Below, piece after piece: positions 1 to 64,000 of a stretch of 64,000 nt of DNA. Each line of letters begins with the position of its first letter. Within the stretch, counting starts at the first letter, position 1. The notes under the pieces were generated by a model. That model did not search any database, was not told the DNA's origin, and worked only from the letters and a program-made list of their open reading frames with translations. Location of the stretch: IMG/VR virus record IMGVR_UViG_3300032323_001214, positions 62,001 through 126,000 of that record, one strand, 5' to 3'. Made by a program: the position numbers and the translations under genes.

Positions 1-1659
1 TTCTGCAATTTCTTCAGGAGTTTCAAAAAGTTTAGCTAAATCAGTACCAAACAATTTATCAGAATAAATTGCCATACCTTTCATTACACCGCTCATTACT
101 TTCATTAATTTTTCAAATGCACCGGTAACTGGACCATTCAATAGTCCAACAATTGCATCTGCACCCAATCGTGCTCTACGTTCTGCTTGTTCTTGTGCGT
201 TACGTGCTGCCTTTGCTGGGTCGGTAGTACCTTCTTTGAGTGCTTTTGCTCTAACTGCACGTTCTTCTTCAATAATTTTTTTAATTTCTTCAGGATTTTT
301 GCCACGAAATTTAGCTTCGTTTTCTAATGCTCCTAAACTGTAGGCAAACGACTTACCAACTTCTTTGTTTTGTATAACAGCTTCGCCCAAATTCTCACGT
401 GTTCGTTTAGTTGCCTGTGCCATCATTAAACTTAATTCGTAAGGTTCTTTCTTACCTTTCTTAACTGCATCAATAAATTCTAATATCTCTGGTGCACCAC
501 TAGCAAAGCCAGCACTCAATTCATTAAAATTACCTGTAGCAACCATACTTTGGAACCCGGCTAGTTCCTCACCTTTTAACATGGTTCCAGCCATATCCAT
601 TAATGCAGCAGTACGTTCACGTTCAGCTTTAATATCATTAGCTTGGGCGTTAAGGCCTTGGCTGCGTAACTTTTCTTCTTTATCCTGTAATAATGCTAAT
701 CTAGTTTGTACAGCTAAATCAGCACGTGCAACTTCTTGTGCTTTCTTTGCTTCATCAACTGATAAGCCAGTGATAGCAGATAAATCCATCAAATAGTTGG
801 TATATTCAATTGTTGTTCGCTTTAATGTGCCGTCACGTTTATCTCTATCACTGATAGCAAGACCACTTTTAATTTGCAACTTAATGTAATCTGCTTGGTT
901 CTTGTTAAGTTGCTCTTGTGTAACACCCATTGCTCGATAGTTAGCTAGCAATGTTTCATCCATTGTTGCAAGTTCAGCAAATGCTTTGACACCACCTGTT
1001 ACCGATGCGCTTAGTCCTATAATATCTGTACCAAGACCTTTAGTAATACCTGCAAACTTTTCCATTTCGCCGCTAGAATATCCAGCGGCATTTGCCATGT
1101 TTAATAACTCTTTAGTTGTTAGTGCACCGGTAGCACCAAAATCTGCTAAAATATCCGCTGAATTTAGCATTGCGGCATTTTGCTTGAGTACCATTTCGGC
1201 ACCCACACTGAACAACTTAATTAATCCACCAATAGCAGTACCCAATATACCAAAGTTTTTACCAATACTCATTGCAGCATCACCGGCTGAACTGACTGCA
1301 CTACCATATTTGGTCATGTCACCGCCGGCAGTTAGTAGTGCATTACCAAACTTTTTAAGGCTATCAACTGCCTGCGCACCAGCCATTTTATAATTTGCTT
1401 GAACTTTAGCGTATTCTTCATCAGCTTTGGCTCTAGAGTGAGTTGCAGCGGTAGCCTCTTGTTGAGACTTTAGAAAATCATCTACTAACTTTTTGCCATT
1501 TTTCGTAGTATTTGCGTTACCTTTAGTAGCGTTCATGTTCTCATTCATGGCCGCAGTCATTAAGACCATAGCCGGAACCATACCCGCTACGGTTTCACGC
1601 ATATCACGCATTGATTCGTTTAATTGTCTTAATGTTTCGGGATCTAAATTATCTGCCAT
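1..1659 (-). CDS. Tape measure-like protein, N-terminal 553 aa (continues beyond the left edge; not in ORF track)
   Basis: Manual translation from ATG at 1659 (MADNLDPETLRQLNESMRDMRETVAGM...) stays open to base 1. Ala/Gly/Lys/Glu-rich helical composition, preceded by an ACTAAATA late-type motif, adjacent to hub-assembly genes. Confidence 0.75.
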   Translation of the reverse strand, partial: MADNLDPETLRQLNESMRDMRETVAGMVPAMVLMTAAMNENMNATKGNANTTKNGKKLVDDFLKSQQEATAATHSRAKADEEYAKVQANYKMAGAQAVDSLKKFGNALLTAGGDMTKYGSAVSSAGDAAMSIGKNFGILGTAIGGLIKLFSVGAEMVLKQNAAMLNSADILADFGATGALTTKELLNMANAAGYSSGEMEKFAGITKGLGTDIIGLSASVTGGVKAFAELATMDETLLANYRAMGVTQEQLNKNQADYIKLQIKSGLAISDRDKRDGTLKRTTIEYTNYLMDLSAITGLSVDEAKKAQEVARADLAVQTRLALLQDKEEKLRSQGLNAQANDIKAERERTAALMDMAGTMLKGEELAGFQSMVATGNFNELSAGFASGAPEILEFIDAVKKGKKEPYELSLMMAQATKRTRENLGEAVIQNKEVGKSFAYSLGALENEAKFRGKNPEEIKKIIEEERAVRAKALKEGTTDPAKAARNAQEQAERRARLGADAIVGLLNGPVTGAFEKLMKVMSGVMKGMAIYSDKLFGTDLAKLFETPEEIAE

Positions 1660-1670
1660 GGTTTGTACTC

Positions 1671-1695
1671 ACTAAATAATACTCATGTATTTAGT
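1671..1695. promoter_or_regulatory. Pair of overlapping divergent T4-type late promoters
   Basis: ACTAAATA at 1671-1678 (+) and its reverse complement TATTTAGT at 1688-1695 (-), between divergent structural genes; resembles the T4 gp55 consensus TATAAATA. Confidence 0.65.
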
Positions 1696-1734
1696 ATCGG
1701 GTAAACACCCATTTCAAAGACATAAGGAAAAATC

Positions 1735-2565
1735 ATGGCAATTCAAAACAATCCGTTAAAGCAATATTTTCGCAGACCAGCAATATATCTGAAATTACCA
1801 AGTGGTGGTAAAAACTATCCTGAGGGAGTTATTGTTATGCCCGAAACCGGAGAACTCCCAGTTTATCCTATGACTGCTATCGATGAAATTACCTCAAAGA
1901 CACCGGACGGACTTTTTAATGGTTCAGCAGTAGCCGAAATTATTAGTAGCTGTATTCCTAATATTAAGGATCCTTGGCAACTAACCAGCGTGGATTTGGA
2001 TGCTGTACTAATAGCTATACGTTCAGCCGCAAATGGTAGTGAATTGGAAATAGAAACTGTATGTCCAGCTTGTACAGAAGATGCCAAGTATGGTTTAAAT
2101 TTAGTTGGTTTGTTAAGTACTATTAAATCTGGAGATTACGATACCGAATTAGCAGTTAACGATTTGTTAATTAAATTTAGACCACTGACCTTTAAAGAAA
2201 TGAATATTGTTAGTGTAAGTCAGTTTGAAATGCAAAGACAGTTTATTCAATTAAATGCATTGGAAGACAGTGACGAGAAGAACAAAAGAAGCAAAGAAGT
2301 ATTAAAAGCAATTACCGATACAACTATGCAAGCTCTTTCAAAATGCATAGTGTATATAAAGACTCCTACGGTCTTCGTTGATGAAAACGAATTTATACTT
2401 GATTTTATACAGAACTGTGATAAGACAATGTATGAACAAATCAGAGACCATAATGCATTATTAAAGCAACAATCCGAATCAAAACCCTTAAAAGTAAAGT
2501 GTATTCACTGCAACCATGAATACGAACAACCCTTTACTATGAACATATCTGATTTTTTCGTATAA
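1735..2565 (+). CDS. T4 gp26-like baseplate hub subunit / tail assembly chaperone
   Basis: NPLKQYFRRPAIYLKLPS, YPMTAIDE, DLDAVLIAIRSA, two CxxC pairs (CPAC, CIHC), C-terminal DFF; AAGGA RBS upstream. Confidence 0.75.
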   Translation: MAIQNNPLKQYFRRPAIYLKLPSGGKNYPEGVIVMPETGELPVYPMTAIDEITSKTPDGLFNGSAVAEIISSCIPNIKDPWQLTSVDLDAVLIAIRSAANGSELEIETVCPACTEDAKYGLNLVGLLSTIKSGDYDTELAVNDLLIKFRPLTFKEMNIVSVSQFEMQRQFIQLNALEDSDEKNKRSKEVLKAITDTTMQALSKCIVYIKTPTVFVDENEFILDFIQNCDKTMYEQIRDHNALLKQQSESKPLKVKCIHCNHEYEQPFTMNISDFFV

Positions 2566-2602
2566 GGCTTCTGCATTCTAGCCCTGAGGATGTACAGAAG
2601 CT
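2553..2602 (+). promoter_or_regulatory. Candidate -1 programmed ribosomal frameshift signal
   Basis: In-frame slippery heptamer T_TTT_TTC (2553-2559), 6-7 nt spacer, stem-loop GGCTTCTG-CATTCT...AGGATG-TA-CAGAAGCT (2566-2602); the -1 frame is open from 2553 to the stop at 2789. Confidence 0.65.
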
Positions 2603-2612
2603 GATAGAAGGT

Positions 2613-2789
2613 ATGGAGAAGGAATGTGCCAGCATAAAGAAAAACGCAATAAGTTTAAGCTGGTACATGAGGGGTGGAATCTCATATGAAGATATACTAA
2701 ACATGTCCTCCGAGGAAAGAGCACAGGTAGTAGAATTGGTTAATAGTAACTTAGAAACTACTAAGAAGTCAGGACAGCCATTCTTCTAA
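2613..2789 (+). CDS. gp51-like hub assembly catalyst, 58 aa (not in ORF track; possibly the frameshifted C-terminal extension of the upstream gene)
   Basis: MEKECASIKKNAISLSWYMRGGISYEDILNMSSEERAQVVELVNSNLETTKKSGQPFF; the S-x-x-[DE]-I-x-x-M-x-x-x-ER pattern is typical of gp51-like/tail chaperone C-terminal domains. Confidence 0.7.
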   Translation: MEKECASIKKNAISLSWYMRGGISYEDILNMSSEERAQVVELVNSNLETTKKSGQPFF

Positions 2790-2834
2790 CTATATCCATA
2801 GCTGTTCATTTATCACATCGGGTGTCACTTGTAG

Positions 2835-2879
2835 AGATGGGCTTGACGCCCATCTAAGAACTCACTTCGTTCGTTCTTA
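2835..2879. repeat. Two adjacent inverted repeats (hairpins)
   Basis: AGATGGGC-ttgac-GCCCATCT (2835-2855) and TAAGAAC-tc-AC-ttc-GT-tc-GTTCTTA (2855-2879), followed on + by a T-rich tract; terminator and/or DNA hairpin. Confidence 0.6.
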
Positions 2880-2929
2880 AGTTTTATTCTTTTAAATTCT
2901 TTTTTATTCTAATCTAATAGGAGTATACT

Positions 2930-3290
2930 TGCCGATTTGAAGCCATGGTAGTGCAAATTTTGCACTACCATTGGTAAGGGTTGTTTTGCACGACCGTCAT
3001 CCATTAGTTGTCTATCCTCATACAATTAGCTATTTCTGCTATCACATGCTACCGGTTACCCTGTAAAGTTTATAGGCTGTAGTGAAGTCTGTCAATTATC
3101 TTTCAATTGACGCTTCGGTAACGCACATTCTGTATCATCAAGACAAAGTAGATACAGACTTGTTGAAGGTTCGCTTTTGTCGATTGCCTTCTCGGTATTC
3201 CATATACATAAATGTATACGTTTACTCCAGATCCATCAGCTATCTTTCAAGCATCTTCAAGGAGGTCCTGCAGCCAGGACGACAAATTTT
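2930..3290 (-). ncRNA. Candidate large structured non-coding RNA, family unassigned
   Basis: Dense stems in an intergenic gap: 3265-3280, 3201-3220, 3129-3136/3151-3158, 3091-3097/3105-3111, 3055-3060/3117-3122, 2945-2956/2960-2971, long-range 3176-3182/3280-3286. A mismatch in the 3201-3220 stem is a G-U pair only on the minus strand. Confidence 0.55.
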
Positions 3291-3299
3291 TATTTTAAT

Positions 3300-3872
3300 T
3301 TATTGTAGTGGGGAACTATCGTAGATGCTAATATCTTGTATTGACTTGGTGTCAGGTGATTCAGTTGAGTATGTTTTTAATAGATTAACATTGTGTTTGA
3401 AGAAACTGTCAAATTCGAAAATCATCCAGTCTCCGTGTTTTTTGCTAGTGTAATATATAAAATTGTCAGAAATCCATGTAAGCTTGCTTTGAACACAAAC
3501 ATACTTCCCCTTACGATTGAACTTCATAAAAAGAAGATTTACATCATTGGTATCTGCTACATCCATAAGTTGATCTAGCCAAGCGTCTATTACTTTACAA
3601 TCCCCTGTAAGTAATAGATGAAACGGGAAGTCAGCATAAAATTTGCATTCCACGTTCATTTTACTGAAACTTTGTCCTGGTACAATATCACCTTTGAATG
3701 AACGTACTTGTCCTTCATGTAATACTGTTGTTCTATGCTGATTTTTACCGCCCACATAAGCGCCAGACCCCGGAGCGCGGATGAATGATTCACCGTACTT
3801 CTCTGATAGATATTTAGCGACTTCTCGCTCAAAACCGGAGCCTTTAGCTTTTTGTGGACTTGTCATAGACAT
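3300..3872 (-). CDS. Hjc-like PD-(D/E)xK Holliday junction resolvase
   Basis: KAKGSGFEREVA, GDIV, NVECK nuclease motifs; downstream of gp46/47. The true start may be the ATG at 3866. Confidence 0.75.
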   Translation of the reverse strand: MSMTSPQKAKGSGFEREVAKYLSEKYGESFIRAPGSGAYVGGKNQHRTTVLHEGQVRSFKGDIVPGQSFSKMNVECKFYADFPFHLLLTGDCKVIDAWLDQLMDVADTNDVNLLFMKFNRKGKYVCVQSKLTWISDNFIYYTSKKHGDWMIFEFDSFFKHNVNLLKTYSTESPDTKSIQDISIYDSSPLQ

Positions 3873-3873
3873 A

Positions 3874-3881
3874 TACTTATC
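3874..3881 (-). promoter_or_regulatory. Possible late promoter variant GATAAGTA
   Basis: One mismatch to the GATAAATA motif seen repeatedly in this window; immediately upstream of the resolvase start. Confidence 0.4.
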
Positions 3882-3903
3882 ATGTATTATTACAACCTAT
3901 AAT

Positions 3904-5976
3904 TTATTCTACGTCCACCGCAGTATTATAGCTTGTAAAGCCGTTTTCTTTCACAACTTTTAGAACATTTGGTACACGACCTGCTAGTTCTTCACGGTGT
4001 GAAACAAGCCAAATAGATTTTTGTCGTCTACGTGACATGTCTTTGAGAATTGCTAGACTGTTCTCAACACCCATTGTGTCAAGACCACTGTCAATCAATT
4101 CGTCAATGAATAGTGTGTTGATCGGACTGTATAATGATTCCCAAACGTCACGGAATGCAAAACTCAAGCCAAGAATCAATCGATTGCGTTCACCACGGCT
4201 CAAGTTATCAAAGTCAAGTTCACGACCCAGTTCTGTAATTTCAACCTGCAAATCATTCTTAAAGATAACTTGATGTGGTAAACCAATTTTGTCTAGGTAA
4301 TGTGTCAATCTTGCGTTTAGATAACTCAAGTTTTGGTCAATAATCTTCTTACGAACAAAACTATCTTTGCTAGTTAACAAATCTAATAAGAACTTTTGAT
4401 GTTCCATTGTACGTGTTAATTTATTGATAGCTTCAAAGTCAATTGCTTGTAGTGCTTGTGTTTCCATTTCAGACACTTGTTCTGCATATGGATCAGTTTC
4501 TTGTGACTTGTTATCAATCTGATTAAGAATGTTAGCAACTTCACTTGAATGTTTGATTGCTTCTGCTTCTGTGTCATAATGGGTAACAGGTTGCGGACCT
4601 AAAACTATAGGAGTCAATTCATTTAGTTGTTCACTAAATGGATTAGTTTCTTGCTTTTTATCTTCCCAAACTTTCTTCAAGTTAGCTACGTCACCACTGT
4701 GACGTATCGCCTCTGCCTCAGTTTTATACGATGGTTTAGGTTTAGGACCCAATTCTTTAATTAGTGCTTGATTATTTGCTAGTTGTTCTTCTAAATCGGC
4801 TAAATCAGCCTTAGCATTTTCAAGCAGTGTGGTCTTTTGTAATGTAACTTCTAAATGCTTGTCATCATAGAAATCTTGTCCACAAGCATAACACTTATGA
4901 TCCTCAAGTTCTTTAACTTCCCGAACCAATTTATCAATTAATTTTTTTTCTTTTGTGATACTTTTGGTTAGGGTATCAATTATTGTTGCGATAGATTTTT
5001 GTTCGGCATCGTCATGCATCCACTCTTTTAAATCACTCCATGCTTTAAGTTCAGCATCAATATCATATTCATTCTTAAGCAGGTAAGCAGTATGTGCAAC
5101 AGAAACATCACTGTCGTGTTTCTGTTGCCAAGCAGTAGAACGTGCAACCAATGCATTGTATGCATCTTGTGCTTCTTTCTGTTTATTCCAGATGTTTAAA
5201 TCTTTGTGCGCTTGTAGTTCTATGGAAATATCAATCTTGCTCAACTCATCATATTGAAGTGCCAAACTGATTAAATCATCATCATGTTTCTTCAACCACA
5301 ATGTTTGTCTGCGTTTTAGTGCATCAATCTGTTCTTTAACTCGCTTGTTAGCTTCTTCAATGGCTTTAACTCTGAATTCTTCACTCTGAATATCATCTTT
5401 GCTACGGCGAATCATTTCTTTAATGATTTCAGCCTTTTCACTCAACAGTGTGATGCCCATTAGTTGTTCAATGATATCCTTTTGTTCGTTGTTCTTTAGT
5501 GCAAGAAACGGTTCGCTATATGTGTTCAATACAACGATATGACGGAACATGTCAGGAGACATGTTGATAACTTTTTCGATTGCCGCCTGTGTTTCTTTAT
5601 TTTCACCTTGCTGATCTTCAGTAGCCTTCTCCTGAACATTATTTACGTAGAACTTAAGAATGTTTGGCTTACGACCGCGCTCAATTTTATAGCTAATACC
5701 ATTGACGTTGAACGTCAATGTAACAAGCATAGCCTTCCCATTAGTACGATTAACTAAATTATCTTTACGAATGTTATTAATGGGTGTACCAAATAGTGCA
5801 TAGGATAGTCCTTGAATAAGTGTTGTCTTACCCGTACCGTTTCTAGCACCATCACCACCTAAGTCTAAGTTCTCACCTAGAATAAGTGTTAAGTCTTTCT
5901 TGTCAAAGTCAACTGCTTGTGTTACTGCGCCGATGCTTAAAAAATTTCGTAAAGTTATGTTTTGGAGTGTTATCAT
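3904..5976 (-). CDS. gp46: Rad50/SbcC-like recombination ATPase (T4 gp46-like)
   Basis: NFLSIG start, Walker A GTGKTT, coiled coils with central zinc hook CYAC, signature LSRGE, Walker B FIDE, H-loop VSH. Confidence 0.93.
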   Translation of the reverse strand: MITLQNITLRNFLSIGAVTQAVDFDKKDLTLILGENLDLGGDGARNGTGKTTLIQGLSYALFGTPINNIRKDNLVNRTNGKAMLVTLTFNVNGISYKIERGRKPNILKFYVNNVQEKATEDQQGENKETQAAIEKVINMSPDMFRHIVVLNTYSEPFLALKNNEQKDIIEQLMGITLLSEKAEIIKEMIRRSKDDIQSEEFRVKAIEEANKRVKEQIDALKRRQTLWLKKHDDDLISLALQYDELSKIDISIELQAHKDLNIWNKQKEAQDAYNALVARSTAWQQKHDSDVSVAHTAYLLKNEYDIDAELKAWSDLKEWMHDDAEQKSIATIIDTLTKSITKEKKLIDKLVREVKELEDHKCYACGQDFYDDKHLEVTLQKTTLLENAKADLADLEEQLANNQALIKELGPKPKPSYKTEAEAIRHSGDVANLKKVWEDKKQETNPFSEQLNELTPIVLGPQPVTHYDTEAEAIKHSSEVANILNQIDNKSQETDPYAEQVSEMETQALQAIDFEAINKLTRTMEHQKFLLDLLTSKDSFVRKKIIDQNLSYLNARLTHYLDKIGLPHQVIFKNDLQVEITELGRELDFDNLSRGERNRLILGLSFAFRDVWESLYSPINTLFIDELIDSGLDTMGVENSLAILKDMSRRRQKSIWLVSHREELAGRVPNVLKVVKENGFTSYNTAVDVE

Positions 5977-6179
5977 TTTAATTTTCTAAAAAAACTATCT
6001 TTGGCTAATTTTTCTGCCTTCAATGTCTTTTCTATAATACTTTCTACTCTAAGTTTGACTCTAATCAATCTATGTGTTTCTCTTAAACTACCTATATATG
6101 GTTGTGTTTTTGATAGTTCAGATAACGCAATACCCAAGTGCTTGTTTATTTTTATAAGAGAATCTAATTCGTAGTTCAT
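5973..6179 (-). CDS. Hypothetical protein, 68 aa
   Basis: Fills the gap between gp47 and gp46 with 4-bp overlaps at both ends. Confidence 0.65.
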   Translation of the reverse strand: MNYELDSLIKINKHLGIALSELSKTQPYIGSLRETHRLIRVKLRVESIIEKTLKAEKLAKDSFFRKLK

Positions 6180-7189
6180 AGATTGTTGTAGATGTCCAAA
6201 AGAATCTTCTTATCAAAATTATTTGATTCAATTGCATTAATTTGGTCAATGATAATTTGATCTACACTTTCAAACTTTAGTCCGTCACTAGTTTGACCAT
6301 TTTCATTTGTTTCTACTTTCATAGGTATCAATGCCATTTCACGTAGTTTATGTTCTGGTATCCATGTCTCACGCAAGAAGTTTGCTTCTTCGTATGAGAT
6401 TTCAATGTCAAGATGTACTCTAACATGACTGTCAATCAATAGCAAGCCCTCAGGGTTTTCTAAAATGTCACTTAGTTTATGAACACGAAACACGGGTTGT
6501 CTAGGCCATGTATGAAAGACTGGTTCACTTCCCCATTCCAATATCATCATGCCACGTGCGTCATCACCCGCATCAGCATAGTTATGTGGGAATGCATTAC
6601 CGATATACCAAATGTTCTTACGTGCTTGACGTTTATGAAAATGACCACTGAATACTTTCTCAAACCCGGTCATATGGTCCTCGTTAATTTCACCGTGATC
6701 GGGCATCTCTACCATAGCATTCATATAAAAGCGTGGTAGTTCTAAATGACCAAATAAGTATTTGCCACCCATCTTCTGTAGTTTTTTGTAATCTTCTTGT
6801 ACAAGCCAGGGTGCAATAACCACATCTCCTTGACTGAAGAAGTCGTTGATGATTTTAACATTTGGTAAATGCTTACCCCACTCAACACTATGAACGTCCC
6901 GCTTATCACGATAATAAAGATCGTGATTGCCTGGTATAAAATACACAGTGTCAAAGTTAGCACTTAGTTTTTCTAATGCTTGTAAGCCAAACTGTAGTGT
7001 ATGAATGTTAATACTTGCACGATGGTGATTATAATCGCCCAAGAAGAAACATGTCTCACATCCCTCACTCTTTGCTTTTTTAATGAACCAATCTACGAAA
7101 TCAGCACAGTCTTGATTGTGTTGTAGGCTGTTAGACTTCAATCCAAAATGCACGTCGGTGAAAACCGCTGCCTTCTTAAATAAATTCAT
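6176..7189 (-). CDS. gp47: Mre11/SbcD-like recombination nuclease (T4 gp47-like)
   Basis: Metallophosphoesterase motifs TDVHFG, LGD, GNHD, GHLE, SGHFH. Confidence 0.93.
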   Translation of the reverse strand: MNLFKKAAVFTDVHFGLKSNSLQHNQDCADFVDWFIKKAKSEGCETCFFLGDYNHHRASINIHTLQFGLQALEKLSANFDTVYFIPGNHDLYYRDKRDVHSVEWGKHLPNVKIINDFFSQGDVVIAPWLVQEDYKKLQKMGGKYLFGHLELPRFYMNAMVEMPDHGEINEDHMTGFEKVFSGHFHKRQARKNIWYIGNAFPHNYADAGDDARGMMILEWGSEPVFHTWPRQPVFRVHKLSDILENPEGLLLIDSHVRVHLDIEISYEEANFLRETWIPEHKLREMALIPMKVETNENGQTSDGLKFESVDQIIIDQINAIESNNFDKKILLDIYNNL

Positions 7190-7947
7190 TCATTGTCCTT
7201 AAGTTTGTATCCATTATAAAATTCCCCGTTTTTTGATTTTTCTCGAATAGTACTCATCCACTGACCTGTTTGTCTTTGGAACTCACTGATACTAGTATAC
7301 ACTTCTACTTCCCCGGAGTCACGCAATAAGGTAACCTTCTTAGATGTTTTTTCAGCACCTTTTAATCCGTTCTGTATTCTATATTTTTTTGCGAGTTCTG
7401 GATTTTCTTTTTGCCATTGTTTTATTCCAGCACTATGTTTTTCTTTTGCTCCGGCTACTGAATCATAATATCCTTTTAAGGTAGTTGATCTGTTTTTACA
7501 GGCATCATCTGTGTGGCAGTGCCTAATCATTTCTTGTCGTTCTTCAAGAGTAGTACCCTCCCATTTTTTCTTGTTGAACAACCTCCATTTTTCACCTAAT
7601 GCTTCTCTAATAATTACTACTTCTTCATCAGTGAACATAGTTAAATCATTGTTCAATCCATCACCACCGGGTGTGCTATTAAGACCATTCTTATAAGAAT
7701 CGTATTGACTAATATACTTTATTTCTGCTAATGCGAGTTGAGATATAGAATCAAATCCAGAGTCAATTACTTCATATACACAATTGCTGGGTCCATATTG
7801 GTTAATAGCGTTGTGTAATTTTCCTTTAGGATCAGTGATTGATTCCTTGCAGTGTGTTTTCCAACGAGATTTTTTATACTCAGGTTTTGTGTCTAACCCA
7901 ATGTATACTTTCCCTAAAGGAACAACGGTGATTTTGTAAATGAACAT
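7186..7947 (-). CDS. Free-standing GIY-YIG (Seg-like) homing endonuclease
   Basis: FIYKIT...VYIG, RWKTH, conserved E and GLN motifs in the N-terminal ~100 aa; basic C-terminal DNA-binding-like region; inserted between the sigma factor and gp47. Confidence 0.8.
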   Translation of the reverse strand: MFIYKITVVPLGKVYIGLDTKPEYKKSRWKTHCKESITDPKGKLHNAINQYGPSNCVYEVIDSGFDSISQLALAEIKYISQYDSYKNGLNSTPGGDGLNNDLTMFTDEEVVIIREALGEKWRLFNKKKWEGTTLEERQEMIRHCHTDDACKNRSTTLKGYYDSVAGAKEKHSAGIKQWQKENPELAKKYRIQNGLKGAEKTSKKVTLLRDSGEVEVYTSISEFQRQTGQWMSTIREKSKNGEFYNGYKLKDNE

Positions 7948-7951
7948 TTTA

Positions 7952-7993
7952 TAGCCCTAAATGAATGATATACTTATTTATCATTTAGGGCTA
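7952..7993 (-). promoter_or_regulatory. RBS-sequestering hairpin with an internal late promoter
   Basis: 13-bp perfect inverted repeat TAGCCCTAAATGA/TCATTTAGGGCTA; GATAAATA at 7982-7975 inside it; the 3' arm holds the AGGG RBS and ends 4 nt before the ATG. Confidence 0.8.
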
Positions 7994-8002
7994 AAATATT
8001 GA

Positions 8003-8911
8003 TTATTCTTCGTACACAGTGGATACTGATGCACCTGCCCCTTGACGTGACCAACTTGGATTTAGTCCATTCATTTCTAAAATGTCATCTCTGATATTTT
8101 GATTTCGTTTTTCTGAATTAAGTACACGACAGAAGCTATTGGTTATAGCGGCTGTGTAATATGCGAATGGGTTTGCTGACTTGGCTTCATTGAATCGTAA
8201 CCCAACATATGTTAATTGTAAAATAGCACTATTACGCATTTCGTCATTGTATGTGTACCCACGCCAATTATACTTCATTGCATATTTTTCACACATCATA
8301 ATATACATACGGGCTAGTTTATTAGTTACTTGACCGTGATCTTTGCTGAACTCACCACTTTCTAAATCACCTTTCCAATGACTTTTCCCCACACAATAGA
8401 ATGTATTGTTACTGTCAATTTTATAATGTTGGAATGGTGGGAAGTTTACTTTGACATGAACCATATCATCCACTTCAGCTTTGGTAGTGATATCTTCTAA
8501 ATCTGCAAAAATTGCGTCTGGATCTTCTTCTTCAAAATCAAAAATATCTTTTGCTGTTTTTTTCTTAACTGTTTTGCGGGGCTGTTTTGGTGCAACCGGT
8601 ACATGATCCCAAGTCATTACTCGAAACACTAAATCTTTAACATCTATCGATTCCGAGCTAACTGCGTCTTTACTACCCTGTTCAAGACTCAAACGTAAAG
8701 CACGTGTTTCTTTTGCTTGCTGAATAGTTTCAGGTTTGAATGCATACTCTAAACTTTTTTCTATAGCTTCTTGCGGCATGTCTACAATGAAATCATATCT
8801 ATGATAGTCAGGTTGTGCAAAATGACAATATGAATTTTTGCTTTCGTGTATTTCTTTTAAAATGTCTTTATTATTTAGGTAATTGACAGGTTTTCTTGAT
8901 GGTAGGGACAT
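8003..8911 (-). CDS. gp55: Late-transcription sigma factor (T4 gp55-like)
   Basis: VNYLNNKDILKEI, NWRGYTYNDEM, RFNEAKSANPFAYYT motifs; upstream of gp47/gp46 as in T4-like phages; GGAG RBS. Confidence 0.85.
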   Translation of the reverse strand: MSLPSRKPVNYLNNKDILKEIHESKNSYCHFAQPDYHRYDFIVDMPQEAIEKSLEYAFKPETIQQAKETRALRLSLEQGSKDAVSSESIDVKDLVFRVMTWDHVPVAPKQPRKTVKKKTAKDIFDFEEEDPDAIFADLEDITTKAEVDDMVHVKVNFPPFQHYKIDSNNTFYCVGKSHWKGDLESGEFSKDHGQVTNKLARMYIMMCEKYAMKYNWRGYTYNDEMRNSAILQLTYVGLRFNEAKSANPFAYYTAAITNSFCRVLNSEKRNQNIRDDILEMNGLNPSWSRQGAGASVSTVYEE

Positions 8912-8936
8912 AGTTCTCCGTTATTATGTTGATGTA

Positions 8937-8965
8937 ATTATAGCAAGAGTGTTGCTGAAAAGCAA
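8937..8965 (-). promoter_or_regulatory. sigma70-type promoter for the late sigma operon
   Basis: Minus strand TTGCTT (8965-8960), 17-nt spacer, TATAAT (8942-8937). Confidence 0.7.
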
Positions 8966-8998
8966 CATAACTGGGTAAAATTTGGTGATTTTTATAGC

Positions 8999-9014
8999 GA
9001 TAAATATATTTAGT
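8999..9014. promoter_or_regulatory. Abutting divergent late promoters
   Basis: GATAAATA at 8999-9006 (+) directly followed by TATTTAGT at 9007-9014 (ACTAAATA on -). Confidence 0.6.
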
Positions 9015-9026
9015 AAAGGTATAATC

Positions 9027-10328
9027 ATGTCAGAAGCCGAATTACAAGCACAAGCAGAATATTTGTCAGAACAGTTAGTCGAACTAAAGCGCCAGCTGGC
9101 TGAAGCAGAACTAATAGGAAATCCACAGGAAATTGCTACCTATGAATCTCAGATAGCGGCAGTAGAACTAGAATTACAACAAGTATTGCTAAAACTACGA
9201 AACATAACTACCACTGACACGATAAATACACCAGGTGTAGTGGTAACGCCTATTCCTGTCAACCAAGAAGATACTGTAAATTATAACAACTCTACTACGA
9301 GTACGGCATATGACGATGACGGTAATTTAAATCCTGGATGGGCAGTAGATGAACTTGGAACAGTTTATTTTGCTGGATTTGGACCACCATTAACAAAACC
9401 GGCTACTATTGAAGAAAGTGTTTTTAACCCTAGACAAGATGTTCAAGAAAGCGTATTTGATCCAACAACTGGCAGCGCTACGGGATCGTCACGTGGTTTA
9501 GGTGGTGAAACTAATCAAGCCAGATCAACTGCAACAGCACAGGACACCGCTAACTTTGAAACCAAACAAGATTGGAGAGTTAGATTAAGTCTAGCACCAA
9601 GCGCAACATACTTGTATAAAGCAGAAAATCCAGGAATTCTTAAGCCACTGAAAAACACTGATGGGGTAATTTTCCCGTACTTACCATCAGTCACTGTAAG
9701 TTATATGGCTAATTATGACCTGCAAGATTTAACACATAGTAACTATAAAGCATACCAATATAGAAATAGCAGTGTCGAACAAGTTCAAATAACAGGGGAT
9801 TTTACTGCACAAGACACAGCAGAAGCAAATTATATGCTCGCAGTAATTCATTTTTTCCGTAGTGTCACAAAAATGTTTTATGGGCAAGATCAAAATCCTA
9901 AGCCAGGAACACCCCCACCATTGGTATTCTTGTATGGTTTGGGTGACTTTCAATTTAACGCACATCCATTAGTAGTTACTACTTTTAATTATAGCCTACC
10001 TAATGATGTGGACTATATAAGAGCAAGTGCACCAACATTACCTGCTGGGATAAGTACTGCAGGATATACACCAGCATCAAACAGTACATCACCAACTAAT
10101 GTTAGATTGAATAATAGTGGATTGAATACTGGAGCAACAGCATCATCACCGCAATTTCAAACAAACAGTAATTCACAACCAACATATGTACCAACTAAAA
10201 TGCAGATTCAAATAACAGCGTTACCAATGGTAACTAGAAATGATATTAGTAATAATTTCAGTCTAAAACAATATGCTACTGGTGCATTATTACGTGGTAC
10301 ACAAAATAAACGAGCAGGAATTTGGTAA
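9027..10328 (+). CDS. Baseplate/tail-tube initiator-like structural protein
   Basis: Start moved to ATG 9027 (AAAGG RBS, late promoter upstream). GVIFPYLP, HSNY, GTPPPLVFL, PLVVTTFNYSLPNDVDY resemble tube-fold proteins of contractile tails; precedes the LysM/gp53 gene. Confidence 0.6.
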   Translation: MSEAELQAQAEYLSEQLVELKRQLAEAELIGNPQEIATYESQIAAVELELQQVLLKLRNITTTDTINTPGVVVTPIPVNQEDTVNYNNSTTSTAYDDDGNLNPGWAVDELGTVYFAGFGPPLTKPATIEESVFNPRQDVQESVFDPTTGSATGSSRGLGGETNQARSTATAQDTANFETKQDWRVRLSLAPSATYLYKAENPGILKPLKNTDGVIFPYLPSVTVSYMANYDLQDLTHSNYKAYQYRNSSVEQVQITGDFTAQDTAEANYMLAVIHFFRSVTKMFYGQDQNPKPGTPPPLVFLYGLGDFQFNAHPLVVTTFNYSLPNDVDYIRASAPTLPAGISTAGYTPASNSTSPTNVRLNNSGLNTGATASSPQFQTNSNSQPTYVPTKMQIQITALPMVTRNDISNNFSLKQYATGALLRGTQNKRAGIW

Positions 10329-10639
10329 TGGCTAGCAATAATATATACCCGTCAACAAGTCCATATAATTCTACTAGTGTTTTCAATGGCAAATTTTTAG
10401 ATTTTATGATAGATAGACCTATCATAAAAGATCCTAGCGACATATATTGGCAGATAACAACTCAATATGAATATAGACCTGACTTACTAGCATACGATTT
10501 ATACACAGATAGTAGACTGTGGTGGGTATTTTCACAACGAAATCCAAACACACTAAAAGATCCGTTGTTTGATTTTAAAACAGGATTGGGAATTTATTTG
10601 CCTAAGGCTGATATGTTAAAACAATTGTTGGGAATTTAA
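10328..10639 (+). CDS. Baseplate wedge protein, gp53/LysM-like
   Basis: YRPDLLAYDLYTDSRLWWVF..RN motif; TAATG overlap gives a start at 10328. Confidence 0.8.
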   Translation: MASNNIYPSTSPYNSTSVFNGKFLDFMIDRPIIKDPSDIYWQITTQYEYRPDLLAYDLYTDSRLWWVFSQRNPNTLKDPLFDFKTGLGIYLPKADMLKQLLGI

Positions 10640-10640
10640 G

Positions 10641-13490
10641 ATGTCATCATACAGTCAAGGTGGTTATACGTACACTGCATCCAGTGGTGGTCTAGTAGTA
10701 GTTCGTGGGCCCGGCATGCCAAGTGTAGGTGGCGATTTAGGATTAGTTAATAACCTATCTCCACAAGCGTTTACAAGTTTAGCATCAAGTCCAAATTTAG
10801 ATGAAGTGGCGCAAGCTGCAATGATTGCTGTTGCACAATCAGGAGATTGGAGTCAGATTAAAGCGGAATTAACAGCTACACCAAAATCAGAACCTATACC
10901 ACCCGGTACAGAAAACAGTAGTAATTCAAATAATCTAGAGGGTACGCCAGCCGGCGGTGACAATGGATTTGAACAAAGTGAAGCTGCACGATTAAATGCT
11001 ATCAATAATGCAGAGAGTGAAGGAACCACTACATCAAACAATGAGATGGAAACTCTCAATGAGAGTTTTGCAGGCAAGACACCGGCCGGTGTTGCTAATG
11101 CTAATAATGCAAAAACTACGTCAGGTACTACTACTACAACTGGAGCCAAACCCGGTAAACGAGCACAAAATCCTTTATCTAATTTTTCTAGTTACACATA
11201 CCAGATAACATTATATATGATAACACCTGACGCATATGATGCATTTATTGAGACCGGTAGAAGAAAAATTGACGCATTAAGTAATGGAACTGAAGGTGCA
11301 TTTATTGTTGCACAAAGTGGTGGAATCAACAATGAAACGAGCAGAAGACCACCTGGTTTCAAGTACGACTATTTCATTGATGACTTAAAGATAAAATCTA
11401 GTCTCAATGGTAAAGAATCACTTACCGCAAGCAATATCACTAATCTAAGTTTTAATATATATGAACCATATGGTTTTAGTTTTATATCAAATCTTGCAAA
11501 CGCCGCACTTGCATTAAAAAGTAATAAGAAAAATTTTAGAGATTTATCAAATGCATCTAGACAGTTTTTTGTATTGGGCATACGTTTTCAAGGATATGAT
11601 AAAGACGGAAAGTTAATTTCTGGTTCTGTGGCAACTCAACAGAATACGGTATCAAATCCACAAGGAGAACCAGGTGGAATATTTGAAAGATTCTTTGACA
11701 TATATCTTACTAGTATGAAATTTAAAATAGATGGTAAAGTAACCGTCTATAATATAACTGCGGCAACAGTAGCTCCAAGAGCGGCATTTGGTGTCAAACG
11801 AGGTACTATTAAGACTGGTGCACAAGTAGTAGCAGGAACAGTGCAGCAAGCACTTGGTAATGAAGGTACTGATCCAATAGGTGTAAAAAGTTTACTAGGA
11901 ACACTAAACGAACAAGAACGATTATATGTTAAGAATGCCCCCGCTAATTCAGGAGCAATAGCAAACGTGTATAGGTTAGAGTTTCAGGGTCCAGCAGATG
12001 TTATTTCTAATTCTTCAATTGTGACAGAATCTGATAAACAGAATAAAGATTTGTGGCCTATGAGTAAGGCTGCAAGAACTATTCAAGTTAATGAAACTAT
12101 TTCAGTGTCCAGTACCCCGGATAATACCAAACGGTCTATTTCTTTTAGAAATGGTATGTCTATCATGCAAGCTATATCATCTATTATATCTCAGAGTACA
12201 TATATGGCTGACGCACTTAAAGTTATATACACAAGTGAAATTGAACCAGATCAAAATTCAAATGGTGAAGACGAGATTGTTAACAAAGAACCCAAAACTT
12301 TTAAATGGTATAATTTAGGTGCTAGAGTTAAACCCTTAGGATTTGACAAGAATGTAGGTGACTGGGCGTATGAAATAACATATGTAATACAACCTTACGA
12401 TTGCCCAGCAGTAATAAGCCCTTATGCAGGAAAGACTCCTAAATACTATGGACCTCACAAAAGATATGAATACTGGTACACTGGCAAGAACAGTGAAATA
12501 TTGAACTATGAACAACGATTAGACAATGCATATTTTAATACAGCAGTAATGCCCTCAGGTGATGATGCATCTCATGGTGGGGGACAAGATGTTCCTACTA
12601 TTGCAGGTATGCGCCAAAATGAAGATAGAACCGGACAGAAAGATATCGGTAAAGAAGCACAAAATAGTGTTCTTACTAGTTTATTCTCTCCAGGTGATTA
12701 CGCACAAGCAAAAATTACAATCATGGGTGATCCTGATTACTTGATACAAGATAGTCCTGCTACTACAAACGCAGTTTATAGTCAATATTATGGAACTGAT
12801 GGGTTTACTATTAATCCTAACGGTGGGCAAGTTTTTATTGAGATTGATTTTAAAGAAGCAGAAGATTATAAAGTCGATAGTGGATTGTTAACTATAAATC
12901 AATCAATATTATTTTGGAAATATCCAAGTAGCATCAATATCAAGGGTATAAGCTACATGGTAAATACAGTAACTAGTACGATGAGTAAAGGTAAATTTAC
13001 ACAAGATTTAGAATGTGTTATTAATACATTCCCTGGTGCAACAAATACAGCGGCCGCAGCTAATAGAGAAACTGTTGCAACTCCTAATTTGGGTGATGTA
13101 CGTACAGGAACTACAGAAGGTGGAACAACCGGAACACAAGGTTCATCTGGACAAAACACTACTAGTGGATCTGGATACGTAGGAGAAGATTTCACAGGTG
13201 TTGATGAAGCTATTGCAAGACAAGCTCAGATAAACAACTTGGGTGATTTTGCAGTAGTATCTGAAGCAATTGCTAGGAACCAACAATCAACTACGCCAAC
13301 TGGTAATGCTCTTAATCCAATTGTTAATAGTGACGAAAATGAATTTAGTGGTTCGACTACTGCAGGAAGTGTAAATTCCGGATCATCCTCAGTGATTGAG
13401 GGAGGTAGAGAATCAGAAGATGTTGCAACAGGTCGAACAGTATCTAGAGTAACTTTGGTAACAGGTATTGGCTCTAATCAAAACGTATAA
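10641..13490 (+). CDS. Baseplate hub-like protein (gp27/gpD-like) with low-complexity termini
   Basis: Lies between the LysM and spike genes; IYEPYGFSF, AKITIMGDP, YMVNTVTSTMSKGKFTQDL motifs. Confidence 0.6.
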   Translation: MSSYSQGGYTYTASSGGLVVVRGPGMPSVGGDLGLVNNLSPQAFTSLASSPNLDEVAQAAMIAVAQSGDWSQIKAELTATPKSEPIPPGTENSSNSNNLEGTPAGGDNGFEQSEAARLNAINNAESEGTTTSNNEMETLNESFAGKTPAGVANANNAKTTSGTTTTTGAKPGKRAQNPLSNFSSYTYQITLYMITPDAYDAFIETGRRKIDALSNGTEGAFIVAQSGGINNETSRRPPGFKYDYFIDDLKIKSSLNGKESLTASNITNLSFNIYEPYGFSFISNLANAALALKSNKKNFRDLSNASRQFFVLGIRFQGYDKDGKLISGSVATQQNTVSNPQGEPGGIFERFFDIYLTSMKFKIDGKVTVYNITAATVAPRAAFGVKRGTIKTGAQVVAGTVQQALGNEGTDPIGVKSLLGTLNEQERLYVKNAPANSGAIANVYRLEFQGPADVISNSSIVTESDKQNKDLWPMSKAARTIQVNETISVSSTPDNTKRSISFRNGMSIMQAISSIISQSTYMADALKVIYTSEIEPDQNSNGEDEIVNKEPKTFKWYNLGARVKPLGFDKNVGDWAYEITYVIQPYDCPAVISPYAGKTPKYYGPHKRYEYWYTGKNSEILNYEQRLDNAYFNTAVMPSGDDASHGGGQDVPTIAGMRQNEDRTGQKDIGKEAQNSVLTSLFSPGDYAQAKITIMGDPDYLIQDSPATTNAVYSQYYGTDGFTINPNGGQVFIEIDFKEAEDYKVDSGLLTINQSILFWKYPSSINIKGISYMVNTVTSTMSKGKFTQDLECVINTFPGATNTAAAANRETVATPNLGDVRTGTTEGGTTGTQGSSGQNTTSGSGYVGEDFTGVDEAIARQAQINNLGDFAVVSEAIARNQQSTTPTGNALNPIVNSDENEFSGSTTAGSVNSGSSSVIEGGRESEDVATGRTVSRVTLVTGIGSNQNV

Positions 13491-13529
13491 TATGGTTGGT
13501 TAAATTTTTAATGAATAGAGATAAATGTC

Positions 13530-16500
13530 ATGTATGATGAAATAAAACCTAGAGGTGCTATTAAAGGTAGTAATCCCGATGCAGGTGGTGCTGTATTACG
13601 TGAAGTACCGGTATTCGCAGTTGTAAAGGATAATATAGATCCAACCCGTTCGGGCAGACTACAAGTATATGTGAGTGACATTGGTAGTCAAGACCCAGAT
13701 GATGCAAACGGATGGATAACAGTCAAATACATGAGTCCCTTCTATGGGATGACAGAAGGTTCCGGGGGTAAAGCGACATACGGTAACTACCTAGATAATC
13801 CACATAGCTACGGAGTTTGGAATAGCCCACCTGATATCGGAAGTACAGTTATATGTTTATTTGTTAACGGTGATCCCAATTTTGGTTACTACATCGGATG
13901 TGTTCCAAATGCAGAAGCACTACACATGGTACCTGCGATAGGCGGTGGAGAAAACATTGTAGCAAATGCAGGTGAAGCAGCCGCGTTTGGTGGCGCAACC
14001 AGATTACCTGTAGTAAATTTGAACAATAATAATTCAAGCGTATCAGACTCTACAAATTATCTGTTAGCACCAAAGCCTGTACACAGTTATCAAGCAAGTA
14101 TTTTAAGTCAACAAGGTCTAATAAGAGATCCTATTCGAGGAGTAATTAGTACTAGCGCACAGCGAGAAAGCCCGTCTAGAGTTGGATATGGTATTAGCAC
14201 ACCTGGTAGACCTGTATATGAAGGTGGATTCACAGATGAACAAATTGCAGATGCTGTAAAAGAGGGATCTCCTGCAAAACTAAAAGTTATAGGAAGACGC
14301 GGGGGTCACACGTTTGTTATGGATGATGGCGACTCATTGGGCCGTGACCAATTAGTCAGATTGCGTTCAGCAACCGGTCATCAAATATTAATGAGTGATG
14401 ATGGTCAATGTTTATTCATTGTTCATAGTAACGGACAGAGTTGGATTGAGTTAGGTAAAGAAGGTACTATTGATATGTACGCTACTAACTCAGTTAACAT
14501 TAGAACTCAGGGTGATTTGAATTTACATGCAGACAATAACATAAACATAAATGCAGCCAAAGCGTTGAATATAAGTGCCGAATCCATTGCAATGACTTCT
14601 GAAAAAGAAATGACAATGCGTGTCGGTACTGATTTTAGTCAATATACTATTGGCAAATACACAGTTAAAGTTAATGGCTCAATGTCACAATATTCGGCAA
14701 GTGAAGGGTCATATGCTTCTAAAAGCACTATGTATATCAACGGTGAGAAAATTAACTTGAATACCGGATCAGCTTCTACTGTACCACAAGAAGTAAAGCC
14801 GCTACCAGTAGTAGCACACACTGATACATTGTTTGATAGTGTTAAGGGTTGGGCAGCTGCTCCGGGCAAACTATTAAGCATTGTAAGTAGAGCTCCTGCA
14901 CATGCTCCATGGGCTATGTCTGGACAAGGTGTAGATGTAAAAGTAAACAATAATGCTAGTGCCGCACTACCATCAGCACCGGCGCCAGCAATAGTAGCAA
15001 CAAATAGTTCAGTGGCCACTACACAGACACCGGGGGTAACACCGGCAGTAGTATCTACGATTCCTAATACTGGACAAATTAGTGCGGCAGTGGATAAGAA
15101 CACAACAGCAGCCATCATTGGACAATCAGCAGTACTTGCACAAACAGGCATTGCAGCCGATGTTATTAAACAAACTGGTGCCGGTGTAGTGCAAACGGCA
15201 CAGGGCGCTGTAGCCGCAATTGGAAGAATGGCTCAATCTCCTGCCCAACTTGAAGCTGCCGGAGTATTGAAACCGGGTGCATCACAACTGGTAAATACTC
15301 TAGTTGCCGGGGGTAAAACAGTAGAACAAGCCATGACAAATAACTTGTTTACAGGTAAATCCGGAGCAGAAACATTAACCGCATACGTTACTAATCCAGT
15401 AGCACAAGTTCAAGCACAAGTAGCGACCCTTCAACAAGCCCAAGCTCAACTTACACAAGCGGGTATAATTACTGGAACTGAATCAGGAACACAGTTGGGT
15501 GGACTATTATTGGCAACAGCTACAGCTGGCATTTCTAATGTTACCAATTTTGTAAAAAATGCTGCCCAAGCAGCCGGACAAGCTGTTACCGGTATTGTAG
15601 GTGGAGTTGGAAAAGCAGTGAACGGTTTATTAGGCCCATTACAAAATACATTAAGTGCAGGTAATTTTGCTAGCAATTTAGCATCTACTGTAACCGGTGG
15701 ATTGAGTTCAATTGCAGGTGCACTTAGTGGTGCAACAGCAGGTGCAATACAAGGAATTGCAGGATTAGCTAATGCCGCAAAAGGTATTGCAGCCTCAGCA
15801 TTCTCCGCAGTAACTAAAGGATTTGCTACAATAAAATCAGGTATTCCTCAAAATTTAAGAGACATAACAGAAAAAGCTCAAGCAACAAACGCATTAAATT
15901 CTGACAGTCCACCTTCATTCACTACAGATCCAATTACAGGGGAACAAGTTAGAAACTTCACGGCTGAACAAGAAGCTGCAATGAGAGTAAGTAATGCATC
16001 ATTAAATGCAACTTTGACTAATGCAGTTAATAGCGGTATCGGAAACCCAATCATAAACACTGTAGCAAATGCAAGTGCTTCTAATGGTTCGTTAGTCAAT
16101 GTAGTTTCATCTGTAAATGGGTCTTCTGTCACTAACTTAGTTAGAACAACAACATCAGGACCTGTATCTACCGCATTGGCATCAGTGGGAGCAATTACAG
16201 GGGTAAGTACTGGACTCAATGCAATTGCCGGCGGAGAAAAAGCAGTAGCAACAGTGGTTGATAATGCAAAAAATGCAATTAATTTAATTCCAGGAGCTAA
16301 CACTATAACCGGATTGATAAACAGTACTGGGTCTGCTGCCGCTACAGGAATAGCTAAACTAAAAGATGGAACTGCTACATTACAATCACTTGCATCAGCA
16401 GGATTACCCGCCGGAGCAGCCGCACAATTGAATTCAGCAATAAGCTCCTTAAGTTCCGGCGGTTCAATTTCTATTCAATTACCCACTGTGGCATTCAATA

Positions 16501-16904
16501 CAGTTGACAGGGGCGAGTTAACCGCTCAGATTACTTCAACATTGGGTAGTGCAAAGATACCTTTACCCAACTTCTCAGGAAATCCGGCAACCTTAGGCAA
16601 ACCTTTGTCAGAAGAAGCATTAAACAAATACGCTGAAATTAATGACGAATTAAACACTTTGGTTGACCAAAGATTTGAATTGGACAAAGCGGTGCGTGAT
16701 GCAAGATATGCTCTAAACATTGCTAAAACAGACTTGCCCGCCGGAGATCCCGCAATTGCAATTGCGGAACAGACGTTAACACAAACTAAGCAACAGTTAA
16801 AAACCTTAGATGATCGTATTATTGAAATAAGAAATAGACAAGCTCAATTAGCCACAACCTCACCTGGCAACTCAGTAAACAGTAATACAACCGGCACTAG
16901 CTAA
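13530..16904 (+). CDS. Baseplate central spike (gp5/VgrG-like) with a long C-terminal extension
   Basis: OB-fold motifs DPTRSGRLQV and PPDIGSTVICLF-x2-GDPN, beta-helix-like segment (GHQILMSD, SWIELGKEGTIDMY), then ~650 aa rich in Ala/Gly/Thr. Confidence 0.8.
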   Translation: MYDEIKPRGAIKGSNPDAGGAVLREVPVFAVVKDNIDPTRSGRLQVYVSDIGSQDPDDANGWITVKYMSPFYGMTEGSGGKATYGNYLDNPHSYGVWNSPPDIGSTVICLFVNGDPNFGYYIGCVPNAEALHMVPAIGGGENIVANAGEAAAFGGATRLPVVNLNNNNSSVSDSTNYLLAPKPVHSYQASILSQQGLIRDPIRGVISTSAQRESPSRVGYGISTPGRPVYEGGFTDEQIADAVKEGSPAKLKVIGRRGGHTFVMDDGDSLGRDQLVRLRSATGHQILMSDDGQCLFIVHSNGQSWIELGKEGTIDMYATNSVNIRTQGDLNLHADNNININAAKALNISAESIAMTSEKEMTMRVGTDFSQYTIGKYTVKVNGSMSQYSASEGSYASKSTMYINGEKINLNTGSASTVPQEVKPLPVVAHTDTLFDSVKGWAAAPGKLLSIVSRAPAHAPWAMSGQGVDVKVNNNASAALPSAPAPAIVATNSSVATTQTPGVTPAVVSTIPNTGQISAAVDKNTTAAIIGQSAVLAQTGIAADVIKQTGAGVVQTAQGAVAAIGRMAQSPAQLEAAGVLKPGASQLVNTLVAGGKTVEQAMTNNLFTGKSGAETLTAYVTNPVAQVQAQVATLQQAQAQLTQAGIITGTESGTQLGGLLLATATAGISNVTNFVKNAAQAAGQAVTGIVGGVGKAVNGLLGPLQNTLSAGNFASNLASTVTGGLSSIAGALSGATAGAIQGIAGLANAAKGIAASAFSAVTKGFATIKSGIPQNLRDITEKAQATNALNSDSPPSFTTDPITGEQVRNFTAEQEAAMRVSNASLNATLTNAVNSGIGNPIINTVANASASNGSLVNVVSSVNGSSVTNLVRTTTSGPVSTALASVGAITGVSTGLNAIAGGEKAVATVVDNAKNAINLIPGANTITGLINSTGSAAATGIAKLKDGTATLQSLASAGLPAGAAAQLNSAISSLSSGGSISIQLPTVAFNTVDRGELTAQITSTLGSAKIPLPNFSGNPATLGKPLSEEALNKYAEINDELNTLVDQRFELDKAVRDARYALNIAKTDLPAGDPAIAIAEQTLTQTKQQLKTLDDRIIEIRNRQAQLATTSPGNSVNSNTTGTS

Positions 16905-16912
16905 TATAAATA
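16905..16912 (+). promoter_or_regulatory. T4-type late promoter
   Basis: Exact TATAAATA upstream of the gp25-like gene and its AAGGA RBS. Confidence 0.7.
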
Positions 16913-16927
16913 TAATAAGGAACAGTC

Positions 16928-17377
16928 ATGGCAACATATAATGGATTCAGTACAATAAACGCAAATAAACCTAGATCAACTAATCTGACTCCGGGTACTG
17001 GTGGCGGATACGGATCCACTACTCAACCTGTGATTCCGGGGAAAAAGTTTAAATTGATCAATGAACAACTGGTAATTCAAGACTTTTTGAATGCATTAAA
17101 CATTCAACAGGGACAAAAAGTAGGTCAACCGGGCTATGGAACAACACTCTGGTCTTTTATATTTGAACCTAATACGGCTGACACTCAATTTCAACTACAG
17201 GACGAAATACGCAGAGTAGCTAGTTCTGATCCTAGAATAATTCTTAACTCAGTTAAAGCTTTTCCCAAAGAAAATGGTATATTAATTGAAGTAGAATTAG
17301 CAATAGCACCATTCAATAACGCTCAACTGTTAAGCGTTTTCTTCAACAATTTAACTAACGTAGCAGCTATACAGTAA
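16928..17377 (+). CDS. gp25: Baseplate wedge subunit gp25-like
   Basis: GQKVGQPGYGTTLWSFIFEP ... DPRI motif of the gpW/gp25 family. Confidence 0.88.
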   Translation: MATYNGFSTINANKPRSTNLTPGTGGGYGSTTQPVIPGKKFKLINEQLVIQDFLNALNIQQGQKVGQPGYGTTLWSFIFEPNTADTQFQLQDEIRRVASSDPRIILNSVKAFPKENGILIEVELAIAPFNNAQLLSVFFNNLTNVAAIQ

Positions 17378-17400
17378 TCAATAATTGGTATTTTCATAAT

Positions 17401-17408
17401 GATAAATA
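17401..17408 (+). promoter_or_regulatory. T4-type late promoter
   Basis: GATAAATA 17 nt upstream of the gp6-like start. Confidence 0.65.
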
Positions 17409-17425
17409 CTTGAGAGAGATTACTT

Positions 17426-20400
17426 ATGGCTACAAGTTCACGACAATCAGCAATATTCGGCGTCAATGACTGGAAAGCAATTTACCAGACATTCCGTGAG
17501 GCCGACTTTAAAAGTTACGACTATGAAACTTTGCGTAAAAGCTTCATAGATTATCTACGAGTATACTATCCGGAGACGTTTAATGACTTCATCGAATCTA
17601 GTGAGTTCATCGCTCTATTAGACATTATTGCGTTTATGGGTCAGGGTCTTGCATTTCGCAATGACTTAAATGCACGTGAAAATTTTATTGATACCGCTGA
17701 ACGTAGAGATAGTGTTATTAAACTAGCCAACTTAGTGAGTTATAACGCTAAAAGAAACTTAGCAGCACAGGGTTACATTAAAGTAACTAGCATACAAACA
17801 ACAGAAGATATCACGGATATTAATGGATTTAACTTAAGCAACGTTCCGGTATTATGGAATGATCCGGCAAACTCTAACTGGCTAAATCAATACAATACTA
17901 TTGTAAACGCAACATTAATTAATAGCCAACGTGTAGGTCGTCCTGGTAATTCTGCACAATTATTGGGTATAAAAACAGACGAATACACTATTAACATTCC
18001 CGGTGGTAACTTACCGGTAGTACCATTCTCCTCTGTTGTCGATAATCAGACAATGAATTTTGAACTTGTCAGTGTTACAAGTTTGGATGAAGATTATGTG
18101 TACGAAATTCCACCTGCACCAACTGGCAAATTTAACATGCTATATCGTAACGATAAATTAGGTTACGGTAGTCCAAACACAGGGTTCTTCTTCTATTTTA
18201 AACAAGGGCGCTTACAAAGTTATGATTTTAATCTACAACAACAAATCAGCAATCAAGTTGTAGACATTAGTGATATTCAGGGTGTTAACAATACAGACAC
18301 ATGGCTATTTCAATTGAATACAGATAACACTAGCGTAGTAACAAGAACACTATGGAGAGAAGTAGAAAACGTATACGCTGATGCATATCTACAAACAGAA
18401 ACTAGTGGTAAGAAAATTTTCTCGGTCGTATCACGTTACAATGACCAAGTAAGTTACAGTTTTGGTGACGGAGTATTTTCTGAGATTCCAGTTGGTACAT
18501 TTAGATCATATGTCCGTGCAGGTAATGCATTGACATATACTATCGATCCAACAGAAATGCAAGGATTGAGCGTTACTATAAATTATATTAGTCGAGCAGG
18601 AAGAACAGAAGCACTAACATTAGGATTAGAATTACAATTACCAGTATCAAATGCACAAGCAAGAGAAACACTATCAAATATTAAACAACGTGCCCCTGCC
18701 CGCTACTACACACAAAATAGAATGGTCAATGGAGAAGATTATAACAATTTCCCATATACTTTGTATAATTCAATAATCAAGAGTAAAGCAATCAATCGTA
18801 GTTCTATTGGTGTGTCAAAGAATTTAGACTTATTAGATCCTACTGGAAAATACTCCAGCACTAATTCATTTGCTAATGATGGTGCTGTATATCAAAATAG
18901 TGATGATGGTAACTTAGGATTAACTATAACTAATACCGGTGATATTATTACATTTTTAACAACTACATTGGCTGCTGAACTAGCAGACAATAGGGCAAGA
19001 CAATATTACTTACAAAACTTTACACGATATGCTGTTAACAGCACAACAGGTGACGGAACTGTTTATTGGAAAGAATCTACTGTTGACGCAAATAGTGTTA
19101 CTGGATATTTTTATAATATAAGTGGCAGTAATGAAGTACCTATACCAATTGGTACATATTCAACATACAGTATGAAATATGCTACTAAAGGTGCTATGAT
19201 AAAACTTACTGCACCTGCAGGTTATTATTTTGATAGTAACAATCGTTTGGTTGCTGGCATTCCTGGATCTAGTAACTCTACTTATATTTGGACAACCGTG
19301 TTAAATGTAGTAGGTGATGGATATAATAACGGTGAAGGTCAATTTAGTAATGGCACCGGTCCAGTCACATTAAATGCGTATGTACCTGAAGGTGTTATAG
19401 TAACGCAAATTATACCTGCATTTGATAATTCATTGCCTGCTCTTGTTATACAAGAATGTATTACTAGAATGGAATTGAATCAAGATTTTTCACTAGTGTT
19501 CAACAATTCATTAGTAGTGTCTCAAGACAGATGGAGTGTGGAAGCATACAATGCTACAAACTGGTTTGTGAATTTTAATAGTTTGGGTAATAATGTTTAT
19601 CAAATTGCATATAGAAGCCTGCGATATTATTTTGGAAGTGTAGCAGATACTCGTTTTAATTTTGAGACAGGCAAATTAGTTTACGATCCTTTTACCGGTA
19701 AAGTATTACAAGATTATATAAAAGTGCTTGCTACAAACACACAGTATAATTCTAATTATCCATTAAGTAAACCAGTACAAATGAGTATTTTAGGACAGAC
19801 CGTTGAAAGTGATGGATACGTCAATGACTTTGAAGTGGAAGTAGCTAGTATTGATGAGAACGATAGAACAATCATAAGTGATCCTGATTTCTTTAGTTCA
19901 ATTACTGGATACACACCTAATAGTTCTAATATAGGAATATATGCATTTTTTGAATTAGTTGAAGATGCTATTAGTTTGTCTCGTTATCAAATCATACCTA
20001 GCACCAGTGTGAGTTATGCATATGCAACTAAGACACAAATTGAAGTTGTAAAGTATGAATACCCTGAAGGACAATTATTTTATGCATTTGTTGAAAATAA
20101 ATTTTACACATCTGTACAAGATGATACAGTAAACACTCCTTTCTATGTGTTGATTGAACAACCTCAGTATTCTATTCAATATGGTCGTCAAGGATTACAG
20201 TTTCAATATCGCCACAACAGTAACAACACGACACGTATCGATCCTGCAACAACAAACATTATTGATTTGTATCTAGTAACACAGTCTTATTATACACAAT
20301 ATCAAAATTGGATACAAGATACGACCGGTAGTATTCCAGAACCAAACAAACCCACTATTAATGAGTTAAATCAGTCATATGGTAGATTACAAGACTATAA

Positions 20401-20809
20401 GATGTTAAGCGATAGTTTAATACCTAACAGTGTTATATTCAAACCATTATTTGGTGCGAAAGCTGCACCGGCATTACGTGCTACTGTTAAAGTAGTTAAA
20501 GCCGCTAATACTAATGCAAGTAATAGTGAAATACGTAGCGCAGTATTATCTTCAATGAATAGTTATTTTAATATTAATAACTGGAACTTTGGAGACACGT
20601 TTTATTTTTCTGAATTAAGTGCATATCTGCACGATCAATTAGGAGAAATAATTAGTTCAGTGGTACTTGTACCAAACAACCCTACACAATCTTTTGGTGA
20701 CTTATATGAAATTAAATGTGCCCCTTACGAAATCTTTCAAAATGCAGCTACAGCATCTGATATACAGGTAATAGCCGCACTTACTCCCGCCGAATTGCAA
20801 ATAAGATAA
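17426..20809 (+). CDS. Baseplate wedge subunit gp6-like (baseplate J family)
   Basis: DFKSYDYETLR, ENFIDTAERRDSVIKLA, FGDGVF, ETLSNIKQRAP..YYTQNRMVNGEDY motifs. Confidence 0.88.
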   Translation: MATSSRQSAIFGVNDWKAIYQTFREADFKSYDYETLRKSFIDYLRVYYPETFNDFIESSEFIALLDIIAFMGQGLAFRNDLNARENFIDTAERRDSVIKLANLVSYNAKRNLAAQGYIKVTSIQTTEDITDINGFNLSNVPVLWNDPANSNWLNQYNTIVNATLINSQRVGRPGNSAQLLGIKTDEYTINIPGGNLPVVPFSSVVDNQTMNFELVSVTSLDEDYVYEIPPAPTGKFNMLYRNDKLGYGSPNTGFFFYFKQGRLQSYDFNLQQQISNQVVDISDIQGVNNTDTWLFQLNTDNTSVVTRTLWREVENVYADAYLQTETSGKKIFSVVSRYNDQVSYSFGDGVFSEIPVGTFRSYVRAGNALTYTIDPTEMQGLSVTINYISRAGRTEALTLGLELQLPVSNAQARETLSNIKQRAPARYYTQNRMVNGEDYNNFPYTLYNSIIKSKAINRSSIGVSKNLDLLDPTGKYSSTNSFANDGAVYQNSDDGNLGLTITNTGDIITFLTTTLAAELADNRARQYYLQNFTRYAVNSTTGDGTVYWKESTVDANSVTGYFYNISGSNEVPIPIGTYSTYSMKYATKGAMIKLTAPAGYYFDSNNRLVAGIPGSSNSTYIWTTVLNVVGDGYNNGEGQFSNGTGPVTLNAYVPEGVIVTQIIPAFDNSLPALVIQECITRMELNQDFSLVFNNSLVVSQDRWSVEAYNATNWFVNFNSLGNNVYQIAYRSLRYYFGSVADTRFNFETGKLVYDPFTGKVLQDYIKVLATNTQYNSNYPLSKPVQMSILGQTVESDGYVNDFEVEVASIDENDRTIISDPDFFSSITGYTPNSSNIGIYAFFELVEDAISLSRYQIIPSTSVSYAYATKTQIEVVKYEYPEGQLFYAFVENKFYTSVQDDTVNTPFYVLIEQPQYSIQYGRQGLQFQYRHNSNNTTRIDPATTNIIDLYLVTQSYYTQYQNWIQDTTGSIPEPNKPTINELNQSYGRLQDYKMLSDSLIPNSVIFKPLFGAKAAPALRATVKVVKAANTNASNSEIRSAVLSSMNSYFNINNWNFGDTFYFSELSAYLHDQLGEIISSVVLVPNNPTQSFGDLYEIKCAPYEIFQNAATASDIQVIAALTPAELQIR

Positions 20810-20834
20810 GTAATATAATTGATAGAGATTTAAT

Positions 20835-23800
20835 ATGGCCACAAGTACAAGAATTAGAACACTAAACTTTTTACCAGACATTTTCAAAACAACAACCAAT
20901 GCTCAGTTTTTAGCGGCTACATTGGATCAAATTGTTGACCAACCAAATACGGAACGTATTGAAGGTTATATTGGTAGTAAGTTTGGCTACGGCATAAATG
21001 CGAAAAACAAATATGTAATTGAACCAACTAAAACACGAACAGATTATCAACTAGATCCAGGTGTAGCTTTCTTAAAGAAAGATACAGGTATTGCACAAGA
21101 TTTTATCAGTTATCCTGGCATAATTGATGCATTGAAGCTTGAAGGTGGTATCACAAACAATAATGATAGATTGTTTGAAAGCCAAATCTATTCATGGGAT
21201 AGCTTCACTGACTTAGATAAAATAATTAACTTCAATCAATATTATTGGTTACCAGAAGGTCCTGATCCAGTAACAATTTCTACCGACATTGTTTTCAATG
21301 CATCTGATTATATTATTACTGATGCCCCAAATGGTTACAACGTAACTGCTGATGGACAAGCACAGGGTTCTACAAATCCTACGCTAACGTTATTGCGTGG
21401 CGGAACATATAGATTTAGTGTCAACCAAGATAGTCAATTTTGGATTCAAGGCGCCCCGGGCGTTACTGGCTTAGACCCCACACAAACAAACGTTCAAACA
21501 CGTGATGTATTTGGTGTTTCTAATAACGGTGAGGAAGTAGGTATAGTGACATTTACTGTTCCAGCAAAAGATGCACTAGATGAATATAATTTTCCAGGAA
21601 ATAACATAGTTGATGTAGTATCCACTACTCCGTACGACCAAATTAACGGACAACTACTAAGTACTGTTGGAAATATTGATGGTATTAGTTCACTAAATGG
21701 CCTTACTGTAATGTTTTACAATACAGGTGTACCCAATGAACAAGGTTATATAAGTAATTTCTTTGATGAAACTAACTTTGACGTAAACAGTAATTTGGTA
21801 CCGGCACAAACAATTACTATTAGCTCCACTAATTCTACTGGAAATGTAATAACATGTTCTTCTACTGCTAACTTAGTAGTGGGACAAACTATAACATTTT
21901 CTGGATCTACTTTTGGTGGAATACTAGTATACGATGCCGTATTTCCAAATACAATATATTATGTAAATTCTATCATTAGCCCCACTGAATTTACTATTGC
22001 ACAACAATTATTTGATGTTGGTGTAACCCCTTTCAGTGTATCGACTGCTAGTGGTTCAGGTTTAATCGCTAACATTAATCAAGGCTTAAATGAAGAAGGT
22101 TATTACACTGATGTAACCGCAACATTTTACCGTATAACTTATGCGGGTAGCGTGAGTGATCCAGTATTAAGATTAGTAGAAGTTGGACCTATTCCTACTA
22201 ATCAAAAAATTACTGCACAATATGGTACTGCTTGGATCGCTAGAAATTTTTATAGAAACGTTGCGGGAACAATTAATTTAGTTCCATATAACAGTGCAAT
22301 ATTAGATGTGTTATATTATCAAGATGGTACTTCCGGTAATAAGGTTGGTCAATTACGTATAATTAATAGCAACACTACTAATCGTATTGATGTAGTAGAA
22401 GATATATTAGGTAAAAAACAATATACAGCACCAAACGGTGTACAATTTACCAATGGCTTAAAAGTGGTATTTCAAGGTGACATCTATCCTGTAAGCTACG
22501 AGAATGTTCAATATTATGTTGAAGGTGTAGGTACTGCCATTCAATTAATACCGGTATCAGATTTAATAGCACCTGAACCGTTTACCTCAAGCACATATAT
22601 ACCATATGATACTTTACCTTATGATATTGGTAACTATGACAGTAACTTATATATACCAGTAACTCCAGATTACATTACTATCGCTAGAAACAGTATTAAT
22701 AAAAATCCATGGTCACGTAGCAATCGTTGGTTCCATATTGATGTTATCACTGCTACTGCTACATACAATAATAACCCAAATTTTGTAACTATAGCAGCCA
22801 CACAAGAAAATAAAGCAAAACGACCAATCATTGAATTCTATCCTAACTTAAGATTATTCAACTCAGGATATTTAGGTAAAGCTCCAATTGACTTTATTGA
22901 TTTTAGAACAACTGATGCGTTTGAATACGTTGCGGGTCAAGAAAATTATTACCCGGACGTTGAAGTATATACTGCATACACAGCTACAATTAATAGCGCA
23001 GTTTCAAGCACGACTACTACAATCTCATTATCTACGTCAGATATTGTTGGTACATTTCAAGTTGGTCAATATATAAATGACACAACTAATTTGTTGCCAA
23101 CTAATGCACAAATTAGTAATATCAGTGTTGCATCTGGCATCACTACACTGACAGTCACTTGGTTAGGCAATTACACATTTGGTAGCACTACTGTAGCTTC
23201 ATTGATTGCTAACGATGGTCAGAATGATAACTATGCATTATTTGATGGTGCCAGAATTGTTTTTGCCGCAGACACAAATGAAAATGTAAAAGACAAAATA
23301 TATGTGGTAAGATTTTCTTCAATCACACCACTATCAACTCCTGTGATTACTCTTACCCCAGCAGATGACGGTGAAGTTCTTCCATTAGAACAAACTGTTG
23401 CATTTAGAGGATTTAATTATAAGGGTAAAGATTTCTACTTTGATAGTATTGATTGGTTAGAATCACAACAAAAAACAACAGTTAATCAACCTCCGTTGTT
23501 TGATATCTTCGATGAAAATGGTATAAGCTTATCAAATAGTGAGTACTATGTTGGTACATCTTTTAAGGGTAATAAATTATTTTCATATGGATTGGGATCA
23601 GGATTAGATGATTCCATCTTAGGCTTCCCAATACGATATAGTTCAATAGACAACGTAGGTGATATTAGTTTTGATGTATCACTTAACGCAGACACATTCA
23701 ATTATGTTAGAGGGACTACGCCCATAACTCAAAGAGTTAACACAGGATATGTTTATAACTACACCGTTTTAGGTGAACAGTATAGACAAATTGGTTGGGA

Positions 23801-26800
23801 AACTGCAGTGGGCAGTAGTGTTCAGTATCAACTATTTGAATTTAATTACTTTGCAAGTTCACCTACAACCACATACACATGTGACGTATCAATGCTTAGT
23901 CCCGATGCATCAGCATGGCCTACCTTGCAAGTATATGTGAATAACGTACTACAAACAGGAACATACACAGTAACTGTTGGACCAAATAGTACCGTTATTA
24001 ATCTTGAAGTACCTGATCCATTAGTAGATACAGTAGTGCAAGTATCAATTTTGAGTAATCAAGTAAGTAAAATTGGATATTATTCTGTACCTATTAACTT
24101 GAATAATAACCCATTGAACCAAGATATAGTTGTAGCAAACGTAGGTGATATTCGTGGTCAATATCAAAGTATCTTCTACAATAACCCTGACATTACCGGT
24201 GTTGTATTTGGTGCTAACAATTATCGTGACTTGGGCAATCTTGTTCCATGGGGCAATCGAATTATACAGAACAGCGCAAGCTTAGTATTGCCTGGCACGT
24301 TCCTTCGCAAACAAAATCACAATCTATTCAATGCGTTAATGTTTAACAGCAAAGAATATATTAATTTCAAAACATTGTTAGTTGGCACAGTTAACAACAC
24401 TGACTATAGCCGACACTATCCTCCTGCATATATGCTAGACGATGCACTGGATCAAATAACAGCTAGTAAAACAGAAGATGAATCATTCTTCTGGAGCGAT
24501 ATGTTACCGAATAAAGCAGCCTATATTACTAACACATATAGTTTTGCAAATAGTTTGGACGTATCGATATATCCATTGAGTAAGGTTTATAACTATGATA
24601 CCGCAAATTACAATGGTATTTTAGTATACTTAACAAGAACAACCAGTGGCGTAACAACGACCACTCAATTGATAAAAGGAATCGACTACACCGTAAGTTC
24701 AACTAGTCCTGCATTAACAGTTGAAACTGACTTGTTGCCCGGTGATCAGATTACTATCAATGAGTATAATCAAACATATGGTAGTTACTGCCCCAATACA
24801 CCCACTAAGTTAGGTCTATATCCAAGCACAATTCCTCAAGTTATACTAGATAGTAACTATGTAACACCTACCTATTTTATAGTAGGACATGATGGATCAT
24901 ACAACAAATTGTATGGTGATTATATCGATGGACAATTGATTGATTTTAGAGATCAAGTATTGTTAGAATTTGAAAAACGTGTCTACAATAACTTAAAATT
25001 AAGTAATGTTATTCCTATTAATGAATCGGATGTTATACCTGGGTTTTGGAGAACAACTGACTACAGTTTAGATGAAATAAAACAGATATATTCTATAAAC
25101 TTTTTAAACTGGGTAGGACAGAATCGTGTTAATTACAAAAAACAAGTTTACAATGCAAATAATCAATACACTTACAACTACAATCGTAGCGGTAACAAAA
25201 TAAACAGAGATCCAATTCCACAAGGTTATTGGAGAGGTATATATGAATACTTCTATGACACAAGTAATCCTGATACTAAACCATGGGAAATGTTAGGTTT
25301 TGCAAATCAACCAACATGGTGGGCATCGAGATACGGATCAGCACCCTATACAAGTGATAACTTAGTATTGTGGGGGGATTTAGCTGCCGGTTATATTTGG
25401 AATGACGGCGTGCCATACGTCAATGAAGCATATGTAAGACCTGAATTGTTACAAGTGTTGCCGGTCGATACTGCAGGTAATTTGGTATCACCGTTTATAG
25501 CAATCGTAGGTAATTACTATAACCAATCATTTGTGAGAGATTGGGCTGTAGGAGATGTTGGTCCAACAGAATTTAGCTATCGTAGAAGTAGCACATGGCC
25601 ATTTGATCTAATGAAGATGTATGCGTTAACTAAACCTGCAGAGTTTTTTAACTTAGGGGTTGACATTGACAACTACAAATACAATGCAGAATTTAATCAA
25701 TATCTGGTTAACGACAGAAGCCACTTAGTAATTAGTGATGTAGAAATATATGGTAATGGTACTCCTAAAACAAGTTACATAAATTGGATTGTTGACTACG
25801 AGAAACAATTAGGGGTTGACGCAACAAAGAATATTACTGAACTACTAGATAACTTGGATGTAAGGTTAGTGTATCGTTTGGCTGGATTCTCTGACAAGAG
25901 TTTATTAAAGTTCTACGTTGAAAAGGGAACACCTAATAGCAATAACGCATCATTATTGATTCCTGATGAAAGCTTTGGTGTATTATTATATGACAATCAA
26001 CCATTCGAACGTATCGTTTACAGTGGGGTGATAGTTCAAAGCACGCCTGAGGGTTATTTCAAAGTATATGGTAACTCACAAACTAATGCATATTTTACTA
26101 TATCGAATCCTAAAATAAATGGTAACTATGACAGAATTACTTTGCAGAATTTGTCTGTACAAGTACCTAAAGATTATTATGATACTACCACTATAGTATC
26201 ATATGGAACCGAATTTTACTCATTACAAGAAGTTGCAGTATTTTTAAGTTCATATGGTAGATACTTGTCTACTCAGGGCGTATTGTTTGATCAAATCGAA
26301 ACTGGTCTAGAAGTTTCATGGAATCAAATGGTTGCTGAATTCTTATATTGGGCACAGAGTGGATGGGAACCGGGAAGTCTTATCAATTTAAATCCGGCAG
26401 CTAGTTTGATTTCTATAAACAAAGACAGCTATATTGTTCAACCATTAACACTACAACAACAAAACTTTATTCTAAATCAAAACTTATATCCAATACAATC
26501 CGTTGATATGTCAATTGTGCGTGATGGTACGTTGTTTACAGCACAACCTTTAAATCAAGGTGACACTGTTGCGTATGGACAATTTAACATCAGTAATTTT
26601 GAACATGGTATTGTATTTGATAATGTAACATTATTTGATGATATCATTTATAATTTGATAACAGGTTTGCGCCAACAACGAATTATTGTTCGTGGTACTA
26701 AAACTGCTGAGTGGAACGGTACTATTGATGCTCAAGGTTTTATTCTTAACCAAGACAATATTATTGAGTGGAATAATGAGACAAAGTATACCACTGGTTC

Positions 26801-29800
26801 TATTGTCAAATACAAAAATAAGTATTGGATAGCAGTAAAGATAATACAAGCTAGTGAAGTATTCGATGAACGTGATTGGAAAGAAACAGATTATAATGAA
26901 ATACAAAAAGGTCTATTACCAAACTCAAGTACACGTAGCTATGAGAGCACATTGTATTATGATGTAAACAAGGCCAACCTAGAAAATGATGCTGACTTGT
27001 TAAGCTTCAGTTTAATTGGATATCGCCCACGTGATTATTTGGCTCTTGTTGACCTAACTGACATTACACAGATTAATGTATATAAAAACTTTATTAAGAA
27101 TAAAGGTACATTGAATGCAGTATCTGCATTTAAAGGCGCAAACTTACCACAGGGTGGTATTGATTATGAAGTATACGAGAACTGGGCAATTAAAGCAGGT
27201 GAATTTGGAGGTGTATTAAACAGTAACTTTGTAGAGTTTAAGTTAAACCAATCTGAATTAACTGGTAACCCATCTACTGTAGAATTAACTAACGGGGCGT
27301 ACACTCAAGGAATACAACAACAAGTTCCGTTGTATAACATTTTCAATTACGGTAGACCAATAAATTCTCCTAATGTATTACCCACACTACCAATAGATAC
27401 TCCTAATGTATTGTTTCCAGACGCAGGCTACGTAAGTTTTGAAGATGTCAAAACGTATGCATACTATTACTTTGGATTGACTGGTGCTGAAACACCTATA
27501 ACAAGACTATATCAAGGTGATTATGTTTGGATCGCTAACTTACAAGGTACATGGCAGATCATGTCACCATTATCTTTGGGTACCGTAATAGAAGCAAGAA
27601 ATCTAGCAAATGGTACTATTACTCTACGATTTGCAACAGCACACGCATTAACAAAGTATTCAGCATTTGCAGTAACTAACTTTGATAATAGAGTCAATGG
27701 ATACTATACTGTTCAAAATGTCATTGATCCGTTTACTGTATTAGTTTCTGCTAATTTGAATCCATCAGTGCAAACCATTACAGGTCAAGGTATTGGCTTT
27801 AAGTTCCAATCACATCGTGCTCAAGAACCTAGCGACATTATCAATTTACCATTGCTTAACAACGAATTTGTAAAAAACAAAGTATGGGTCGATCTTGGCA
27901 ACGAAGGTAGCTGGCAAGTTTATCGTAAGAGTTTGAACTACACATATAGTAATGAAATTGTAAAAGCTAATTCACAATCATTTGGTAGTGCAGTAGCATA
28001 TACTGACAATATTGGTTATTTAATTGCTGATGCAGATGCCGGCGTAATGTACCGATATATCTATAATGCATTGACCGAACAGTATGAGCTATTCCAAACA
28101 TATACCGGATCTGCGTCTTTTGGTACAACTATAAGTTATGCAGGTGATACGTTTGTCGTATCACAACCTACAGGATCAACCGCAAGTGATAGAACTATCA
28201 ATATCTATCAACTGGTATCTACTACGTTGACTGATAGGCTTGAATTAATTCAAGAACCAATTCAAGCACCATCAAGTTCTATAACAAATTGGGGAAGTGC
28301 AACTGCAATTTCCGGAGATCAAAATTGGTTATATGTTTCTGACACTGTGAATAACAGAGTATATGTATATCGTAAATCACAAGTAACTGGAAAATATGAA
28401 TATGTAAACATTATATCAATCACAGGAGTTGGCGGTCTAGATCAATTTGGATATTCATTATCCACAGATTACTATGGATATACTTTAGTAATCGGCACAC
28501 CAGATCAAAACTATAGTTCAACGATTGACAATTCTGGCTACAGCTACATCTTTGATAGACTATATCAGAACTTTGAAGCACAATCTTCAAGTCAACCGTT
28601 CATCCCGTTGTTGTTTAATTTAGCAGTTAATACCAATACTACTACATATAATGCCAGTGCAACTACAGCAGGATCTAACAAAATAAATGTAGATACACTA
28701 CAAGGGTTGACTGTGGGTACTCCATCAGTATTCACTGGTCCTGTGTTTGGTGATATTTCATTGAACACTGTGTATTATATACGTGATACCTTTTCTCCTG
28801 CTAATCAAGTAACACTATCAACTAACAAGTATACAGAAACAGTTGATAATACATATGCAACAGGCAATAAAATTCGTGTAAGTAGTAATTCAGACTTTGT
28901 AGTAAACGCACCAATTGTGTTTTACGGTGAGACAGGTACTTCCAACATTGTATCTGGTACAAAATACTATATAAAATCAATTACAACAGTAACGATTGAC
29001 ACTATTAACTATGATGCTATCACAATATCTACAACGATAGGTGGCTCTACATTTACTGTTTCAAATAGTGACTTGAATGTAACAGCAGTAACATTTGGCA
29101 ATGAAGTAACATTGTCTTCTGATACAGGTACAATGACACTAAATGCACAAACACAACCTGTGTCAGTGTCTGTAAATGGTACAACTATTTCTGAAGATCA
29201 GTATGCAGTAATAGGCAATGTATTAAACATGTACGGTAATATAACAGCCGGTGACATTATTACATTAGATAGTTCAACATTTGTACTGATGCAAACATTA
29301 TCTACGGGAACTACCCCTAGAGTAGGTACACAATTTGGTCAAAGCGTTGCTGTTAATAAATATGCATCAGAAGTTTTAGTTGGTGCACCCTTCCAAATAA
29401 GTGAGACTGCAGGTGAAGGTGCAGTCTATCGATTTACTAACGGTGGCGGCAAATATGGTATGATTACCGGTACCGTCGATTGTAATTTAACATCAAGTGA
29501 AACAATTTTAATTAATGGTTTTGTAGTAACATTGCCTATAGGTGGTGCAACAGGCGCAGCTAATGCTATTAATAAAGCAAACATTACAAACGTTCAGGCC
29601 GCAAATGTTGATGACAAATTAGTAATCAGTCTAGTCAACACATCACTTGCGACCATCAATGACAAGTTAAACATAGCCGCACTAAGTCCCACAGCATATA
29701 CTGGCATGGGTATTGCTCCATATACATTGACACAAACAATTACATGTCCTCATGTTGGTGGTGCTACACAATTTGGTGAAAAAATAAAATTTAATGAGTT

Positions 29801-32800
29801 TGGATCATTCATTGTAAGTGCGCCAGCTGGCACAAGATTTGCAGGCACAACATTTGATTCAACTGATGATGAAAACTTTGATAATGATACAATATTCGAC
29901 AACAACACAACACAATGGGTAGACCCGTTTGCTAATGCTGGCGCAGTATACATGTTTGATTATCTATCAAATTATAATGAAAATTTATTAAACGTTGGTA
30001 ATTTTGTATATGCACAAAGTGTAAATGATATTAATCAAGAATATGGTGATCAACCATATTATGGTCAAGCAATAGATTATAATAACTATACAGTAATAGT
30101 TGGCTCACCACAGTTCAAACCTGCTTTCGTTAATGGGCAAGTAGTTGTTTATACAAATACTGCAGGCGAACAAGACTGGGTTGTGTTCAAAGAATCTAAC
30201 CCAATTGTTGACACATCACGTATTCAAAATGGTTTATTGTATAGTGCAAGCACTAACAATACACTTGAGAATTTAGATTATATCGATCCGTTACAAGGTA
30301 AATTATTGGGCGTTGTGCGTGAGAATATTGACTATGTATCAAACACAGATCCAGCATCATACAACTCACCGAATGCTACAAACAGAGGATCAAGTGTTTG
30401 GGGTTCTCCTCAAATAGGTGAACTATGGTTCGACACAAGCAATACCAGATTTGTGAACTATCATCAACCAGATGTTACCTATAATAGTAAATGGTGGGGT
30501 CGTGTGTTCCCAGGTAGTAACGTGTCAGTTTACTCATGGATTAGCAGTAATGTAGAGCCATCTCAGTATCAAGGACCGGGCGTACCGTACGACACAGATA
30601 ATTATGCTATTGAATTAGTACAAGATGCACGTGGAAGTTTAGTACCACAGTATTTTTATTGGGTACGAAATACAAATATAGTGTTTTCTAAATTAGGAAA
30701 GACTTTATCTGATACTATACTTGAATATTATATTATAAATCCTATAAATTCAGGCATTAGCTACTTTGCACCATTACTACCCAATGCATTTGCACTATAC
30801 AATTCAGATCCATACATCAATAATATTGATACTATATTCCATGTAGGATTTAGCACAGGTACAAACGATGATGTATCACACAGTGTGTATAACTTAATTC
30901 GTGCAAATTATGCAGACGATTTCTTACCTGGTTTACCTGCAACAAATTCATTAGACATACCCGAATCGTTATACGATAGGATGCTTGATAGTTTAGCAGG
31001 CTTGGACGAGACTGGTGCTGTGGTTCCAGACCCATTCTTACCAAAACCAGTACAGTATGGTATCTATGCAAGACCTAGACAAAGTTTCTTTGTTAATAGA
31101 TTTGGCGCGTTACAAAATTACCTACAATATGCTAACGAAGTATTGGCTCAATTCCCGATCACTGAAACTAGAAGTGCTAACTTCTTGTTCCAAGATGGAT
31201 CAGTTAATCCAAGTACAGTGAATAATCCTAATTGGACTGGTGGTACTGAACTATTCTACGATACACAACAATATTGGAATTATATTGATTGGTGGGCTGC
31301 TGGATATAATAACAACACAAAATCAGCATTCCGTGTACCTTTGTACGCAGACCTATCGACATTATCAGTACCATCAGGTACTATAGTTACTGTAGCACAA
31401 AATGGTAATGGTAAGTTTGAAGTATACAGAAGCAATGATGATAATACATGGACCCGTATTGGTCTAGAAGACGGTACAATCGAATTCACTAACACACTTT
31501 GGGACTATGAAGAAGCTCGCTTAGGTTTTGGTGACAACTTCTTTGACACCACACCATATGATTCTTTCCCTAGCCAAGAAACTCGATACATATTACGAGC
31601 ATTGAATGAGCAAATCTATACACAAGAGTTGCAAATTTACAGAAATAAGAGTTTAATTCTGTTATTTGAATATATTCAGTCAGAAACTATTGAAGGTCAA
31701 AATTATTTGCCATGGTTAAACAAAACCTCATTTATCGATGTTGGTCATACTATTCGTGAATTGTTACCTATCGAAGTATTCCAAACTGACAATCAAGATT
31801 TCTTGCAAGGTTATTTAAACGAAGTTAAGCCATATCACGTAGTGATCAAAGAATTCTTGTTTAAGTATACAGGTCAAGATGTGTATGACGGGGATATAAC
31901 TGACTTTGATCTACCGGCACAATATAATTCAACCATACAAAAATTTGTGTCACCTGAACTAGTGTATGCAAACCCAAGTTCTGCATATGAATTCTTGCCA
32001 ACAGATCCTATATGGGAAACACAGGCATACAATCAATGGTTTGACAATTTTGGATTAAGCATCACTGGTGTTAATGGTTATCCTATAACTACCTTGTCAT
32101 CATATATTTCCTTGAACAGTAGTTCATTTACAGTTGACAACAGTTTTGGTTTCCCGATCAACGGCGTAGTTTTAATTGACGCAGAGTTGATTGCGTATTC
32201 TAACGTAGACCGTAGTACTAACACATTGAGTGGATTGACACGTGGTGTAGACGGTACAGCTATTACACAACACATACCCGGGGCACAATTAACTATTGAT
32301 CTTCCTGCTGTATTGTTATTAGATGGCGGCCGCGGTTATACTGAACCACCTAGAGTTACTGCATATTATGATGAGACATTATATGGACCACCAAAACGAC
32401 CAGCGCAACTTGAGGCAGTCATGTTTTTGGATTCAGTATTATCAGTAAATGTAATAGATCCAGGAGCTGGATACCCGGTGTTGCCTGAAATTAGAATCGA
32501 TCCATCTATCTCAATATTGTTCAATTCTACACAAGTAAGCACATTAACAAATACTATCGTGTTGGATACACCTTTGTTACAAACAGGTGATTTGGTTAAG
32601 TATATTGTGGGTGAGAACACCACTGCAGTGGGTGGATTAGATGACGGTCAATATTACTATATAAACGTATTAGAAACTGCTCCGGCATTTACGATTGCGC
32701 TATACACTAACTACGGCGATGCAGTAAATGACCAGCGCAGAGTTGTGTTGTTCGATCAAGGTATTGGTTCTGATAATAAATTAAATTTAAGTGCTAGAGC

Positions 32801-35800
32801 AAGTTGTGTATCGTCTAGTGCACCTATAAGACAAAATCAAATTACGCTACGTTTTGACAGAACATCATACACATCACGTGTGACAGATTGGGAATCAGGA
32901 GCTTTCTATGGAAGTTTCTATGCAGGATTATATACCAATAGCGAAAGTATTTCAAGTTCTTCTATAAGTCTACAATCTACACAGCCACCAATAAGTAACA
33001 TACTAGCTAGTGCAGCCGGAGCCGCATTTGAAATTAATAGCGTAACGAATGATGAATCATCGACTTGGTCGTCACGTACTAGAGATGTTGTTGCTACTGT
33101 TGCAGATAATAAGATCACAATTGTAGAATCTGCAGGTGGTACTACACAAGGTTTATCAGGTGTTGGTCCAACAATAGGTTTCTATGTAGGTATGCCTGTT
33201 AAGTTTGAAGGCGCCGTTGGCACAACTGGTTTAGTAAATAGTACAACATACTATGTCGCAGAAGTTACAAATGACAGTCAAATTAAAATTTCAGCGACTG
33301 ACGGCGGACCCGTATTCTCTTTAAATGCAGAGGTAATTTCTGTTGCGGGTCTAACATTATATGTTGGTCAAGTACTTGACTCGACTATTATAAATATTAC
33401 CTATCCTGGCATACGACAAGTAACTGCAACTACCGCAATTACTAACAAATTAACAGTTCCGTTAACATTAAGCGGTCAAGGTGGAACATCAGAGTTCTAT
33501 ACTAACTTGCCTGTATTCTTTACAGGAAATGTGTTTGGTGGAATCATTGAAAATGAAACATACTATGTAACTACCGTAGCAGATAACCAAACGTTCACTC
33601 TTTCAACTAAACAAGATCCAGTAATGCTTAACATAACTGGCACATCTAGTACTGGTAATTTGGTCACATGTAATAGTACTTTGGGCTTGGCAGTAAACGA
33701 TCCTATCATCTTTACTGACTTGACAGTTTCAAGCGGAACGACTAATTTAGTTGAAGGTACTACATATTATGTACAATCAATATTCAGCGGAACTCAGTTC
33801 AAAGTTGCTACAAACGTTAATAGCGGAGAGATTAATCCCGGCACTGCTACATTGACGGGTGTTGTTACGGATCAAAAAGACACAGTAACACTAACGACCG
33901 CTACTGGAAATATGACAATTAATGTAGGCTTACCAATAAGCCCAGGACAAATTAATGGTCAGCAATTCACATTCTACCCAACATCAGCTCAAATTAATGA
34001 TCCTGCGTATACAAATGGTAACTTAATAGAAAGAGTTATACCTGCGACAGTTACAGAAACTACAACAGGCACCGGCGGTTGGGTATTCTTAACAGATACT
34101 AGCGGTGGGTTAACTAACATATATGTTAATATGCCAATAGAAGTAGATACTACTTACGGCGGGCTAACTGCCGGTACAGTATATTATGTTACCGAAGCAG
34201 ATTCTATCGAAACTACAGTTACAACTACTACTGCAGGTAATGCATTAATATGTACTAGCACTGCTGGATTCTACGTAGGCATGCCTATAGTATTCGATGG
34301 TATATCATTAGGAGGAACACAACTAGACTTCCAATACTATGTACAATCTATTGCTAGTAGTACCTCATTTAAAATTGCAGAAACACCAACCGGCCCAGAA
34401 GTAGATTTAACTTCAGACAGTGGTTCAATGAATGCGTTAGGTGAAAGCTATATTAAAGTTTCAACAACATTGTCTGGAACACCAATTGCACTAACTACTG
34501 TAACCGCAGGTGAAACAAACTTGACACAAGTTATTGATCCAACAGGACTTGATGCTGCTACATTTGACGTAAGTTCTATACTAGGTGGATATCGTGTAAT
34601 TGTTACAAATGATAGTTCAGGATACGCAATAGATAATACCATAGTTATAAATGGTAGTGAATTGGGTGGAACTGACGGTGTTAATGATTTAACAATGACT
34701 GTTAACACTATTGGTACAAATGGTGAATTATTATCACTAATATGTTCAGGTACTCCGGCTGGAACAAATACTGAATATTACTTGAAGGTTATTTCAGCAA
34801 ATGAATGCGAAGTATATAGTGATCCACTATTACAAATACCAGTAGCATATGACGATTTTTCATTTAATGGAATTCGTTCCACAACAGCTACAAGTGTTAC
34901 AGCATCAAATGATAGAATCACTGTAAACAGTAACTCATTGTTTAATGTAAATGACCCGGTTGTGTTTACTGGTTCAGTGTTTGGAGGATTAGTAGTAGGA
35001 CAAACTTACTATATACTAGCCAAACCAACATCTACTACAGTAACTGTATCAGCAACTGTAGGTGGATCGGTCGTAAATATTGCTGCTGACGCATCCGGTA
35101 CAATGTATATGGCTAAGTCAGGTGATTATGCATTATTACCAGAACCATTCTTCTTCAATCAAAGCTTGGTTAAGTACAACAATAGAGTGTATCAGTGCGT
35201 TGTTTCTAATAATGATACTGATTTTATATTTGGTAAGTGGGAAGTATTAGACAGCGGGTCACGTGAATTGAATGCACTTGATAGAATTGTCGGCTATTAT
35301 CAACCCACTGTAAACATGCCGGGTCTAGACTTAACTCAGCTAGTAAATGGTATAACATATCCTAATTCTACATACTATGGTAATGCATTTGCACCAGATG
35401 ATGAGTACGAATTAGACACGATATTACAAGACCAACCATTCTATCCAACTGAGATTGATACAGCATCTATCATATGGAATGGCTCTGGATATATTGGCGT
35501 TGCAAACAGCCCTGAGTATTCAGCAATAATTGCAAGCCCAGATAATACTGACTGGGTGATTGATAATATTTCTAATCAACCAGTTGGAGTGACAGACATT
35601 GCATATGCAAATGGAAAATATGTAATAACAACCACTAACGCTGCTACTCCTATATATACTAGCCCTAACGGAACAATATGGAGCACTAATGGTAGCTATA
35701 CACCTTACGGTTCGACACCATATGATGAAATACCATATGATGTAACAGCTTTAGTAGTAGAATCAAACTTATTAAATAGCGTTAGTTATTTAAATAACAA

Positions 35801-38800
35801 GTGGGTGGCAGTAGGAAACAACATAGTAACATCTGAGGATGGAACAGTATGGAGAGAAACTGACGCATTCACAAATGGATTAACAAATGTATTGAATGGT
35901 ATTATAGGTGCAAATACTACTAACTTCACTGGTTTTGTTGCAGTAGGTAAAGGACAAGAAGTTGTTTCTGGTATTACTACTAATGTTAACTTATTAAAAA
36001 CTAGTACAAATGGAACAATCTGGTCTACATTGAACACTTTATCTACTAAAGGATTTAATGCTGTAGCTGCTAGCCCAACACAACTAGTAACTGTTGGTGA
36101 AGATGGTGTGATATATGCATCACAAAACGGTGTTAATTGGTTAGGTGTAAACGAAGCAGTTATAATAAGTGTTAATGGTTCTTCTAATGAAATCATTGTT
36201 CCAAGTACTGCTGGATTCCAAGTGGGTGATACTGTACGATTTACTAATAGTTTTGGTGTGATTAATTCATCTACTAGCTACACAATTAGTGCGATACCTT
36301 CAACGACTCAAGTTCAATTAACGAGCGTCATATTATCTGGTACAGTTCCTACATCAACTACGTACATGTACAAATACCCTAGAACAGAAACATTGAATGA
36401 TGTTCACTATGCTAATGGTATATATGTTGCGGTTGGTGATGTAGGTGCTGGTAACGCAGTTATCAAAACATCAAGTGACGGTTATACCTGGACAAGTCGC
36501 AACAGTACAGTTGCACAGAAATTAAATGGAGTAAATTACAATTCTGATGATGGTGTATGGATTGTTGTAGGTGACAATAATGTAATTCTACAAAGTACTG
36601 ATAACGGTGTAACATGGGAAAGTTCAAGTGTATTCTTAACTGATCCAACTGTATATAATGTTCAAGGTGATCCTTTCTTATCAGGATATGGTCCAGAAGA
36701 AATGGTACCGGGTGTTGTATCTGACAATTTAACAATGATTGTTACTACACGCCCGGGTACAAACTGGGATGCAACTGAATATCAACATGTAGGCTACAAT
36801 GTTGTGTCTACTGAGATTGTACCTGATTCAGGAACACAGACAACATTTAGCTTTGACAATCTTGTACAGATACCTGCACAAATTGCAGTATGGCAGATTG
36901 ACGGTATAACCGAGTTAGGAACAAGACTATACGATGGTTATGATTATGTAACAAACAATAGTTCAAACTGGATTAACAAAATAGTAGAATTAAACAGTCC
37001 TCTGCCATTAGGAGATTCTTTACGCATCGATGTATATGAAGTAGGTAACGGAGACCAATTAGTAAAATCTAATTCACAGACTGATCCAATTCGTATAAAT
37101 GATGTTACTGGATTCAATGAAATTTATCTAAGTTGTAACTACTCAGGTACACGAACTAGTGGTTCTGGTGTAATTCGTCAGGGTACCGAACCAATACAAA
37201 CTACAGTGATTGCAACCGAGAGTACCGGTGACAGTATGGTATGTATTGATGCAAGTAAATTGACTATTAACCAACAAATCACATTCCAAGGTGATGTATT
37301 TGGTGGTGTAGCAATTGATACTCCTTATTATGTAAAAACTATAAGTAACATAACAAATAGAATTACAATCAGTGATTCAATTGTATCAGGAGTTGCCGGC
37401 CCAACGTTACAACTAACATCTGATACCGGATCAATGGACTTGATTATCCAAGTTGGATCTGGTGCAGTATGGAGTGATCCAATTACATATCACAATGGTA
37501 ATAAATTAATATTTGGTACAGTTACACAAATATCACAAACTAAGAGTTCTACAAACACCATAGTTTGTAACAGTACTGGTGGTATAGCAATCAATGATCG
37601 TATTACATTCAGTGATACAATGATAGGTGGATTAACTCCGCAGACAACATACTATGTTCGTTCAGTAGTAGATGGTAATGAATTTACCGTTTCGTTAACA
37701 CAAGGCGGTCCAGTAGTAGCATTGACTGACAACAATGGCGGTGCATTAGCAATCACAAATGATTATGCGTTTGGCCAAGTAATTAATTCAACTGCTGCTA
37801 AAATAATATTCTCGGCACAATACAATGATACAGTTGACTATTTGGTTTATACTGTATTTGGAGAAACACAACCGCAACAGTATGGTTACACTATACCAGA
37901 AACTGAAGTATTTTTGGTACCATCTACACCAGTAACAACGTTTACTCTAACTAATTACTATAGCGGGGACAATCCAGAAAATGCTGTGGTTGAGCACAAT
38001 GGGTTACGATTGGTTAATTTATCAGATTACACAATTGATACTATGACTGGTGTGTTGACATTGACTTTTTCTCCTAGTGCAGGTGATACAATTGCTGTTA
38101 CAACATATAATTTAACAGAAAGACAGTACCTACATACTAATTATGGTGGAAGCTTCTCCGGATCAATAACTACCAGTCTGACAGTTAGCAATTCTACACA
38201 TCAACCGGGTTATGACGAAACAAATTATGACATAGGAGACTATTCACCTGGACCAGATTATTTGACATTAGGTTCAGGTTCGACAGCATCACTAATAGTT
38301 AATGATGCTATTATATTCAATGCTCCTACTATTGGTGGTATTGTTGCTAATCAAACGTATTATGTTGTAAATATTTTAAGTTCAACTCAGTTTGCTGTAT
38401 CTAATACTTTGGGGGGCGCACCTTTAACATTGACAACAGCTTCTGGGTCAATGATAGGTATTATTAATCCACCAACTGTTTCTAATATCGTTGCAATTAA
38501 TAACGCAATAGCACCTCCTATTGCATCAACATTAGTAACTACAGCAACAGGTACAGTAATTACAGGAACAACGACTGCGGGATTTGTAGTAGGTCAAACT
38601 ATAATTTTTAAATCAGCCGGTAGCACTATTGGTAATATTGTAAATGGTGAATACTATTATGTTGAAAGTATTATTGACGGAACTGATTTTACAATTAGTG
38701 AAACGCCAGGTGGTAGTGCATTTGTAGTAGATGCCGGCACCGTAACAGGAACACTAGTTGTATATGTTGGTGGTTTAGAAGCAGTACGAGTCACTACAGG

Positions 38801-40097
38801 TGTACCTCATAACTTGGCAACCAATAATGTCGTAAGAATTGATGGAACTTCTGGCTCTACACAACTAAACAACAACATATATTATGTTAAAGTTGTAAGT
38901 GATACACAAGTAGACTTATATGAGTATGGTATCCCGGGCAATGCAGGTTATGATCCTGCATATGCGGCTATAAACTATCCAGTAGTTTCGGTGTCTACAT
39001 ATACAGGTGGAGGTTATATTTGGTTAGATCAAACATTTACACTGACAACTACTGTTGCTAGACAAACATATGTAACTACTAATCGAATTCGTGTAGACAG
39101 CACAAGTGAATTAGTTGAAGGAACACCAATTATATTTGCAGGTACTAATATTGGTAATTTGATTGCCAATACAACATACTATGTAAAAACTATTGTATCT
39201 AGTACTTTATTTACTATATCCGCTACACGAGGAGGAAGTGAATTTGTACAGATAAATGCTACTGGTACTATGGGGGCAACTCAATGGGAGCAAGTTAATG
39301 TAGATAGACTTTGGGTAACCGTTAATGGATATAGAGTACCTTCTAGTTCATTGGTAATAAACCCGGATAACAATTTGAGTATTCTTACTACCATTGTTCC
39401 CGGAGACATTATTGTGATTACAAGTATGATGCCAACAGCGACTCCAAACGAAAAAGTTTATATCAACAATGTAACCAAAAGTGGTATTTCGTCCGTGTAT
39501 AGAGCAAATACAGAAACACGTACATGGTTAACTAGTGATTTGTTTAATACTGATCAAACTATCTACGTAAATGATGTTACACGTTTAACTAATCAAATAG
39601 TCCAAAACGTTGCTAGCCCAGCTGCAATTGACGGGGTGACAAATATTGGATTAACTGCTGATAAACGTATTATTTGTCAGGTGATTATTTATAACAATAC
39701 AACAAGTACAACGTTGAGTTCTTCTGCTTATAGGGTAGTTGTAGATAATATTGCACCTGTATTGAAGATTACTTCCGGTGTGTCTACCGGAGATTCATTG
39801 ACTATAACAACAATTGAAGGCAATATTATATATGTTAACGGGGAACAGATTAGATTCAGTACTGTTGATTTTACACTAAATTCTTTATCTAATCTACAGC
39901 GTGGAGCTAATGGTACAGGTGAACAGACGTTTATTCCTGAATATTCAGAAGTATATGGTATATTATCAGAAAATAGACTAGTTCAAGCTGACTATTTTGA
40001 GACTTGGAATAGCTATATTTACAATACTACTGAGGGAGATCCGTTGCAGATAAGTCTTACTGCCGGAGCAGATTTCTTGCGAGCGGATGTTTCCTAA
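20835..40097 (+). CDS. Giant (6420 aa) baseplate/virion structural protein, gp7-like wedge scaffold with many inserted repeat domains
   Basis: Uninterrupted 19.3-kb ORF after gp6; YLNEVKPYHV motif; ~17 copies of a G-x-x-[VI]-x-F...GG...T-x-YY[VI] domain; FG-GAP-like and Asp-box repeats. Confidence 0.8.
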   Translation: MATSTRIRTLNFLPDIFKTTTNAQFLAATLDQIVDQPNTERIEGYIGSKFGYGINAKNKYVIEPTKTRTDYQLDPGVAFLKKDTGIAQDFISYPGIIDALKLEGGITNNNDRLFESQIYSWDSFTDLDKIINFNQYYWLPEGPDPVTISTDIVFNASDYIITDAPNGYNVTADGQAQGSTNPTLTLLRGGTYRFSVNQDSQFWIQGAPGVTGLDPTQTNVQTRDVFGVSNNGEEVGIVTFTVPAKDALDEYNFPGNNIVDVVSTTPYDQINGQLLSTVGNIDGISSLNGLTVMFYNTGVPNEQGYISNFFDETNFDVNSNLVPAQTITISSTNSTGNVITCSSTANLVVGQTITFSGSTFGGILVYDAVFPNTIYYVNSIISPTEFTIAQQLFDVGVTPFSVSTASGSGLIANINQGLNEEGYYTDVTATFYRITYAGSVSDPVLRLVEVGPIPTNQKITAQYGTAWIARNFYRNVAGTINLVPYNSAILDVLYYQDGTSGNKVGQLRIINSNTTNRIDVVEDILGKKQYTAPNGVQFTNGLKVVFQGDIYPVSYENVQYYVEGVGTAIQLIPVSDLIAPEPFTSSTYIPYDTLPYDIGNYDSNLYIPVTPDYITIARNSINKNPWSRSNRWFHIDVITATATYNNNPNFVTIAATQENKAKRPIIEFYPNLRLFNSGYLGKAPIDFIDFRTTDAFEYVAGQENYYPDVEVYTAYTATINSAVSSTTTTISLSTSDIVGTFQVGQYINDTTNLLPTNAQISNISVASGITTLTVTWLGNYTFGSTTVASLIANDGQNDNYALFDGARIVFAADTNENVKDKIYVVRFSSITPLSTPVITLTPADDGEVLPLEQTVAFRGFNYKGKDFYFDSIDWLESQQKTTVNQPPLFDIFDENGISLSNSEYYVGTSFKGNKLFSYGLGSGLDDSILGFPIRYSSIDNVGDISFDVSLNADTFNYVRGTTPITQRVNTGYVYNYTVLGEQYRQIGWETAVGSSVQYQLFEFNYFASSPTTTYTCDVSMLSPDASAWPTLQVYVNNVLQTGTYTVTVGPNSTVINLEVPDPLVDTVVQVSILSNQVSKIGYYSVPINLNNNPLNQDIVVANVGDIRGQYQSIFYNNPDITGVVFGANNYRDLGNLVPWGNRIIQNSASLVLPGTFLRKQNHNLFNALMFNSKEYINFKTLLVGTVNNTDYSRHYPPAYMLDDALDQITASKTEDESFFWSDMLPNKAAYITNTYSFANSLDVSIYPLSKVYNYDTANYNGILVYLTRTTSGVTTTTQLIKGIDYTVSSTSPALTVETDLLPGDQITINEYNQTYGSYCPNTPTKLGLYPSTIPQVILDSNYVTPTYFIVGHDGSYNKLYGDYIDGQLIDFRDQVLLEFEKRVYNNLKLSNVIPINESDVIPGFWRTTDYSLDEIKQIYSINFLNWVGQNRVNYKKQVYNANNQYTYNYNRSGNKINRDPIPQGYWRGIYEYFYDTSNPDTKPWEMLGFANQPTWWASRYGSAPYTSDNLVLWGDLAAGYIWNDGVPYVNEAYVRPELLQVLPVDTAGNLVSPFIAIVGNYYNQSFVRDWAVGDVGPTEFSYRRSSTWPFDLMKMYALTKPAEFFNLGVDIDNYKYNAEFNQYLVNDRSHLVISDVEIYGNGTPKTSYINWIVDYEKQLGVDATKNITELLDNLDVRLVYRLAGFSDKSLLKFYVEKGTPNSNNASLLIPDESFGVLLYDNQPFERIVYSGVIVQSTPEGYFKVYGNSQTNAYFTISNPKINGNYDRITLQNLSVQVPKDYYDTTTIVSYGTEFYSLQEVAVFLSSYGRYLSTQGVLFDQIETGLEVSWNQMVAEFLYWAQSGWEPGSLINLNPAASLISINKDSYIVQPLTLQQQNFILNQNLYPIQSVDMSIVRDGTLFTAQPLNQGDTVAYGQFNISNFEHGIVFDNVTLFDDIIYNLITGLRQQRIIVRGTKTAEWNGTIDAQGFILNQDNIIEWNNETKYTTGSIVKYKNKYWIAVKIIQASEVFDERDWKETDYNEIQKGLLPNSSTRSYESTLYYDVNKANLENDADLLSFSLIGYRPRDYLALVDLTDITQINVYKNFIKNKGTLNAVSAFKGANLPQGGIDYEVYENWAIKAGEFGGVLNSNFVEFKLNQSELTGNPSTVELTNGAYTQGIQQQVPLYNIFNYGRPINSPNVLPTLPIDTPNVLFPDAGYVSFEDVKTYAYYYFGLTGAETPITRLYQGDYVWIANLQGTWQIMSPLSLGTVIEARNLANGTITLRFATAHALTKYSAFAVTNFDNRVNGYYTVQNVIDPFTVLVSANLNPSVQTITGQGIGFKFQSHRAQEPSDIINLPLLNNEFVKNKVWVDLGNEGSWQVYRKSLNYTYSNEIVKANSQSFGSAVAYTDNIGYLIADADAGVMYRYIYNALTEQYELFQTYTGSASFGTTISYAGDTFVVSQPTGSTASDRTINIYQLVSTTLTDRLELIQEPIQAPSSSITNWGSATAISGDQNWLYVSDTVNNRVYVYRKSQVTGKYEYVNIISITGVGGLDQFGYSLSTDYYGYTLVIGTPDQNYSSTIDNSGYSYIFDRLYQNFEAQSSSQPFIPLLFNLAVNTNTTTYNASATTAGSNKINVDTLQGLTVGTPSVFTGPVFGDISLNTVYYIRDTFSPANQVTLSTNKYTETVDNTYATGNKIRVSSNSDFVVNAPIVFYGETGTSNIVSGTKYYIKSITTVTIDTINYDAITISTTIGGSTFTVSNSDLNVTAVTFGNEVTLSSDTGTMTLNAQTQPVSVSVNGTTISEDQYAVIGNVLNMYGNITAGDIITLDSSTFVLMQTLSTGTTPRVGTQFGQSVAVNKYASEVLVGAPFQISETAGEGAVYRFTNGGGKYGMITGTVDCNLTSSETILINGFVVTLPIGGATGAANAINKANITNVQAANVDDKLVISLVNTSLATINDKLNIAALSPTAYTGMGIAPYTLTQTITCPHVGGATQFGEKIKFNEFGSFIVSAPAGTRFAGTTFDSTDDENFDNDTIFDNNTTQWVDPFANAGAVYMFDYLSNYNENLLNVGNFVYAQSVNDINQEYGDQPYYGQAIDYNNYTVIVGSPQFKPAFVNGQVVVYTNTAGEQDWVVFKESNPIVDTSRIQNGLLYSASTNNTLENLDYIDPLQGKLLGVVRENIDYVSNTDPASYNSPNATNRGSSVWGSPQIGELWFDTSNTRFVNYHQPDVTYNSKWWGRVFPGSNVSVYSWISSNVEPSQYQGPGVPYDTDNYAIELVQDARGSLVPQYFYWVRNTNIVFSKLGKTLSDTILEYYIINPINSGISYFAPLLPNAFALYNSDPYINNIDTIFHVGFSTGTNDDVSHSVYNLIRANYADDFLPGLPATNSLDIPESLYDRMLDSLAGLDETGAVVPDPFLPKPVQYGIYARPRQSFFVNRFGALQNYLQYANEVLAQFPITETRSANFLFQDGSVNPSTVNNPNWTGGTELFYDTQQYWNYIDWWAAGYNNNTKSAFRVPLYADLSTLSVPSGTIVTVAQNGNGKFEVYRSNDDNTWTRIGLEDGTIEFTNTLWDYEEARLGFGDNFFDTTPYDSFPSQETRYILRALNEQIYTQELQIYRNKSLILLFEYIQSETIEGQNYLPWLNKTSFIDVGHTIRELLPIEVFQTDNQDFLQGYLNEVKPYHVVIKEFLFKYTGQDVYDGDITDFDLPAQYNSTIQKFVSPELVYANPSSAYEFLPTDPIWETQAYNQWFDNFGLSITGVNGYPITTLSSYISLNSSSFTVDNSFGFPINGVVLIDAELIAYSNVDRSTNTLSGLTRGVDGTAITQHIPGAQLTIDLPAVLLLDGGRGYTEPPRVTAYYDETLYGPPKRPAQLEAVMFLDSVLSVNVIDPGAGYPVLPEIRIDPSISILFNSTQVSTLTNTIVLDTPLLQTGDLVKYIVGENTTAVGGLDDGQYYYINVLETAPAFTIALYTNYGDAVNDQRRVVLFDQGIGSDNKLNLSARASCVSSSAPIRQNQITLRFDRTSYTSRVTDWESGAFYGSFYAGLYTNSESISSSSISLQSTQPPISNILASAAGAAFEINSVTNDESSTWSSRTRDVVATVADNKITIVESAGGTTQGLSGVGPTIGFYVGMPVKFEGAVGTTGLVNSTTYYVAEVTNDSQIKISATDGGPVFSLNAEVISVAGLTLYVGQVLDSTIINITYPGIRQVTATTAITNKLTVPLTLSGQGGTSEFYTNLPVFFTGNVFGGIIENETYYVTTVADNQTFTLSTKQDPVMLNITGTSSTGNLVTCNSTLGLAVNDPIIFTDLTVSSGTTNLVEGTTYYVQSIFSGTQFKVATNVNSGEINPGTATLTGVVTDQKDTVTLTTATGNMTINVGLPISPGQINGQQFTFYPTSAQINDPAYTNGNLIERVIPATVTETTTGTGGWVFLTDTSGGLTNIYVNMPIEVDTTYGGLTAGTVYYVTEADSIETTVTTTTAGNALICTSTAGFYVGMPIVFDGISLGGTQLDFQYYVQSIASSTSFKIAETPTGPEVDLTSDSGSMNALGESYIKVSTTLSGTPIALTTVTAGETNLTQVIDPTGLDAATFDVSSILGGYRVIVTNDSSGYAIDNTIVINGSELGGTDGVNDLTMTVNTIGTNGELLSLICSGTPAGTNTEYYLKVISANECEVYSDPLLQIPVAYDDFSFNGIRSTTATSVTASNDRITVNSNSLFNVNDPVVFTGSVFGGLVVGQTYYILAKPTSTTVTVSATVGGSVVNIAADASGTMYMAKSGDYALLPEPFFFNQSLVKYNNRVYQCVVSNNDTDFIFGKWEVLDSGSRELNALDRIVGYYQPTVNMPGLDLTQLVNGITYPNSTYYGNAFAPDDEYELDTILQDQPFYPTEIDTASIIWNGSGYIGVANSPEYSAIIASPDNTDWVIDNISNQPVGVTDIAYANGKYVITTTNAATPIYTSPNGTIWSTNGSYTPYGSTPYDEIPYDVTALVVESNLLNSVSYLNNKWVAVGNNIVTSEDGTVWRETDAFTNGLTNVLNGIIGANTTNFTGFVAVGKGQEVVSGITTNVNLLKTSTNGTIWSTLNTLSTKGFNAVAASPTQLVTVGEDGVIYASQNGVNWLGVNEAVIISVNGSSNEIIVPSTAGFQVGDTVRFTNSFGVINSSTSYTISAIPSTTQVQLTSVILSGTVPTSTTYMYKYPRTETLNDVHYANGIYVAVGDVGAGNAVIKTSSDGYTWTSRNSTVAQKLNGVNYNSDDGVWIVVGDNNVILQSTDNGVTWESSSVFLTDPTVYNVQGDPFLSGYGPEEMVPGVVSDNLTMIVTTRPGTNWDATEYQHVGYNVVSTEIVPDSGTQTTFSFDNLVQIPAQIAVWQIDGITELGTRLYDGYDYVTNNSSNWINKIVELNSPLPLGDSLRIDVYEVGNGDQLVKSNSQTDPIRINDVTGFNEIYLSCNYSGTRTSGSGVIRQGTEPIQTTVIATESTGDSMVCIDASKLTINQQITFQGDVFGGVAIDTPYYVKTISNITNRITISDSIVSGVAGPTLQLTSDTGSMDLIIQVGSGAVWSDPITYHNGNKLIFGTVTQISQTKSSTNTIVCNSTGGIAINDRITFSDTMIGGLTPQTTYYVRSVVDGNEFTVSLTQGGPVVALTDNNGGALAITNDYAFGQVINSTAAKIIFSAQYNDTVDYLVYTVFGETQPQQYGYTIPETEVFLVPSTPVTTFTLTNYYSGDNPENAVVEHNGLRLVNLSDYTIDTMTGVLTLTFSPSAGDTIAVTTYNLTERQYLHTNYGGSFSGSITTSLTVSNSTHQPGYDETNYDIGDYSPGPDYLTLGSGSTASLIVNDAIIFNAPTIGGIVANQTYYVVNILSSTQFAVSNTLGGAPLTLTTASGSMIGIINPPTVSNIVAINNAIAPPIASTLVTTATGTVITGTTTAGFVVGQTIIFKSAGSTIGNIVNGEYYYVESIIDGTDFTISETPGGSAFVVDAGTVTGTLVVYVGGLEAVRVTTGVPHNLATNNVVRIDGTSGSTQLNNNIYYVKVVSDTQVDLYEYGIPGNAGYDPAYAAINYPVVSVSTYTGGGYIWLDQTFTLTTTVARQTYVTTNRIRVDSTSELVEGTPIIFAGTNIGNLIANTTYYVKTIVSSTLFTISATRGGSEFVQINATGTMGATQWEQVNVDRLWVTVNGYRVPSSSLVINPDNNLSILTTIVPGDIIVITSMMPTATPNEKVYINNVTKSGISSVYRANTETRTWLTSDLFNTDQTIYVNDVTRLTNQIVQNVASPAAIDGVTNIGLTADKRIICQVIIYNNTTSTTLSSSAYRVVVDNIAPVLKITSGVSTGDSLTITTIEGNIIYVNGEQIRFSTVDFTLNSLSNLQRGANGTGEQTFIPEYSEVYGILSENRLVQADYFETWNSYIYNTTEGDPLQISLTAGADFLRADVS

Positions 40098-40099
40098 AA

Positions 40100-40107
40100 G
40101 ATAAATA
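40100..40107 (+). promoter_or_regulatory. T4-type late promoter
   Basis: GATAAATA (with an overlapping second TAAATA) just after the giant gene stop. Confidence 0.6.
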
Positions 40108-40112
40108 AATAT

Positions 40113-40262
40113 ATGAACACGACTACGGACCAACATAAAAAAGAGCCTTTAGAGGCTCCTATAAAACCCAATGAAACCGGAGGGTTTTATTTTAGTTCCC
40201 ACGTAAGAATAACAGACCCAAATACAAAAGAAGTATTAGTCCAAACTAGAGGCGACAACTAA
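40113..40262 (+). CDS. Small hypothetical protein, 49 aa (not in ORF track)
   Basis: MNTTTDQHKKEPLEAPIKPNETGGFYFSSHVRITDPNTKEVLVQTRGDN; TAATG overlap with the next gene. Confidence 0.65.
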   Translation: MNTTTDQHKKEPLEAPIKPNETGGFYFSSHVRITDPNTKEVLVQTRGDN

Positions 40263-40882
40263 TGTCAGTAATTACATTATCATATAAAGTAGAGGGTTTT
40301 CTAAAAATCTATGACCCAAACAATGGGGAAGTTTTTGTAGACAAACACAATGCTATTAACTACGAAAATATGTCAGAAGCTATTGCTGACACATTAAGTA
40401 GTCGAGGTTACGGTGAAATTTATCAAATGGCGTTCGGTAACGGAGGCGCAAGTGTAGATGAGACCGGAATTATCACATATTTACCACCCAATACAACTGG
40501 TCAAAATGCGGCTCTGTATAACCAAACTTACGCTAAAATCGTTGATGATACTAGCGTTTTCAACTTAGATCCTACACGCAATAAAATGACTGTTTCACAC
40601 ACTACTGGTCGTGTATATACGGACATTTTAGTACAGTGTTTGCTAGATTATGGTGAACCTGCAGGACAAAATGCATTTGATAATAGCACCCAAACAGACT
40701 CAAACTATATTTTTGATGAATTGGGGCTATTGGCAAACTATGGAACAGACAGTGACGGAAACGTGATTACTAGGTTACTTACCCATGTAATTTTCCACCC
40801 TGTCCAAAAGAGTTTAAACAGACAAATACAAATAGATTACACAGTTAGAATTCAAAGCCTGACTAACTTAGTAACTATTTAA
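40262..40882 (+). CDS. Putative baseplate/virion structural protein
   Basis: MAFGNGG, FDELGL, LLTHVIFHPVQKS, IDYTVRI; located in the baseplate module. Confidence 0.6.
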   Translation: MSVITLSYKVEGFLKIYDPNNGEVFVDKHNAINYENMSEAIADTLSSRGYGEIYQMAFGNGGASVDETGIITYLPPNTTGQNAALYNQTYAKIVDDTSVFNLDPTRNKMTVSHTTGRVYTDILVQCLLDYGEPAGQNAFDNSTQTDSNYIFDELGLLANYGTDSDGNVITRLLTHVIFHPVQKSLNRQIQIDYTVRIQSLTNLVTI

Positions 40883-40890
40883 GATAAATA
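40883..40890 (+). promoter_or_regulatory. T4-type late promoter
   Basis: GATAAATA upstream of a GGAG RBS and the ATG at 40913. Confidence 0.65.
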
Positions 40891-40912
40891 ATGAATATCG
40901 GAGTGATTTAAA

Positions 40913-42109
40913 ATGGCATATACAATTGTTAAAAGTGATGGTACAGTACTAACGACCATTGCCGACGGTACTATTAATACTACAAGTACCTCATTAGGTT
41001 TACCGGGTAGAAATTATGCAGGTTATGGTCAAACACTAGACACTAACTTTGTACATATGACGGAAAATTTTGCGGACACTACCCCTCCGTCAAACCCTTT
41101 ACGAGGTCAATTATGGTTTAATACAAATGCTAATACGTTGTATGTTTGCCCAGCAGATGGAACTAGTAACGCTAACGCCTGGCTAGCGTTGACTTCTACT
41201 GCATCAGGTGGAACAACAACGTTCGGTGCAGTTACAGTAACTGGTAACCTACAAGCTAATAATATTACTGCACTAAACAATATTACTGGTGCAAATGGAG
41301 TATTCACAAATATATCTGTTAGTGCAAATGCCAATATTGCTACAGGTAACATCACTACTGGTAATATTTCAACTCTTAATACTACAGTAATTTCTGCTGG
41401 TGCTAACACAACAGCCGGAACTTTAACTGGTACTTGGACAGCAAACGGTGGGGGTTCAGGAAACTCACTTATTGTAACAAATGGTAATATTGTTGCTTCA
41501 ACCGGTATTAAAACAGATAATTACTACTATGCAAATGGATCTCCAATCTCATTTGCAGGTACATATAATAACAGTAACGTAGCTGCATACTTACCAACGT
41601 ACGGTGGTAATATATTGACAGTACAAACACAAGCAACTATAATAACTACAGGTGCTAATACAACAGCAGGAACAATAACTGGTAACTGGTCACTATCATC
41701 TGGTTCTAGATTGATGGCAACATACGCTGACTTGGCAGAACGTTTCGAAGCAGACAGTTACTATGACGCCGGCACAGTTGTTGAATTGGGCGGAGACAAA
41801 GAAATTACTGCTGTTCAGTATGAATTAAGTGATGACGTATTTGGTGTTGTATCGGATACAGCGGCTTATTTGATGAATGCAGGCGCAGGCTCAGACAAAA
41901 CTCACCCTCCAGTAGCGGTTGGCGGTCGTGTGCTAGTAAAAGTAACAGGTAAAGTTCGCAAAGGTCAACGTCTAGTTTCTGCAGGTAACGGTATAGCCCG
42001 CGCGGCAAAAGCTGGTGAAGCAACATCATTCAACACAATTGGTAGAGCATTAGCTCACAAAACTGACGAAGCTGTTGGAACGGTCGAAGCATTCGTTTCA
42101 ATTAAATAA
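40913..42109 (+). CDS. Tail fibre-like protein with a C-terminal intramolecular chaperone/autocleavage-like domain
   Basis: N-terminal GRNYAGYG...ENFA...GQLWF anchor, Asn/Thr-rich repeats (GANTTAGT twice), C-terminal YADLAERF...GVVS...GRVLVKV domain. Confidence 0.7.
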   Translation: MAYTIVKSDGTVLTTIADGTINTTSTSLGLPGRNYAGYGQTLDTNFVHMTENFADTTPPSNPLRGQLWFNTNANTLYVCPADGTSNANAWLALTSTASGGTTTFGAVTVTGNLQANNITALNNITGANGVFTNISVSANANIATGNITTGNISTLNTTVISAGANTTAGTLTGTWTANGGGSGNSLIVTNGNIVASTGIKTDNYYYANGSPISFAGTYNNSNVAAYLPTYGGNILTVQTQATIITTGANTTAGTITGNWSLSSGSRLMATYADLAERFEADSYYDAGTVVELGGDKEITAVQYELSDDVFGVVSDTAAYLMNAGAGSDKTHPPVAVGGRVLVKVTGKVRKGQRLVSAGNGIARAAKAGEATSFNTIGRALAHKTDEAVGTVEAFVSIK

Positions 42110-42118
42110 GGATAAAAG

Positions 42119-43072
42119 ATGAGCTATGCACAATTTGGATTAATCGATGCATCAGACTTTAACACGTTAGTAGGTGGAAATCCCACTGCAACTGCTAATA
42201 CACTGAACGCAACATGGGCTACTGGGTCAGGCGCAGCAGGATATGGCCAAACTGCCCAAGCGAACGTTGCTGTATCTGATACTGTTCTTGCTTCTTCATG
42301 GGCTAACTTAGTCAACAGAACAGCTAACGCCGCAACACACCAAGGATCAAGTATTAGTAATGTGGCCGCGCCTGTTGTAGGTGGCATCATCACATTTTCG
42401 TCTGCTATTCCTACAAACTTACAAACAATTTACACAAACAGACGTAATGCCGCAACACAAAGTTCCACTACATCCAACACAGTAGCATCTGGTTCTACCT
42501 GGTCCGATAGAGCAACATTTACGCATACTGCAACATTTGCAAATGGTGACGCAGCCCGTTATTTCTTTAATTCAGGTGGTCAGCTGGCAATCACAGTGTC
42601 ACATGCTAACACAACATCCGGTATTAACTTGTTGTTGAATCAGTTATGCACGAACGTAGGTACCGTAGTGTTGAGTTCTGTTACCAGCGGCACAGCAACG
42701 ATTACAGGAACAAACTATAATGGTATTACTAAAATCGGCGGTGGCGGCAACGCTCCTACTATAAGCACCAACAGCGGATACTATGCTTTGTCTACCAGTA
42801 ACGCAAATGTATTCTATCAAACAGCATCTACTGGTCCATCAGGATATCTATCAACTAATATTAACATATTGATTAGAACAAATGGTACAGTTGGTAGCAA
42901 CGGTGATGTGGGTAACGTTATTACAATCACTACAGTTTGGGATGAAATTCCAAACGGATTGACAGTTGGTACAGGAGCGACAACTACATTGACTGTGCGC
43001 CCACCAGAAGTTACTAACTTAGCTAACAGTTGGGGTACTATTAATCTTACTGGTTCTGTAACACAAGTTTAA
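42119..43072 (+). CDS. Putative virion structural protein
   Basis: Thr/Ser/Gly/Asn-rich; GYGQ and ARYFFNSGG motifs; AAGGA RBS. Confidence 0.6.
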   Translation: MSYAQFGLIDASDFNTLVGGNPTATANTLNATWATGSGAAGYGQTAQANVAVSDTVLASSWANLVNRTANAATHQGSSISNVAAPVVGGIITFSSAIPTNLQTIYTNRRNAATQSSTTSNTVASGSTWSDRATFTHTATFANGDAARYFFNSGGQLAITVSHANTTSGINLLLNQLCTNVGTVVLSSVTSGTATITGTNYNGITKIGGGGNAPTISTNSGYYALSTSNANVFYQTASTGPSGYLSTNINILIRTNGTVGSNGDVGNVITITTVWDEIPNGLTVGTGATTTLTVRPPEVTNLANSWGTINLTGSVTQV

Positions 43073-43094
43073 TTTTTTAGCTACTTGGTATCCA

Positions 43095-43102
43095 TCTAAA
43101 TA
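43095..43102 (+). promoter_or_regulatory. Possible late promoter heading the modification gene run
   Basis: TCTAAATA followed by an AGGAG RBS and the ATG at 43120. Confidence 0.55.
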
Positions 43103-43119
43103 CTCTCAGGAGAGTTTAA

Positions 43120-43425
43120 ATGGATACCAAAACCTTAATTGCAGAGGCTAAAGCTAGATTCAATCATAATGCAGCCAAAGCCCAATTAAAAGACAAATAT
43201 GATGGCAAATTTATTGTTGCCGATCAAGGAGGGCTTTGGACAGCCACCCCTGAACTTATTGCATTCTTAAATGCAGTGGATGACAATTTTGTTATAATTA
43301 TTGATAACTTTAATAACCCCGTAGAAGTTAAACGTGAAGATTTGTTGCGAATACTACAAGACACTTATCAAAAAGTTATGCTTGAATGGTATAAAGAATG
43401 GAAAGAGTTAGAGTCTAAACGATGA
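43120..43425 (+). CDS. Hypothetical protein, 101 aa
   Basis: Strong RBS; 4-bp overlap with the next gene. Confidence 0.7.
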   Translation: MDTKTLIAEAKARFNHNAAKAQLKDKYDGKFIVADQGGLWTATPELIAFLNAVDDNFVIIIDNFNNPVEVKREDLLRILQDTYQKVMLEWYKEWKELESKR

Positions 43426-44222
43426 GTAGAGGTGTAATATTATTTGCATTCAACTCGCCAAAGTTTGATTACTACAAAATGGCGGTTGCAACAGCAAAGA
43501 GAATCAATCATTTTCTAAACATGCCCGTCACAGTTGTGACAGATGAAAAATCCATATCTAATTCAAATTATAAATTTGACAAAACAATATTAGTAGAACC
43601 TGATAGAAGTAATAGTAGAGATTGGGGAGTATGGATTAACAAAGGTAGATACCAAGCATACGAATTAAGCCCATATGATGAAACCATATTGCTTGATACT
43701 GATTACATGGTAAATTCAACTAAGATTCTTGATATCTTTAACTACTATGATGATTTTTGTTGTCATGATACTACTAGCTTTTTAATGCAGCCTAATGTTG
43801 CCCAAGAAGTGTTAAGTGTATATAGCTATAAAACATTATGGGCTACTGTTGTTGCATTTAAAAAATCAAATAGGGCTAAACAAATATTTGAGTGCTTAGA
43901 AATGGTTCAAAAGAATTTTGAGCATTATGGTAATCTACATGGATTCGTTGCTGGCACCTATAGAAATGACTATGCATTGACGTTAGCATTGAATATTGTC
44001 AATGGCCATAGTAGAAATAAACGTGATATTATACCGTGGAATTTAGTTCATGTAGGAAAAAACACGCAACTATACAAAAATAACACTGATGAATTTGACA
44101 CTGAATTTACCATAATGTATGATAATTGGCAGCGCGGAAAAATACGTAAAGAATATATTACATTAAAAGATTTTGATTTTCATGTAATGAATAAAGAAAA
44201 TTTCTTGGAGATCATAGAATGA
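43422..44222 (+). CDS. GT-A fold glycosyltransferase-like protein
   Basis: RGVILFA start, SPYDETILLDTD (DxD), RNDYAL, C-terminal HVMNK. Confidence 0.7.
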   Translation: MSRGVILFAFNSPKFDYYKMAVATAKRINHFLNMPVTVVTDEKSISNSNYKFDKTILVEPDRSNSRDWGVWINKGRYQAYELSPYDETILLDTDYMVNSTKILDIFNYYDDFCCHDTTSFLMQPNVAQEVLSVYSYKTLWATVVAFKKSNRAKQIFECLEMVQKNFEHYGNLHGFVAGTYRNDYALTLALNIVNGHSRNKRDIIPWNLVHVGKNTQLYKNNTDEFDTEFTIMYDNWQRGKIRKEYITLKDFDFHVMNKENFLEIIE

Positions 44223-44995
44223 CTCGCGGTTTTGTAATTATGGCTCAAGATACTGAAAAGGTACGCTACACTAAATGTGCTAGCGCATTGGAAGCAAGTA
44301 TTAAACGTGTGATGCCAAAAGCTAATGTGACTATCATTGCAACTGACATGTTGCCACATGGAGATTTGGCACCAAATAGTGATTGGAAATTAATCAATGA
44401 CTGGCAAGTATATGAAGCAAGTCCGTATAATGAAACAATAAAGCTAGAAGCAGACCTTTTTATACCAAGAGATATATCTCATTGGTTTGATGTGTTATCA
44501 ATACAAGATGTTGCAGTATGTACTAAAATTCGTAATTTTAAAGGTGATATATCAGATATAAGAACCTACCGTAGATTCATTGATGATAATAACTTACCTG
44601 ATACTTATAACGCAATTACTTATTTTAAAAAGTCAGATACGGCTGAACGATTTTATAAAATAGTTAGAAATATTTTTGAGAATTGGGACGAATACAAGGC
44701 TTTATTAAAATGCAATCCTGATGAAAAGGCAACTACTGATTGGGTGTATGCAATTGCATGTCATATTGTAGGAGTAGAAAAAACCACAATACCTGACTTC
44801 AGTGAGTTTAGTATGACACATATGAAACAGTGGGTAAACGGTGTGACCACTGAAGACTGGACCGACACATTGGTGTATGAGATTCAACCTGAATCATTAA
44901 GAGTACATACCTATCCCCAATATTATCCTTTTCATTATCATATAAAGTCTTTTGGTGATAAAATAATAGAAAGTTATAAAAAATGGAACACGTGA
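44219..44995 (+). CDS. GT-A fold glycosyltransferase-like protein, paralog of the upstream gene
   Basis: RGFVIMA start, SPYNETIKLEAD (ExD), TTDWVYAIA, FHYHIK. Confidence 0.68.
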   Translation: MTRGFVIMAQDTEKVRYTKCASALEASIKRVMPKANVTIIATDMLPHGDLAPNSDWKLINDWQVYEASPYNETIKLEADLFIPRDISHWFDVLSIQDVAVCTKIRNFKGDISDIRTYRRFIDDNNLPDTYNAITYFKKSDTAERFYKIVRNIFENWDEYKALLKCNPDEKATTDWVYAIACHIVGVEKTTIPDFSEFSMTHMKQWVNGVTTEDWTDTLVYEIQPESLRVHTYPQYYPFHYHIKSFGDKIIESYKKWNT

Positions 44996-45312
44996 TAATT
45001 TGGGAAGCTCCTCCTATTGTCAAGCCTGAATTCAGGTTATACTATGACGATAAAGGTAATGTTTTATTTTATACCTGTGATAAACCCGAAGGTAATTATT
45101 TAGTCATTGACGCCCCTACATTTGCTGCCGGAAGACCTGATATTAGAGTAATTGATGGTAGGATATCCACTGTCGTTGTTAGTGCAGTTGTTAGTAAAAT
45201 TATGCCAAACACCGACGGTGTAAGTTGCGCAGAAGAAGATGTTAGTATCGTGGTTGACGCAACCTATGTAGGTAATACTATTAAATGGAAAACAGTAACA
45301 TATGAACTCTGA
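44983..45312 (+). CDS. Hypothetical protein, 109 aa
   Basis: Overlaps both neighbours; FRLYYDDKG motif. Confidence 0.65.
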   Translation: MEHVIIWEAPPIVKPEFRLYYDDKGNVLFYTCDKPEGNYLVIDAPTFAAGRPDIRVIDGRISTVVVSAVVSKIMPNTDGVSCAEEDVSIVVDATYVGNTIKWKTVTYEL

Positions 45313-46255
45313 AGATATTATTGATGTTGCAGATTTAGACTGCATCTATCTAAGTTATGATGAACCACAGAAAGAAGAATTCTGGCTCAAGATTAAAAAC
45401 ATGGTGCCTTGGGCAAAACGTGTTGATGGGGTAAAAGGAAGTGATGCGGCACACAAAGCCGCCGGCGCCGCAAGCGATACTGAACGTTTTATTCTAATCG
45501 ACGGCGACAACATGCCAGAAGAAAGTTTCTTTAATATTCAATTAGATTTTACGGGTAAAGACGAGTCATTTAAACGAGCGCAATTTCGTTGGAAAGCCAT
45601 CAATAATATTAACGGGCTGAGATATGGTAATGGCGGAATGAGTTCTTGGACTAAAGAATATGTCGCCAACATGAAAACACATGAACATCAAAAAGACGGC
45701 GATGTGTCACGTATTGCTGATTTTTGTATGGGCGGAGATGATAATTTATATTGGGCCATGTGGGACTGTTATTCAACTACATATCCAAACATGACACCAT
45801 TTCAAGCATGGCGTGCAGGATTCCGTGAGGGTGTCAAAATGAGTTTAGATAGAGGAGCTCGCCCCACAGTAGATCAATTCAAAGAAACAGTAGCAAGTCG
45901 TAACTTAGATAACTTAACAATATGGCATAATGTTGGTGCAGATGTTGAAAACGGAGAGTGGGCTATATATGGCGCACGACTTGGCACGTACATGACCATG
46001 CTCACAGAATGGGATCATTCAAACGTTCAATGGTTTGATAATTATATTATATTGTGGGAAGAACATGTGAACAGAAATCCTGTGCGTGAGTCAGTATTAT
46101 TGGGTGACGCATTACAGGACAAACTAGGACTACCAATGTGTACATTAGACAGTGTACAAAGTAAATTCTTTAAACGCCATTATGGTGCAGACAAATATAA
46201 CCGAGGACCTCTTGTAACCGAGATGGAAGTTGTTCGACAGATTCAGGGTTGGTAA
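45302..46255 (+). CDS. Glycosyltransferase-like protein (GT-A, DGD motif)
   Basis: YLSYDEP, RVDGVKGSDAAHKAA, FILIDGDN, YGNGG, AWRAGFREGVKM. Confidence 0.6.
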   Translation: MNSEDIIDVADLDCIYLSYDEPQKEEFWLKIKNMVPWAKRVDGVKGSDAAHKAAGAASDTERFILIDGDNMPEESFFNIQLDFTGKDESFKRAQFRWKAINNINGLRYGNGGMSSWTKEYVANMKTHEHQKDGDVSRIADFCMGGDDNLYWAMWDCYSTTYPNMTPFQAWRAGFREGVKMSLDRGARPTVDQFKETVASRNLDNLTIWHNVGADVENGEWAIYGARLGTYMTMLTEWDHSNVQWFDNYIILWEEHVNRNPVRESVLLGDALQDKLGLPMCTLDSVQSKFFKRHYGADKYNRGPLVTEMEVVRQIQGW

Positions 46256-47820
46256 TGAGCGGAGAATACGACCAATTTGCTAGGGATATGCGTGACCGCT
46301 TGAATGCGGTCAGTCCATCTCTGTGTCTTGCTAAGTGGCAACAAGTTTCTATTCACTTACCTAGTGGATTGACACAAAGTTGCTACCATCCACCTACACA
46401 TAAAATACCCTTAGATTTATTAAAAGATAATCCTAGCGTACTACACAACACTCCTATTAAGATACATGAGCGCAAACAAATGCTTGAAGGTGTAAGACCT
46501 GAGGGCTGTAGCTATTGTTGGAAAGTAGAAGATGCCAAAAGTGATGATCCTAAAGGTCACATGAGTGACAGACATTATCGTAGTAGTGAATGGTGGAATG
46601 CACCCACGTTTGACGAAGTTACTACAAACAGTTTTGATTATGATGTTATACCGCGGTATGTAGAAGTCAACTTCAATCAAGCATGTAACTTCAAATGTAT
46701 GTACTGTAGCCCTCACCTATCCACTAGTTGGGAAGAAGAAGTTAAAAAGCACGGTGGCTATAAATTAGCACACATGACACATAACAATTTGCAGTCACTT
46801 GAAGAAAAAGGATTAATGCCACTTAAAGTAGCAAATAGAGACAATCCTTATGTTGAAGCATTTTGGCAATGGTTCCCTGAAATCTACCGTAAACTACGTG
46901 TGTTCAGAATGACCGGCGGCGAACCGCTTATGGACAAGAACACATTCAAAGTGTTAGACTATGTGAATGAAAATCCTCATGGTCAGCTTGAGTTATCTAT
47001 AACAAGCAACATGTGTCCTCCGGATCAGAAGTTGTTTGATACTTTCTTAACTAAAGTAAAAGCAATTGAAGAATTACGTACCTACGAAGATAAAGAAAAT
47101 TTCAACGAACACTCAGGCAACCATTGGTATGTAGATAAAGGATTCAAACATTTTTGGTTATTCGTATCATTAGATGGTTTTGGTAAACAAGCGGAATATA
47201 TGCGTACTGGATTAGAGTTTGAACGTATGCTCAACAACGTTCGCACATTCTTGCGTGAAACAAAGTACTCTACTGTGAGTTTCATTAATACGTTCAACAT
47301 TCTGAGTATTCCAAGTCTACATAATTTCCTAGCTATGATCTTAGAATTACGTGCTGAGTTTGGTGGAAGAAGTCAAGTTGAATTTGAGATTGCACCAGAA
47401 CAAACTGAAACAGAAAAAGAACAAAATATTGTCCATAAAGTTTACACACAAAAGAAGTTTCAGCGTGTATTCTTTGACATTCCTATTCTACGTTATCCAC
47501 CGTGGTTCAGTATTCAAAATGCAGGAGAATATGGGATTACCGAAGTAGAACGTTGTCTGAAATATATGGAAGATAATGTACAAGATGGTGATTATTTAGA
47601 GACATTTGAAGGTTTTAAACCATATGAGATATTGAAAATAAAAAGAGATTTGGCTATTATGAAAGAATCTCTACCAGTAGAACAGTTGCAACTAAATAAA
47701 AAGAACTTCTACATGTTCATCACAGAATATGATAGACGCAGACAAACTAATTTTATAGAAACTTTCCCAGAACTAAAAATGTACTGGAGAGAGTGTATCA
47801 AAGCACATACCAAACATTAA
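46255..47820 (+). CDS. Radical SAM enzyme with N-terminal twitch-like domain (#1, SCxH subtype)
   Basis: CLAKW...SCYH...CSYCW; CNFKCMYC; GGEP; TAATG overlap gives a start at 46255. Confidence 0.9.
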   Translation: MSGEYDQFARDMRDRLNAVSPSLCLAKWQQVSIHLPSGLTQSCYHPPTHKIPLDLLKDNPSVLHNTPIKIHERKQMLEGVRPEGCSYCWKVEDAKSDDPKGHMSDRHYRSSEWWNAPTFDEVTTNSFDYDVIPRYVEVNFNQACNFKCMYCSPHLSTSWEEEVKKHGGYKLAHMTHNNLQSLEEKGLMPLKVANRDNPYVEAFWQWFPEIYRKLRVFRMTGGEPLMDKNTFKVLDYVNENPHGQLELSITSNMCPPDQKLFDTFLTKVKAIEELRTYEDKENFNEHSGNHWYVDKGFKHFWLFVSLDGFGKQAEYMRTGLEFERMLNNVRTFLRETKYSTVSFINTFNILSIPSLHNFLAMILELRAEFGGRSQVEFEIAPEQTETEKEQNIVHKVYTQKKFQRVFFDIPILRYPPWFSIQNAGEYGITEVERCLKYMEDNVQDGDYLETFEGFKPYEILKIKRDLAIMKESLPVEQLQLNKKNFYMFITEYDRRRQTNFIETFPELKMYWRECIKAHTKH

Positions 47821-47829
47821 GGAAAATAA

Positions 47830-49362
47830 ATGGCAGGAAAAAAACACGAAGAATCGTTTGCACAATATAAAGCAAGATTGATTGACCCAATTAGCGATAG
47901 CTATTGCGCGGCTAAATGGCTTAATGCAACAATCTGGCTGGGTAACGGACAAACAACTAGTTGTCACCATCCACTGGGTCATCAAATCGATGCAGGAGAA
48001 TTGCAAACTAATCCATCAGCTATTCATAACACACCACATAAGAAATATATGCGTAAGTTGATGCAAGAGGGTAAACGACCACAAGAGTGTGAATACTGTT
48101 GGAAGATTGAAGATATAGGTCGTGATAACATGAGTGACCGTGTTTACAAAACTGCCGTATTTGAAGAATCAGATATTCTACACACTGCTAAAGCAGATTG
48201 GCAAGAGAATACAATGTTAAAAACATTGGAAATCAGTTTTGACCGAACATGTAACTTTGCTTGTAGTTATTGCAATCCAAGTTTCAGTACAACATGGGTC
48301 AAAGATATTCATAAATTTGGACCTTATCGCAATATTGACGGTGATGCACGTAGTCACTTTATCAACGAAGCCGACCATGCAAAACCATTACCCGATGATG
48401 TTAACCCATATAGTCAAGCGTTTTGGCGCTGGTGGGAACAAGAAAACGGTCTGGCAGACAACCTAGAAGAAATCAGAATCACAGGTGGAGAACCACTTAT
48501 GGCACCTGGTGTTTGGAAGTTGTTTGAGTGGTTCAAAGATAACCAGGAACGGGTGAAGAATCGCAAAGATGGTAAGGTTATGCGTTATGCAATTAACAGC
48601 AATCTGGTTCCCAAAGATGATATTATGGACAGACTAATTGAATTGAGTCACTATGTTCCTCATTTAGAAGTTTATACTAGTTGCGAAGCATTTGGTTCTC
48701 ATGCAGAATATATTCGTGATGGATTCGTTTGGAGCAAATGGAAAGCTAACTTAACACGATTGCACACTGAAGGTAATATTAAAAAGACTCATATGATGAT
48801 GACCATCAATAGTTTATGTCTAGCTAGCATTACTGAGTTCATGGATGAAATGATGGCTTTCAAGAAAACTCATGACACTGTTTACCCCACTATGAGTTTG
48901 AATATTTTACGTTTCCCTAGTTTCCAAAGTTGTGCTATGTTACCAACAGAGATTCGTCAAAAGTATAAAGACAAATTACAAGTTTGGTTAGATCAACAAA
49001 TTGCTATGGATTTGCAAACATCTGATGGTAAACAAATGCTAATGAGTATTGAACGTGAGCAAACACAACGGTTAATTGATTACCTTGACGTTGTTAAAAC
49101 ACCACACAAGAATGTCAAAGACATTGAACAAAACCGTCGTGACTTCAAACAGTTCTATGCTCAGTATGATGTCCGTCGTGGTAAGAGTTTCCGTGATACG
49201 TTTCCTTCAGAGTTTGTCGCTTTCTATGATAGTATTCAAACTGATTTACCAACAGCAGAGGAAATTATTACACAAAATTATCGTGCAGGAGTTGATTTGA
49301 TCCCAGATCATCCACCGGAAGATCCAAGCAAAGATGTGTTTGTCAACCCTGATTTACAATGA
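47830..49362 (+). CDS. Radical SAM enzyme with N-terminal twitch-like domain (#2, SCxH subtype)
   Basis: CAAKW...SCHH...CEYCW; CNFACSYC; GGEP. Confidence 0.9.
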   Translation: MAGKKHEESFAQYKARLIDPISDSYCAAKWLNATIWLGNGQTTSCHHPLGHQIDAGELQTNPSAIHNTPHKKYMRKLMQEGKRPQECEYCWKIEDIGRDNMSDRVYKTAVFEESDILHTAKADWQENTMLKTLEISFDRTCNFACSYCNPSFSTTWVKDIHKFGPYRNIDGDARSHFINEADHAKPLPDDVNPYSQAFWRWWEQENGLADNLEEIRITGGEPLMAPGVWKLFEWFKDNQERVKNRKDGKVMRYAINSNLVPKDDIMDRLIELSHYVPHLEVYTSCEAFGSHAEYIRDGFVWSKWKANLTRLHTEGNIKKTHMMMTINSLCLASITEFMDEMMAFKKTHDTVYPTMSLNILRFPSFQSCAMLPTEIRQKYKDKLQVWLDQQIAMDLQTSDGKQMLMSIEREQTQRLIDYLDVVKTPHKNVKDIEQNRRDFKQFYAQYDVRRGKSFRDTFPSEFVAFYDSIQTDLPTAEEIITQNYRAGVDLIPDHPPEDPSKDVFVNPDLQ

Positions 49363-50750
49363 CAAACAAAATAATTCCTATATGGGAACATGCAAAGCCC
49401 CATAAAGATAGTAAGAACAAGGTGTTTTGCATGGCACCTTGGACTCACACTTACATAAGTCCTCAAAGCGAACGCAGATTATGCTGTGCTAGTAGAGAGG
49501 AACATTCGTTCCAGAAACAATATATTGACAGTAGCAACGATAGTAAGTATGGAGAAGTCAAAGAATCAAAAACTGCATTAGATGACTATAAACCGGTTAG
49601 TTTAAAAGAACACTGGAATAGTGAATACATGAAAGATATTCGTGTAAAACTAATGCGCGGCGAAGAGATTCCGCAGTGTGATGTATGTAACAAAAATCTA
49701 TTGATGGAAGGACACAGCTATCGCGGCTGGTTTACTGGTTCTTTGTTTCATGACAAGATACAAGAAGCATTTGACAAGACAGACGACACTGGTTACACTA
49801 CAATGGAACCGATCTCGTTTGATTATAGATTCAGTAACCTATGTAATTTTAAATGTCGCATGTGCGGAGAACAACTAAGTTCAACATGGGAGACTGAAAA
49901 GAAAATTCACAATATGTGGGACGAGAAAAATCAACCTTTCATGGTTCCTGAAATTAAATCTGCTATGCAAAACTTTCAGCAGACAGTAGTTGAACCAGAA
50001 TTCCGTGATGCAGTAAGTCGTGGTATTGTAGAAGAAATGTATTGGGTTGGTGGTGAACCATTAATGTATGATGTACATTGGTGGACATTAGAAGAAATGT
50101 TGCGCAACGGTAGTAATAAAAAATGCTATATGCGTTACAATAGTAATTTAAGCCGTGTTCAATTTGGTGACAAAAATTTATATGATTATCTTCCATTGTA
50201 CAAAGACTGGATGATGTGTGCTAGTATTGATGGTACAGGTGAAATTGTCGAATACATTCGCACGGGTATCAAGTGGGACAAGTGGTTAGAGAATTTTAAG
50301 AAAGGTCTTGAGTTACCAAATGGTAAAGATAAGATGGTTCTTGATTTGACATTGACTGCACCCGGTATGTTCAGTTTAAAAGAACTATTTGATTTAAGCA
50401 TTGAGTTGGATGTTAAAATTGAGACTAAAACCACATTCGGTTTTCATCCTGATATAATGTGGACACCTCTTAGCTGGCCCCGTGAAATATTAGATGAAGT
50501 TGTTGACGATATACTTGAATATATTCGACCTCGTGTTACATGGAAACAACATACTTTAGTTGGTAATTTAGAAGCATTAAAGAATACTCGCAAGACTCAT
50601 GCAGAGGAATGGCCTGATACTTATAAGCAAGCTGCAAAAAACGGTAAGGGCTGGGTCGAGAGACTTGAACAAATACGAGGTGGTCCTACTACACTGCGTG
50701 GCATTTATAGTCGTAATTCAAAATTATTAGAATGGTGGGACAACATATGA
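49359..50750 (+). CDS. Radical SAM enzyme with N-terminal twitch-like domain (#3, CC subtype)
   Basis: CMAPW...LCC...CDVC; CNFKCRMC; GGEP. Confidence 0.9.
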   Translation: MTNKIIPIWEHAKPHKDSKNKVFCMAPWTHTYISPQSERRLCCASREEHSFQKQYIDSSNDSKYGEVKESKTALDDYKPVSLKEHWNSEYMKDIRVKLMRGEEIPQCDVCNKNLLMEGHSYRGWFTGSLFHDKIQEAFDKTDDTGYTTMEPISFDYRFSNLCNFKCRMCGEQLSSTWETEKKIHNMWDEKNQPFMVPEIKSAMQNFQQTVVEPEFRDAVSRGIVEEMYWVGGEPLMYDVHWWTLEEMLRNGSNKKCYMRYNSNLSRVQFGDKNLYDYLPLYKDWMMCASIDGTGEIVEYIRTGIKWDKWLENFKKGLELPNGKDKMVLDLTLTAPGMFSLKELFDLSIELDVKIETKTTFGFHPDIMWTPLSWPREILDEVVDDILEYIRPRVTWKQHTLVGNLEALKNTRKTHAEEWPDTYKQAAKNGKGWVERLEQIRGGPTTLRGIYSRNSKLLEWWDNI

Positions 50751-51925
50751 GTAAAACAATGTGTGTGCTACCTTGGATGCATTTAGCTACGCACCCTAAT
50801 GGTGGTGCAAGTCTCTGTTGCCGCAGTAATCATACAAATGCTATAAGCTGGGCAAAGAAAGCGGAAACTAATAGTATAGTCACATTAGATAATGACAACA
50901 TTATTGACATTATGAACAGTAATACCTTCGTCAAAGTCAGACAAGATATGATAGATGGTAGACGTCCTATCGAATGTGAAGGTTGCTGGAAAGATGAAGA
51001 TAGTGGTCTAAAAAGTAAACGTCAATATGAGAATGAGCGTTGGGCACACATTATCCCCAAACTTGAACAAACGGCAAAGCTTAATGATATCAACTTAATA
51101 TATGTAGAACTACGTTTGGGTAATGTGTGTAACAATGCTTGCTTAACTTGCAACAGTTATAGCAGTACTAAATGGTATCCTGATGAGAAGAAAATTGCCA
51201 ATGACTTACCTTGGTTTCAATTAAGACCAATGGAAAATTTCAAATGGTTTGAGAATGATGAGTTCTATTTAGAATTAGCAAACAAAAGTCGAGAAGTAGA
51301 AGAAATCTATATCAATGGAGGCGAACCTACGTTGATTAAGGCTCACTTTGAATACTTGAAGCACTTGATTACATTAGGTACAGCACAAAACGTACACTTG
51401 GTTTACAGTTTGAACATGTTGGATATACCTGACAATCTAATTGAATTATGGAAAAGTTTCAAACAAGTCACGGTAAATGCAAGTATTGATGATTTAGGTG
51501 AGCGTAACTATTATATTCGTTATCCTACTAAGTGGGAAGAGACAATTGCAAGTATTGAAAAATTAACTAAGTTACCAAACTTAAATTGGCATGTAACACA
51601 AACTGTTAGTATACTCAACATTTACCATTTAGCAGAGTTTGGTAATTGGTTAGAAACTAATTACAACAAAACACCTCACCATAATTATGTAATCTACCCA
51701 GACTATTTAAGTTTAGCAACATTGCCCGATTTTTATAAAGAAGAATTGCGTAGTCATTATGCAAGTAGACTACCTGAATGGCAACGCAAAGATTTATTTA
51801 ATAAACTACATGAGCCCTATCAACCAGACTTGCTAAAAAAAGCAAAAGAGTTTATAATAGCAGTTGATAAAGCACGTGGACTAGATTATAAAAACTACAT
51901 TCCAGAATTAAAAGATATACTATGA
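50747..51925 (+). CDS. Radical SAM enzyme with N-terminal twitch-like domain (#4, CC subtype)
   Basis: CVLPW...LCC...CEGCW; CNNACLTC; GGEP; ATGA overlap gives a start at 50747. Confidence 0.9.
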   Translation: MSKTMCVLPWMHLATHPNGGASLCCRSNHTNAISWAKKAETNSIVTLDNDNIIDIMNSNTFVKVRQDMIDGRRPIECEGCWKDEDSGLKSKRQYENERWAHIIPKLEQTAKLNDINLIYVELRLGNVCNNACLTCNSYSSTKWYPDEKKIANDLPWFQLRPMENFKWFENDEFYLELANKSREVEEIYINGGEPTLIKAHFEYLKHLITLGTAQNVHLVYSLNMLDIPDNLIELWKSFKQVTVNASIDDLGERNYYIRYPTKWEETIASIEKLTKLPNLNWHVTQTVSILNIYHLAEFGNWLETNYNKTPHHNYVIYPDYLSLATLPDFYKEELRSHYASRLPEWQRKDLFNKLHEPYQPDLLKKAKEFIIAVDKARGLDYKNYIPELKDIL

Positions 51926-53208
51926 TACCAATTATACCAGACAAAATTAAAGACTCATTCTGTTCAGCTAAGTGGCTGATGGCTACTATGCACTTTGGTA
52001 TGGGGGAAAACCACAGTTGTTATCATCCACCTATTCATCGTTGGAACTTAGAAGATGTTAAGCGTGATCCTAGTATGCTTCATAACACACAGCACAAGAT
52101 TGAACAGCGTAGACAGATGATGAATGGCGAGAAGCCAAAAGAATGTTACTATTGCTTTGACATGGAGGCAATCAATCCTAATGTTATTAGTGATAGAAAA
52201 CGTTTCACAAACGAATCATACGCTATTGAACGCAGACAAGAATTGATTGATGCACCATATGATAAACATGTGAATCCAAGTTATTTGGAGTTAAGCTTCA
52301 GTAATGTATGTAACTTTGGTTGCAGTTATTGTAGTCCTGGTCAATCTAGTAAATGGGAGAATGAAGTTAGAAAGTATGGTAGCTACCCAGTAGTCGATCC
52401 TACAGTACATGCAGACAAACTGCATGACATGATTCCGGAAGATGATAACCCATACATTGATGCATTTTGGAAGTGGTTACCTGACGCCTATAAAGATTTG
52501 AAGTATCTACGTATTACAGGTGGTGAACCATTGGCTACTCGCAACTTCATGAAACTATTAGACTTTGTAGCACAAAATCATAACCCTAATTTAACACTAG
52601 TTGTCAATACTAACCTATGTGTACCTGACAAAAACTTGAATATGTTCTTTGAGAAAGCAACAACACTACTAAACGCCAAGACTATTAAAGGTCTAGAAGT
52701 GTACACTAGCATGGATACATGGGGCCCTCAAGCAGAATACATACGTGATGGTTTAGATACCGCACGGTGGGAACAAACTGTACGTAAAATAAGTACAACT
52801 TTTAATGTGCCAATTCGTGTTATGGTCACGTTTGGTTTAATGAGCATTTTTAACTTTCAAACATTTGTTGAGAAGATTATACAAATGCGTAATGAGGGCA
52901 TCGATATTATGTTTAATTGTGCCAGACTAGTAGATCCAAAACAATTTGATTTGCGCATTCTTCCGGATAGCGTAGACCAGTATTTTACAAAGACAAACAC
53001 GTTTATTGTTGACAACGGGCAAGTTGTTAATGTCGAACGTGAAACTTGGGCTATGGTCTATGACTTTTGGAAAGCACGTAAAAGTACAATGACTGAGGAA
53101 GATAGAGACTGGCGCAGAGATCAGTTTGCTAAATTTACAGATGAGTATGATAAGCGTAGGGGTAAAAATTTTAAATCTAATTTCCCGGAGTTGTCAACAT
53201 GGATTTAA
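51922..53208 (+). CDS. Radical SAM enzyme with N-terminal twitch-like domain (#5, SCxH subtype)
   Basis: CSAKW...SCYH...CYYC; CNFGCSYC; GGEP. Confidence 0.9.
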   Translation: MIPIIPDKIKDSFCSAKWLMATMHFGMGENHSCYHPPIHRWNLEDVKRDPSMLHNTQHKIEQRRQMMNGEKPKECYYCFDMEAINPNVISDRKRFTNESYAIERRQELIDAPYDKHVNPSYLELSFSNVCNFGCSYCSPGQSSKWENEVRKYGSYPVVDPTVHADKLHDMIPEDDNPYIDAFWKWLPDAYKDLKYLRITGGEPLATRNFMKLLDFVAQNHNPNLTLVVNTNLCVPDKNLNMFFEKATTLLNAKTIKGLEVYTSMDTWGPQAEYIRDGLDTARWEQTVRKISTTFNVPIRVMVTFGLMSIFNFQTFVEKIIQMRNEGIDIMFNCARLVDPKQFDLRILPDSVDQYFTKTNTFIVDNGQVVNVERETWAMVYDFWKARKSTMTEEDRDWRRDQFAKFTDEYDKRRGKNFKSNFPELSTWI

Positions 53209-54362
53209 CACCATATAAAAACTGTTTGGCATTAACAAACAGTATTTTTATTGCCAACGAAGAAAAACCATATCGACCATGTTGTTGGTTTAAAACCTAT
53301 ATTGATGCTACTGATATCACTGATTATAATAATCAACTAGCAGAAATGGATTTGGAATATAATTGTGATTATTGTATTCAACAAGATAAGGGAGGGGGAT
53401 ACAGTTATAGACAAAAATTTATACATGCGGATGAGTTGACAATCACAGCATCGTTTGACAATTTATGTAATTTAAAATGTGTTACCTGTACACCTCACAA
53501 TAGCACACAAATTCTTGCAGAAAAAATAAAGCACGAAACTACATATACTAGTAAATATTTTGCCGAAATTGTCACTAAGCAAGCACCAAAAAAGATAGAT
53601 TTTATTAAAACAATGCTGAATAGTTCGTCATTCAATGACTTACGATTTGATATATTAGGTGGTGAACCATTAATCAATCCTGCTATCTTTGAATTTATTG
53701 ATTGGCTAGCAGAACAACCATATGCTAAAAAAACATCTCTTACTATCACTACAAACGGTACAACATATACAGATAAGATAGTAAAATATATTGACAGTTT
53801 TAAAACTGTTGGAGTGCAATTAAGTATTGATGGTATCGGAGATGAATTTGAATATCTTAGATTTGGTTCTTCTTTTGAAAAACTAGAAAATGTATGCGAT
53901 TCGTTCCATGCACTAACAGATAAGTACACCAACTTTCGTATGGGATGCCATTATACATTGTCCTGGATGAATTGCTTACAATTTGATGAATTTTTTAATT
54001 GGATGCAAACCAGATATCCCAATGTAACAGATATGTATATCAGTAAATTACAGTCACCTAATCAATATTCTATTGAATTACTATCCTTAGCAATGCGGAC
54101 TAAAGTTTATAACGAAGTTATAACTCACTTAAAAAATCCAATGAATGAGGTATATGAAAAGGCCTTGTTCCTGTACAAAGAACACATGTTAACTACTGCG
54201 TATGATAAATTTGATTTAGAACTGTTTAAGCATGGTATTAATACATTATGTGTATCGGATGGTATACGAGGAAATGACCATAGAAAAATTATAAAAAAGT
54301 TTGTTAAGTTCTTGTCATTATACATGCTTCATCCTCATTTGAAGTATATCAATAAAATATAA
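53199..54362 (+). CDS. Radical SAM enzyme with a short N-terminal twitch-like domain (#6, CC subtype)
   Basis: CLAL...PCCW...CDYC; CNLKCVTC; GGEP. Confidence 0.88.
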   Translation: MDLTPYKNCLALTNSIFIANEEKPYRPCCWFKTYIDATDITDYNNQLAEMDLEYNCDYCIQQDKGGGYSYRQKFIHADELTITASFDNLCNLKCVTCTPHNSTQILAEKIKHETTYTSKYFAEIVTKQAPKKIDFIKTMLNSSSFNDLRFDILGGEPLINPAIFEFIDWLAEQPYAKKTSLTITTNGTTYTDKIVKYIDSFKTVGVQLSIDGIGDEFEYLRFGSSFEKLENVCDSFHALTDKYTNFRMGCHYTLSWMNCLQFDEFFNWMQTRYPNVTDMYISKLQSPNQYSIELLSLAMRTKVYNEVITHLKNPMNEVYEKALFLYKEHMLTTAYDKFDLELFKHGINTLCVSDGIRGNDHRKIIKKFVKFLSLYMLHPHLKYINKI

Positions 54363-54370
54363 AGGTTGTT

Positions 54371-55687
54371 ATGTTGGATAGAAAAATAGAAGATTTACCA
54401 AAAAATTTTTGTAGTGTTGCTTGGTTGCAAATACATACTGAACCTGATGGCAAAGTATTCCCCTGTTGTTATTACAGTCATAAACGTGAACATGATTTAG
54501 GTAATTGGAATCAAGAAAAGATTGGTGATATCTTTCATAATGACAAGTGGAATAATCTTAGAAAAGAGTTTCTAGATGGTAAACGTCCAGATGCATGTGC
54601 TAGATGCTGGAAAGAAGAAGATGCTGGTATTGTTAGTATGCGTAATCGTTTTAATGAACGATATGCCAATTTTCCCGACTACACAAATCAAAATAGCTAT
54701 AATAAATTCAAAGACATTATTAGTTTAAGCAATGAAGATGGCTCAGTTGATGAGGATATAAAATTAGCCACAGTTGATTTGATATTCAACAACTTATGCA
54801 ATATGAAATGTAGGACATGCGGATCAGGACTAAGTACAGCATGGATACCGGATCAAATCAAATTAGGTAGATCAAACAAACCAATATCATTATTGACTAA
54901 TGAAACTATTACTCACATGAAAGATGATTTGGTTGCACTTGTAAACATGGTAGATCCATACACCGAGATACACTTTAGTGGTGGTGAACCCATGATGCAA
55001 GAAGATCATTATTTGTTCCTGCAATTATTATTAGATATGGGTAAGACTAAAGTTAAAATTCGGTACAATACAAATCTAACAACGTACACATTGAAAGATT
55101 ACCATGCATTTGAAATGTTAAGGCATTTTGATTGTGTGTTTATTGTAGGAAGTATTGATGCAATGGGTGCGCAAGGTGAATATATCCGTAAAGGTTTTAA
55201 CTGGGAACATGCGCTTGAGTGGATAAAAACTTGTAAAGAATACTTACCCAATGCTGATTACGGAATCAGTGCTGTATTTGAATTACTGAATGCTTCCGCT
55301 TCAGTTGACTTACATCGTTACATGTGCGAAAATGATTTATTCAAACGTAGTAATGGTTCAAACTTTGGGTTTTATTTAAACACATTGCATGAGCCCGGTT
55401 GGTTAAAAACGACATTGTTGCCACCTGAGGTTAAATTAGAAGTTACTGAAAAAATTAATAAACATATAGCCTGGTTATCAGAAACACAAGAGCATGATAT
55501 GCACTATGATGTATATGTGGATCACTGGAAAAATGCAATCACACTAATGAACGGTGCAGACCATTCTAATTTCATACCTAATTTTTATTATGAAACTAGA
55601 CTATTAGATAAGATTCGTGATGAAAAGTTTGAAGAAGTGTTCCCTGAACTACATGAAAAGATGAAGAAATATGACAAACAAATTTAA
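54371..55687 (+). CDS. Radical SAM enzyme with N-terminal twitch-like domain (#7, CC subtype)
   Basis: CSVAW...DGKVFPCC...CARCW; CNMKCRTC; GGEP. Confidence 0.9.
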   Translation: MLDRKIEDLPKNFCSVAWLQIHTEPDGKVFPCCYYSHKREHDLGNWNQEKIGDIFHNDKWNNLRKEFLDGKRPDACARCWKEEDAGIVSMRNRFNERYANFPDYTNQNSYNKFKDIISLSNEDGSVDEDIKLATVDLIFNNLCNMKCRTCGSGLSTAWIPDQIKLGRSNKPISLLTNETITHMKDDLVALVNMVDPYTEIHFSGGEPMMQEDHYLFLQLLLDMGKTKVKIRYNTNLTTYTLKDYHAFEMLRHFDCVFIVGSIDAMGAQGEYIRKGFNWEHALEWIKTCKEYLPNADYGISAVFELLNASASVDLHRYMCENDLFKRSNGSNFGFYLNTLHEPGWLKTTLLPPEVKLEVTEKINKHIAWLSETQEHDMHYDVYVDHWKNAITLMNGADHSNFIPNFYYETRLLDKIRDEKFEEVFPELHEKMKKYDKQI

Positions 55688-56984
55688 TCCAGTCGAAATG
55701 GCTAAAAATAGTAAAACATTTTGCATCTTCCCATGGATACAACAATATGTAGGTCCGCCCGGTGACGTGAAACCGTGCTGTGTTTACGACAATCAAGCTG
55801 AGATTGGTAATTTAAAAGAAAATACGTTATCTGAAATTTGGAATAACGATAAGACTAAGCAAATGCGTTTGAATTTTCTTAACGGGGTTGAAGAACCCAG
55901 TTGTAGTATATGCAATCGCCGTGCAGCATTGGGTCATGCCCACAAGAATCAATATAATAAAATGTTCTTTGATCAGGATGAAGAAATTCAGAATATTGTC
56001 GCAAACACAAATCCAGACGGATCATTAGATGACCATAAGTTATATTACATTGACGTTAGGTTTAACAATCTATGTAATCTAAGTTGTCGTAGTTGTGCCC
56101 CTCACTTTAGTACTGGTTGGGTATTGGATCATAGAAAGCTGTATAACACAAAGCGTAAAAGAGATAAAGATGATGGATTTCAGTTTCCAGGTAAAACTGA
56201 AGGTCAAGCATTAGAAGAAATAATCCCACATCTAGCAACAGCAAAAATGATTTACTTTGCAGGTGGAGAACCATTAATTCAAAAAGAACATTACGAGGTT
56301 CTCGAAAAACTTATTGAATTTGGAAATACTGATTTAGAAATTCGCTATAACACAAACTTCAGCAATTTTAAACTGAAGAAATATGACAATATATTAGAGT
56401 ACTGGAAGAAGTTTAGCAACGTTCACGTATATGCTAGCTTGGATGGTAGTCATGAAAAGGGTGAATACTGGCGCAACGGTCTAGATTGGAAACAAGTCAT
56501 AGAGAATCGTAAACAAATGATGGAAGAATGTCCCCATGTTCATTTTATGATATCATATACACTAAGTTGGCCTAATGCACTAAACCTTGTAGAGTTTCAT
56601 AAAGAATGGGCAGAACTAGGATATTTAAAGCCAGAGAATATGTTAGTTAACCCATTAGATACACCACCTTACTATTGTTTAAAAAATATTCCAGATTGGA
56701 AGAAGCGTGAAATTGAAGAAGCGTTGCAAAAGAACATAAACTGGTTAAGATCAATTAACCCTGAATTTGCCATCATAACTCAGTACGAAACTGTAATTAA
56801 ATTTATGTGGGACAAAACTGGACAATACCATTCAGGTATAGATGAAAGCTTGAAAGAATTTAATAAGATTACTACTAAACTAGATGACATTCGTGATCAA
56901 AGTTTCTTTGATGTTTATCCCGAACACATGAATATCAAAAATTATTTAATTCATAACAATTTAAATATGGAGTTTAAGTACTGA
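55671..56984 (+). CDS. Radical SAM enzyme with N-terminal twitch-like domain (#8, CC subtype)
   Basis: CIFPW...GDVKPCC...CSIC; CNLSCRSC; GGEP. Confidence 0.9.
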   Translation: MTNKFNPVEMAKNSKTFCIFPWIQQYVGPPGDVKPCCVYDNQAEIGNLKENTLSEIWNNDKTKQMRLNFLNGVEEPSCSICNRRAALGHAHKNQYNKMFFDQDEEIQNIVANTNPDGSLDDHKLYYIDVRFNNLCNLSCRSCAPHFSTGWVLDHRKLYNTKRKRDKDDGFQFPGKTEGQALEEIIPHLATAKMIYFAGGEPLIQKEHYEVLEKLIEFGNTDLEIRYNTNFSNFKLKKYDNILEYWKKFSNVHVYASLDGSHEKGEYWRNGLDWKQVIENRKQMMEECPHVHFMISYTLSWPNALNLVEFHKEWAELGYLKPENMLVNPLDTPPYYCLKNIPDWKKREIEEALQKNINWLRSINPEFAIITQYETVIKFMWDKTGQYHSGIDESLKEFNKITTKLDDIRDQSFFDVYPEHMNIKNYLIHNNLNMEFKY

Positions 56985-58237
56985 TGGACGAAAAGAAATT
57001 ATTTAAGATACGAGATGAAACAAGCAAAACTTTTTGTCTAGCAAAATTTCACGAAGCAAGTATCTGGGTGTACTCGGGTAAGATTGCTAGTTGCCACTAT
57101 ACCCCTTTCATTCAAGTAGGTAACACAGTAGATACATTTTATAACCCTGCAGAGAAGCGTGAACAACAAAAGCGTATGCTTGCAGGAGAACAACCGCCTG
57201 CATGTGATAGTTGCTGGCGCTATGAAAATCTAGGATTGCAAAGTGATAGGACACGTAAGAGTTTAAGTTTCACTGACCATTTAAACAAAGAAGATTATAA
57301 GAATCCTAACTATGTATTCAAGCCCAAAGCATTAGAACTAGCATTCCAGAATACATGTAACTTAGCTTGTAGCTATTGTAGCCCTCAATTTAGTACAAGC
57401 TGGATGAACGATATCAGAGTGAATGGTGTTTATCAAAGTATCATCACTGATGACCGCAGACACTATCAAAAAGATATCAACGAAATTAATGAGATGATTG
57501 ACCCTCCTGACATGACATTGTTCTGGGAGTGGTTCGAAAGTGTTGCTACTAGTTTAGAATCTATCCGGGTTTCAGGCGGAGAGCCATTAATGCATGAGGA
57601 AGTTTTTCGTGTGTTTGAAATGATGACAGAGATAAACCCAAACATTGAATGCGTTATACACAGCAACCTCTGTCAGAAGCCGGTAATCATGGATAGATTC
57701 TTTGATAAGATTAGTGGATTGTCTAATCTACGTATGAATATTAGTAATGAATCTGCAGGTGAGACTGCTGAATTTGTGCGTGAGGGTATGATATATTCTG
57801 AATGGTTAGAGAATATTGAACGATTAGCAAACAGTACAGTCAAAGAGTTTAGCATAAGCACAACTGTGAGTGCAATTGCACTGCAATCACTTGACCAAAT
57901 GTATTTGGACATTATTGATATACGCAATCGTTCTAAAGTAAAACCTTATATCTCTATCAATATGGTAGATAAACCAGATTTTCAAGGCTTTGCTTGCTTA
58001 ACACGTGCAGAGCGTGACTTCTATATCAATAAATATACTAAGTTTTACGATTCAATTAAAGATGAATTGTTATCGGTAGAGCATGAGCATTGCAATAGAT
58101 TATTAAAATTTTTAGATGAAGGTTTTATAAAAGAAACACAACCTGCCCTTCGTAAAGATAGTGACATGTTCTTTGAACAATACACTAAGCGTAGAAATAA
58201 ACCAGACAATTTAGCAAAATATATAGGATTAAAATAA
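56984..58237 (+). CDS. Radical SAM enzyme with N-terminal twitch-like domain (#9, SCH subtype)
   Basis: CLAKF...SCHY...CDSCW; CNLACSYC; GGEP. Confidence 0.9.
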   Translation: MDEKKLFKIRDETSKTFCLAKFHEASIWVYSGKIASCHYTPFIQVGNTVDTFYNPAEKREQQKRMLAGEQPPACDSCWRYENLGLQSDRTRKSLSFTDHLNKEDYKNPNYVFKPKALELAFQNTCNLACSYCSPQFSTSWMNDIRVNGVYQSIITDDRRHYQKDINEINEMIDPPDMTLFWEWFESVATSLESIRVSGGEPLMHEEVFRVFEMMTEINPNIECVIHSNLCQKPVIMDRFFDKISGLSNLRMNISNESAGETAEFVREGMIYSEWLENIERLANSTVKEFSISTTVSAIALQSLDQMYLDIIDIRNRSKVKPYISINMVDKPDFQGFACLTRAERDFYINKYTKFYDSIKDELLSVEHEHCNRLLKFLDEGFIKETQPALRKDSDMFFEQYTKRRNKPDNLAKYIGLK

Positions 58238-59412
58238 TGGAAGAACAAATGTATGATATAGATTGTGTAAAAAGATTACACATTGAGTTATCAAGTAGAT
58301 GCAATGCTAGCTGTCCTGCATGTAGTAGAAACCACAGTGGCGGTCCAGTAGCAGAAGATTTGGAATTAACTGAATTATCAATTGGTGATATCAAACGTAT
58401 GGTTCCTGTAGAGATTGCAAGAAATATAAAAAGTATAAATTTTTGTGGTAATGTAGGCGATCCGGGTATGGCACCTGATCTACTAGAAATTATACAATAT
58501 TTCAGAGAACATTCACCTAAGGTTGTACAACAAATAAGAACAAACGGCGGGATGCGTAATCCAGAGTTCTGGACTAAATTAGGTAATTTCTTTGCAAGTC
58601 AAGCAGATCCTAAAAATAAGTTTTTGTTTAATCTAGCAGGAGTGGTATTCAGTGTCGACGGGTTAGAAGATACTAATCACATTTATCGTAGGGGCGTCAA
58701 GTGGGATAAACTGATAGCTAACATGAGAGCATACAGTGCCACAGGTGCATACGCTATATGGGAATGGTTAGTGTTTGAACATAACCAACATCAAATTGAA
58801 GAAGCTAAAGCACTTGCAAAAGAATTAAATTTTCAATTTGTTGTAAAAAATCCATTAGGTTTTGGTGAATATGATGGTAAAGCTAAAGGTTTATCAGTAT
58901 ATAACAAAGAGGGCGAATATGAATATTCTATTTGGCCTGCTAACCACACGGGCCCTAAATTAGGACCTAATTTTGGTCAGAAAGTAGATTTTACTAAGAT
59001 GGTTAAAACTATACCTATCATAAATGAGTTTAGTAAAGAATTAGAAAAAACATCTACAATAAAGTGTAAATCTATTGAGCGCCAAGAGTCACAAGAAGTG
59101 TACATTTCTGCTACAGGATATATGTTACCTTGTTGTTTTTTAGGAGGCGTGTTCGGTCAATTTAATTCTTCATACTCTAGATATCAATTTAACACAATGA
59201 TTAACGATTATGGATTGGATGTATTTAATTTAAATAAACGTTCGATGCTAGAGATAATTAAGGGTCCTGAATTTTCAAAATTCTTTTTAAATGGATGGAA
59301 AGCAGATACTATTGAAAATGGTAAATTATTATTTTGTTTGGAAACATGCGGGAATAAATCTGCTATGGATAATTTATATACTACTAAAACAATTACAAAG
59401 GAAGCACAATAA
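58237..59412 (+). CDS. Radical SAM enzyme with C-terminal twitch/SPASM-like domain (#10)
   Basis: N-terminal CNASCPAC, FCGNVGDP, SVDG; C-terminal C...GYMLPCCF...CLETC. Confidence 0.88.
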   Translation: MEEQMYDIDCVKRLHIELSSRCNASCPACSRNHSGGPVAEDLELTELSIGDIKRMVPVEIARNIKSINFCGNVGDPGMAPDLLEIIQYFREHSPKVVQQIRTNGGMRNPEFWTKLGNFFASQADPKNKFLFNLAGVVFSVDGLEDTNHIYRRGVKWDKLIANMRAYSATGAYAIWEWLVFEHNQHQIEEAKALAKELNFQFVVKNPLGFGEYDGKAKGLSVYNKEGEYEYSIWPANHTGPKLGPNFGQKVDFTKMVKTIPIINEFSKELEKTSTIKCKSIERQESQEVYISATGYMLPCCFLGGVFGQFNSSYSRYQFNTMINDYGLDVFNLNKRSMLEIIKGPEFSKFFLNGWKADTIENGKLLFCLETCGNKSAMDNLYTTKTITKEAQ

Positions 59413-60143
59413 TGAGAATAGGTGTATTTGGTGATAGTTTTGCGGATAGAACCGCCTACAATCCAGAGAGTAATATCACAGAAGATGAATCTTGGATTGC
59501 TGACATGGAGAATGCCGGTCATAAAATAACTACATATGGTAAAACTGGATCTTCTACTTGGTATTCCTTTCAACAATTTTTAGCTCACCATGAACAGTTT
59601 GACCATATTGTATTTTGCTACTCATCGTTGCATAGAATACATCACTTGCCAGAAGGTCTTGAAGATTTGAGTTTCTTAACAACACCGGATGAGTTGTATG
59701 CATTAAGAAGAAATAAAAATTTATCTAAACAACAAGAATTAGAAATGGTTAGAATATTAACTGGACATATCCCCAATATATCATCGCCGTTCGATGTTTG
59801 GGTAAAACAAAAAATATTTGATGATGTAAACTTATTGTGTTATAGTAATAATATCAAACTTGTAAATCTACTTACGTTCGATGATAGAAAAGATAAAAAT
59901 CTCAACATGTCCTTAGAATCAAGACACGGGGACTGTTTGTATAATTTGTTCAATGTAAGTAAGAAGGAATTACCATCGATGGGTGAAGTAGATAACAGAT
60001 GGTGTCATTTATCTAAAGAAAACAACACGATACTGTCCGGTATTATATTTGATTCACTAGTTAGTAACGATAAAAATATTATTGATTTGTATAAACACAA
60101 TGGATTTATATATAGTAAAGAAATTACTGCGAGATATGAATGA
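59412..60143 (+). CDS. SGNH/GDSL-like hydrolase or acyltransferase
   Basis: GVFGDSF block I, GSS block II, C-terminal DNRWCHLS. Confidence 0.6.
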   Translation: MRIGVFGDSFADRTAYNPESNITEDESWIADMENAGHKITTYGKTGSSTWYSFQQFLAHHEQFDHIVFCYSSLHRIHHLPEGLEDLSFLTTPDELYALRRNKNLSKQQELEMVRILTGHIPNISSPFDVWVKQKIFDDVNLLCYSNNIKLVNLLTFDDRKDKNLNMSLESRHGDCLYNLFNVSKKELPSMGEVDNRWCHLSKENNTILSGIIFDSLVSNDKNIIDLYKHNGFIYSKEITARYE

Positions 60144-60889
60144 GCACAATTGGTAGAATAGTAATATTGGGAGATAGTTACACATTTGGTCATGGATGTT
60201 CAGATAGAGAATATTACTATGATCAAAAATTGCAAAGCTTTGTAGGTGATTATAAACCATTTGAAAACAGAATTCCTAGTAAGTTTTGCTGGGCAACATT
60301 ATTACAACAACAATATCCAAACATTGAAGTAGTTAATCTATCGGTACCCGGACATACTAGTCAGGGTATGTTTAGAGACTTGACAAACTATTACTATGAC
60401 AATGAATATTCACCTAATGATATGATAATGTTTAATGGAACATTCTCTAACAGAATCGAAATAGCATTGGGAGATAGTCCAGAAGTTACTGTCCCGTGGG
60501 TTATGGGATGGGATAAGCAATCATATGATGAAGGTAAAATGCAATATAATATTGCTAAAAAAATGTATATAACACATTTGTTCAATGATGATATAGGTTA
60601 TAATCTCTCAATTACCGGACTAATGGCAGCGTATGCATTTGCTCATTCACGCAACTTAAAATTCTTATGGAGTTTACCTACATATGACTATTCAGCTAAA
60701 GTATTACACAATATATTACCGTCGATGAAAAGCACTAATATTTCTGAGATAGTTAATTATGATTATTCAGGGAAACTGGATTTAAAATTTAATGAAACGT
60801 GTGTTGCATCTGATTTTCATATTAATGACAAGGGTCATGCTATATATTTTGAAAGAGAAATATTACCTGCGATACAACGCCTTCTATAA
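60140..60889 (+). CDS. SGNH/GDSL-like hydrolase or acyltransferase
   Basis: ILGDSYTFGHG, NLSVPG, SDFHINDKGH. Confidence 0.7.
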   Translation: MSTIGRIVILGDSYTFGHGCSDREYYYDQKLQSFVGDYKPFENRIPSKFCWATLLQQQYPNIEVVNLSVPGHTSQGMFRDLTNYYYDNEYSPNDMIMFNGTFSNRIEIALGDSPEVTVPWVMGWDKQSYDEGKMQYNIAKKMYITHLFNDDIGYNLSITGLMAAYAFAHSRNLKFLWSLPTYDYSAKVLHNILPSMKSTNISEIVNYDYSGKLDLKFNETCVASDFHINDKGHAIYFEREILPAIQRLL

Positions 60890-60892
60890 ATA
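60885..60892 (+). promoter_or_regulatory. Possible internal late promoter
   Basis: Exact TATAAATA ending 5 nt before the ATG at 60898. Confidence 0.45.
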
Positions 60893-60897
60893 GCTTA

Positions 60898-62184
60898 ATG
60901 CAAAAAACTTTCCCTATACAAAATGACGCCGCCTGTTTATATAAATGGGCATGGAGCACAGTCTTCTTAAGCAGAGGAACTACTGCAAGTTGTCATCGTG
61001 GTTATCATTGGCGATTAAATGAAGATAACTTCATGGATTTTCACAATCATCCAGGTAAATTAAGTGACCGAGAGAAAATGGCTAACGGTGACTGGCCTAG
61101 TAATGGATGTGAGTACTGCCGCGATGTAGAAAAAGCCGGCGGGGTAAGTGATAGGGTAGGATTTGTCAATAATTCAATTGAATTACTTCCTCCTGAGATG
61201 AAAGATTTACAAGTTCGTGCATATGAGTATGACAACATTCCATTGAGTGTGAGTCCTACACTACTTGAAGTTTACTTCAATAACGTATGCAACCAATCAT
61301 GTGTTTATTGTACTCCGGGTTTTAGTAGTCAAATTGAACAAGAAGTTCGTAAGTATGGACCAATAGATTTTAACAAAGATTACAGTAACTGGCGCCCTGA
61401 TACAAAATATGAATTATATAAAGAGAAGTTTTGGGAGTGGATGGAAAAGCATTCTCATTCATTACAGATTCTTCAAGTATTAGGAGGTGAACCACTATAT
61501 CAAAAAGAGTTTGAACAATGTTTAGACTTCTTTGATAAAAATCCTAGACCTAATCTAATATATAGAACGTTTAGTAACTTAAAGCATGACCCTGCAAAGT
61601 TCAAGGAAAAGATACAACGTGTGCAAAATTTGATTGACCAGGGAAAATTAAAACAAATGGAATTTGTTTGTAGTATCGATTGCTGGGGACCTGAGATTGA
61701 ATATGTGCGTGATGGTTTGATATTAGAAGATTGGGAAAACAATATTGATACGTTAGTAGATACCCCCGGAGTGTCTATTAATATTCATGCTACTCTCACT
61801 GCATTGACACTACCTACTTTGTATCAATTGATTGAGAAAACTGTATCATGGCAACGTCCTGATAAGTATGTGGGTATAAATTGGAATACAGTAGTAAGTC
61901 CTACTCCGTTTAATCCATACCATTTTGGTGAGCATTTGTCCCCTTTTATTGATACAGCCATAGAAACATTACAAAAGTTTCCTGACTTTACGGAATCTAG
62001 TAATTTACAAAAACATCTGCACGGTATTAAACAGCAGTTGATAAGTACTCCTGTTAATAAAGCAGAAGTTGCTAATTTAGTAGGTTTTTTAGATGAAATA
62101 GATAGACGTAGAAATCGAAATTGGAGGAAGGTATTTCCACAAATCGAACAAATAGTAAATACTATTAACACAGGAGAATTATAA
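60898..62184 (+). CDS. Radical SAM enzyme with N-terminal twitch-like domain (#11, SCH subtype)
   Basis: CLYKW...SCHR...CEYC; CNQSCVYC; GGEP. Confidence 0.9.
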   Translation: MQKTFPIQNDAACLYKWAWSTVFLSRGTTASCHRGYHWRLNEDNFMDFHNHPGKLSDREKMANGDWPSNGCEYCRDVEKAGGVSDRVGFVNNSIELLPPEMKDLQVRAYEYDNIPLSVSPTLLEVYFNNVCNQSCVYCTPGFSSQIEQEVRKYGPIDFNKDYSNWRPDTKYELYKEKFWEWMEKHSHSLQILQVLGGEPLYQKEFEQCLDFFDKNPRPNLIYRTFSNLKHDPAKFKEKIQRVQNLIDQGKLKQMEFVCSIDCWGPEIEYVRDGLILEDWENNIDTLVDTPGVSINIHATLTALTLPTLYQLIEKTVSWQRPDKYVGINWNTVVSPTPFNPYHFGEHLSPFIDTAIETLQKFPDFTESSNLQKHLHGIKQQLISTPVNKAEVANLVGFLDEIDRRRNRNWRKVFPQIEQIVNTINTGEL

Positions 62185-62288
62185 TGTTTAAATGGATTAA
62201 AAATTTATACCACACTATTAAAGCAGAGATACGTTATAGAAAACGTATCAAAGAACTACGTAAACGTGACCCCTTCATTTATAAATGA
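62184..62288 (+). CDS. Small basic peptide, 34 aa (not in ORF track)
   Basis: MFKWIKNLYHTIKAEIRYRKRIKELRKRDPFIYK; AGGAG RBS at 62172-62176; TAATG and ATGA overlaps with both neighbours. Confidence 0.75.
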   Translation: MFKWIKNLYHTIKAEIRYRKRIKELRKRDPFIYK

Positions 62289-63133
62289 GTACCGACATTG
62301 CTAATCAAAAATCCAATCGCTATGCTACATTGAATTTAGTAAATTCGCAAGATATCACTGATCTTTTGCATTATGTACATAATGAAACACAATCTATAAA
62401 ACCTGAAGGTGTAACAGTATTTGACTTTTATAGTATGGATGATTTGAACCATGCTGATAAATGGGACTATGAACACTTTGATTATAGAGTAAATCAATAT
62501 GGCTTTAGGATGGAAGAGTTACCGAAAGAAGTAGATATTGCTGTATTCGGCTGTAGTTTTACCTTTGGTGTAGGTCTCCCCCCTCAATTTTTGTGGCATA
62601 ACTTATTAGCAAAAGATTTAAATGTATCTTGCGCTAATTTTGGTATTGCAGGTGCCTCTGTCAAAACTATTATAGATGTATTTCTTATAGTATCTAAACA
62701 TGTAAAGATTAAAAAAGCAATATTTTTATTTCCACCTTTTATGCGTTTTCAAGTGGCAAAGACAAACCTTCAAAATATTGTTAGTCATTTTGATGTTATA
62801 CCGGGTCACAAATCACAGCTTTGTAAACGATATGGTATAGAAGGGGATATGGTTTACAAAACACTACCAAACGAAGAACTATTTAAGGTGGCAAAAGATT
62901 CATTATATCTTGCAGAATATATTGCAAAAGATAGGAATATCGAAATTTTCTATAGTTGCTGGGAAGATGAATCTTGGTATTTTATCGAAAACATGAAATT
63001 TGAATATGCAAAATTGTTACCTAGATGGATGACGCCGGATGATTGTCAAGATGACTTAGCCAGAGATAAAATGCATCCAGGACCAAAGCATCATAATTAT
63101 TGGTTTTTATCAATTAACAGATTTTTAAAATGA
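62285..63133 (+). CDS. SGNH-like protein (GCS variant)
   Basis: NQYGFR, VFGCSFTFGVG, NFGIAGAS, ARDKMHPG. Confidence 0.68.
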   Translation: MSTDIANQKSNRYATLNLVNSQDITDLLHYVHNETQSIKPEGVTVFDFYSMDDLNHADKWDYEHFDYRVNQYGFRMEELPKEVDIAVFGCSFTFGVGLPPQFLWHNLLAKDLNVSCANFGIAGASVKTIIDVFLIVSKHVKIKKAIFLFPPFMRFQVAKTNLQNIVSHFDVIPGHKSQLCKRYGIEGDMVYKTLPNEELFKVAKDSLYLAEYIAKDRNIEIFYSCWEDESWYFIENMKFEYAKLLPRWMTPDDCQDDLARDKMHPGPKHHNYWFLSINRFLK

Positions 63134-64000
63134 ATTATTTAGGAATATCGTCGGGCTTCCATGATGCTGCCATTAGTGTAATAGATGACAACGGTAACAT
63201 TTTGTTTGCGGGTCATGGCGAACGTTATAGTAAACATAAACATGATAAACATTTGTCAATTGGTATAATTGAAGATGCATTGTCATACTGTACTAGCAAA
63301 GATATAGAAATTCATTACTACGAACGACCATGGATGAAATTTTTACGACAAGTTAGATCAGGTGAAAAGCCTAAATTATCTAATCTGTCTGTTAAAGAGA
63401 TAATTGGTACTGGATTGTTACACAAATTACAAGACGGCCGCAAGGGCAAAATTCACACGCATAATCATCATTTAAGTCATGCAGCCGCGGGTTTCCAAAC
63501 AAGTAGCTATGATGATGCTACTATAGTTATAATCGATGCTATCGGTGAGTTTGATACTATTAGTATTTGGAACGCTTGGTATGATAAGAACGGCAAGACA
63601 CAGTATAAGAAGTTATGGGGACAACGCTATCCAGATAGTATTGGATTGTTTTACTCGGCAATGACTGAACGTGTAGGTCTACGCCCATTAGATGAAGAAT
63701 ACATATTGATGGGTATGGCTGCATATGGTAATGACCGTCCGGTGAAAGATATGTCTAATGAGTTAATATCATCATTCAGCGACATTACTTTTAAAGATAA
63801 TTTACATACAGGCGTATCAAAATCTTTTCTTGAAGGGGAAGATGAAATGAACATAGCATGTAGCGCACAATTGATTGTTGAACAATTGATAATGAATGTT
63901 ATCAGTAAAGCAAAGATGTTAGGTGGTAGTAAGAACTTAGTGTATGGTGGTGGTGTCGCATTAAATTGTTTAGCAAATAGATTATTAGGAAACTTTTATG
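63130..64000 (+). CDS. NodU/CmcH-family carbamoyltransferase, N-terminal part (continues beyond the right edge; not in ORF track)
   Basis: Manual translation MNYLGISSGFHDAAISVID...ERYSKHKHD...HHLSHAAAGF...IDAIGE...SIGLFYS...EYILMGMAAYG...GGGVALNCLAN. Confidence 0.92.
   Translation, partial: MNYLGISSGFHDAAISVIDDNGNILFAGHGERYSKHKHDKHLSIGIIEDALSYCTSKDIEIHYYERPWMKFLRQVRSGEKPKLSNLSVKEIIGTGLLHKLQDGRKGKIHTHNHHLSHAAAGFQTSSYDDATIVIIDAIGEFDTISIWNAWYDKNGKTQYKKLWGQRYPDSIGLFYSAMTERVGLRPLDEEYILMGMAAYGNDRPVKDMSNELISSFSDITFKDNLHTGVSKSFLEGEDEMNIACSAQLIVEQLIMNVISKAKMLGGSKNLVYGGGVALNCLANRLLGNFY

What the first reader, a model, noticed from the sequence alone, without database searches (positions are those of the whole stretch)
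2553..2789. Candidate -1 ribosomal frameshift fusing the gp26-like and gp51-like ORFs
Seen: the 276-aa gene ends GAT TTT TTC GTA TAA, with an in-frame U_UUU_UUC heptamer. 6-7 nt later a two-part hairpin forms (2566-2573/2595-2602 and 2574-2579/2587-2592). The -1 frame opens exactly at the heptamer (TGA at 2550) and runs into the 58-aa ORF, predicting a ~351-aa fusion (...SDFF-RIRLLHSSPEDVQKLIEGMEKEC...). Known: lambda gpG/gpGT-type tail chaperones next to tape-measure genes use such frameshifts. Inference: this T4-like pair is the G/GT equivalent, here transcribed divergently from the tape-measure gene.
Basis: partly seen in the sequence, partly recalled or inferred. Interest (0 to 1): 0.8.

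Follow-up and report, generated by a model that had tools for sequence, protein, structure and literature searches.

The report
Frameshift in jumbo-phage tail chaperone gene
A large T4-related phage very probably makes a short and a long version of its gp26-type tail/baseplate assembly protein from one gene by letting ribosomes slip back one base at a conserved U UUU UUC site, a trick of a kind already described for phage tail chaperones but not annotated in any relative's genome record.

Summary
The 276-codon gp26-like gene (1735-2565, Pfam PF12322) ends GAT TTT TTC GTA TAA. The in-frame heptamer T_TTT_TTC lies at 2553-2559, a 14-bp bulged hairpin starts 6 nt later, and the -1 frame runs open from the heptamer to 2789.

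Comparison supports a programmed -1 ribosomal frameshift:
- All 69 related loci whose gene end was readable, down to 30% protein identity and including nine cultured jumbo phages, carry an in-frame slippery heptamer there.
- One clade has A_AAT_TTT instead.
- All have a 63-81-codon -1 extension that is conserved from the slip site onward.
- No start codon is conserved. PA5oct has none.
- The hairpin shows compensatory changes.
- Uncultured relatives encode the same fusion in one frame, without a slippery junction, always beside a second short paralogue.
- T4 does the same with gp26 (short) and gp51 (long).

Papers citing Vladimirov et al. 2022 describe this gp26/gp51 family as the tail assembly chaperones of T4-like phages, so the kind is known. 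This window is a new, unannotated member. No protein-level or read-level test was possible.

The parts
1735..2565 (+). gp26-like gene (zero frame, 276 aa), the short product (TAC-N equivalent)
   Evidence: PF12322 T4_baseplate E 7.9e-17 over residues 54-275, reaching profile position 218 of 219; phrog_150 baseplate hub E 4.7e-18. AlphaFold2 model pLDDT 86.7, pTM 0.80. It is the only PF12322 gene in the 64-kb window.
2553..2559 (+). Slippery heptamer T_TTT_TTC in X_XXY_YYZ register
   Evidence: It is conserved in 43 of 49 distinct relatives. One has T_TTT_TTT and five have A_AAT_TTT. The base before it is always T although the residue varies (D, N, H, S, Y, R, A).
2563..2565 (+). Zero-frame stop TAA, 3 nt after the heptamer
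   Evidence: In relatives the zero-frame stop lies 0-33 nt after the heptamer, mostly 3 nt.
2566..2602 (+). Stimulatory hairpin, 6 nt after the heptamer: stems 2566-2573/2595-2602 and 2574-2579/2587-2592, loop 2580-2586, bulge 2593-2594
   Evidence: strand folding gives -17.5 kcal/mol, z -2.19. In 25 relatives 83.7% of cells pair against 36-55% when the partner is slid, 7 pairs change on both sides, and 0 of 500 shuffles reach the score. Hairpins of different sequence start at +6 to +8 in most other clades.
2559..2789 (+). -1 frame extension: 76 codons after the slip plus stop. Together with 1735-2559 it gives a 351-aa long product (TAC-NC equivalent)
   Evidence: Translation. The extension is 63-81 codons in all relatives and conserved from its first residue (alignment A2). 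tblastn of this piece, linker included, hits jumbo phages directly after their gp26 genes in the -1 frame. The profile finds 588 protein clusters. The predicted fold is helical, pLDDT 84. Its C-terminal half matches the gp51 C-terminal tail.
2613..2789 (+). The '58-aa ORF' as a gene caller sees it. It is probably not an independent gene
   Evidence: The ATG is not conserved. The first possible start falls anywhere from extension residue 4 to 40, and PA5oct has none.
1..1659 (-). Divergently transcribed tape-measure-like gene (first 553 codons; it runs off the window's left edge)
   Evidence: The translation is Ala/Gly-rich (helical character is my reading, not computed). It has no Pfam or PHROG hit. 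The nearest named protein-atlas clusters are tape-measure families at score 0.93, which is a lead only. The same position in relatives holds a 640-830-aa virion structural protein next to the T4-type portal gene.

Best explanation
One gene yields two proteins. Most ribosomes translate the gp26-like frame and stop at TAA 2563, giving a 276-aa short form. A fraction pause with the two Phe tRNAs on UUU UUC, held by the hairpin 6 nt downstream. They slip back one base onto U UUU UU, read CGU next, and continue for 76 more codons to TAA 2787. This gives a 351-aa long form with the same body and a small helical C-terminal domain. The pair corresponds to T4 gp26 (short) and gp51 (long). It is the T4-type counterpart of the tail assembly chaperone pair TAC-N/TAC-NC (lambda gpG/gpGT): proteins that handle the tape measure and start hub and tube assembly, probably without staying in the virion.

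Shown here: the sequence anatomy; conservation of the slip site, frame, extension and hairpin; natural single-frame fusions; and the paralogy of gp26 and gp51.

Inferred: that slipping really happens, at what rate, that it is ribosomal, and the chaperone function.
For: - Slip site. All 69 informative loci, from 100% down to 30% protein identity, have an in-frame X_XXY_YYZ heptamer at the homologous xFF position. They include Atu_ph07, Phosso, Serratia BF, PA5oct, 121Q, Xoo-sp13, Vibrio 2.275.O, CBB and GAP32. A divergent clade uses A_AAT_TTT one codon upstream and keeps the same -1 frame.
- Extension. It is always 63-81 codons and is conserved from the slip site onward (FFRxRLL, WYMRGG, ER motifs). 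The -1 frame is closed 1-18 codons upstream of the heptamer.
- No independent start. PA5oct has no ATG, GTG or TTG in its 75-codon extension, and elsewhere the first start wanders between residues 4 and 40.
- Hairpin. It has covariation support, and a stable fold begins at +6 to +8 in most clades with different sequences.
- Natural fusions. At least 19 protein clusters of 319-351 aa carry a gp26-like N-terminal part and the extension in one frame. All five fusions scanned hit PF12322. In the five long genes whose junction was read correctly the junction is non-slippery, for example TTC AGA. One such protein aligns collinearly across the window's shift (residues 2-255 to 1765-2559 in frame 0, residues 250-331 to 2541-2786 in frame -1).
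- Two-gene alternative. In all 6 fusion loci examined the long gene sits just after a short PF12322 paralogue. T4 gp26 and gp51 both match PF12322 (E 9e-64 and 4e-52), and gp51 has a C-terminal tail that matches the extension profile (84.6%, E 6.9e-6). Genomes with the frameshift show a single PF12322 locus.
- Literature. Citing papers report that Vladimirov et al. [quoted passage not shown]
- Virion proteomics. CBB and PA5oct proteomes list the tape-measure-like neighbour but not the gp26-like protein. This is weak evidence.
Against: - There is no protein, reporter or read-level evidence.
- The hairpin is weak or absent by simple folding in some clades: L054-L060, Serratia BF, CBB and GAP32, at -4 to -9 kcal/mol.
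- U_UUU_UUC is not the most efficient bacterial slip site known (my own knowledge).
- The chaperone role rests on analogy and on a paper I could not read.
- Neither the gp26-like model nor the extension model resembles any solved structure, chaperone or otherwise.
- The gene is not in the canonical place between the tail tube and tape measure genes on the same strand.
Confidence: 0.82

Rival explanations
1. Two separate genes. The 58-aa ORF would be translated on its own from ATG 2613, or by reinitiation after the stop at 2563, and the heptamer would be a by-product of a conserved Phe-Phe.
For: Gene callers and every GenBank or RefSeq record examined annotate a separate small ORF. T4 gp26 also ends ...FFELL, so Phe-Phe is ancestral.
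Against: The start codon is not conserved, and PA5oct has none in 75 codons. The 18 codons upstream of ATG 2613 are conserved as protein. The wobble T before the heptamer and the TTT TTC spelling are invariant where the extension is out of frame. They vary in T4, in most short paralogues and in the in-frame fusions, although two short paralogues (L081, L083) keep a T-rich in-frame heptamer. GAAGG lies only 1-2 nt before ATG 2613, which is too close for a normal ribosome binding site.
Confidence: 0.04
2. Transcriptional slippage. RNA polymerase would add one U in the T6 run, giving some mRNAs in which the two frames are fused.
For: The site is a homopolymer: T6 here, T7 in Xoo-sp13 and T8 in Melnitz. 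The title of Vladimirov et al. [quoted passage not shown]
Against: The A_AAT_TTT clade has only five T's. Runs this short are poor substrates for polymerase slippage (my own knowledge). The run is always in X_XXY_YYZ register, and a hairpin with covariation lies at the spacing typical of ribosomal frameshifting. One citing paper states that the other mechanism is separate short and long genes.
Confidence: 0.06
3. Artefact or decay. A homopolymer sequencing error, or a recent frameshift mutation, would have split a gene that is really one 351-codon ORF.
For: Single-frame versions of the protein exist in other lineages. The reads of this contig could not be inspected.
Against: The same frame break is present in 69 independent assemblies and in cultured phage genomes from many laboratories, including a clade with a different heptamer. 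The zero-frame stop directly after the site is also conserved. In-frame versions have a different, non-slippery junction and always come with a second short gene.
Confidence: 0.01

Closest known systems
Tail assembly chaperones of T4-like phages: T4 gp26/gp51 family, Pfam PF12322 (Vladimirov, Gautam & Davidson, Virology 2022, known to me only through citing papers PMC10885494 and PMC12846349)
   Same: It is the same protein family (PF12322). It has the same short-plus-long logic. The C-terminal tail of the long form is related to that of gp51. A poly-T slip signal at the end of the short gene is reported for some T4-like phages, and separate short and long genes for others.
   Different: T4 itself has no slip site: gp26 ends TTC TTT GAG TTA CTA TAA and is followed by gene 25. 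Here one gene does both jobs. The extension is longer than gp51's tail (76-78 aa against about 48). The members found here are jumbo phages of 250-490 kb and uncultured relatives whose records carry no frameshift annotation. I could not check whether the 2022 paper lists them.
Lambda gpG/gpGT and the conserved tail-chaperone frameshift of long-tailed phages (Xu, Hendrix & Duda, Mol Cell 2004)
   Same: A -1 slip near the 3' end of a small assembly gene gives a major short and a minor long protein with a common N-terminus. The gene is associated with the tape measure gene. The signal is conserved although the sequences diverge.
   Different: There is no detectable sequence or fold relationship. 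The short form is much larger (276 aa against about 140 for gpG, from my own knowledge). The gene is divergent from the tape-measure-like gene rather than just upstream of it on the same strand. The heptamer is U_UUU_UUC, whereas lambda's is G_GGA_AAG (my own knowledge).
Small 'gp51 / baseplate hub assembly catalyst' ORFs annotated after gp26 in non-Tevenvirinae T4-like phages such as Sinorhizobium phage phiM9 and Methylophilales phage Melnitz
   Same: The arrangement is identical. The gp26 gene ends in T_TTT_TTG or T_TTT_TTT, 3 or 0 nt before its stop, and a 63-68-codon -1 extension with the M-x-x-x-ER motif follows.
   Different: Those records treat the small ORF as an independent gene. Those genomes are 140-150 kb, and their extensions are shorter and highly diverged from the window's.

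Membership tests
Programmed -1 ribosomal frameshift site (tandem slippage) | X_XXY_YYZ heptamer in the zero frame | tested here: met
   T_TTT_TTC at 2553-2559. It is present in all 69 informative relatives, with A_AAT_TTT, T_TTT_TTT or T_TTT_TTG as variants.
Programmed -1 ribosomal frameshift site (tandem slippage) | Stimulatory RNA structure 5-9 nt downstream | tested here: met
   A 14-bp bulged hairpin starts 6 nt after the heptamer, -17.5 kcal/mol, z -2.19. Covariation: 7 pairs changed on both sides, 83.7% of cells paired against 36-55% for slid controls. Some distant clades fold weakly.
Programmed -1 ribosomal frameshift site (tandem slippage) | The -1 ORF is open from the site, conserved as protein through the part that has no start codon, and the frame relation is kept in relatives | tested here: met
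   No relative has a stop in the linker, and PA5oct has no start codon in its extension.
Programmed -1 ribosomal frameshift site (tandem slippage) | Orthologues that encode the trans-frame product in a single frame | tested here: met
   19 clusters of 319-351 aa. Collinear alignment across the shift.
Programmed -1 ribosomal frameshift site (tandem slippage) | The trans-frame protein is observed and its yield depends on the heptamer | not testable with these tools
   This needs mass spectrometry or a reporter assay.
T4-type tail assembly chaperone, gp26/gp51 family (PF12322) | Sequence membership of PF12322 | tested here: met
   E 7.9e-17, 62.1 bits against a cut-off of 24.5. T4 gp26 and gp51 both match the same model.
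T4-type tail assembly chaperone, gp26/gp51 family (PF12322) | A long form whose C-terminal tail is related to that of gp51 | tested here: inconclusive
   Profile against profile gives 84.6% probability, E 6.9e-6, over 33 columns. Single-sequence comparisons were not significant. The full-length profiles aligned only in the N-terminal part.
T4-type tail assembly chaperone, gp26/gp51 family (PF12322) | Linked to the tape measure and hub genes | tested here: inconclusive
   The divergent neighbour is tape-measure-like by composition, position and an atlas lead only. It has no Pfam or PHROG hit and no similarity to T4 gp29.
Lambda gpG/gpGT-type tail assembly chaperone | Sequence or fold relationship to known chaperone families | tested here: not met
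   No Pfam tail-chaperone family matched. The PDB profile search found nothing relevant. Foldseek of a confident model found no match below E 0.3.
Lambda gpG/gpGT-type tail assembly chaperone | Gene located between the tail tube and tape measure genes, on the same strand | tested here: not met
   The gene is divergent from the tape-measure-like ORF, and recombination genes lie downstream.
Lambda gpG/gpGT-type tail assembly chaperone | Binds the tape measure protein, the long form recruits tube protein, and both are absent from virions | not testable with these tools
   The only weak hint is that the gp26-like proteins are missing from the CBB and PA5oct virion proteome lists while the neighbour is present.

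The most novel reading that the evidence does not exclude
The frameshift may not have been described for the jumbo-phage branch of the family (Rak2/121Q-like, PA5oct-like, Atu_ph07-like, Xanthomonas and Vibrio jumbo phages, and hundreds of uncultured clusters). If so, the family would show repeated switching between two ways of making a short and a long chaperone. One way is a single gene with a -1 slip, using at least two different heptamers and non-homologous hairpins. The other is duplicated short and long genes, tandem in uncultured lineages and divergent in T4. In the tree the short paralogues nest beside frameshifting genes.
Probability: 0.35. Interest if true: 0.55.

Novelty: new member of a known kind. 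Interest (0 to 1): 0.45.

Why it matters
- Annotation. Every record of these jumbo phages that I inspected lists either a spurious small 'hypothetical protein' or nothing after the baseplate hub gene, and none has a joined CDS. A 351-aa product is therefore missing from their proteomes, including phages considered for therapy or biocontrol (PA5oct, 121Q-like phages, Atu_ph07).
- Biology. The data give an independent line of support for reading T4 gp26 and gp51, two long-puzzling hub 'catalysts', as the short and long forms of one chaperone.
- Evolution. The family is a natural experiment. The same requirement is met by recoding in some lineages and by gene duplication in others, so the need for both forms, and for their ratio, could be tested in cultured phages.

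Tried and rejected
- A nucleotide search of the phage collection found nothing, so all relatives were reached through protein.
- The extension has no Pfam family and only phrog_18291, of unknown function.
- Neither the extension nor the gp26-like body has a relative among solved structures by sequence or by fold. The extension also has none in BFVD.
- Rfam has no family in 2300-3300.
- Single-sequence comparison of the extension with T4 gp51 gave nothing (3-5% probability). Only the profile of gp51 C-terminal tails gave a signal. Full-length long-form against gp51 profiles aligned only N-terminally.
- Fetching many in-frame-fusion loci failed. The alignment was too diverse, and two single queries found no relative in IMG/VR. 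Only six such loci were examined, by exact look-up.
- An apparent one-piece tblastn match in PA5oct-like phages was checked and is not a fusion.
Neither the length of the T run in the reads nor RNA-level slippage could be checked.
- Vladimirov et al. 2022 is not held in the library, so its content is known only from two citing papers.
- The terminator scan found none after the extension.
- The tree is unrooted, so I do not claim which arrangement is ancestral.

Full report
WHAT IS THERE

The window comes from a 249.6-kb uncultured viral contig (IMGVR_UViG_3300032323_001214) with 36% G+C. The ORF 1735-2565 encodes a 276-aa protein of Pfam family PF12322 (T4_baseplate, E 7.9e-17) and PHROG 150 (baseplate hub). 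The homology runs to the last residues of both the protein and the profile.

The gene ends GAT TTT TTC GTA TAA. The heptamer T_TTT_TTC (2553-2559) is in X_XXY_YYZ register. TGA 2550-2552 closes the -1 frame just before it. From the heptamer the -1 frame is open to TAA 2787-2789.

For 2553-2612 the energy is -17.5 kcal/mol with z = -2.19. The hairpin begins 6 nt after the heptamer.

Upstream, on the other strand, an ORF starts at 1659 and runs off the window. Its product is Ala/Gly-rich (helical character is my reading, not computed). It has no Pfam or PHROG hit. Its nearest named clusters in the protein atlas are tape-measure families, which is a lead only.

Downstream, on the minus strand, lie a PDDEXK endonuclease gene, a gp46/Rad50-like gene and a gp47/SbcD-like gene.

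IS IT MORE THAN CHANCE?

The heptamer alone is not. In-frame X_XXY_YYZ motifs occur at 0.55% of codons in long open frames of this window, and this gene has three. Position and conservation are what count.

I fetched 69 related loci from viral contigs and 11 loci from cultured phages.

- Slip site. In every locus whose gene end could be read (69, plus phiM9 and Melnitz) an in-frame slippery heptamer sits at the homologous xFF position. Among 49 distinct sequences, 43 have T_TTT_TTC, one has T_TTT_TTT, and five from a divergent clade have A_AAT_TTT one codon upstream in the same register.
- Wobble base. The base before the T-type heptamer is always T although the residue there varies (D, N, H, S, Y, R, A).
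- Controls. Phe-Phe elsewhere in the window is mostly TTC TTT, and the slippery spelling occurs in 2 of 35 cases. T4 gp26, which has no extension, writes its terminal Phe-Phe as TTC TTT.
- Zero-frame stop. It follows within 0-33 nt, usually 3 nt.
- Extension length. The -1 extension is always 63-81 codons. Four shorter ones are cut by contig ends.
- Extension sequence. It is conserved from its first residues: FFRxRLL, then WYMRGG, an ER motif and a TTKKSxxPFF-type end. tblastn with the extension, linker included, hits jumbo phages immediately after their gp26 genes in the -1 frame.

INDEPENDENT INITIATION IS UNLIKELY

The first ATG, GTG or TTG in the extension falls anywhere between residues 4 and 40. 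Pseudomonas phage PA5oct has none in 75 codons, and its record annotates nothing there. In the window, ATG 2613 is preceded by GAAGG at a spacing of only 1-2 nt.

THE HAIRPIN

In a gap-free alignment of 25 relatives with 50-100% protein identity, the window's structure is paired in 83.7% of cells. When the 3' partner is slid by 1-3 columns the figure is 36-55%. Seven of 14 pairs change on both sides, and 0 of 500 column shuffles reach the covariation score. The usual caveats apply: the structure was derived from one member, and the sequences are related.

Folding each of 49 sequences separately gives a hairpin starting 6-8 nt after the heptamer in most clades. The mean energy is -14.5 kcal/mol and the mean z is -2.2. 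The arms are non-homologous and at different positions in the distant clades, for example GGAUCUUAUCU/AGAUGAGGUCC and GGUCAC/GUGACC. A few clades fold weakly: L054-L060, Serratia BF, CBB and GAP32.

NATURAL FUSIONS AND THE TWO-GENE ALTERNATIVE

A profile of the extension finds 588 protein clusters (E up to 0.001) in 1.8 billion representatives. Most are short ORF calls. At least 19 of the best 150 are proteins of 319-351 aa with the extension at the C-terminus of a gp26-like body in one frame. All five of these fusions that I scanned match PF12322. In the five long genes whose junction the script read correctly it is xFRxK/R-L/I, written with non-slippery codons such as TTC AGA; for L082 the script picked an N-terminal site, and that long form's real junction reads HFYQRLI.

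One such protein aligns collinearly across the window's shift. Residues 2-255 map to 1765-2559 in frame 0 and residues 250-331 map to 2541-2786 in frame -1.

In all six fusion loci I could fetch, the long gene is immediately preceded by a second, short PF12322 gene of 276-297 aa without an extension. Where the contig reaches far enough, the pair lies next to a divergent 640-830-aa protein and the T4-type portal gene. Genomes that have the frameshift show only one PF12322 locus.

T4 fits the same pattern. gp26 (208 aa) and gp51 (249 aa) both match PF12322 end to end (E 9e-64 and 4e-52), and gp51 has about 48 extra C-terminal residues. A profile of that tail from seven Straboviridae matches the C-terminal half of the extension profile (hhalign 84.6%, E 6.9e-6). 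Single sequences do not reach significance.

So the same need, a short form and a long form, is met by recoding in some lineages and by two genes in others.

In a maximum-likelihood tree, four of the short paralogues sit beside frameshifting genes (support 100/97), while most long paralogues form their own clade. The tree is unrooted, so I draw no direction from it.

MECHANISM

Tandem -1 slippage of the two tRNA-Phe on U_UUU_UUC, stimulated by the hairpin, is the reading that fits all features.

Transcriptional slippage is a weaker rival. The run is T6 here and only T5 in the A_AAT_TTT clade. The register is always that of a ribosomal slip site. A structure sits at the canonical spacing.

A sequencing error or pseudogene is excluded in practice by 69 independent assemblies that share the break and the adjacent stop.

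WHAT IS KNOWN

None of the genome papers on this jumbo-phage clade that the library holds mentions a frameshift, and no record I inspected has a joined CDS.

[quoted passage not shown] The phage Adele paper (PMC12846349) cites the same work for poly-T slip signals in TAC-N genes of T4-like phages. I could not read the 2022 paper itself.

Some recent records already name gp26 or gp51 homologues 'tape measure protein assembly chaperone' or 'baseplate hub assembly chaperone'. Smaller T4-like phages (phiM9, Melnitz) show the same arrangement, with the small ORF annotated as gp51.

The kind is therefore known. The window is a new, unannotated member, and the jumbo-phage breadth, the alternative heptamer, the hairpin covariation and the tandem-paralogue lineages may or may not be new.

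FUNCTION

The chaperone role is inferred. It rests on the G/GT-like logic, the link to a tape-measure-like gene, the classical genetics of T4 gp26 and gp51 as non-structural hub assembly factors (my own knowledge, and PMC9024508), and the absence of the gp26-like protein from the CBB and PA5oct virion proteome lists.

There is no sequence or fold similarity to lambda-type chaperones. Confident AlphaFold2 models of the body (pLDDT 86.7) and of the helical extension (pLDDT 84) match nothing in the PDB. The extension model also matches nothing in BFVD; the body model was not searched there.

LIMITS

The key prior paper was not read. Only six fusion loci were examined.

Noticed in passing
L074 3331-3555 (Pseudomonas phage PA5oct, NC_071039.1): The 75-codon -1 extension after the baseplate hub gene contains no ATG, GTG or TTG and is not annotated at all in the RefSeq record. 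It can only be expressed by recoding.
   Followed up: yes
L061, L063, L065, L067, L071 (heptamer at about 3819-3825 of each locus): A divergent uncultured clade uses A_AAT_TTT one codon upstream instead of T_TTT_TTC. It keeps the -1 frame and a 79-codon extension, and has its own GGUCAC/GUGACC hairpin.
   Followed up: yes
L080 3135-4996; L081 411-2389; L082 3172-5008; L083 1959-3790; L084 196-2114; L086 3105-5032: Uncultured relatives carry tandem PF12322 genes: a short one, then a long one with the extension in frame. The short paralogue in L080 lacks the CxxC zinc-ribbon cysteines.
   Followed up: partly
L081 about 1274-1295: The short paralogue still ends with an in-frame T_TTT_TTC 12 nt before its stop, but the -1 frame closes after three codons. 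It may be a relic of a former slip site.
   Followed up: no
L086 1-709 and the NCBI contig of P0039: The T4-type portal genes next to these loci contain an intein (PF14890), with a faint HNH hit in L086.
   Followed up: no
L096 2142-2333 (Sinorhizobium phage phiM9); L097 2160-2366 (Methylophilales phage Melnitz): Small ORFs annotated as gp51 or 'baseplate hub assembly' are -1 frame extensions of gp26. They follow T_TTT_TTG or T_TTT_TTT heptamers that lie 3 or 0 nt before the stop.
   Followed up: partly
L094 (Cronobacter phage GAP161, NC_019398.1 62143-62916): In this Pseudotevenvirus the gene order is gp54, gp51, gp26 on one strand, unlike the divergent 26/51 pair of T4.
   Followed up: no
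window 2835-2855, 2855-2879 and about 2943-2975: Three inverted repeats lie in the 500-nt gap after the extension. The first is a G+C-rich 8-bp stem. The second is an A+T-rich stem followed by a T-rich run. The third is a 12-bp near-perfect palindrome. They may be terminators between convergent units, but the terminator scan reported none.
   Followed up: no
window, all open frames of 150 codons or more: Phe-Phe is mostly written TTC TTT (18 of 35). The slippery spelling T-TTT-TTC occurs only twice, once at the finding. This suggests avoidance of slippery Phe-Phe elsewhere.
   Followed up: partly
window 1-64000: No tRNA genes were found in this 64-kb stretch of a jumbo-phage contig.
   Followed up: no

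What the first reader, a model, noticed from the sequence alone, without database searches (positions are those of the whole stretch)
2930..3290. Unassigned ~360-nt multi-stem, possibly pseudoknotted ncRNA downstream of the resolvase
Seen: this is the only large gene-free gap in an otherwise densely coding window, and it is full of stems: GTCCTG/CAGGAC (3265-3280), 3201-3220, TCTGTATC/GATACAGA, GTCAATT/AATTGAC nested in GAAG/CTTC and GTTACC/GGTAAC, and a 12-bp stem at 2945-2971. The pairing TTTGTCG(3176-3182)/CGACAAA(3280-3286) crosses GAAGG(3165-3169)/CCTTC(3187-3191), which would be a pseudoknot. I see no tRNA, tmRNA or RNase P hallmarks. Inference: a large phage ncRNA in the style of GOLLD/ROOL-type RNAs, a ribozyme, or a replication-primer RNA, probably on the minus strand.
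Basis: partly seen in the sequence, partly recalled or inferred. Interest (0 to 1): 0.8.

Follow-up and report, generated by a model that had tools for sequence, protein, structure and literature searches.

The report
New large structured RNA in jumbo phages
The gene-free gap holds a real, strongly conserved, pseudoknotted non-coding RNA of about 500 nucleotides on the minus strand; it matches no catalogued RNA family, its function is unknown, and probable distant relatives sit unannotated, several per genome, in cultured E. coli, Klebsiella and Salmonella jumbo phages, where it could be tested.

Summary
Window 2790-3299 is the only large gene-free gap and lies between two converging genes: a gp26-like baseplate hub gene with its -1 frame extension, and a PD-(D/E)XK resolvase.

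- **Conservation:** The same gap, 478-536 nt long, occurs in more than 100 related IMG/VR phage loci, 79 of them distinct, and is conserved end to end.
- **Structure:** On 73 sequences, 127 base pairs are 96% canonical and 81 show compensatory double changes. Controls with the partner column slid give 35-41%.
- **Strand:** G.U counts, a closing helix and a tandem-G.A hairpin all point to the minus strand.
- **Known families:** Rfam 15, ARAGORN and phage BLAST give no match.
- **Wider family:** More distant phages keep an H-type pseudoknot core with the near-invariant word ACAGAGCAACC at the same position. These include the cultured Rak2-like jumbo phages 121Q, PBECO4, GAP32 and RaK2, which carry 4-5 unannotated copies. 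In the 12 copies aligned, each has its own TGnTATAAT promoter and most have an intrinsic terminator.

Function is unknown. My best guess is a stable, trans-acting folded RNA. It is a new family of the GOLLD/ROOL kind, large phage RNAs of unknown function.

The parts
2796..3295 (-). Whole conserved ncRNA unit: core, linker and domain B, about 500 nt
   Evidence: An nhmmer profile of alignment A1 matches window 3296-2793. The same unit is intact in all relatives, including those with a homing endonuclease gene inserted beside it.
2929..3285 (-). Core domain of about 356 nt, closed by helix P1 (3285-3281 with 2929-2933)
   Evidence: P1 shows U.G alternating with C-G and U-A. On the plus strand these pairs would be C.A mismatches.
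3265..3280 (-). P2 hairpin
   Evidence: Three or four Watson-Crick pair types per position, for example 3270:3275 and 3269:3276.
3225..3264 (-). P3 domain: invariant CUCC (3264-3261) pairs with GGAG (3228-3225) and encloses a variable hairpin
   Evidence: Columns C36-A43 of A1 are invariant.
3201..3220 (-). P4 hairpin
   Evidence: Eight pairs, most with compensatory changes.
3050..3197 (-). Central multi-helix domain: junction stem 3197-3193/3054-3050 enclosing P5 (3191-3165), P6 (3163-3125) and P7 (3122-3055, with P7a 3116-3113/3087-3084 and P7b 3111-3105/3097-3091)
   Evidence: Covariance model R1 and alignment A3: 99.6% of cells paired against 86.3% in shuffles (0 of 500 reach it), and 21 of 29 pairs changed on both sides. 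Slid controls give 29-38%.
3019..3048 (-). P8 hairpin
   Evidence: Ten pairs with many G.U pairs in the minus sense (A.C in the plus sense) and double changes.
3015..3077 (-). Pseudoknot PK1: 3077-3074 pairs with 3018-3015 (consensus UCCC/GGGA; CCU/AGG in the window)
   Evidence: Mutual-information (MI/APC) hit. All four column pairs are at least 89% canonical and carry C-G to U-A exchanges. It corresponds to stem S2 of the H-type pseudoknot in distant relatives.
3008..3146 (-). Pseudoknot PK2: P6 loop 3146-3141 (UUGUCU) pairs with 3013-3008 (AGACAA)
   Evidence: The consensus is UUAUCU/AGAUAA. Column pairs show UA/CG, UA/UG/CG, AU/GC and CG/UA.
2943..2974 (-). P9, a 12-bp hairpin carrying the invariant 14-mer GCACUACCAUGGCU
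   Evidence: Nearly invariant stem. The loop-closing pair alternates U-A and A-U, 38 against 34.
2890..2928 (-). Variable A-rich linker
   Evidence: Poorly conserved columns in A1.
2796..2889 (-). Domain B: closing stem 2889-2884/2801-2796, hairpin B1 2878-2856 (tandem G.A plus a GAA loop), hairpin B2 2855-2835, and the conserved GAUAAAUGAAYAG at 2815-2803
   Evidence: Covariation in B1 and B2. The tandem-G.A hairpin recurs in all distant relatives. In the plus sense, B1 followed by a T-rich run probably also terminates the hub operon.
3300..3872 (-). Upstream gene on the RNA strand: PD-(D/E)XK (PDDEXK_15) resolvase-like protein. Its stop codon lies 3-15 nt from the RNA.
   Evidence: Pfam PF24608, E = 4e-26; PHROG 244. 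A sigma70-like promoter, GTGAAA-18-TATAAT, lies at 3954-3925.
1735..2789 (+). Converging gene: gp26-like baseplate hub (1735-2565) with a -1 frame extension to 2789
   Evidence: Pfam PF12322 and PHROG 150. The slippery heptamer at 2553-2559 is conserved in 51 of 52 relatives.

Best explanation
**What it is (shown).** The gap encodes a genuine non-coding RNA gene on the minus strand that matches no family in Rfam 15. It has three parts:
- a compact core of about 356 nt (3285-2929), closed by helix P1, with nine helices and two pseudoknots;
- an A-rich linker;
- a 3' three-way domain (2889-2796) containing a tandem-G.A hairpin.

**How it is made (inferred).** It is transcribed in the early/middle direction. 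Either it forms the 3' part of the resolvase transcript, starting from the sigma70-like promoter at 3954-3925, or it starts from a weak promoter at the end of the resolvase gene. In cultured relatives the probable homologues are separate genes, each of the 12 copies aligned having its own TGnTATAAT promoter and most an intrinsic terminator.

**How it works (inferred).** It most likely acts in trans as a folded RNA, by binding a protein or complex (scaffold or decoy) or by assembling with itself. Antisense pairing looks less likely, because selection preserves helices, junctions and pseudoknots and I saw no long accessible seed.
For: - **Conservation:** The gap keeps a length of 478-536 nt in 79 distinct relatives whose hub proteins are only 50-64% identical, and it is conserved along its whole length.
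- **Covariation:** RNAalifold on 34 sequences gives 83 pairs, 56 of them compensatory. On 73 sequences, 127 pairs are 96.1% canonical and 81 change on both sides, against 35-41% and 23-36 when the partner is slid. For the central domain, 0 of 500 shuffles reach the observed values.
- **Pseudoknots:** Two were found by mutual information.
- **Strand:** On pairs predicted on both strands, G.U pairs number 222 in the minus sense against 78 in the plus sense. P1 and the tandem-G.A hairpin form only in the minus sense.
- **Unit behaviour:** The RNA stays whole when homing endonuclease genes insert beside it.
- **RNA libraries:** Contigs from four metatranscriptomes cover 2851-3295 and 3015-3267, while gp26 is uncovered in three of the four.
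- **Cultured relatives:** Rak2-like phages have unannotated copies with promoter and terminator in the same orientation. They share an H-type pseudoknot that covaries.
Against: - No direct, stranded evidence of a discrete transcript for this phage. The runs were chosen because they hold this sequence, the contigs are unstranded, and DNA carry-over is possible.
- No conserved -35/-10 promoter pair was found directly upstream, so the 5' end is unknown.
- No clear intrinsic terminator was found on the minus strand in the window itself.
- Neither nhmmer nor covariance model R1 links the window family to the Rak2-like copies. That homology rests on position, a shared 11-13-nt word and matching pseudoknot topology.
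- Nothing identifies a binding partner. The trans-acting mode is inference only.
Confidence: 0.55

Rival explanations
1. It is a cis-acting transcript-end element at a converging gene junction. A large structured 3' UTR would stabilise the resolvase operon mRNA against 3' exonucleases and, with domain B, act as a bidirectional terminator or insulator between early/middle and late transcription.
For: - The RNA starts 3-15 nt after the upstream stop codon, with no conserved promoter.
- It always sits where opposing transcription units meet, in distant relatives too.
- In the plus sense, hairpin B1 is followed by a T-rich run. In many relatives, in the minus sense, B2 is followed by UUU.
Against: - About 356 nt of pseudoknotted core with dozens of invariant junction nucleotides is far more than a terminator or stabiliser needs.
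- In Rak2-like phages the probable homologues have their own promoters. Copy A has no upstream gene on its strand, and other copies lie inside co-directional operons.
Confidence: 0.15
2. It is a ribozyme, either self-cleaving or self-processing or acting on another RNA.
For: It has a compact fold with a closing helix, a multi-helix junction, two pseudoknots and many invariant unpaired nucleotides. Its size is in the range of known large ribozymes.
Against: - No match to any Rfam ribozyme, group I or II intron or RNase P model, even at E up to 10.
- It interrupts no gene: the upstream Pfam domain is complete.
- No activity can be tested here.
Confidence: 0.1
3. It is an RNA that self-assembles into a homo- or hetero-oligomer, as GOLLD, ROOL and OLE do. 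Part of what looks like intramolecular pseudoknots would then be intermolecular kissing contacts.
For: - It is a large phage-borne RNA of unknown function.
- PK2 is a six-base-pair contact between a hairpin loop and a single strand. Covariation cannot tell whether it forms within one molecule or between two.
- Rak2-like phages keep 4-5 paralogues.
- Cryo-EM structures of GOLLD, ROOL and OLE oligomers are published (PMC12286853, seen).
Against: No sequence or model similarity to GOLLD, ROOL or OLE. No tRNA genes in the window, although I recall that such RNAs often lie beside tRNA genes. No structural data exist.
Confidence: 0.12
4. It is a DNA-level or primer element: a replication origin whose single-stranded hairpins, or a structured primer RNA of the ColE1 RNA II type, start DNA synthesis.
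For: - Both strands fold equally well.
- G.T wobble pairs are tolerated in DNA too.
- The GCGAAGC-type mini-hairpin is known from phage origins (from my own memory).
- The element lies next to recombination and replication genes.
Against: - Pseudoknots, tandem G.A pairs and a 2.8:1 strand bias in wobble pairs fit RNA better.
- Having 4-5 copies, each with promoter and terminator, in Rak2-like phages does not suggest origins.
- There is no change in GC skew at the site.
Confidence: 0.06
5. It is not a functional element, only a hairpin-rich spacer or a decayed gene.
For: None beyond the lack of a known function.
Against: It is conserved end to end with compensatory changes across more than 100 loci. 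All six frames are full of stop codons.
Confidence: 0.01

Closest known systems
GOLLD and ROOL (large ornate phage- or prophage-associated RNAs; Rfam families)
   Same: A large (several hundred nt), multi-helix, pseudoknotted ncRNA carried by phages, found by comparative analysis of environmental sequence, including freshwater. Its function is unknown.
   Different: No covariance-model match at gathering score or at E up to 10. No tRNA gene in the window. The architecture and conserved words differ. It is smaller than GOLLD. Oligomerisation is untested.
Unannotated multi-copy intergenic elements of Rak2-like jumbo phages (121Q, PBECO4, GAP32, CBB, RaK2, Serratia BF)
   Same: - Copy A occupies the same position, between a resolvase gene and the hub gene plus its small ORF, on the strand opposite the hub gene.
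- It shares an H-type pseudoknot with the word ACAGAGCAACC and the covarying stem GUUGC/GCAAC.
- It has a tandem-G.A hairpin near the 3' end and is similar in size.

   Different: - The sequences cannot be aligned by nhmmer or by model R1.
- There are 4-5 copies per genome, each of the 12 aligned with its own TGnTATAAT promoter.
- Only one copy was seen in the window and in the related contigs that were scanned.
PA5oct 'putative lncRNA' ncRNA001-004 (PMC7318152)
   Same: Intergenic RNAs of 236-619 nt without ORFs in a related jumbo phage, defined by directional RNA-seq. They show that such phages do transcribe large ncRNAs.
   Different: nhmmer finds no similarity. ncRNA004 is not next to the hub gene. 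Any relationship is unproven.
phi29 pRNA
   Same: A phage-encoded structured RNA that works as a folded molecule in a protein machine and uses covarying loop-loop contacts. It is an analogy for the proposed mode of action.
   Different: pRNA is about 174 nt, unrelated in sequence, and belongs to a different phage group. No link to DNA packaging is shown here.
Group I introns of T4-like phages
   Same: Similar size, pseudoknotted, found in T4-related phages, and often accompanied by homing endonuclease genes.
   Different: It interrupts no gene, has no exon context and gives no Intron_gpI match. The homing endonuclease genes lie beside the RNA, not inside it.

Membership tests
GOLLD / ROOL / OLE / raiA (Rfam large ornate RNAs) | Match to the family covariance model | tested here: not met
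   cmscan of the whole window at gathering score found 0 matches. The region 2500-3600 at E up to 10 gave only four chance snoRNA or miRNA hits.
GOLLD / ROOL | Frequent adjacency to tRNA genes in phages or prophages | tested here: not met
   ARAGORN finds no tRNA or tmRNA gene in the 64 kb. That these RNAs often lie beside tRNA genes is from my own memory.
GOLLD / ROOL / OLE | Homo-oligomeric assembly | not testable with these tools
   Needs native gels or cryo-EM. PK2 could form within one molecule or between molecules.
Group I intron | Interrupts a host gene, with flanking exons | tested here: not met
   The upstream ORF covers the PDDEXK_15 profile at positions 2-157 of 164. No ORF continues downstream on that strand.
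Group I intron | Match to Intron_gpI (P3-P9 core) | tested here: not met
   No hit at E up to 10.
RNase P RNA / tmRNA / 6S / SRP | Match to a family model or an ARAGORN call | tested here: not met
   The same holds for the Rak2-like and PA5oct loci.
IscB/TnpB omega RNA, bridge RNA, retron ncRNA | Adjacent gene for the partner protein (IscB, TnpB, IS110 recombinase or reverse transcriptase) | tested here: not met
   The neighbours are a PD-(D/E)XK resolvase, Rad50/Mre11-like proteins and the hub protein. The neighbours vary among relatives.
Conserved structured ncRNA (generic criteria) | Conservation together with compensatory base changes above controls | tested here: met
Same family as the Rak2-like intergenic copies | Statistically significant similarity in sequence or model | tested here: not met
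   nhmmer in both directions, and model R1, find nothing.
Same family as the Rak2-like intergenic copies | Same genomic position, shared core word and the same pseudoknot topology with covariation | tested here: met
   By my own estimate, an exact 11-mer in an 836-nt gap is expected by chance about 4e-4 times.
Intrinsic terminator only | A stem plus U-run accounts for the whole conserved element | tested here: not met
   The terminator scan finds none in the gap. Terminator-like hairpins B1 and B2 cover about 45 of the roughly 500 conserved nt.

The most novel reading that the evidence does not exclude
This would be the founding member of a new class of large functional RNA used by jumbo phages with T4-type cores: either a ribozyme or a self-assembling RNA machine. 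It would be made from early sigma70-type promoters, be kept in up to 4-5 paralogous copies per genome in Rak2-like phages, and be needed for infection, for example to counter a host defence or to remodel host RNA metabolism.
Probability: 0.15. Interest if true: 0.92.

Novelty: new member of a known kind. Interest (0 to 1): 0.78.

Why it matters
**Why the class matters.** Large, intricately folded bacterial and phage RNAs are rare (GOLLD, ROOL, OLE, HEARO, raiA). Each has so far led to unexpected biology, such as RNA nanocages and RNA-guided nucleases.

**What this one offers.**
- It is conserved in hundreds of environmental jumbo-phage contigs.
- It has two covarying pseudoknots.
- It is absent from Rfam 15.

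**Why it is testable.** Probable relatives lie unannotated, or mis-annotated as tiny hypothetical ORFs, in cultured phages of E. coli, Klebsiella, Salmonella, Cronobacter, Erwinia and Serratia. Each of the 12 copies I aligned has a clear promoter, and most have a terminator. The function can therefore be tested directly by genetics, RNA-seq and cryo-EM.

**A practical consequence.** The work also flags annotation errors: several GenBank records call short ORFs across the element.

Tried and rejected
**Known families and near relatives**
- Rfam at gathering score and at E up to 10, and ARAGORN: nothing.
- blastn of 1700-4000 against 50,697 phage records: no match.

**Alternative readings of the sequence**
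- Protein coding, recoded stop codons or a split gene: all six frames are full of all three stop codons, and the flanking domains are complete.

**Collection scans that gave little**
- The 14-mer scan of genome contigs returned 120 loci, all chance. None carries the RNA. This was a poor use of that scan.
- The motif scan of viral contigs for the Rak2-type core returned about half chance hits, including one conserved protein gene recognised by its codon-position pattern. The true hits were only Rak2-like contigs and the contig of L121.
- The scan for a second copy of the window-type RNA in one contig found none.

**Links to other RNAs**
- Covariance model R1 and nhmmer against distant hub loci, 121Q and Atu_ph07: no hits.
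- Atu_ph07 appears to have real ORFs at this position.
- PA5oct ncRNA004 as a homologue: no statistical support and a different context.
- A paired protein partner: the genes beside the four 121Q-type copies are unrelated (HNH endonuclease, sigma factor, unknown proteins).
- Group I intron: the lead was an 11-nt word recalled from the T4 td intron. I did not verify it and set it aside, because neither the exon-context test nor the model test is met.

**Literature**
- No description of this RNA was found.
- Short pieces may be among the 8,495 unnamed candidate RNAs, about 67 nt on average, of PMC10690425. I did not check this.

Full report
**Setting.** The window comes from a 249.6-kb IMG/VR contig. 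The genes around the finding, are:

| Coordinates | Strand | Gene |
|---|---|---|
| 1-1659 | - | long ORF with no family match (tape-measure-like by eye), runs off the window |
| 1735-2565 | + | gp26-like baseplate hub gene (Pfam T4_baseplate) |
| to 2789 | + | 76-aa continuation of the hub gene in the -1 frame |
| 3300-3872 | - | PD-(D/E)XK resolvase-like gene |
| 3904-7189 | - | Rad50/Mre11-like genes (gp46/gp47 type) |
| 7186-7947 | - | GIY-YIG homing endonuclease gene |
| 8003-8911 | - | gp55-like late sigma factor gene |

So 2790-3299 is a 510-nt gap between converging genes. It is the only large stretch of the window without an ORF. All six frames there are full of stop codons of all three kinds.

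**Checking the observation.** The sequence folds much better than shuffled copies on both strands (z = -4.3 and -4.1). Rfam 15 gives no match at the curated thresholds for the whole window. With permissive filters at E up to 10 it gives only chance hits for the region. ARAGORN finds no tRNA or tmRNA. blastn against 50,697 phage records finds nothing.

**Relatives.** Searches of IMG/VR with the two flanking proteins returned 149 loci.
- In 110 loci the hub extension and the resolvase converge as they do here.
- The 79 distinct gaps are nearly all 478-536 nt long, although the hub proteins are only 50-64% identical.
- A MAFFT alignment of 73 gaps is conserved from about 2797 to 3292, with long invariant blocks.
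- A later motif scan added 37 more members, all in the same context and one per contig.
- In a few relatives the gap is about 1085 nt. There, a GIY-YIG homing endonuclease gene has been inserted between the hub extension and the RNA, and the whole RNA unit stays intact next to the resolvase.

**Structure.**
- RNAalifold on 34 non-redundant sequences gives 83 pairs, 56 with compensatory double changes.
- On 73 sequences, my curated set of 127 pairs is 96.1% canonical, and 81 pairs change on both sides. Sliding the partner column by 1-3 positions gives 35-41% canonical and 23-36 such pairs.
- For the central domain I built a covariance model and used the formal counter. It gives 99.6% of cells paired against 86.3% in shuffles, and 21 of 29 pairs compensatory against 13.0. 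In both cases 0 of 500 shuffles reach the observed value. Slid controls give 29-38%.
- *Architecture in the minus sense.* P1 (3285-3281 with 2929-2933) closes a core of about 356 nt. That core holds P2, the P3 domain, P4, a junction stem enclosing P5, P6 and P7 (with P7a and P7b), then P8 and P9. A variable A-rich linker follows. Last comes a 3' three-way domain (2889-2796) with a tandem-G.A hairpin (B1) and a second hairpin (B2).

**Pseudoknots.** Mutual-information analysis found two long-range helices that cross the nested structure.
- *PK1:* 3077-3074 pairs with 3018-3015. The consensus is UCCC/GGGA, and the window has CCU/AGG.
- *PK2:* the P6 loop 3146-3141 pairs with 3013-3008. The window has UUGUCU/AGACAA, and the consensus is UUAUCU/AGAUAA.
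This fits the data somewhat less well than P1 does. The P5 loop and the 3' strand carry almost the same sequence, so an alternative conformer cannot be excluded.

**Strand.**
- The consensus folding energy is -209 on the minus strand and -186 on the plus strand.
- On the 114 pairs predicted on both strands, G.U pairs number 222 in the minus sense and 78 in the plus sense.
- P1 contains U.G pairs that would be C.A on the plus strand.
- B1 has tandem G.A pairs that would be pyrimidine mismatches on the plus strand.
- In cultured relatives, promoter and terminator lie on the corresponding strand.
- G.T wobble pairs are also tolerated in single-stranded DNA, so this argument alone does not exclude a DNA structure.

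**Expression.** Only one read-laying run was allowed. Contigs from four metatranscriptomic libraries cover 2851-3295 (a 534-nt contig) and 3015-3267, with 3-26 differences. The hub gene is uncovered in three of the four runs. This is weak support, because the runs were chosen for holding this sequence, the contigs carry no strand, and DNA carry-over is possible.

**Ends of the RNA.**
- The RNA begins 3-15 nt after the resolvase stop codon.
- An A-rich block (consensus WATAAAAAT) is conserved just 5' of P1, but no -35 element is.
- A sigma70-like promoter lies upstream of the resolvase at 3954-3925. Co-transcription followed by processing is therefore plausible.
- The 3' end is not defined.

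**A wider family.** Loci whose hub proteins are only 32-48% identical also have a conserved non-coding gap beside the hub gene and its extension. The gene on the far side varies: radical SAM enzyme, segE-like endonuclease or endolysin. These gaps cannot be aligned to the window family by nhmmer or by model R1. They nevertheless keep the following, in the same order:
- a stem GUUGC/GCAAC that covaries (GUCGU/ACGAC, GUUGU/ACAAC);
- a second stem interleaved with it, which makes an H-type pseudoknot and corresponds to PK1;
- the loop word UACAG.RCAACCG;
- a hairpin preceded by AACAACCUUU;
- the tandem-G.A hairpin;
- a final hairpin followed by a U-run.

**Cultured relatives.** The nearest cultured phages by hub protein are the Rak2-like jumbo phages, at about 32% identity.
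- In 121Q an unannotated 836-nt gap follows the hub gene and a 69-aa ORF. It contains the same core word and pseudoknot.
- blastn with that gap finds 71 phage records with 4-5 places each.
- In one complete genome the four copies lie at 90, 143, 223 and 333 kb, all on one strand.
- An alignment of 12 copies from 9 phages shows that every copy has an invariant TGnTATAAT with a TGGAAC-like element 17 nt upstream. Most have an intrinsic terminator about 480 nt downstream. Both pseudoknot stems covary.
- In GAP32, CBB, 7t3 and EJP2, copy A lies between endonuclease VII (diverging) and the small ORF plus hub gene (converging). It is therefore a stand-alone gene.
- Several GenBank records call tiny hypothetical ORFs across it.
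- Rfam has no match for these copies either.
- I rate homology between the window family and the Rak2-like copies as probable, about 0.65, but not proven.

**Literature.**
- I found no description of this RNA.
- PA5oct, a related jumbo phage, has four 'putative lncRNAs' defined by RNA-seq (PMC7318152). None is demonstrably related.
- A 2023 survey predicted 8,495 short candidate RNAs in IMG/VR (PMC10690425). Fragments of this element may be among them unnamed.

**Interpretation.**
- *Shown:* a conserved, pseudoknotted RNA-type structure that reads best on the minus strand and belongs to no catalogued family.
- *Inferred:* it is transcribed in the early/middle direction and works as a folded RNA in trans.
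- *Rivals:* a cis-acting transcript-end element, a ribozyme, a self-assembling RNA, and an origin or primer element. None can be excluded without experiments.

Noticed in passing
window 2553-2789 (+), with 1735-2565: The gp26-like hub gene ends two codons after a slippery T_TTT_TTC, and a conserved 76-aa ORF continues in the -1 frame. In 51 of 52 distinct relatives the context is (G/A)AT TTT TTC GNN TRA, and the extension is always in the -1 frame. The part before the first ATG of the extension is conserved too. This is a candidate programmed -1 frameshift in a baseplate hub gene. In 121Q the homologue is annotated as a separate 69-aa ORF.
   Followed up: partly
L278:23094-23870, L276:43392-43947, L275:40002-40482, L280:33217-33665 (Escherichia phage EC22.5-2); L271:4538-5373 (121Q): Four paralogous unannotated elements of about 500 nt per genome in Rak2-like jumbo phages. 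In the 12 copies aligned, each has an extended -10 promoter and most have an intrinsic terminator. Some GenBank records place short hypothetical ORFs on them.
   Followed up: partly
L069, L067, L078, L024, L063 (gaps of about 1085 nt); L278:22061-23032; L124:5428-5958; L121:6509-6961; window 7186-7947: Homing endonuclease genes (GIY-YIG, HNH, segE-like) repeatedly sit directly beside the RNA gene in different lineages. That fits the RNA gene being a conserved landing site.
   Followed up: partly
window 2803-2815 (-): The conserved GAUAAAUGAAYAG inside domain B resembles the NTAAATA(C) words upstream of late genes in this window, which are likely late promoters. A similar UUAAAUGAAUA occurs in the 121Q-type copies. 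If it were a late promoter it would drive antisense transcription across the hub extension.
   Followed up: no
window 2935 and 2993: Two unpaired positions covary as identical letters (G with G in 39 sequences, U with U in 29). This could be a base triple, a shared third partner or simply phylogeny.
   Followed up: no
window 20835-40097 (+): A single ORF of 6,420 aa. I did not examine it.
   Followed up: no
window 3300-3872 compared with L271:5374-5865 and L283:1-285: The gene next to the RNA is a PD-(D/E)XK resolvase here and an endonuclease VII, in the opposite orientation, in Rak2-like phages. Two differently annotated junction-resolving enzymes thus hold the same position beside the RNA.
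   Followed up: no

What the first reader, a model, noticed from the sequence alone, without database searches (positions are those of the whole stretch)
7945..7995. T4-style timing switch on the homing endonuclease: RBS-occluding hairpin relieved by an internal late promoter
Seen: read-through mRNA from the sigma gene would form a perfect 13-bp stem burying the AGGG RBS. GATAAATA sits at the 5' arm/loop junction, so a late transcript would lack the 5' arm. Known: T4 I-TevI and related endonucleases are confined to late expression by this design. It suggests an active, domesticated mobile endonuclease in a distant phage lineage.
Basis: partly seen in the sequence, partly recalled or inferred. 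Interest (0 to 1): 0.6.

Follow-up and report, generated by a model that had tools for sequence, protein, structure and literature searches.

The report
Late-only switch on phage homing endonuclease
A selfish endonuclease gene in an uncultured freshwater giant phage carries the regulatory device known from phage T4: a hairpin hides its ribosome site on early transcripts, and a late promoter inside the hairpin frees it. The device is ordinary in kind but unusually well supported, because it is conserved across dozens of relatives.

Summary
All features lie on the minus strand. A perfect 13-bp stem (7993-7981 / 7964-7952) buries AGGG (7958-7955). A 7-bp outer helix also pairs the ATG (7947-7945). 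GATAAATA (7982-7975) spans the 5' arm/loop junction. This is the only perfect stem of 13 bp or more in the 250-kb record.

GATAAATA is the most enriched 8-mer upstream of genes in this genome. It precedes baseplate, tail-tube, tail-fibre and other virion genes, so it is the phage's gp55-type late promoter.

The gene is a free-standing GIY-YIG homing endonuclease. It sits in an ~815-bp cassette that replaces the ~55-bp spacer between the late sigma (gp55-like) and the gp47/SbcD-like gene. Most relatives lack the cassette.

Homologues of 37-96% identity occupy the same junction. About 40 of 48 distinct upstream regions keep the same hairpin, promoter and ribosome-site geometry. Compensatory changes occur at 12 of 19 pairs.

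The T4-style timing switch is therefore strongly supported by comparison, but no transcript ends were available. It is a new member of a known kind. "Domesticated" is not supported: the element is polymorphic.

The parts
8003..8911 (-). Late-transcription sigma factor (gp55-like, 302 aa), the upstream gene whose transcripts would read into the hairpin
   Evidence: phrog_12791 E 5.9e-74 and phrog_234 E 3.3e-22; 41-44% identity to sigma of PA5oct and Phosso jumbo phages
8937..8965 (-). Sigma70-type promoter of the sigma gene (TTGCTT-N17-TATAAT with TG extension)
   Evidence: Read in sequence; same class as other TTGAC-N17-TGnTATAAT sites before genes; function inferred
7994..8000 (-). 5' strand of the outer 7-bp helix (pairs with 7949-7943, which includes the AUG)
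   Evidence: MFE fold; coordinates checked
7981..7993 (-). 5' arm of the perfect 13-bp stem
7975..7982 (-). GATAAATA, predicted gp55-type late promoter at the 5' arm/loop junction
   Evidence: Top enriched 8-mer upstream of genes, 25 of 36 copies, P 2.5e-29; precedes structural genes; ATAAATA nearly invariant in 45 of 48 homologous leaders
7965..7980 (-). 16-nt loop; a late start is predicted near 7969 (about 6 nt after the motif, by analogy with T4)
   Evidence: Geometry from sequence; start position is inference from T4 knowledge, not mapped
7952..7964 (-). 3' arm of the stem, containing the Shine-Dalgarno AGGG (7958-7955)
   Evidence: GG of the SD invariant in 48 leaders
7186..7947 (-). Free-standing GIY-YIG-type homing endonuclease gene (253 aa)
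   Evidence: phrog_314 E 2.7e-18 and phrog_5123 (GIY-YIG motif) E 8e-12; presence/absence polymorphism; dN/dS 0.04-0.17
7181..8001 (-). Mobile cassette (hairpin, late promoter, endonuclease and a new start region for gp47) that replaces the ancestral ~55-bp spacer
   Evidence: Homology to the near-isogenic empty allele L014 breaks at 8002 and resumes at about 7180; contigs in three runs join 7180 to 8002
6176..7189 (-). gp47 / SbcD-like nuclease subunit; its ATG overlaps the endonuclease stop (ATGA) and it has its own SD, AAGGA, at 7200-7196
   Evidence: phrog_100 E 1.7e-62; sequence
3904..5976 (-). gp46 / SbcC-like subunit, completing the T4-like 55-47-46 gene order
   Evidence: phrog_77 E 4.5e-105

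Best explanation
This is a T4-type temporal translation switch carried by a mobile GIY-YIG homing-endonuclease cassette inserted between the late sigma gene and gp47. Transcripts that start upstream come from the sigma gene's sigma70-type promoter or, in some relatives, from an early-type promoter retained just before the hairpin. These transcripts contain both arms, so a 13-bp stem plus an outer helix pairs the Shine-Dalgarno and the AUG, and the endonuclease is not translated. Such transcripts can still reach gp47, which has its own ribosome site. Once the gp55-like sigma is made, RNA polymerase starts at GATAAATA in the hairpin top. The late mRNA begins in the loop and lacks the 5' arm, so its ribosome site is open and the endonuclease is made late. 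Shown here: the stem, its rarity, its covariation, the promoter motif and its link to structural genes, and the cassette boundaries. Inferred: the start site, the timing, and the translational effect.
For: The hairpin is stable and unique. Predicted SD-AUG accessibility is 0.13 on read-through RNA and 0.69 on RNA starting 5-8 nt after the motif; eight homologues give 0.05-0.25 versus 0.48-0.73. GATAAATA is the top enriched upstream 8-mer. It lies about 16-31 nt before tail fibre, baseplate wedge, tail tube, head-tail adaptor and virion genes, and before 6 of 8 endonuclease-like ORFs (Fisher P 2e-5). ATAAATA is the predicted late motif of related Rak2-like jumbo phages (PMC5259590), and NATAAATA is that of cyanophages (PMC2984593). 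No terminator-like site lies between sigma and the endonuclease. The module travels with the endonuclease: empty alleles have a different spacer, and L087/L108 retain the ancestral spacer plus three gp47 codons ahead of the cassette. Across 48 distinct leaders, 12 of 19 pairs show double changes (81 cells). The covariation score is 0.233 versus 0.117 +/- 0.009 in shuffles (0 of 500), and slid registers give at most 0.07. ATAAATA and the GG of the SD carry 1.7-2.0 bits while the rest of the loop carries about 0.45 bits. Synonymous sites are saturated (dS 1.9-3.1) between copies whose arms are identical. Several relatives place a TTGACN-N17-TAnnnT promoter directly before the hairpin. The design is documented for I-TevI, I-TevII, I-TevIII, segB and mobE (PMC2988022, PMC3014915).
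Against: There are no transcript 5' ends, expression data or protein data, and no public RNA run holds the locus. AGGG is a weaker Shine-Dalgarno than the AAGGA typical of this genome. G:U (20) and A.C (17) departures in the core stem show no strand bias, so covariation alone cannot separate a sense-RNA helix from a DNA-level inverted repeat. A ribosome terminating at the sigma stop, 9 nt before the 13-bp stem, could open the outer helix and give some early leak. A weak sigma70-like site inside the endonuclease ORF (7322-7294) could serve gp47, so read-through is not strictly required. No gp45-clamp homologue was found in the 67%-complete record.
Confidence: 0.8

Rival explanations
1. The hairpin damps endonuclease translation at all times to limit toxicity. 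The embedded motif is not used as a promoter, and expression comes from leaky or ribosome-coupled opening of the stem after sigma translation.
For: The sigma stop codon lies only 2 nt before the outer helix. In L087/L108 a 10-codon remnant ORF reads through the 5' arm. No start site has been mapped.
Against: ATAAATA is nearly invariant (45 of 48) in a loop whose other positions are free to vary. The same motif heads structural genes genome-wide. L110/L111 have lost both the motif and the stem together.
Confidence: 0.08
2. The inverted repeat acts at the DNA level as an operator flanking the late promoter. It would be bound by a dimeric repressor or by the endonuclease itself, as in I-TevI autorepression, rather than acting as an RNA hairpin.
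For: The repeat is symmetric around the promoter. Departures show no G:U versus A.C strand bias. I-TevI represses its own late promoter (PMC2988022).
Against: The half-site sequences change freely as long as they stay complementary, which fits base-pairing better than protein recognition. The 3' arm always coincides with the SD at a fixed distance from the ATG. There is no significant similarity between the promoter region and the empty target allele. The covariance model scores the sense strand at 62.7 bits and the antisense strand at 31.1 bits.
Confidence: 0.06
3. The hairpin is a 3'-end element of the sigma mRNA (terminator, stabiliser or RNase III site), and its overlap with the endonuclease start is incidental.
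For: It lies directly after the sigma stop codon. Empty alleles also have a hairpin in this spacer.
Against: No U-tract follows the stem, and the terminator scan finds nothing here. The hairpin belongs to the cassette, not to sigma. In several relatives it lies after an early-type promoter or after gp47 remnants, 100-190 nt from sigma.
Confidence: 0.05

Closest known systems
T4 segB and Aeromonas phage Aeh1 mobE (free-standing homing endonucleases with an RBS-sequestering hairpin and late promoter; PMC2988022, PMC3014915)
   Same: A free-standing endonuclease sits between conserved phage genes and is co-oriented with an earlier transcription unit. A stable hairpin pairs the ribosome site. A T4-type late promoter is placed so that late transcripts lack the 5' strand.
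   Different: The phage lineage differs: an uncultured freshwater jumbo phage whose sigma is 41-44% identical to those of PA5oct and Phosso. The insertion site is the gp55/gp47 junction. The motif is GATAAATA in this genome, where T4 has TATAAATA. mobE is an HNH enzyme. Nothing has been tested experimentally here.
T4 I-TevI (td intron endonuclease; Gott et al. 1988; Gibb and Edgell 2010, as cited in PMC2988022 and PMC3014915)
   Same: It is a GIY-YIG enzyme. The hairpin forms only on early and middle transcripts, and a late promoter just upstream of the ORF gives translatable mRNA.
   Different: I-TevI is intron-encoded, and its regulation protects splicing. It also autorepresses through an operator resembling its homing site. 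No intron was found here and no operator-like similarity.
T4 late genes e (lysozyme) and soc (PMC3014915)
   Same: The promoter-inside-hairpin logic is the same, confining translation to late transcripts. A weaker copy of the design precedes this phage's head-tail adaptor gene.
   Different: Those are phage genes of their own, not mobile elements.

Membership tests
T4-type RBS-sequestering hairpin with embedded late promoter | A stable helix pairs the Shine-Dalgarno and/or AUG on upstream-initiated transcripts | tested here: met
   13-bp perfect stem plus 7-bp outer helix, -21 kcal/mol, z -6.8; SD-AUG accessibility 0.13; unique in the genome
T4-type RBS-sequestering hairpin with embedded late promoter | A gp55-type late promoter is placed so that late transcripts lack the 5' strand of the helix | tested here: met
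   GATAAATA at 7982-7975 ends 6 nt into the loop. The motif is validated as the structural-gene promoter. The same geometry holds in about 40 of 48 homologous leaders.
T4-type RBS-sequestering hairpin with embedded late promoter | The gene is embedded in an earlier transcription unit with no terminator in between | tested here: met
   The sigma gene has a sigma70-type promoter. No terminator-like site lies between them. Relatives have an early-type promoter directly before the hairpin. Actual read-through was not observed.
T4-type RBS-sequestering hairpin with embedded late promoter | A mapped late 5' end inside the hairpin and late-only protein synthesis | not testable with these tools
   No RNA runs hold the locus
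T4-type RBS-sequestering hairpin with embedded late promoter | The helix is maintained by selection (compensatory changes) | tested here: met
   12 of 19 pairs have double changes; score 0.233 versus 0.117 +/- 0.009, 0 of 500 shuffles
Free-standing GIY-YIG homing endonuclease (seg-like) | N-terminal GIY-YIG catalytic module | tested here: inconclusive
   phrog_5123 (GIY-YIG motif) E 8e-12 and phrog_314 E 2.7e-18. FIY...YIG, R28, E75 and N90 are invariant in homologues. Pfam PF01541 gave no hit at E 0.1 or below, and there was no PDB sequence hit.
Free-standing GIY-YIG homing endonuclease (seg-like) | Presence/absence polymorphism at one fixed site between conserved genes | tested here: met
   About 10 of 80 sigma loci carry it, and about 60 have sigma followed directly by gp47. 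Of 80 homologue loci, 60 are flanked by both genes and 18 more by one. Empty and filled alleles occur in the same runs.
Free-standing GIY-YIG homing endonuclease (seg-like) | Cleaves the empty allele and is inherited preferentially | not testable with these tools
   Needs enzyme assays or co-infection crosses
gp55-dependent late transcription (T4 type) | gp55 homologue plus a -10-only TATAAATA-like promoter before structural genes | tested here: met
gp55-dependent late transcription (T4 type) | gp45 sliding clamp and gp33 co-activator | tested here: inconclusive
   PF09116 and PF02916 were not found, but the record is only 67% complete. gp33 was not searched. CBB-type jumbo phages also lack detectable homologues (PMC5259590).
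Intrinsic terminator | GC-rich stem followed by a U-tract | tested here: not met
   The stem is followed by AUAAAAUGUUC, and the scan reports no site here
I-TevI-type autorepression operator | The promoter region resembles the endonuclease's homing site | tested here: not met
   Best local alignments to empty alleles are no better than shuffles. The true homing site is unknown, so the test is weak.

The most novel reading that the evidence does not exclude
The hairpin and late promoter form a portable, co-evolving regulatory module of one endonuclease family that homes specifically to the gp55/gp47 junction across a very large clade of uncultured freshwater jumbo phages. Because the cassette deletes gp47's own promoter, the block on endonuclease translation may exist mainly to let early transcripts pass untranslated to gp47. 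That would be a free-standing analogue of the 'protect the host gene' rationale shown for I-TevI and intron splicing. Natural variants that lost both motif and stem (L110/L111) would then be informative escapes.
Probability: 0.2. Interest if true: 0.55.

Novelty: new member of a known kind. Interest (0 to 1): 0.42.

Why it matters
The finding extends the T4 'better late than early' control of homing endonucleases to a distant, environmentally abundant jumbo-phage lineage. It adds something the T4 cases lack: broad comparative evidence. Dozens of diverged copies show compensatory stem changes together with an invariant promoter and ribosome-site core. It also defines the late promoter motif of this uncultured lineage and marks the gp55/gp47 junction as a homing hot spot. 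Both are useful for annotating such metagenomic phage genomes.

Tried and rejected
- **Genome identity.** Megablast of the locus against GenBank phages found nothing, so the genome has no close cultured relative.
- **Structure and family hits.** The PDB sequence search of the endonuclease gave no hit. Pfam gave no GIY-YIG hit.
- **Known RNA families.** Rfam found no family at the hairpin, and no group I intron near any endonuclease in the genome.
- **Same hairpin elsewhere in the genome.** Folding the leaders of the seven other endonuclease-like ORFs showed none with this hairpin. A covariance model of the module found only this copy. The design is therefore specific to this endonuclease family, although 6 of 8 endonuclease-like ORFs have the late motif.
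- **Autorepressor operator.** No similarity to the empty allele was found.
- **Promoter first base (G or T) versus each phage's own consensus.** GATAAATA is enriched in G000, G001 and G005, but counts in G002-G004 were too low to judge. Inconclusive.
- **Strand bias of G:U versus A.C departures.** None was seen.
- **RNA evidence.** No RNA run holds the locus, and the contig-based read laying cannot show starts.
- **gp45 clamp.** Not found.
- **Other inserts at the same junction in relatives.** These are unrelated ORFs (SGNH-like, others) or reverse-oriented HNH genes without this design.

Full report
**What is there.**
The two genes flanking the finding are on the minus strand. One is a 302-aa late-transcription sigma factor (8911-8003; phrog_12791 E 5.9e-74, gp55-type phrog_234 E 3.3e-22). 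The other is a 253-aa homing endonuclease (7947-7186; phrog_314 E 2.7e-18, GIY-YIG-motif phrog_5123 E 8e-12). Downstream lie gp47/SbcD-like (7189-6176) and gp46/SbcC-like (5976-3904) genes, giving the T4-like order 55-47-46. The window is part of a 249,606-bp IMG/VR viral record that is 67% complete. It has no close cultured relative. Its sigma is 41-44% identical to those of Sinorhizobium phage Phosso and the Pseudomonas PA5oct group, and 36-38% identical to Rak2-like phages. Runs that hold related DNA are lake and freshwater metagenomes.

In the 55-nt spacer, the 5' arm (7993-7981) is the exact reverse complement of the 3' arm (7964-7952), giving 13 bp with a 16-nt loop. An outer 7-bp helix (8000-7994 / 7949-7943) also pairs the AUG. 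AGGG (7958-7955) lies in the 3' arm, 7 nt before the ATG. GATAAATA (7982-7975) has its first two bases in the 5' arm and the rest in the loop. The fold is -21 kcal/mol with z = -6.8. It is the only perfect stem of 13 bp or more with a 3-20 nt loop in the whole record, where Markov-random genomes give 0.1. Its ribosome-site pairing probability ranks 4th of 257 gene starts.

**GATAAATA is a real late promoter motif in this phage.**
- In an unbiased scan it is the most enriched 8-mer in the 70 nt upstream of genes: 25 of 36 genomic copies, P 2.5e-29. Most copies lie 16-31 nt before the start codon.
- The genes it heads include tail fibre, head decoration, baseplate wedge, tail tube, head-tail adaptor and several virion structural proteins. 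They also include the virion gene divergent from sigma, with the motif at 8999-9006 and its ATG at 9027.
- A separate class of TTGAC-N17-TG-TATAAT sites marks sigma70-type promoters. The sigma gene itself has TTGCTT-N17-TATAAT with a TG extension at 8965-8937.
- Published work predicts ATAAATA as the late motif of Rak2-like jumbo phages that carry a gp55-like sigma (PMC5259590), and NATAAATA for T4-like cyanophages (PMC2984593).

**The endonuclease is a mobile cassette, and the hairpin belongs to it.**
- Among 80 related loci found through the sigma protein, about 60 have sigma followed after about 52 nt by gp47. About 10 carry this endonuclease, and about 9 carry unrelated inserts.
- Against the near-isogenic empty allele L014 (sigma 96%, gp47 97% identical), homology stops at 8002 and resumes at about 7180. 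An ~815-bp cassette therefore replaces the ancestral spacer.
- That ancestral spacer holds a different hairpin, overlapping a TTGC...TATAAT promoter about 8 nt before the gp47 ATG.
- Contigs in three lake runs join 7180 directly to 8002, while other contigs in the same runs carry the cassette.
- In L087/L108 the ancestral spacer and the first three gp47 codons are still present ahead of the cassette. The hairpin and promoter therefore arrived with the endonuclease.
- The cassette ends in an ATGA overlap with gp47, which has its own AAGGA ribosome site.

**Comparative test of the design.**
- A profile search found 80 loci with homologues of 37-96% identity. Sixty are flanked by both sigma and gp47, and 18 more by one of them. 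This family is specific to that junction.
- Endonuclease identity often does not track the flanking genes. In L130, for example, it is 53% against 90% and 83%, which indicates repeated invasion.
- Of 48 distinct leaders, about 40 fold into the same architecture. An outer TTTTAA/TTAAAA helix encloses an inner stem, [G/T]ATAAATA sits at the arm/loop junction, and the GG of the ribosome site sits in the 3' arm at a fixed distance from the ATG.
- On this alignment, 12 of 19 pairs show changes on both sides (81 cells). The covariation score is 0.233 against 0.117 +/- 0.009 in shuffles (0 of 500), and slid registers give at most 0.07.
- ATAAATA and the GG carry 1.7-2.0 bits per column, whereas the remaining loop columns carry about 0.45 bits.
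- The arms are identical between copies whose synonymous sites are saturated (dS 1.9-3.1), and the ORF is under purifying selection (dN/dS 0.04-0.17).
- Predicted SD-AUG accessibility rises from 0.05-0.25 on read-through RNA to 0.48-0.73 on RNA starting 5-8 nt after the motif, in all nine copies tested.
- Several relatives place an early-type TTGACN-N17-TAnnnT promoter immediately before the hairpin. L110/L111 have lost the motif and the stem together.

**Mechanism.**
[quoted passage not shown] Upstream-initiated transcripts form the helix and keep ribosomes off the endonuclease. The gp55-type sigma then starts transcription in the loop, giving mRNA without the 5' arm. Because the motif's 3' end already lies beyond the 5' arm, this holds whatever the exact start offset. 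The offset of about 6 nt, near 7969, is taken from T4 knowledge and is not mapped. Since the cassette removed gp47's own promoter, read-through from sigma is the obvious route for early gp47 expression. A weak internal sigma70-like site at 7322-7294 is an alternative.

**What is not shown.**
- No RNA run holds the locus, so the start site, the timing and the translational effect are all inferred.
- G:U and A.C departures are balanced (20 versus 17), so covariation alone does not exclude a DNA-level inverted repeat. However, the fixed coincidence of the 3' arm with the ribosome site argues for the sense RNA. So does the strand asymmetry of the covariance model (62.7 versus 31.1 bits).
- No terminator signature is present, and there is no operator-like similarity to the empty allele.
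- No gp45-clamp homologue was found in the incomplete record.

**Other endonucleases in the genome.**
Six of eight endonuclease-like ORFs have the late motif just upstream (Fisher P 2e-5), but none has this hairpin. Two of them follow intrinsic-terminator-like hairpins. Three, including a 252-aa ORF not yet tested for endonuclease homology, share a different conserved leader stem.

**Verdict.**
This is a new member of a known regulatory kind in a distant lineage. 'Domesticated' is not supported, because the element is polymorphic and behaves as a selfish cassette fitted to the host's transcription programme.

Noticed in passing
L011:4383-4452, L012:10317-10386, L009:~5190-5260 (genome 200383, 224317, ~165190): There is a second conserved leader. 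A late-type motif is followed at once by a stem (AGTGTAGTT...AACTACTCT, with compensatory changes between copies), then TCTAATGC, then an SD and ATG. Three copies occur, each before an ORF: one phrog_655 and one phrog_314 endonuclease, and a 252-aa ORF not scanned for endonuclease homology. There is no Rfam match and no group I intron signal.
   Followed up: partly
L007:7329-7910 (+) (genome 131329-131910): Rfam finds a permuted (two-piece) tmRNA at 78.8 bits, spread over 582 bases of phage DNA, next to another late-promoter endonuclease gene. A phage-borne permuted tmRNA may hint at the host group.
   Followed up: no
L010:5869-5946 (+) (genome 183869-183946): The Rfam 'freshwater-2' RNA motif (61.9 bits) lies directly after a GATAAATA late motif and before a 460-aa gene. 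This places that orphan motif in the 5' leader of a jumbo-phage late gene.
   Followed up: no
window 20835-40097 (+): A single 6,420-aa open reading frame lies within the structural-gene block.
   Followed up: no
L010:13700-13750 (+) (genome ~191700-191748): A weaker copy of the same design precedes the head-tail adaptor gene. GTTTCC lies upstream of GATAAATA and pairs with the GGAAAC of the SD. The ribosome-site pairing probability is 0.82, ranked 6th of 257.
   Followed up: partly
L014-L093, ~4900-4965 (empty sigma/gp47 alleles): The ancestral spacer has its own covarying hairpin, whose 5' arm/loop junction carries TTGC(T/A). It is followed by TATAAT only about 8 nt before the gp47 ATG. This implies an overlapping terminator-like hairpin and promoter, and a nearly leaderless gp47 mRNA.
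   Followed up: partly
L018, L024, L039, L052, L062, L074, L082, L086 (sigma/gp47 junction): The same junction is an insertion hot spot. Some relatives carry forward ORFs overlapping the sigma stop (several with FGCS-type SGNH-like N-termini, one of 335 aa). Others carry reverse-oriented HNH endonucleases. T4 mobB also lies in the 55-47 interval (PMC2988022, Table 1).
   Followed up: partly
L108:~1468-1500 and L087 (relatives): Three retained codons of gp47 fuse to the cassette and create a 10-codon mini-ORF. It reads through the 5' arm and stops at the TAA inside GATAAATAA. Its translation could open the hairpin in those phages.
   Followed up: no
window 8982-10328 (+): The listed TTG start is probably wrong. 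ATG at 9027 lies 20 nt after a GATAAATA motif (8999-9006) and gives a 433-aa virion structural protein. On the opposite strand the same site reads ACTAAATA, another enriched variant, about 95 nt upstream of the sigma ATG.
   Followed up: partly
window 8003-8911 (-): The sigma factor matches T4-size gp55 profiles only over residues 178-290. It carries an N-terminal extension of about 170 aa shared with jumbo-phage homologues.
   Followed up: no
L003:228-911 (-): A cluster of five tRNA genes lies at the start of the genome record.
   Followed up: no

Follow-up and report, generated by a model that had tools for sequence, protein, structure and literature searches.

Pelagimyophage "host recognition clusters" have previously been reported to mix tail fibres, GT8 glycosyltransferases (GTs), and radical SAM (rSAM) cassettes (PMC7029224). 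Here, we analyzed a 64,000-nt window of an uncultured jumbo phage contig (IMGVR_UViG_3300032323_001214, positions 62,001 to 126,000; locus L001 below) in which a comparable combination follows the tail-fibre genes. The block spans 21.5 kb and consists of soluble enzymes (11 rSAM enzymes, three remote GT-like proteins, three SGNH esterase-like proteins, and a NodU-type carbamoyltransferase) together with a 34-residue peptide. Beyond the published clusters, we found that the cassette is widespread, that it has two separable modules, that one of these includes a short peptide under strong purifying selection, and that the late-type promoter motif preceding it is confined to the window's lineage.

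To test whether the gene run described in the first-pass annotation is real, we examined all open reading frames (ORFs) from 43120 to the window edge, and the observation was confirmed. There are 21 ORFs on the + strand (as are all features below), with junctions ranging from -19 to +9 nt, many of them ATGA or 1-nt overlaps. The count of 21 holds only if the 34-aa ORF at 62184..62288 is included. The last gene (63130..64000) is cut by the window edge; in the parent contig, it is a 498-aa carbamoyltransferase ending 626 nt beyond the window (window-equivalent position 64626), followed by about 2.3 kb without long ORFs. The position after fibre and baseplate genes was also confirmed. Directly upstream lie a tail-fibre protein (40913..42109) with a conserved N-terminus (PHROG virion structural), a variable Ser/Thr/Asn/Gly-rich middle, and a C-terminal intramolecular-chaperone (Peptidase_G2) domain (Pfam PF11962, 25.9 bits), and a second Ser/Thr/Asn/Ala-rich fibre-associated protein (42119..43072) without a family hit in the Pfam and PHROG searches. 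Homologues of the former were found directly upstream of the cassette in 34 other loci and in the cultured Ralstonia phage RsoM2USA, and homologues of the latter between the fibre gene and the cassette in 37 loci.

The three glycosyltransferases of the first-pass annotation were supported only remotely (E 5e-4 to 1e-2); none has a Pfam, NCBIfam, or PHROG functional hit. The front of the cassette begins with a 101-aa protein (43120..43425), likewise without a functional family hit in these searches, whose homologues occur in 34 loci and, weakly, in RsoM2USA (RsoM2USA_354). It is followed by two paralogous GT8-like (GT-A) putative glycosyltransferases (BLASTP E 1e-9). The first (43422..44222; 49 loci; RsoM2USA_353) carries a DTD motif. 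The family profile of the second (44219..44995; 50 loci; RsoM2USA_352) hits glycogenin-1/2 (GT8) at E 0.008 to 0.1 over the nucleotide-binding half up to the DxD position. A 109-aa protein of unknown function (44983..45312; 33 loci) precedes a GT-A-fold nucleotide-sugar transferase-like protein (45302..46255), the most conserved non-rSAM enzyme of the cassette, with 41 to 80% identity across 23 aligned loci, invariant DGD and YGNGG motifs, and a homologue in RsoM2USA (RsoM2USA_350; 39% identity). An AlphaFold model of this protein (pLDDT 88.9) matched only GT-A folds in Foldseek searches. The GT-like folds resemble protein- and peptide-glycosylating GT-A enzymes, including PBCV-1 A64R, the peptide S-glycosyltransferase SunS, the Tyr-glycosylating glycogenin, and the mycobacteriophage Che8 GT; for 45302, the resemblance extends to the virion-glycosylating GTs of PBCV-1 and Che8.

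In contrast, the 11 rSAM enzymes were confirmed. Ten are N-terminal-twitch enzymes scoring 179 to 363 bits against NCBIfam NF033640 (N_Twi_rSAM; cut-off 170), and all ten keep CX3CX2C, GGEP, and four N-terminal cysteines. Five form core orthogroups, conserved across 53 to 78 distant loci as clear orthologues: 46249..47820 (284 bits; 61 distant loci), which ends the front module and has orthologues in RsoM2USA (RsoM2USA_349) and in bacterial islands (E 2e-108); 47830..49362 (298 bits; 57 distant loci), the first gene of the rear module; 49359..50750 (305 bits; 53 distant loci); 50732..51925 (342 bits; 69 distant loci); and 55671..56984 (363 bits; AlphaFold pLDDT 93), which has more than 4,200 database relatives and to whose residues 9 to 83 the BtrN twitch domain aligns at E 2e-4. 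Four others are accessory: 51922..53208 (291 bits; 7 distant loci), which is rare outside the window lineage; 53199..54362 (179 bits; 3 distant loci), the most divergent of the ten; 54371..55687 (330 bits; 5 distant loci), with an N-terminal SPASM hit at 45.8 bits; and 56984..58237 (240 bits; 4 distant loci). The tenth, 60898..62184 (235 bits; 13 distant loci), usually lies after the carbamoyltransferase in other loci. The eleventh enzyme (58237..59412; accessory; 15 loci) has the classical order, with CX3CX2C at residues 22 to 29 and a C-terminal SPASM/twitch-like Cys cluster (Pfam SPASM, 27.4 bits; Radical_SAM, 22.6 bits, the latter below its cut-off). Paralogues within the window are only 20 to 31% identical, which, given the conservation of the five orthogroups, fits one dedicated step per enzyme on a chemically constant substrate.

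The three SGNH proteins and the carbamoyltransferase were confirmed as well. The proteins at 59412..60143 (GDS motif), 60140..60889, and 62285..63133 (GCS and HP..H motifs) and Pfam DUF6071 are mutually homologous by hhalign (probability 98 to 100%; 98 to 99% for 59412 against the other families, and 100% and 99.9% to DUF6071 for 60140 and 62285, respectively), with Ser, Asn, and His conserved. Of these, 60140 passes Pfam Lipase_GDSL (25.7 bits; cut-off 23.6), while 62285 has a weak GDSL hit. The NodU/CmcH-type carbamoyltransferase matches Pfam Carbam_trans_N (85 bits) and PHROG 1601, and its full-length copy in L001 has both the N and C domains. No cassette protein has a membrane helix.

We next asked how the cassette is distributed. 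Of 102 analyzed loci carrying an rSAM or peptide match, 45 hold both halves. The front module (43120 to 47820; the GT-like trio, two small proteins, and one rSAM) follows the distal fibre genes wherever its upstream flank was recovered (34 to 37 aquatic loci), and a fibre-like gene precedes it in RsoM2USA. However, the rear module (47830 to about 64626; rSAMs, SGNH, peptide, and carbamoyltransferase) lies 95 kb from the fibres in RsoM2USA, where the 47830 orthologue (RsoM2USA_202; E 1.8e-152) sits beside the peptide, and also occurs in 61%-GC bacterial islands with no phage structural genes. The occurrence of homologous clusters unlinked to structural genes, which had been set beforehand as grounds for rejecting the fibre hypothesis, was therefore partly observed.

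Taken together, we favor, tentatively (probability roughly 0.4), a self-contained cytoplasmic pathway that builds and then heavily tailors a glycoconjugate, most likely acting on fibre proteins. In this view, the front module, genetically tied to the distal fibre genes, would most likely put sugars on a soluble acceptor, the best candidates being the adjacent Ser/Thr/Asn-rich proteins 40913 and 42119. The rear module would then remodel the sugars, with the rSAMs performing radical oxidation, epimerization, deoxygenation, or C-C chemistry, the SGNH proteins adding or removing O-acyl groups, the carbamoyltransferase O-carbamoylating through carbamoyl-adenylate, and the peptide acting as an obligatory small partner of the SGNH/carbamoyltransferase pair. 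The solubility of all proteins fits a cytoplasmic acceptor such as a virion protein, and neither a flippase, a polymerase, nor a priming transferase was found in the cassette. Sugar-pathway neighbors also appear in relatives: a UDP-glucose/GDP-mannose dehydrogenase in one locus (L010) and a GT28-like GT-B in the bacterial islands. The alignment of the N-terminal twitch domain to that of BtrN, with BlsE among the nearest folds, also speaks for this reading. Our analysis establishes the gene content, family membership, intact catalytic motifs, solubility, modularity, synteny with the fibre genes, and purifying selection on the peptide, whereas the acceptor, the sugar chemistry, the order of steps, and the role of the peptide are inferred, and there is no direct evidence that any virion protein is glycosylated. 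The first-pass interpretation, that the GTs glycosylate the upstream virion proteins and the remaining enzymes decorate the sugars, is thus partly supported: its enzyme inventory is correct and the physical link to fibre genes is conserved over large distances, but the rear module also occurs without that link.

The first-pass annotation did not comment on the peptide at 62184..62288, which is the most unusual component of the cassette and the only conserved one that is not an enzyme. It is basic, lacks Cys, and overlaps its neighboring genes by 1 and 4 nt. Its homologues are 33 to 40 aa long, ending ...KRDPF[I/V]Y(K), and the peptide is unannotated in RsoM2USA. The C-terminal roughly 17 residues (...YRKRIKELRKRDPFIYK) are nearly invariant while the neighboring rSAMs have diverged to about 35% identity, and synonymous sites vary freely (third-codon entropy of 1.17, compared to 0.58 and 0.39 at positions 1 and 2, respectively), indicating strong purifying selection. 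The pattern of a variable N-terminal part and an invariant C-terminal motif holds from phages, including RsoM2USA, to the bacterial islands. Such extreme conservation is not needed for a glycan-tailoring model and may point to the peptide itself as the substrate. A serious rival, although we consider it less likely than the favored reading, is therefore a peptide-centered pathway in which the peptide is a precursor or scaffold, in the manner of a RiPP, mycofactocin, or a carrier peptide, and in which rSAMs, GTs, SGNH proteins, and the carbamoyltransferase would act on the invariant motif, for example on the Tyr, yielding a modified glycopeptide or peptide-derived small molecule used by the phage or bacterium. 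Recognition by many enzymes would explain the invariance, the bacterial islands look self-contained (soluble enzymes plus the peptide, with no phage structural gene as acceptor), SPASM/twitch rSAMs are typical peptide maturases, and the GT hits include SunS and glycogenin. However, no RRE/PqqD-like domain, leader peptidase, or exporter was detected in the family searches, and the absence of Cys excludes the commonest rSAM crosslink types. In addition, among 76 occurrences, the next gene is a carbamoyltransferase or SGNH in 58 of 71 informative cases, such that the peptide tracks this pair rather than the rSAMs; rSAM arrays with SGNH exist without it; and in RsoM2USA the front module sits next to the fibres, 95 kb from the peptide.

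That the rSAMs act on sugars is likewise only inferred. Their nearest structural neighbors include sugar enzymes such as BlsE but as readily protein- and peptide-modifying enzymes (anSME, SkfB, and EpeE), with ChlB also among the fold neighbors. Given the synteny with the fibre genes, the protein substrate of anSME, and the peptide epimerase activity of EpeE, the rSAM array could instead modify the fibre or virion proteins directly (epimerization, crosslinks, or Calpha/Cbeta oxidation), hardening the fibres against proteases, with glycosylation secondary; many paralogues could match many sequence contexts. We consider this unlikely, since the rSAM orthogroups are strongly conserved (47830-type E 1e-152 between aquatic phages and RsoM2USA) while the fibre middle regions are hypervariable, the same rSAM types occur in bacterial islands without fibres, and their constant partners, the SGNH proteins and the carbamoyltransferase, are enzymes of acyl and carbamoyl chemistry, which is usually done on sugars. 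DNA hypermodification (glycosylation, carbamoylation, or radical chemistry on modified bases) appears least likely. Phage GTs and rSAMs occur in such pathways, for example those for thymidine hypermodification and 7-deazaguanines, and all enzymes here are soluble; however, no hydroxymethylase, DNA kinase, transglycosylase, or nucleotide-metabolism gene lies in or next to the cassette in any locus examined, the front module follows the fibre genes, and the cassette occurs in bacterial islands.

Finally, we examined the promoter context. The TAAATA late-type motif of the first-pass annotation is present as CTAAATA, a T4-late-like motif at 43096..43102, 24 nt before the first ATG. However, it is conserved upstream of the 43120 homologue only in the closest relatives (loci L038, L067, and L088). 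Many of the more distant cassettes start after an intrinsic terminator and a sigma-70-like TATAAT box, resembling separate transcription units, while their fibre genes keep TAAATA. Late co-expression with the fibres is therefore not a conserved feature. Sigma-70-like promoters could mean early expression, which would suit a host-directed function in which the enzymes alter host nucleotide-sugar pools or envelope glycans (O-antigen or capsule) to block superinfection or stop progeny sticking to debris, as proposed for the GT8 genes of pelagimyophage clusters (PMC7029224); the UDP-sugar dehydrogenase in L010 is also compatible with this idea. Nevertheless, this reading remains doubtful: no membrane protein, flippase, polymerase, or lipid-carrier transferase is present in the 21 genes or in the bacterial islands, the tight link to fibre genes is unexplained by it, and the phages look strictly lytic and of the jumbo type. 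Within the window, the same motif class also precedes 16928, 17426, 40913, and 60898, the last as an internal late-like motif (TATAAATA, 60885..60892) just upstream of the gene.

To place the gene run in its genomic context, we examined the parent 249.6-kb IMG/VR contig, IMGVR_UViG_3300032323_001214 (locus L001 in our collection). Genes are named here by their start coordinates in the window. Upstream of the run lie a baseplate hub/lysozyme gene (13530), gp25 (16928), and a baseplate wedge gene (17426), followed by a single 6,420-aa ORF (20835-40097), a fiber protein with a C-terminal intramolecular-chaperone domain (40913), and a second Ser/Thr/Asn-rich protein (42119). The first ~3,450 residues of the 6,420-aa ORF match PHROG 10938 ("virion structural protein"), whereas its C-terminal ~3,000 residues have only one weak family hit (phrog_4711, unknown function). 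The same gene order is found in the XacN1/RsoM2USA group of jumbo myoviruses (PMC8504454), and Ralstonia phage RsoM2USA has its 2,541-aa virion-confirmed ORF361 at the position of the giant ORF. From 43120 onward, 21 genes on the + strand are joined by overlaps or by gaps of at most 9 nt. The last of these, a carbamoyltransferase gene, runs 626 nt past the window and is followed by about 2.3 kb (L001 19000-21311; window-equivalent 64670-66981) with no ORF longer than about 65 aa, no tRNA, and no Rfam match. The gene inventory proposed in the first-pass annotation (11 radical SAM enzymes, three SGNH proteins, three glycosyltransferases, and a carbamoyltransferase) holds, although the glycosyltransferases are its weakest element.

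Ten of the proteins belong to NCBIfam NF033640 (N_Twi_rSAM; N-terminal twitch radical SAM [rSAM]), scoring 179 to 363 bits against a curated whole-protein cut-off of 170 bits. The CX3CX2C motif (C135/C139/C142), four N-terminal cysteines (C18/C37/C78/C81), and GGEP are invariant in all ten paralogues. In contrast, the eleventh rSAM protein (58237) has the classical domain order, scores only 47 bits against NF033640, and is not a member. The first rSAM gene (46249) is listed with a TTG start that overlaps 45302 by 7 nt; an ATG two codons downstream (46255) is an alternative start. The N-terminal domain aligns with the twitch domain of BtrN (E = 2e-4), and BlsE and DesII are among the fold neighbors, and the family resembles the sugar-tailoring twitch rSAM enzymes of natural-product pathways (BtrN, BlsE, DesII, and HygY/SpeY-type epimerases), which likewise combine an rSAM core with an auxiliary [4Fe-4S] twitch domain. 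Here, however, the twitch domain is N-terminal (a permuted order), there is an extra C-terminal helical domain, and 5 to 11 paralogues occur in one operon rather than one; no member of this family is known to have been characterized. The predicted rSAM model (pLDDT 93) has only distant structural neighbors, with TM-scores of at most 0.35, and these also include GDGT-MAS, anSME, SkfB, viperin, and MoaA. The fold search therefore did not discriminate between sugar and peptide substrates.

All three SGNH proteins are mutually homologous and belong with Pfam DUF6071. The 60140 protein passes Pfam Lipase_GDSL (25.7 bits; cut-off, 23.6), a bacterial homologue passes DUF6071 (61.9 bits), and hhalign probabilities are 98 to 100% among all four families. 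The catalytic residues are conserved in the family alignment (Ser of block I, 90/97; Asn of block III, 84/97; His of block V, 92/97), in which the block II Gly was not resolved, and the G[DC]S motif is present in all three window proteins. The carbamoyltransferase has both the Carbam_trans_N (Kae1-like) and Carbam_trans_C (YrdC-like) domains above threshold (112 and 164 bits for the full-length gene in L001; 85 bits for the N domain in the window fragment). Enzymes of this NodU/TobZ/CmcH class carbamoylate sugar or antibiotic hydroxyls via carbamoyl-adenylate.

None of the three putative glycosyltransferases (GTs) has a functional hit in Pfam, NCBIfam, or PHROG. The 44219 family profile reaches glycogenin (GT8) among PDB sequences at E = 0.008, with LEAD in 44219 aligned to the glycogenin DAD motif, and 43422 is its paralogue. 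A profile of the 45302 family against PDB sequences gave only noise; however, a confident AlphaFold model of 45302 (pLDDT 88.9) matches only GT-A or nucleotidyltransferase folds, albeit remotely (E = 5e-4 to 1e-2; TM 0.2 to 0.33), and the family has an invariant DGD motif. The matches to 45302 include virus-encoded GT-A proteins of virion glycosylation systems (mycobacteriophage Che8-type glycosyltransferases and chlorovirus PBCV-1 A64R), in which soluble GT-A enzymes encoded next to, or together with, structural genes act in the cytoplasm on virion proteins. Those systems have no rSAM array, no carbamoyltransferase, no SGNH trio, and no conserved peptide, and glycosylation of any protein in the present system is inferred only. 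The 45302-like fold also occurs as one domain of 1,076-aa and 804-aa proteins of uncultured phages (BFVD A0A6J5L5L5 and A0A6J5LK21; TM 0.50 to 0.58), whose fusion partners could hint at the acceptor.

To determine whether the gene run is unique to this phage, we searched phage contigs with an alignment of the ten paralogues, which retrieved at least 80 phage loci. ORFs were called in 88 loci and searched with the window's proteins. A recurring core emerged, consisting of homologues of 43120, 43422, 44219, 44983, and 45302, then rSAMs, then a tiny peptide gene, then the carbamoyltransferase, often followed by a 60898-type rSAM. The rSAMs of types 46249, 47830, 55671, 50732, and 49359 are each present in 53 to 78 distant loci as clear orthologues, whereas the paralogues within the window are only 20 to 31% identical. 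We therefore regard them as ancient, functionally distinct enzymes. The window lineage adds accessory rSAMs (51922, 53199, 54371, 56984, and 58237). Pfam searches of ten further unknown cassette proteins from other loci gave no hits. Homologues of the fiber genes 40913 and 42119 sit directly upstream of the cassette in 34 to 37 loci. Previous work noted rSAM gene cassettes and GT8 genes, together with fibers, in the hypervariable host recognition cluster of pelagimyophages (PMC7029224) and a T4-like marine genome with 12 rSAM genes (PMC5332604), but without explanation, and described no module structure, no peptide, no link to the carbamoyltransferase or SGNH proteins, and no bacterial counterpart.

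The first-pass annotation did not comment on a 34-codon ORF at 62184-62288, for which we found homologues of 33 to 40 aa in 58 of the first 88 loci. The consensus ends ...EIRYRKKLKELRKRDPFIYK, and these residues are almost invariant even where the neighboring rSAMs are only about 35% identical to those of the window. Third codon positions vary freely (entropy of 1.17, compared to 0.58 and 0.39 at positions 1 and 2), indicating a translated product under very strong purifying selection rather than a nucleic-acid element. The peptide is basic and has no cysteine and no membrane segment; an amphipathic-helix test was not significant against shuffles. Among 76 occurrences, the next gene downstream is the carbamoyltransferase (37 cases) or a DUF6071 SGNH gene (21 cases), usually with an ATGA overlap. 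One locus (L044) carries two copies (14739-14840 and 15520-15624), one of which is divergent (...KKSDPYIYK). Small ORFs are reported to lie next to O-carbamoyltransferase genes in cyanobacterial clusters; however, the partnership of a NodU/TobZ/CmcH-type enzyme with a translationally coupled 33- to 40-aa peptide and with DUF6071 SGNH proteins is undescribed. Pfam searches of seven peptides at E values up to 10 found nothing, so a relationship to one such small-ORF family, DUF5989, is unsupported. A homology search with the 40-aa bacterial copy found only 2 clusters, because such small ORFs are rarely called. Literature searches for N_Twi_rSAM, DUF6071, DUF5989, and the DPFIY motif found nothing in the library searched.

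We next asked whether the cassette occurs outside uncultured phages. A back-translated pattern for the peptide's C terminus found 16 stretches in GTDB genomes, all in metagenome-assembled genomes, and 15 of the 16 encode the peptide. One match lies on a 2.58-Mb, 61%-GC gammaproteobacterial contig. It and its relatives, on contigs that also carry ordinary bacterial genes, hold a compact island flanked by integrase and transposase genes and containing, in order, a 115- to 131-aa protein, a 552- to 558-aa GT28-like GT-B, a DUF6071 protein, a 40-aa peptide ending ...KRDPF[I/V]Y, and a carbamoyltransferase. Beside these lie a 316- to 328-aa protein, a 46249-type N-twitch rSAM, and, in two of the three island versions examined (L110 and L111), a second N-twitch rSAM. 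No phage structural genes are present. By hhalign, the bacterial 316-aa protein showed no relation to the phage GT-like families.

Megablast of the whole region against isolated phages found no match, and the only isolated phage with the cassette is Ralstonia phage RsoM2USA. In this phage, the front module (the part with the GT-like genes) lies right after a fiber-like gene and the baseplate/giant-protein block and comprises _354 to _348: a weak 43120-like gene, two GT8-like genes, _351, a 45302-like gene, a 46249-type rSAM, and a second 45302-like gene. In contrast, the rear module (rSAM, SGNH, peptide, and carbamoyltransferase) lies 95 kb away and comprises _203 SGNH, _202 rSAM of the 47830 type, _201 SGNH, an unannotated 36-aa peptide gene ending ...RKQDPFIYK, _200 SGNH, and _199 carbamoyltransferase. 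The peptide gene occupies the 108-nt gap between RsoM2USA_201 and _200 (L113, our RsoM2USA locus, 8026-8136; MG752970.1, about 125.9-126.0 kb, minus strand) and was found only by a motif scan; tblastn of the 34-aa peptide against isolated phages found no match, being too insensitive for this short basic query. Every cassette gene in that record is annotated "hypothetical protein." A third architecture, seen in loci L017, L023, L029, L031, and L042, has four subgroup-B N-twitch rSAMs, a roughly 720-aa unknown protein, and one or two DUF6071 SGNH genes, with no peptide, carbamoyltransferase, or GT-like genes within 10 kb.

To address the timing of expression, we inspected upstream sequences for promoter and terminator motifs. 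The late-type motif named in the first-pass annotation is real: CTAAATA lies at 43096, 24 nt before 43120, and TATAAATA or ATAAATA boxes precede 16928, 17426, 40913, and 60898 (TATAAATA at 60885 for the last). However, the motif upstream of the first cassette gene is conserved only in the three closest relatives that reach that far. In many of the more distant loci (L057, L045, L044, L040, and others), the fiber gene keeps a TATAAATA/CTAAATA motif, while the cassette begins after a hairpin terminator and a TATAAT-type box; the promoter type therefore differs between lineages. In L057, an intrinsic terminator and a sigma-70-like promoter precede the 43120 homologue (3027-3072), and a second strong sigma-70-like promoter precedes the 47830-type rSAM (8506-8534), in agreement with the division into two modules. 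Judging from these sequence motifs alone, adjacency to the fibers is conserved, but late cotranscription is not demonstrably so, and we rejected the idea that the whole cassette is one late operon for many of the more distant lineages.

All 21 proteins, and those of the bacterial islands, lack membrane helices, and no flippase, polymerase, or lipid-carrier transferase is present; the acceptor is therefore inferred to be cytoplasmic. The constant partners are GT-like proteins, SGNH proteins, and a NodU-type carbamoyltransferase, and relatives carry a UDP-sugar dehydrogenase (locus L010) or a GT-B (bacterial islands), which points to sugar chemistry. The fixed position of the front module after the distal fiber genes, in aquatic phages and in a soil Ralstonia phage, points to the fiber proteins as the acceptor. 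We therefore retain the proposal of the first-pass annotation, a virion glycosylation and glycan-tailoring system, as the best single explanation (probability of about 0.4), refining it into a building module and a tailoring module and assigning the peptide as an obligatory small partner of the SGNH/carbamoyltransferase pair. That interpretation is only partly supported. While gene content, family membership, conserved motifs, gene order, and selection on the peptide were established from sequence, the activity of the rSAM proteins (SAM cleavage and Fe-S cluster content), the GT function, the glycosylation of any protein, the acceptor, the timing of expression, and the role of the peptide are inferred.

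The main rival, which we consider unlikely but which retains a real chance, is that the peptide itself is the substrate or scaffold. It is the only conserved nonenzyme, it shows the variable-N/invariant-C pattern of peptide precursors, and the bacterial islands encode no phage structural protein that could serve as acceptor. As in a RiPP or peptide-derived cofactor gene cluster, a short peptide under selection is encoded with the putative maturase genes. Mycofactocin and glycocin-type pathways (a short precursor with a C-terminal Tyr or Cys, an rSAM-SPASM maturase, and a GT-A glycosyltransferase) similarly unite a short peptide, here with a nearly invariant C-terminal ...IY motif, with SPASM/twitch rSAMs and GT-A enzymes in one cassette, and the glycosyltransferase SunS is among the fold hits. 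Against this reading, no RRE/PqqD recognition element, leader peptidase, flavoenzyme, or exporter was found among Pfam and NCBIfam hits in the window, in related phage loci, or in the bacterial islands, and the peptide tracks the carbamoyltransferase rather than an rSAM. In its boldest form, which remains doubtful, the peptide would be a carrier or precursor on whose C-terminal ...DPF[I/V]Y motif a glycosylated, carbamoylated, and radically rearranged product is assembled by up to eleven rSAM enzymes. This would be a previously unknown class of peptide-templated biosynthesis, shared by aquatic and soil jumbo phages and by mobile bacterial islands, with the product used at, or delivered with, the tail fiber. 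Direct radical modification of fiber proteins, modification of the host envelope or nucleotide sugars, and DNA hypermodification are less likely still.

The component families are known and named, and rSAM cassettes next to fibers had been noticed. As far as the searched literature shows, the two-module architecture, the conserved rSAM orthogroups, the DUF6071/peptide/carbamoyltransferase unit, the bacterial counterparts, and the presence of both modules in a cultured phage, including an unannotated peptide gene there, have not been described. On the favored reading, the cassette would be a previously undescribed form of virus-encoded glycoconjugate synthesis and tailoring; peptide-templated radical chemistry would be something categorically new. 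The rSAM families are very common in metagenomes (single paralogues have more than 4,000 to 6,800 database relatives, almost all unnamed), and the cassette sits in the host-recognition region of large aquatic phages, including relatives of the groups that infect abundant plankton. No function is known for any N-terminal-twitch rSAM, any DUF6071 protein, or the peptide, and because cultured RsoM2USA carries both modules, the question can be tested now. Whatever the product turns out to be (decorated virion glycans, a glycopeptide, or something else), it would reveal new radical chemistry and add a new layer to how phages build or disguise their receptor-binding apparatus. In a 358-kb contig (L009), three N-twitch rSAMs sit between PAAR and cell-wall-hydrolase genes on one side and a NifU-like Fe-S scaffold, AhpC, and CMD genes on the other, suggesting that some phages carry their own Fe-S and redox support for these enzymes.
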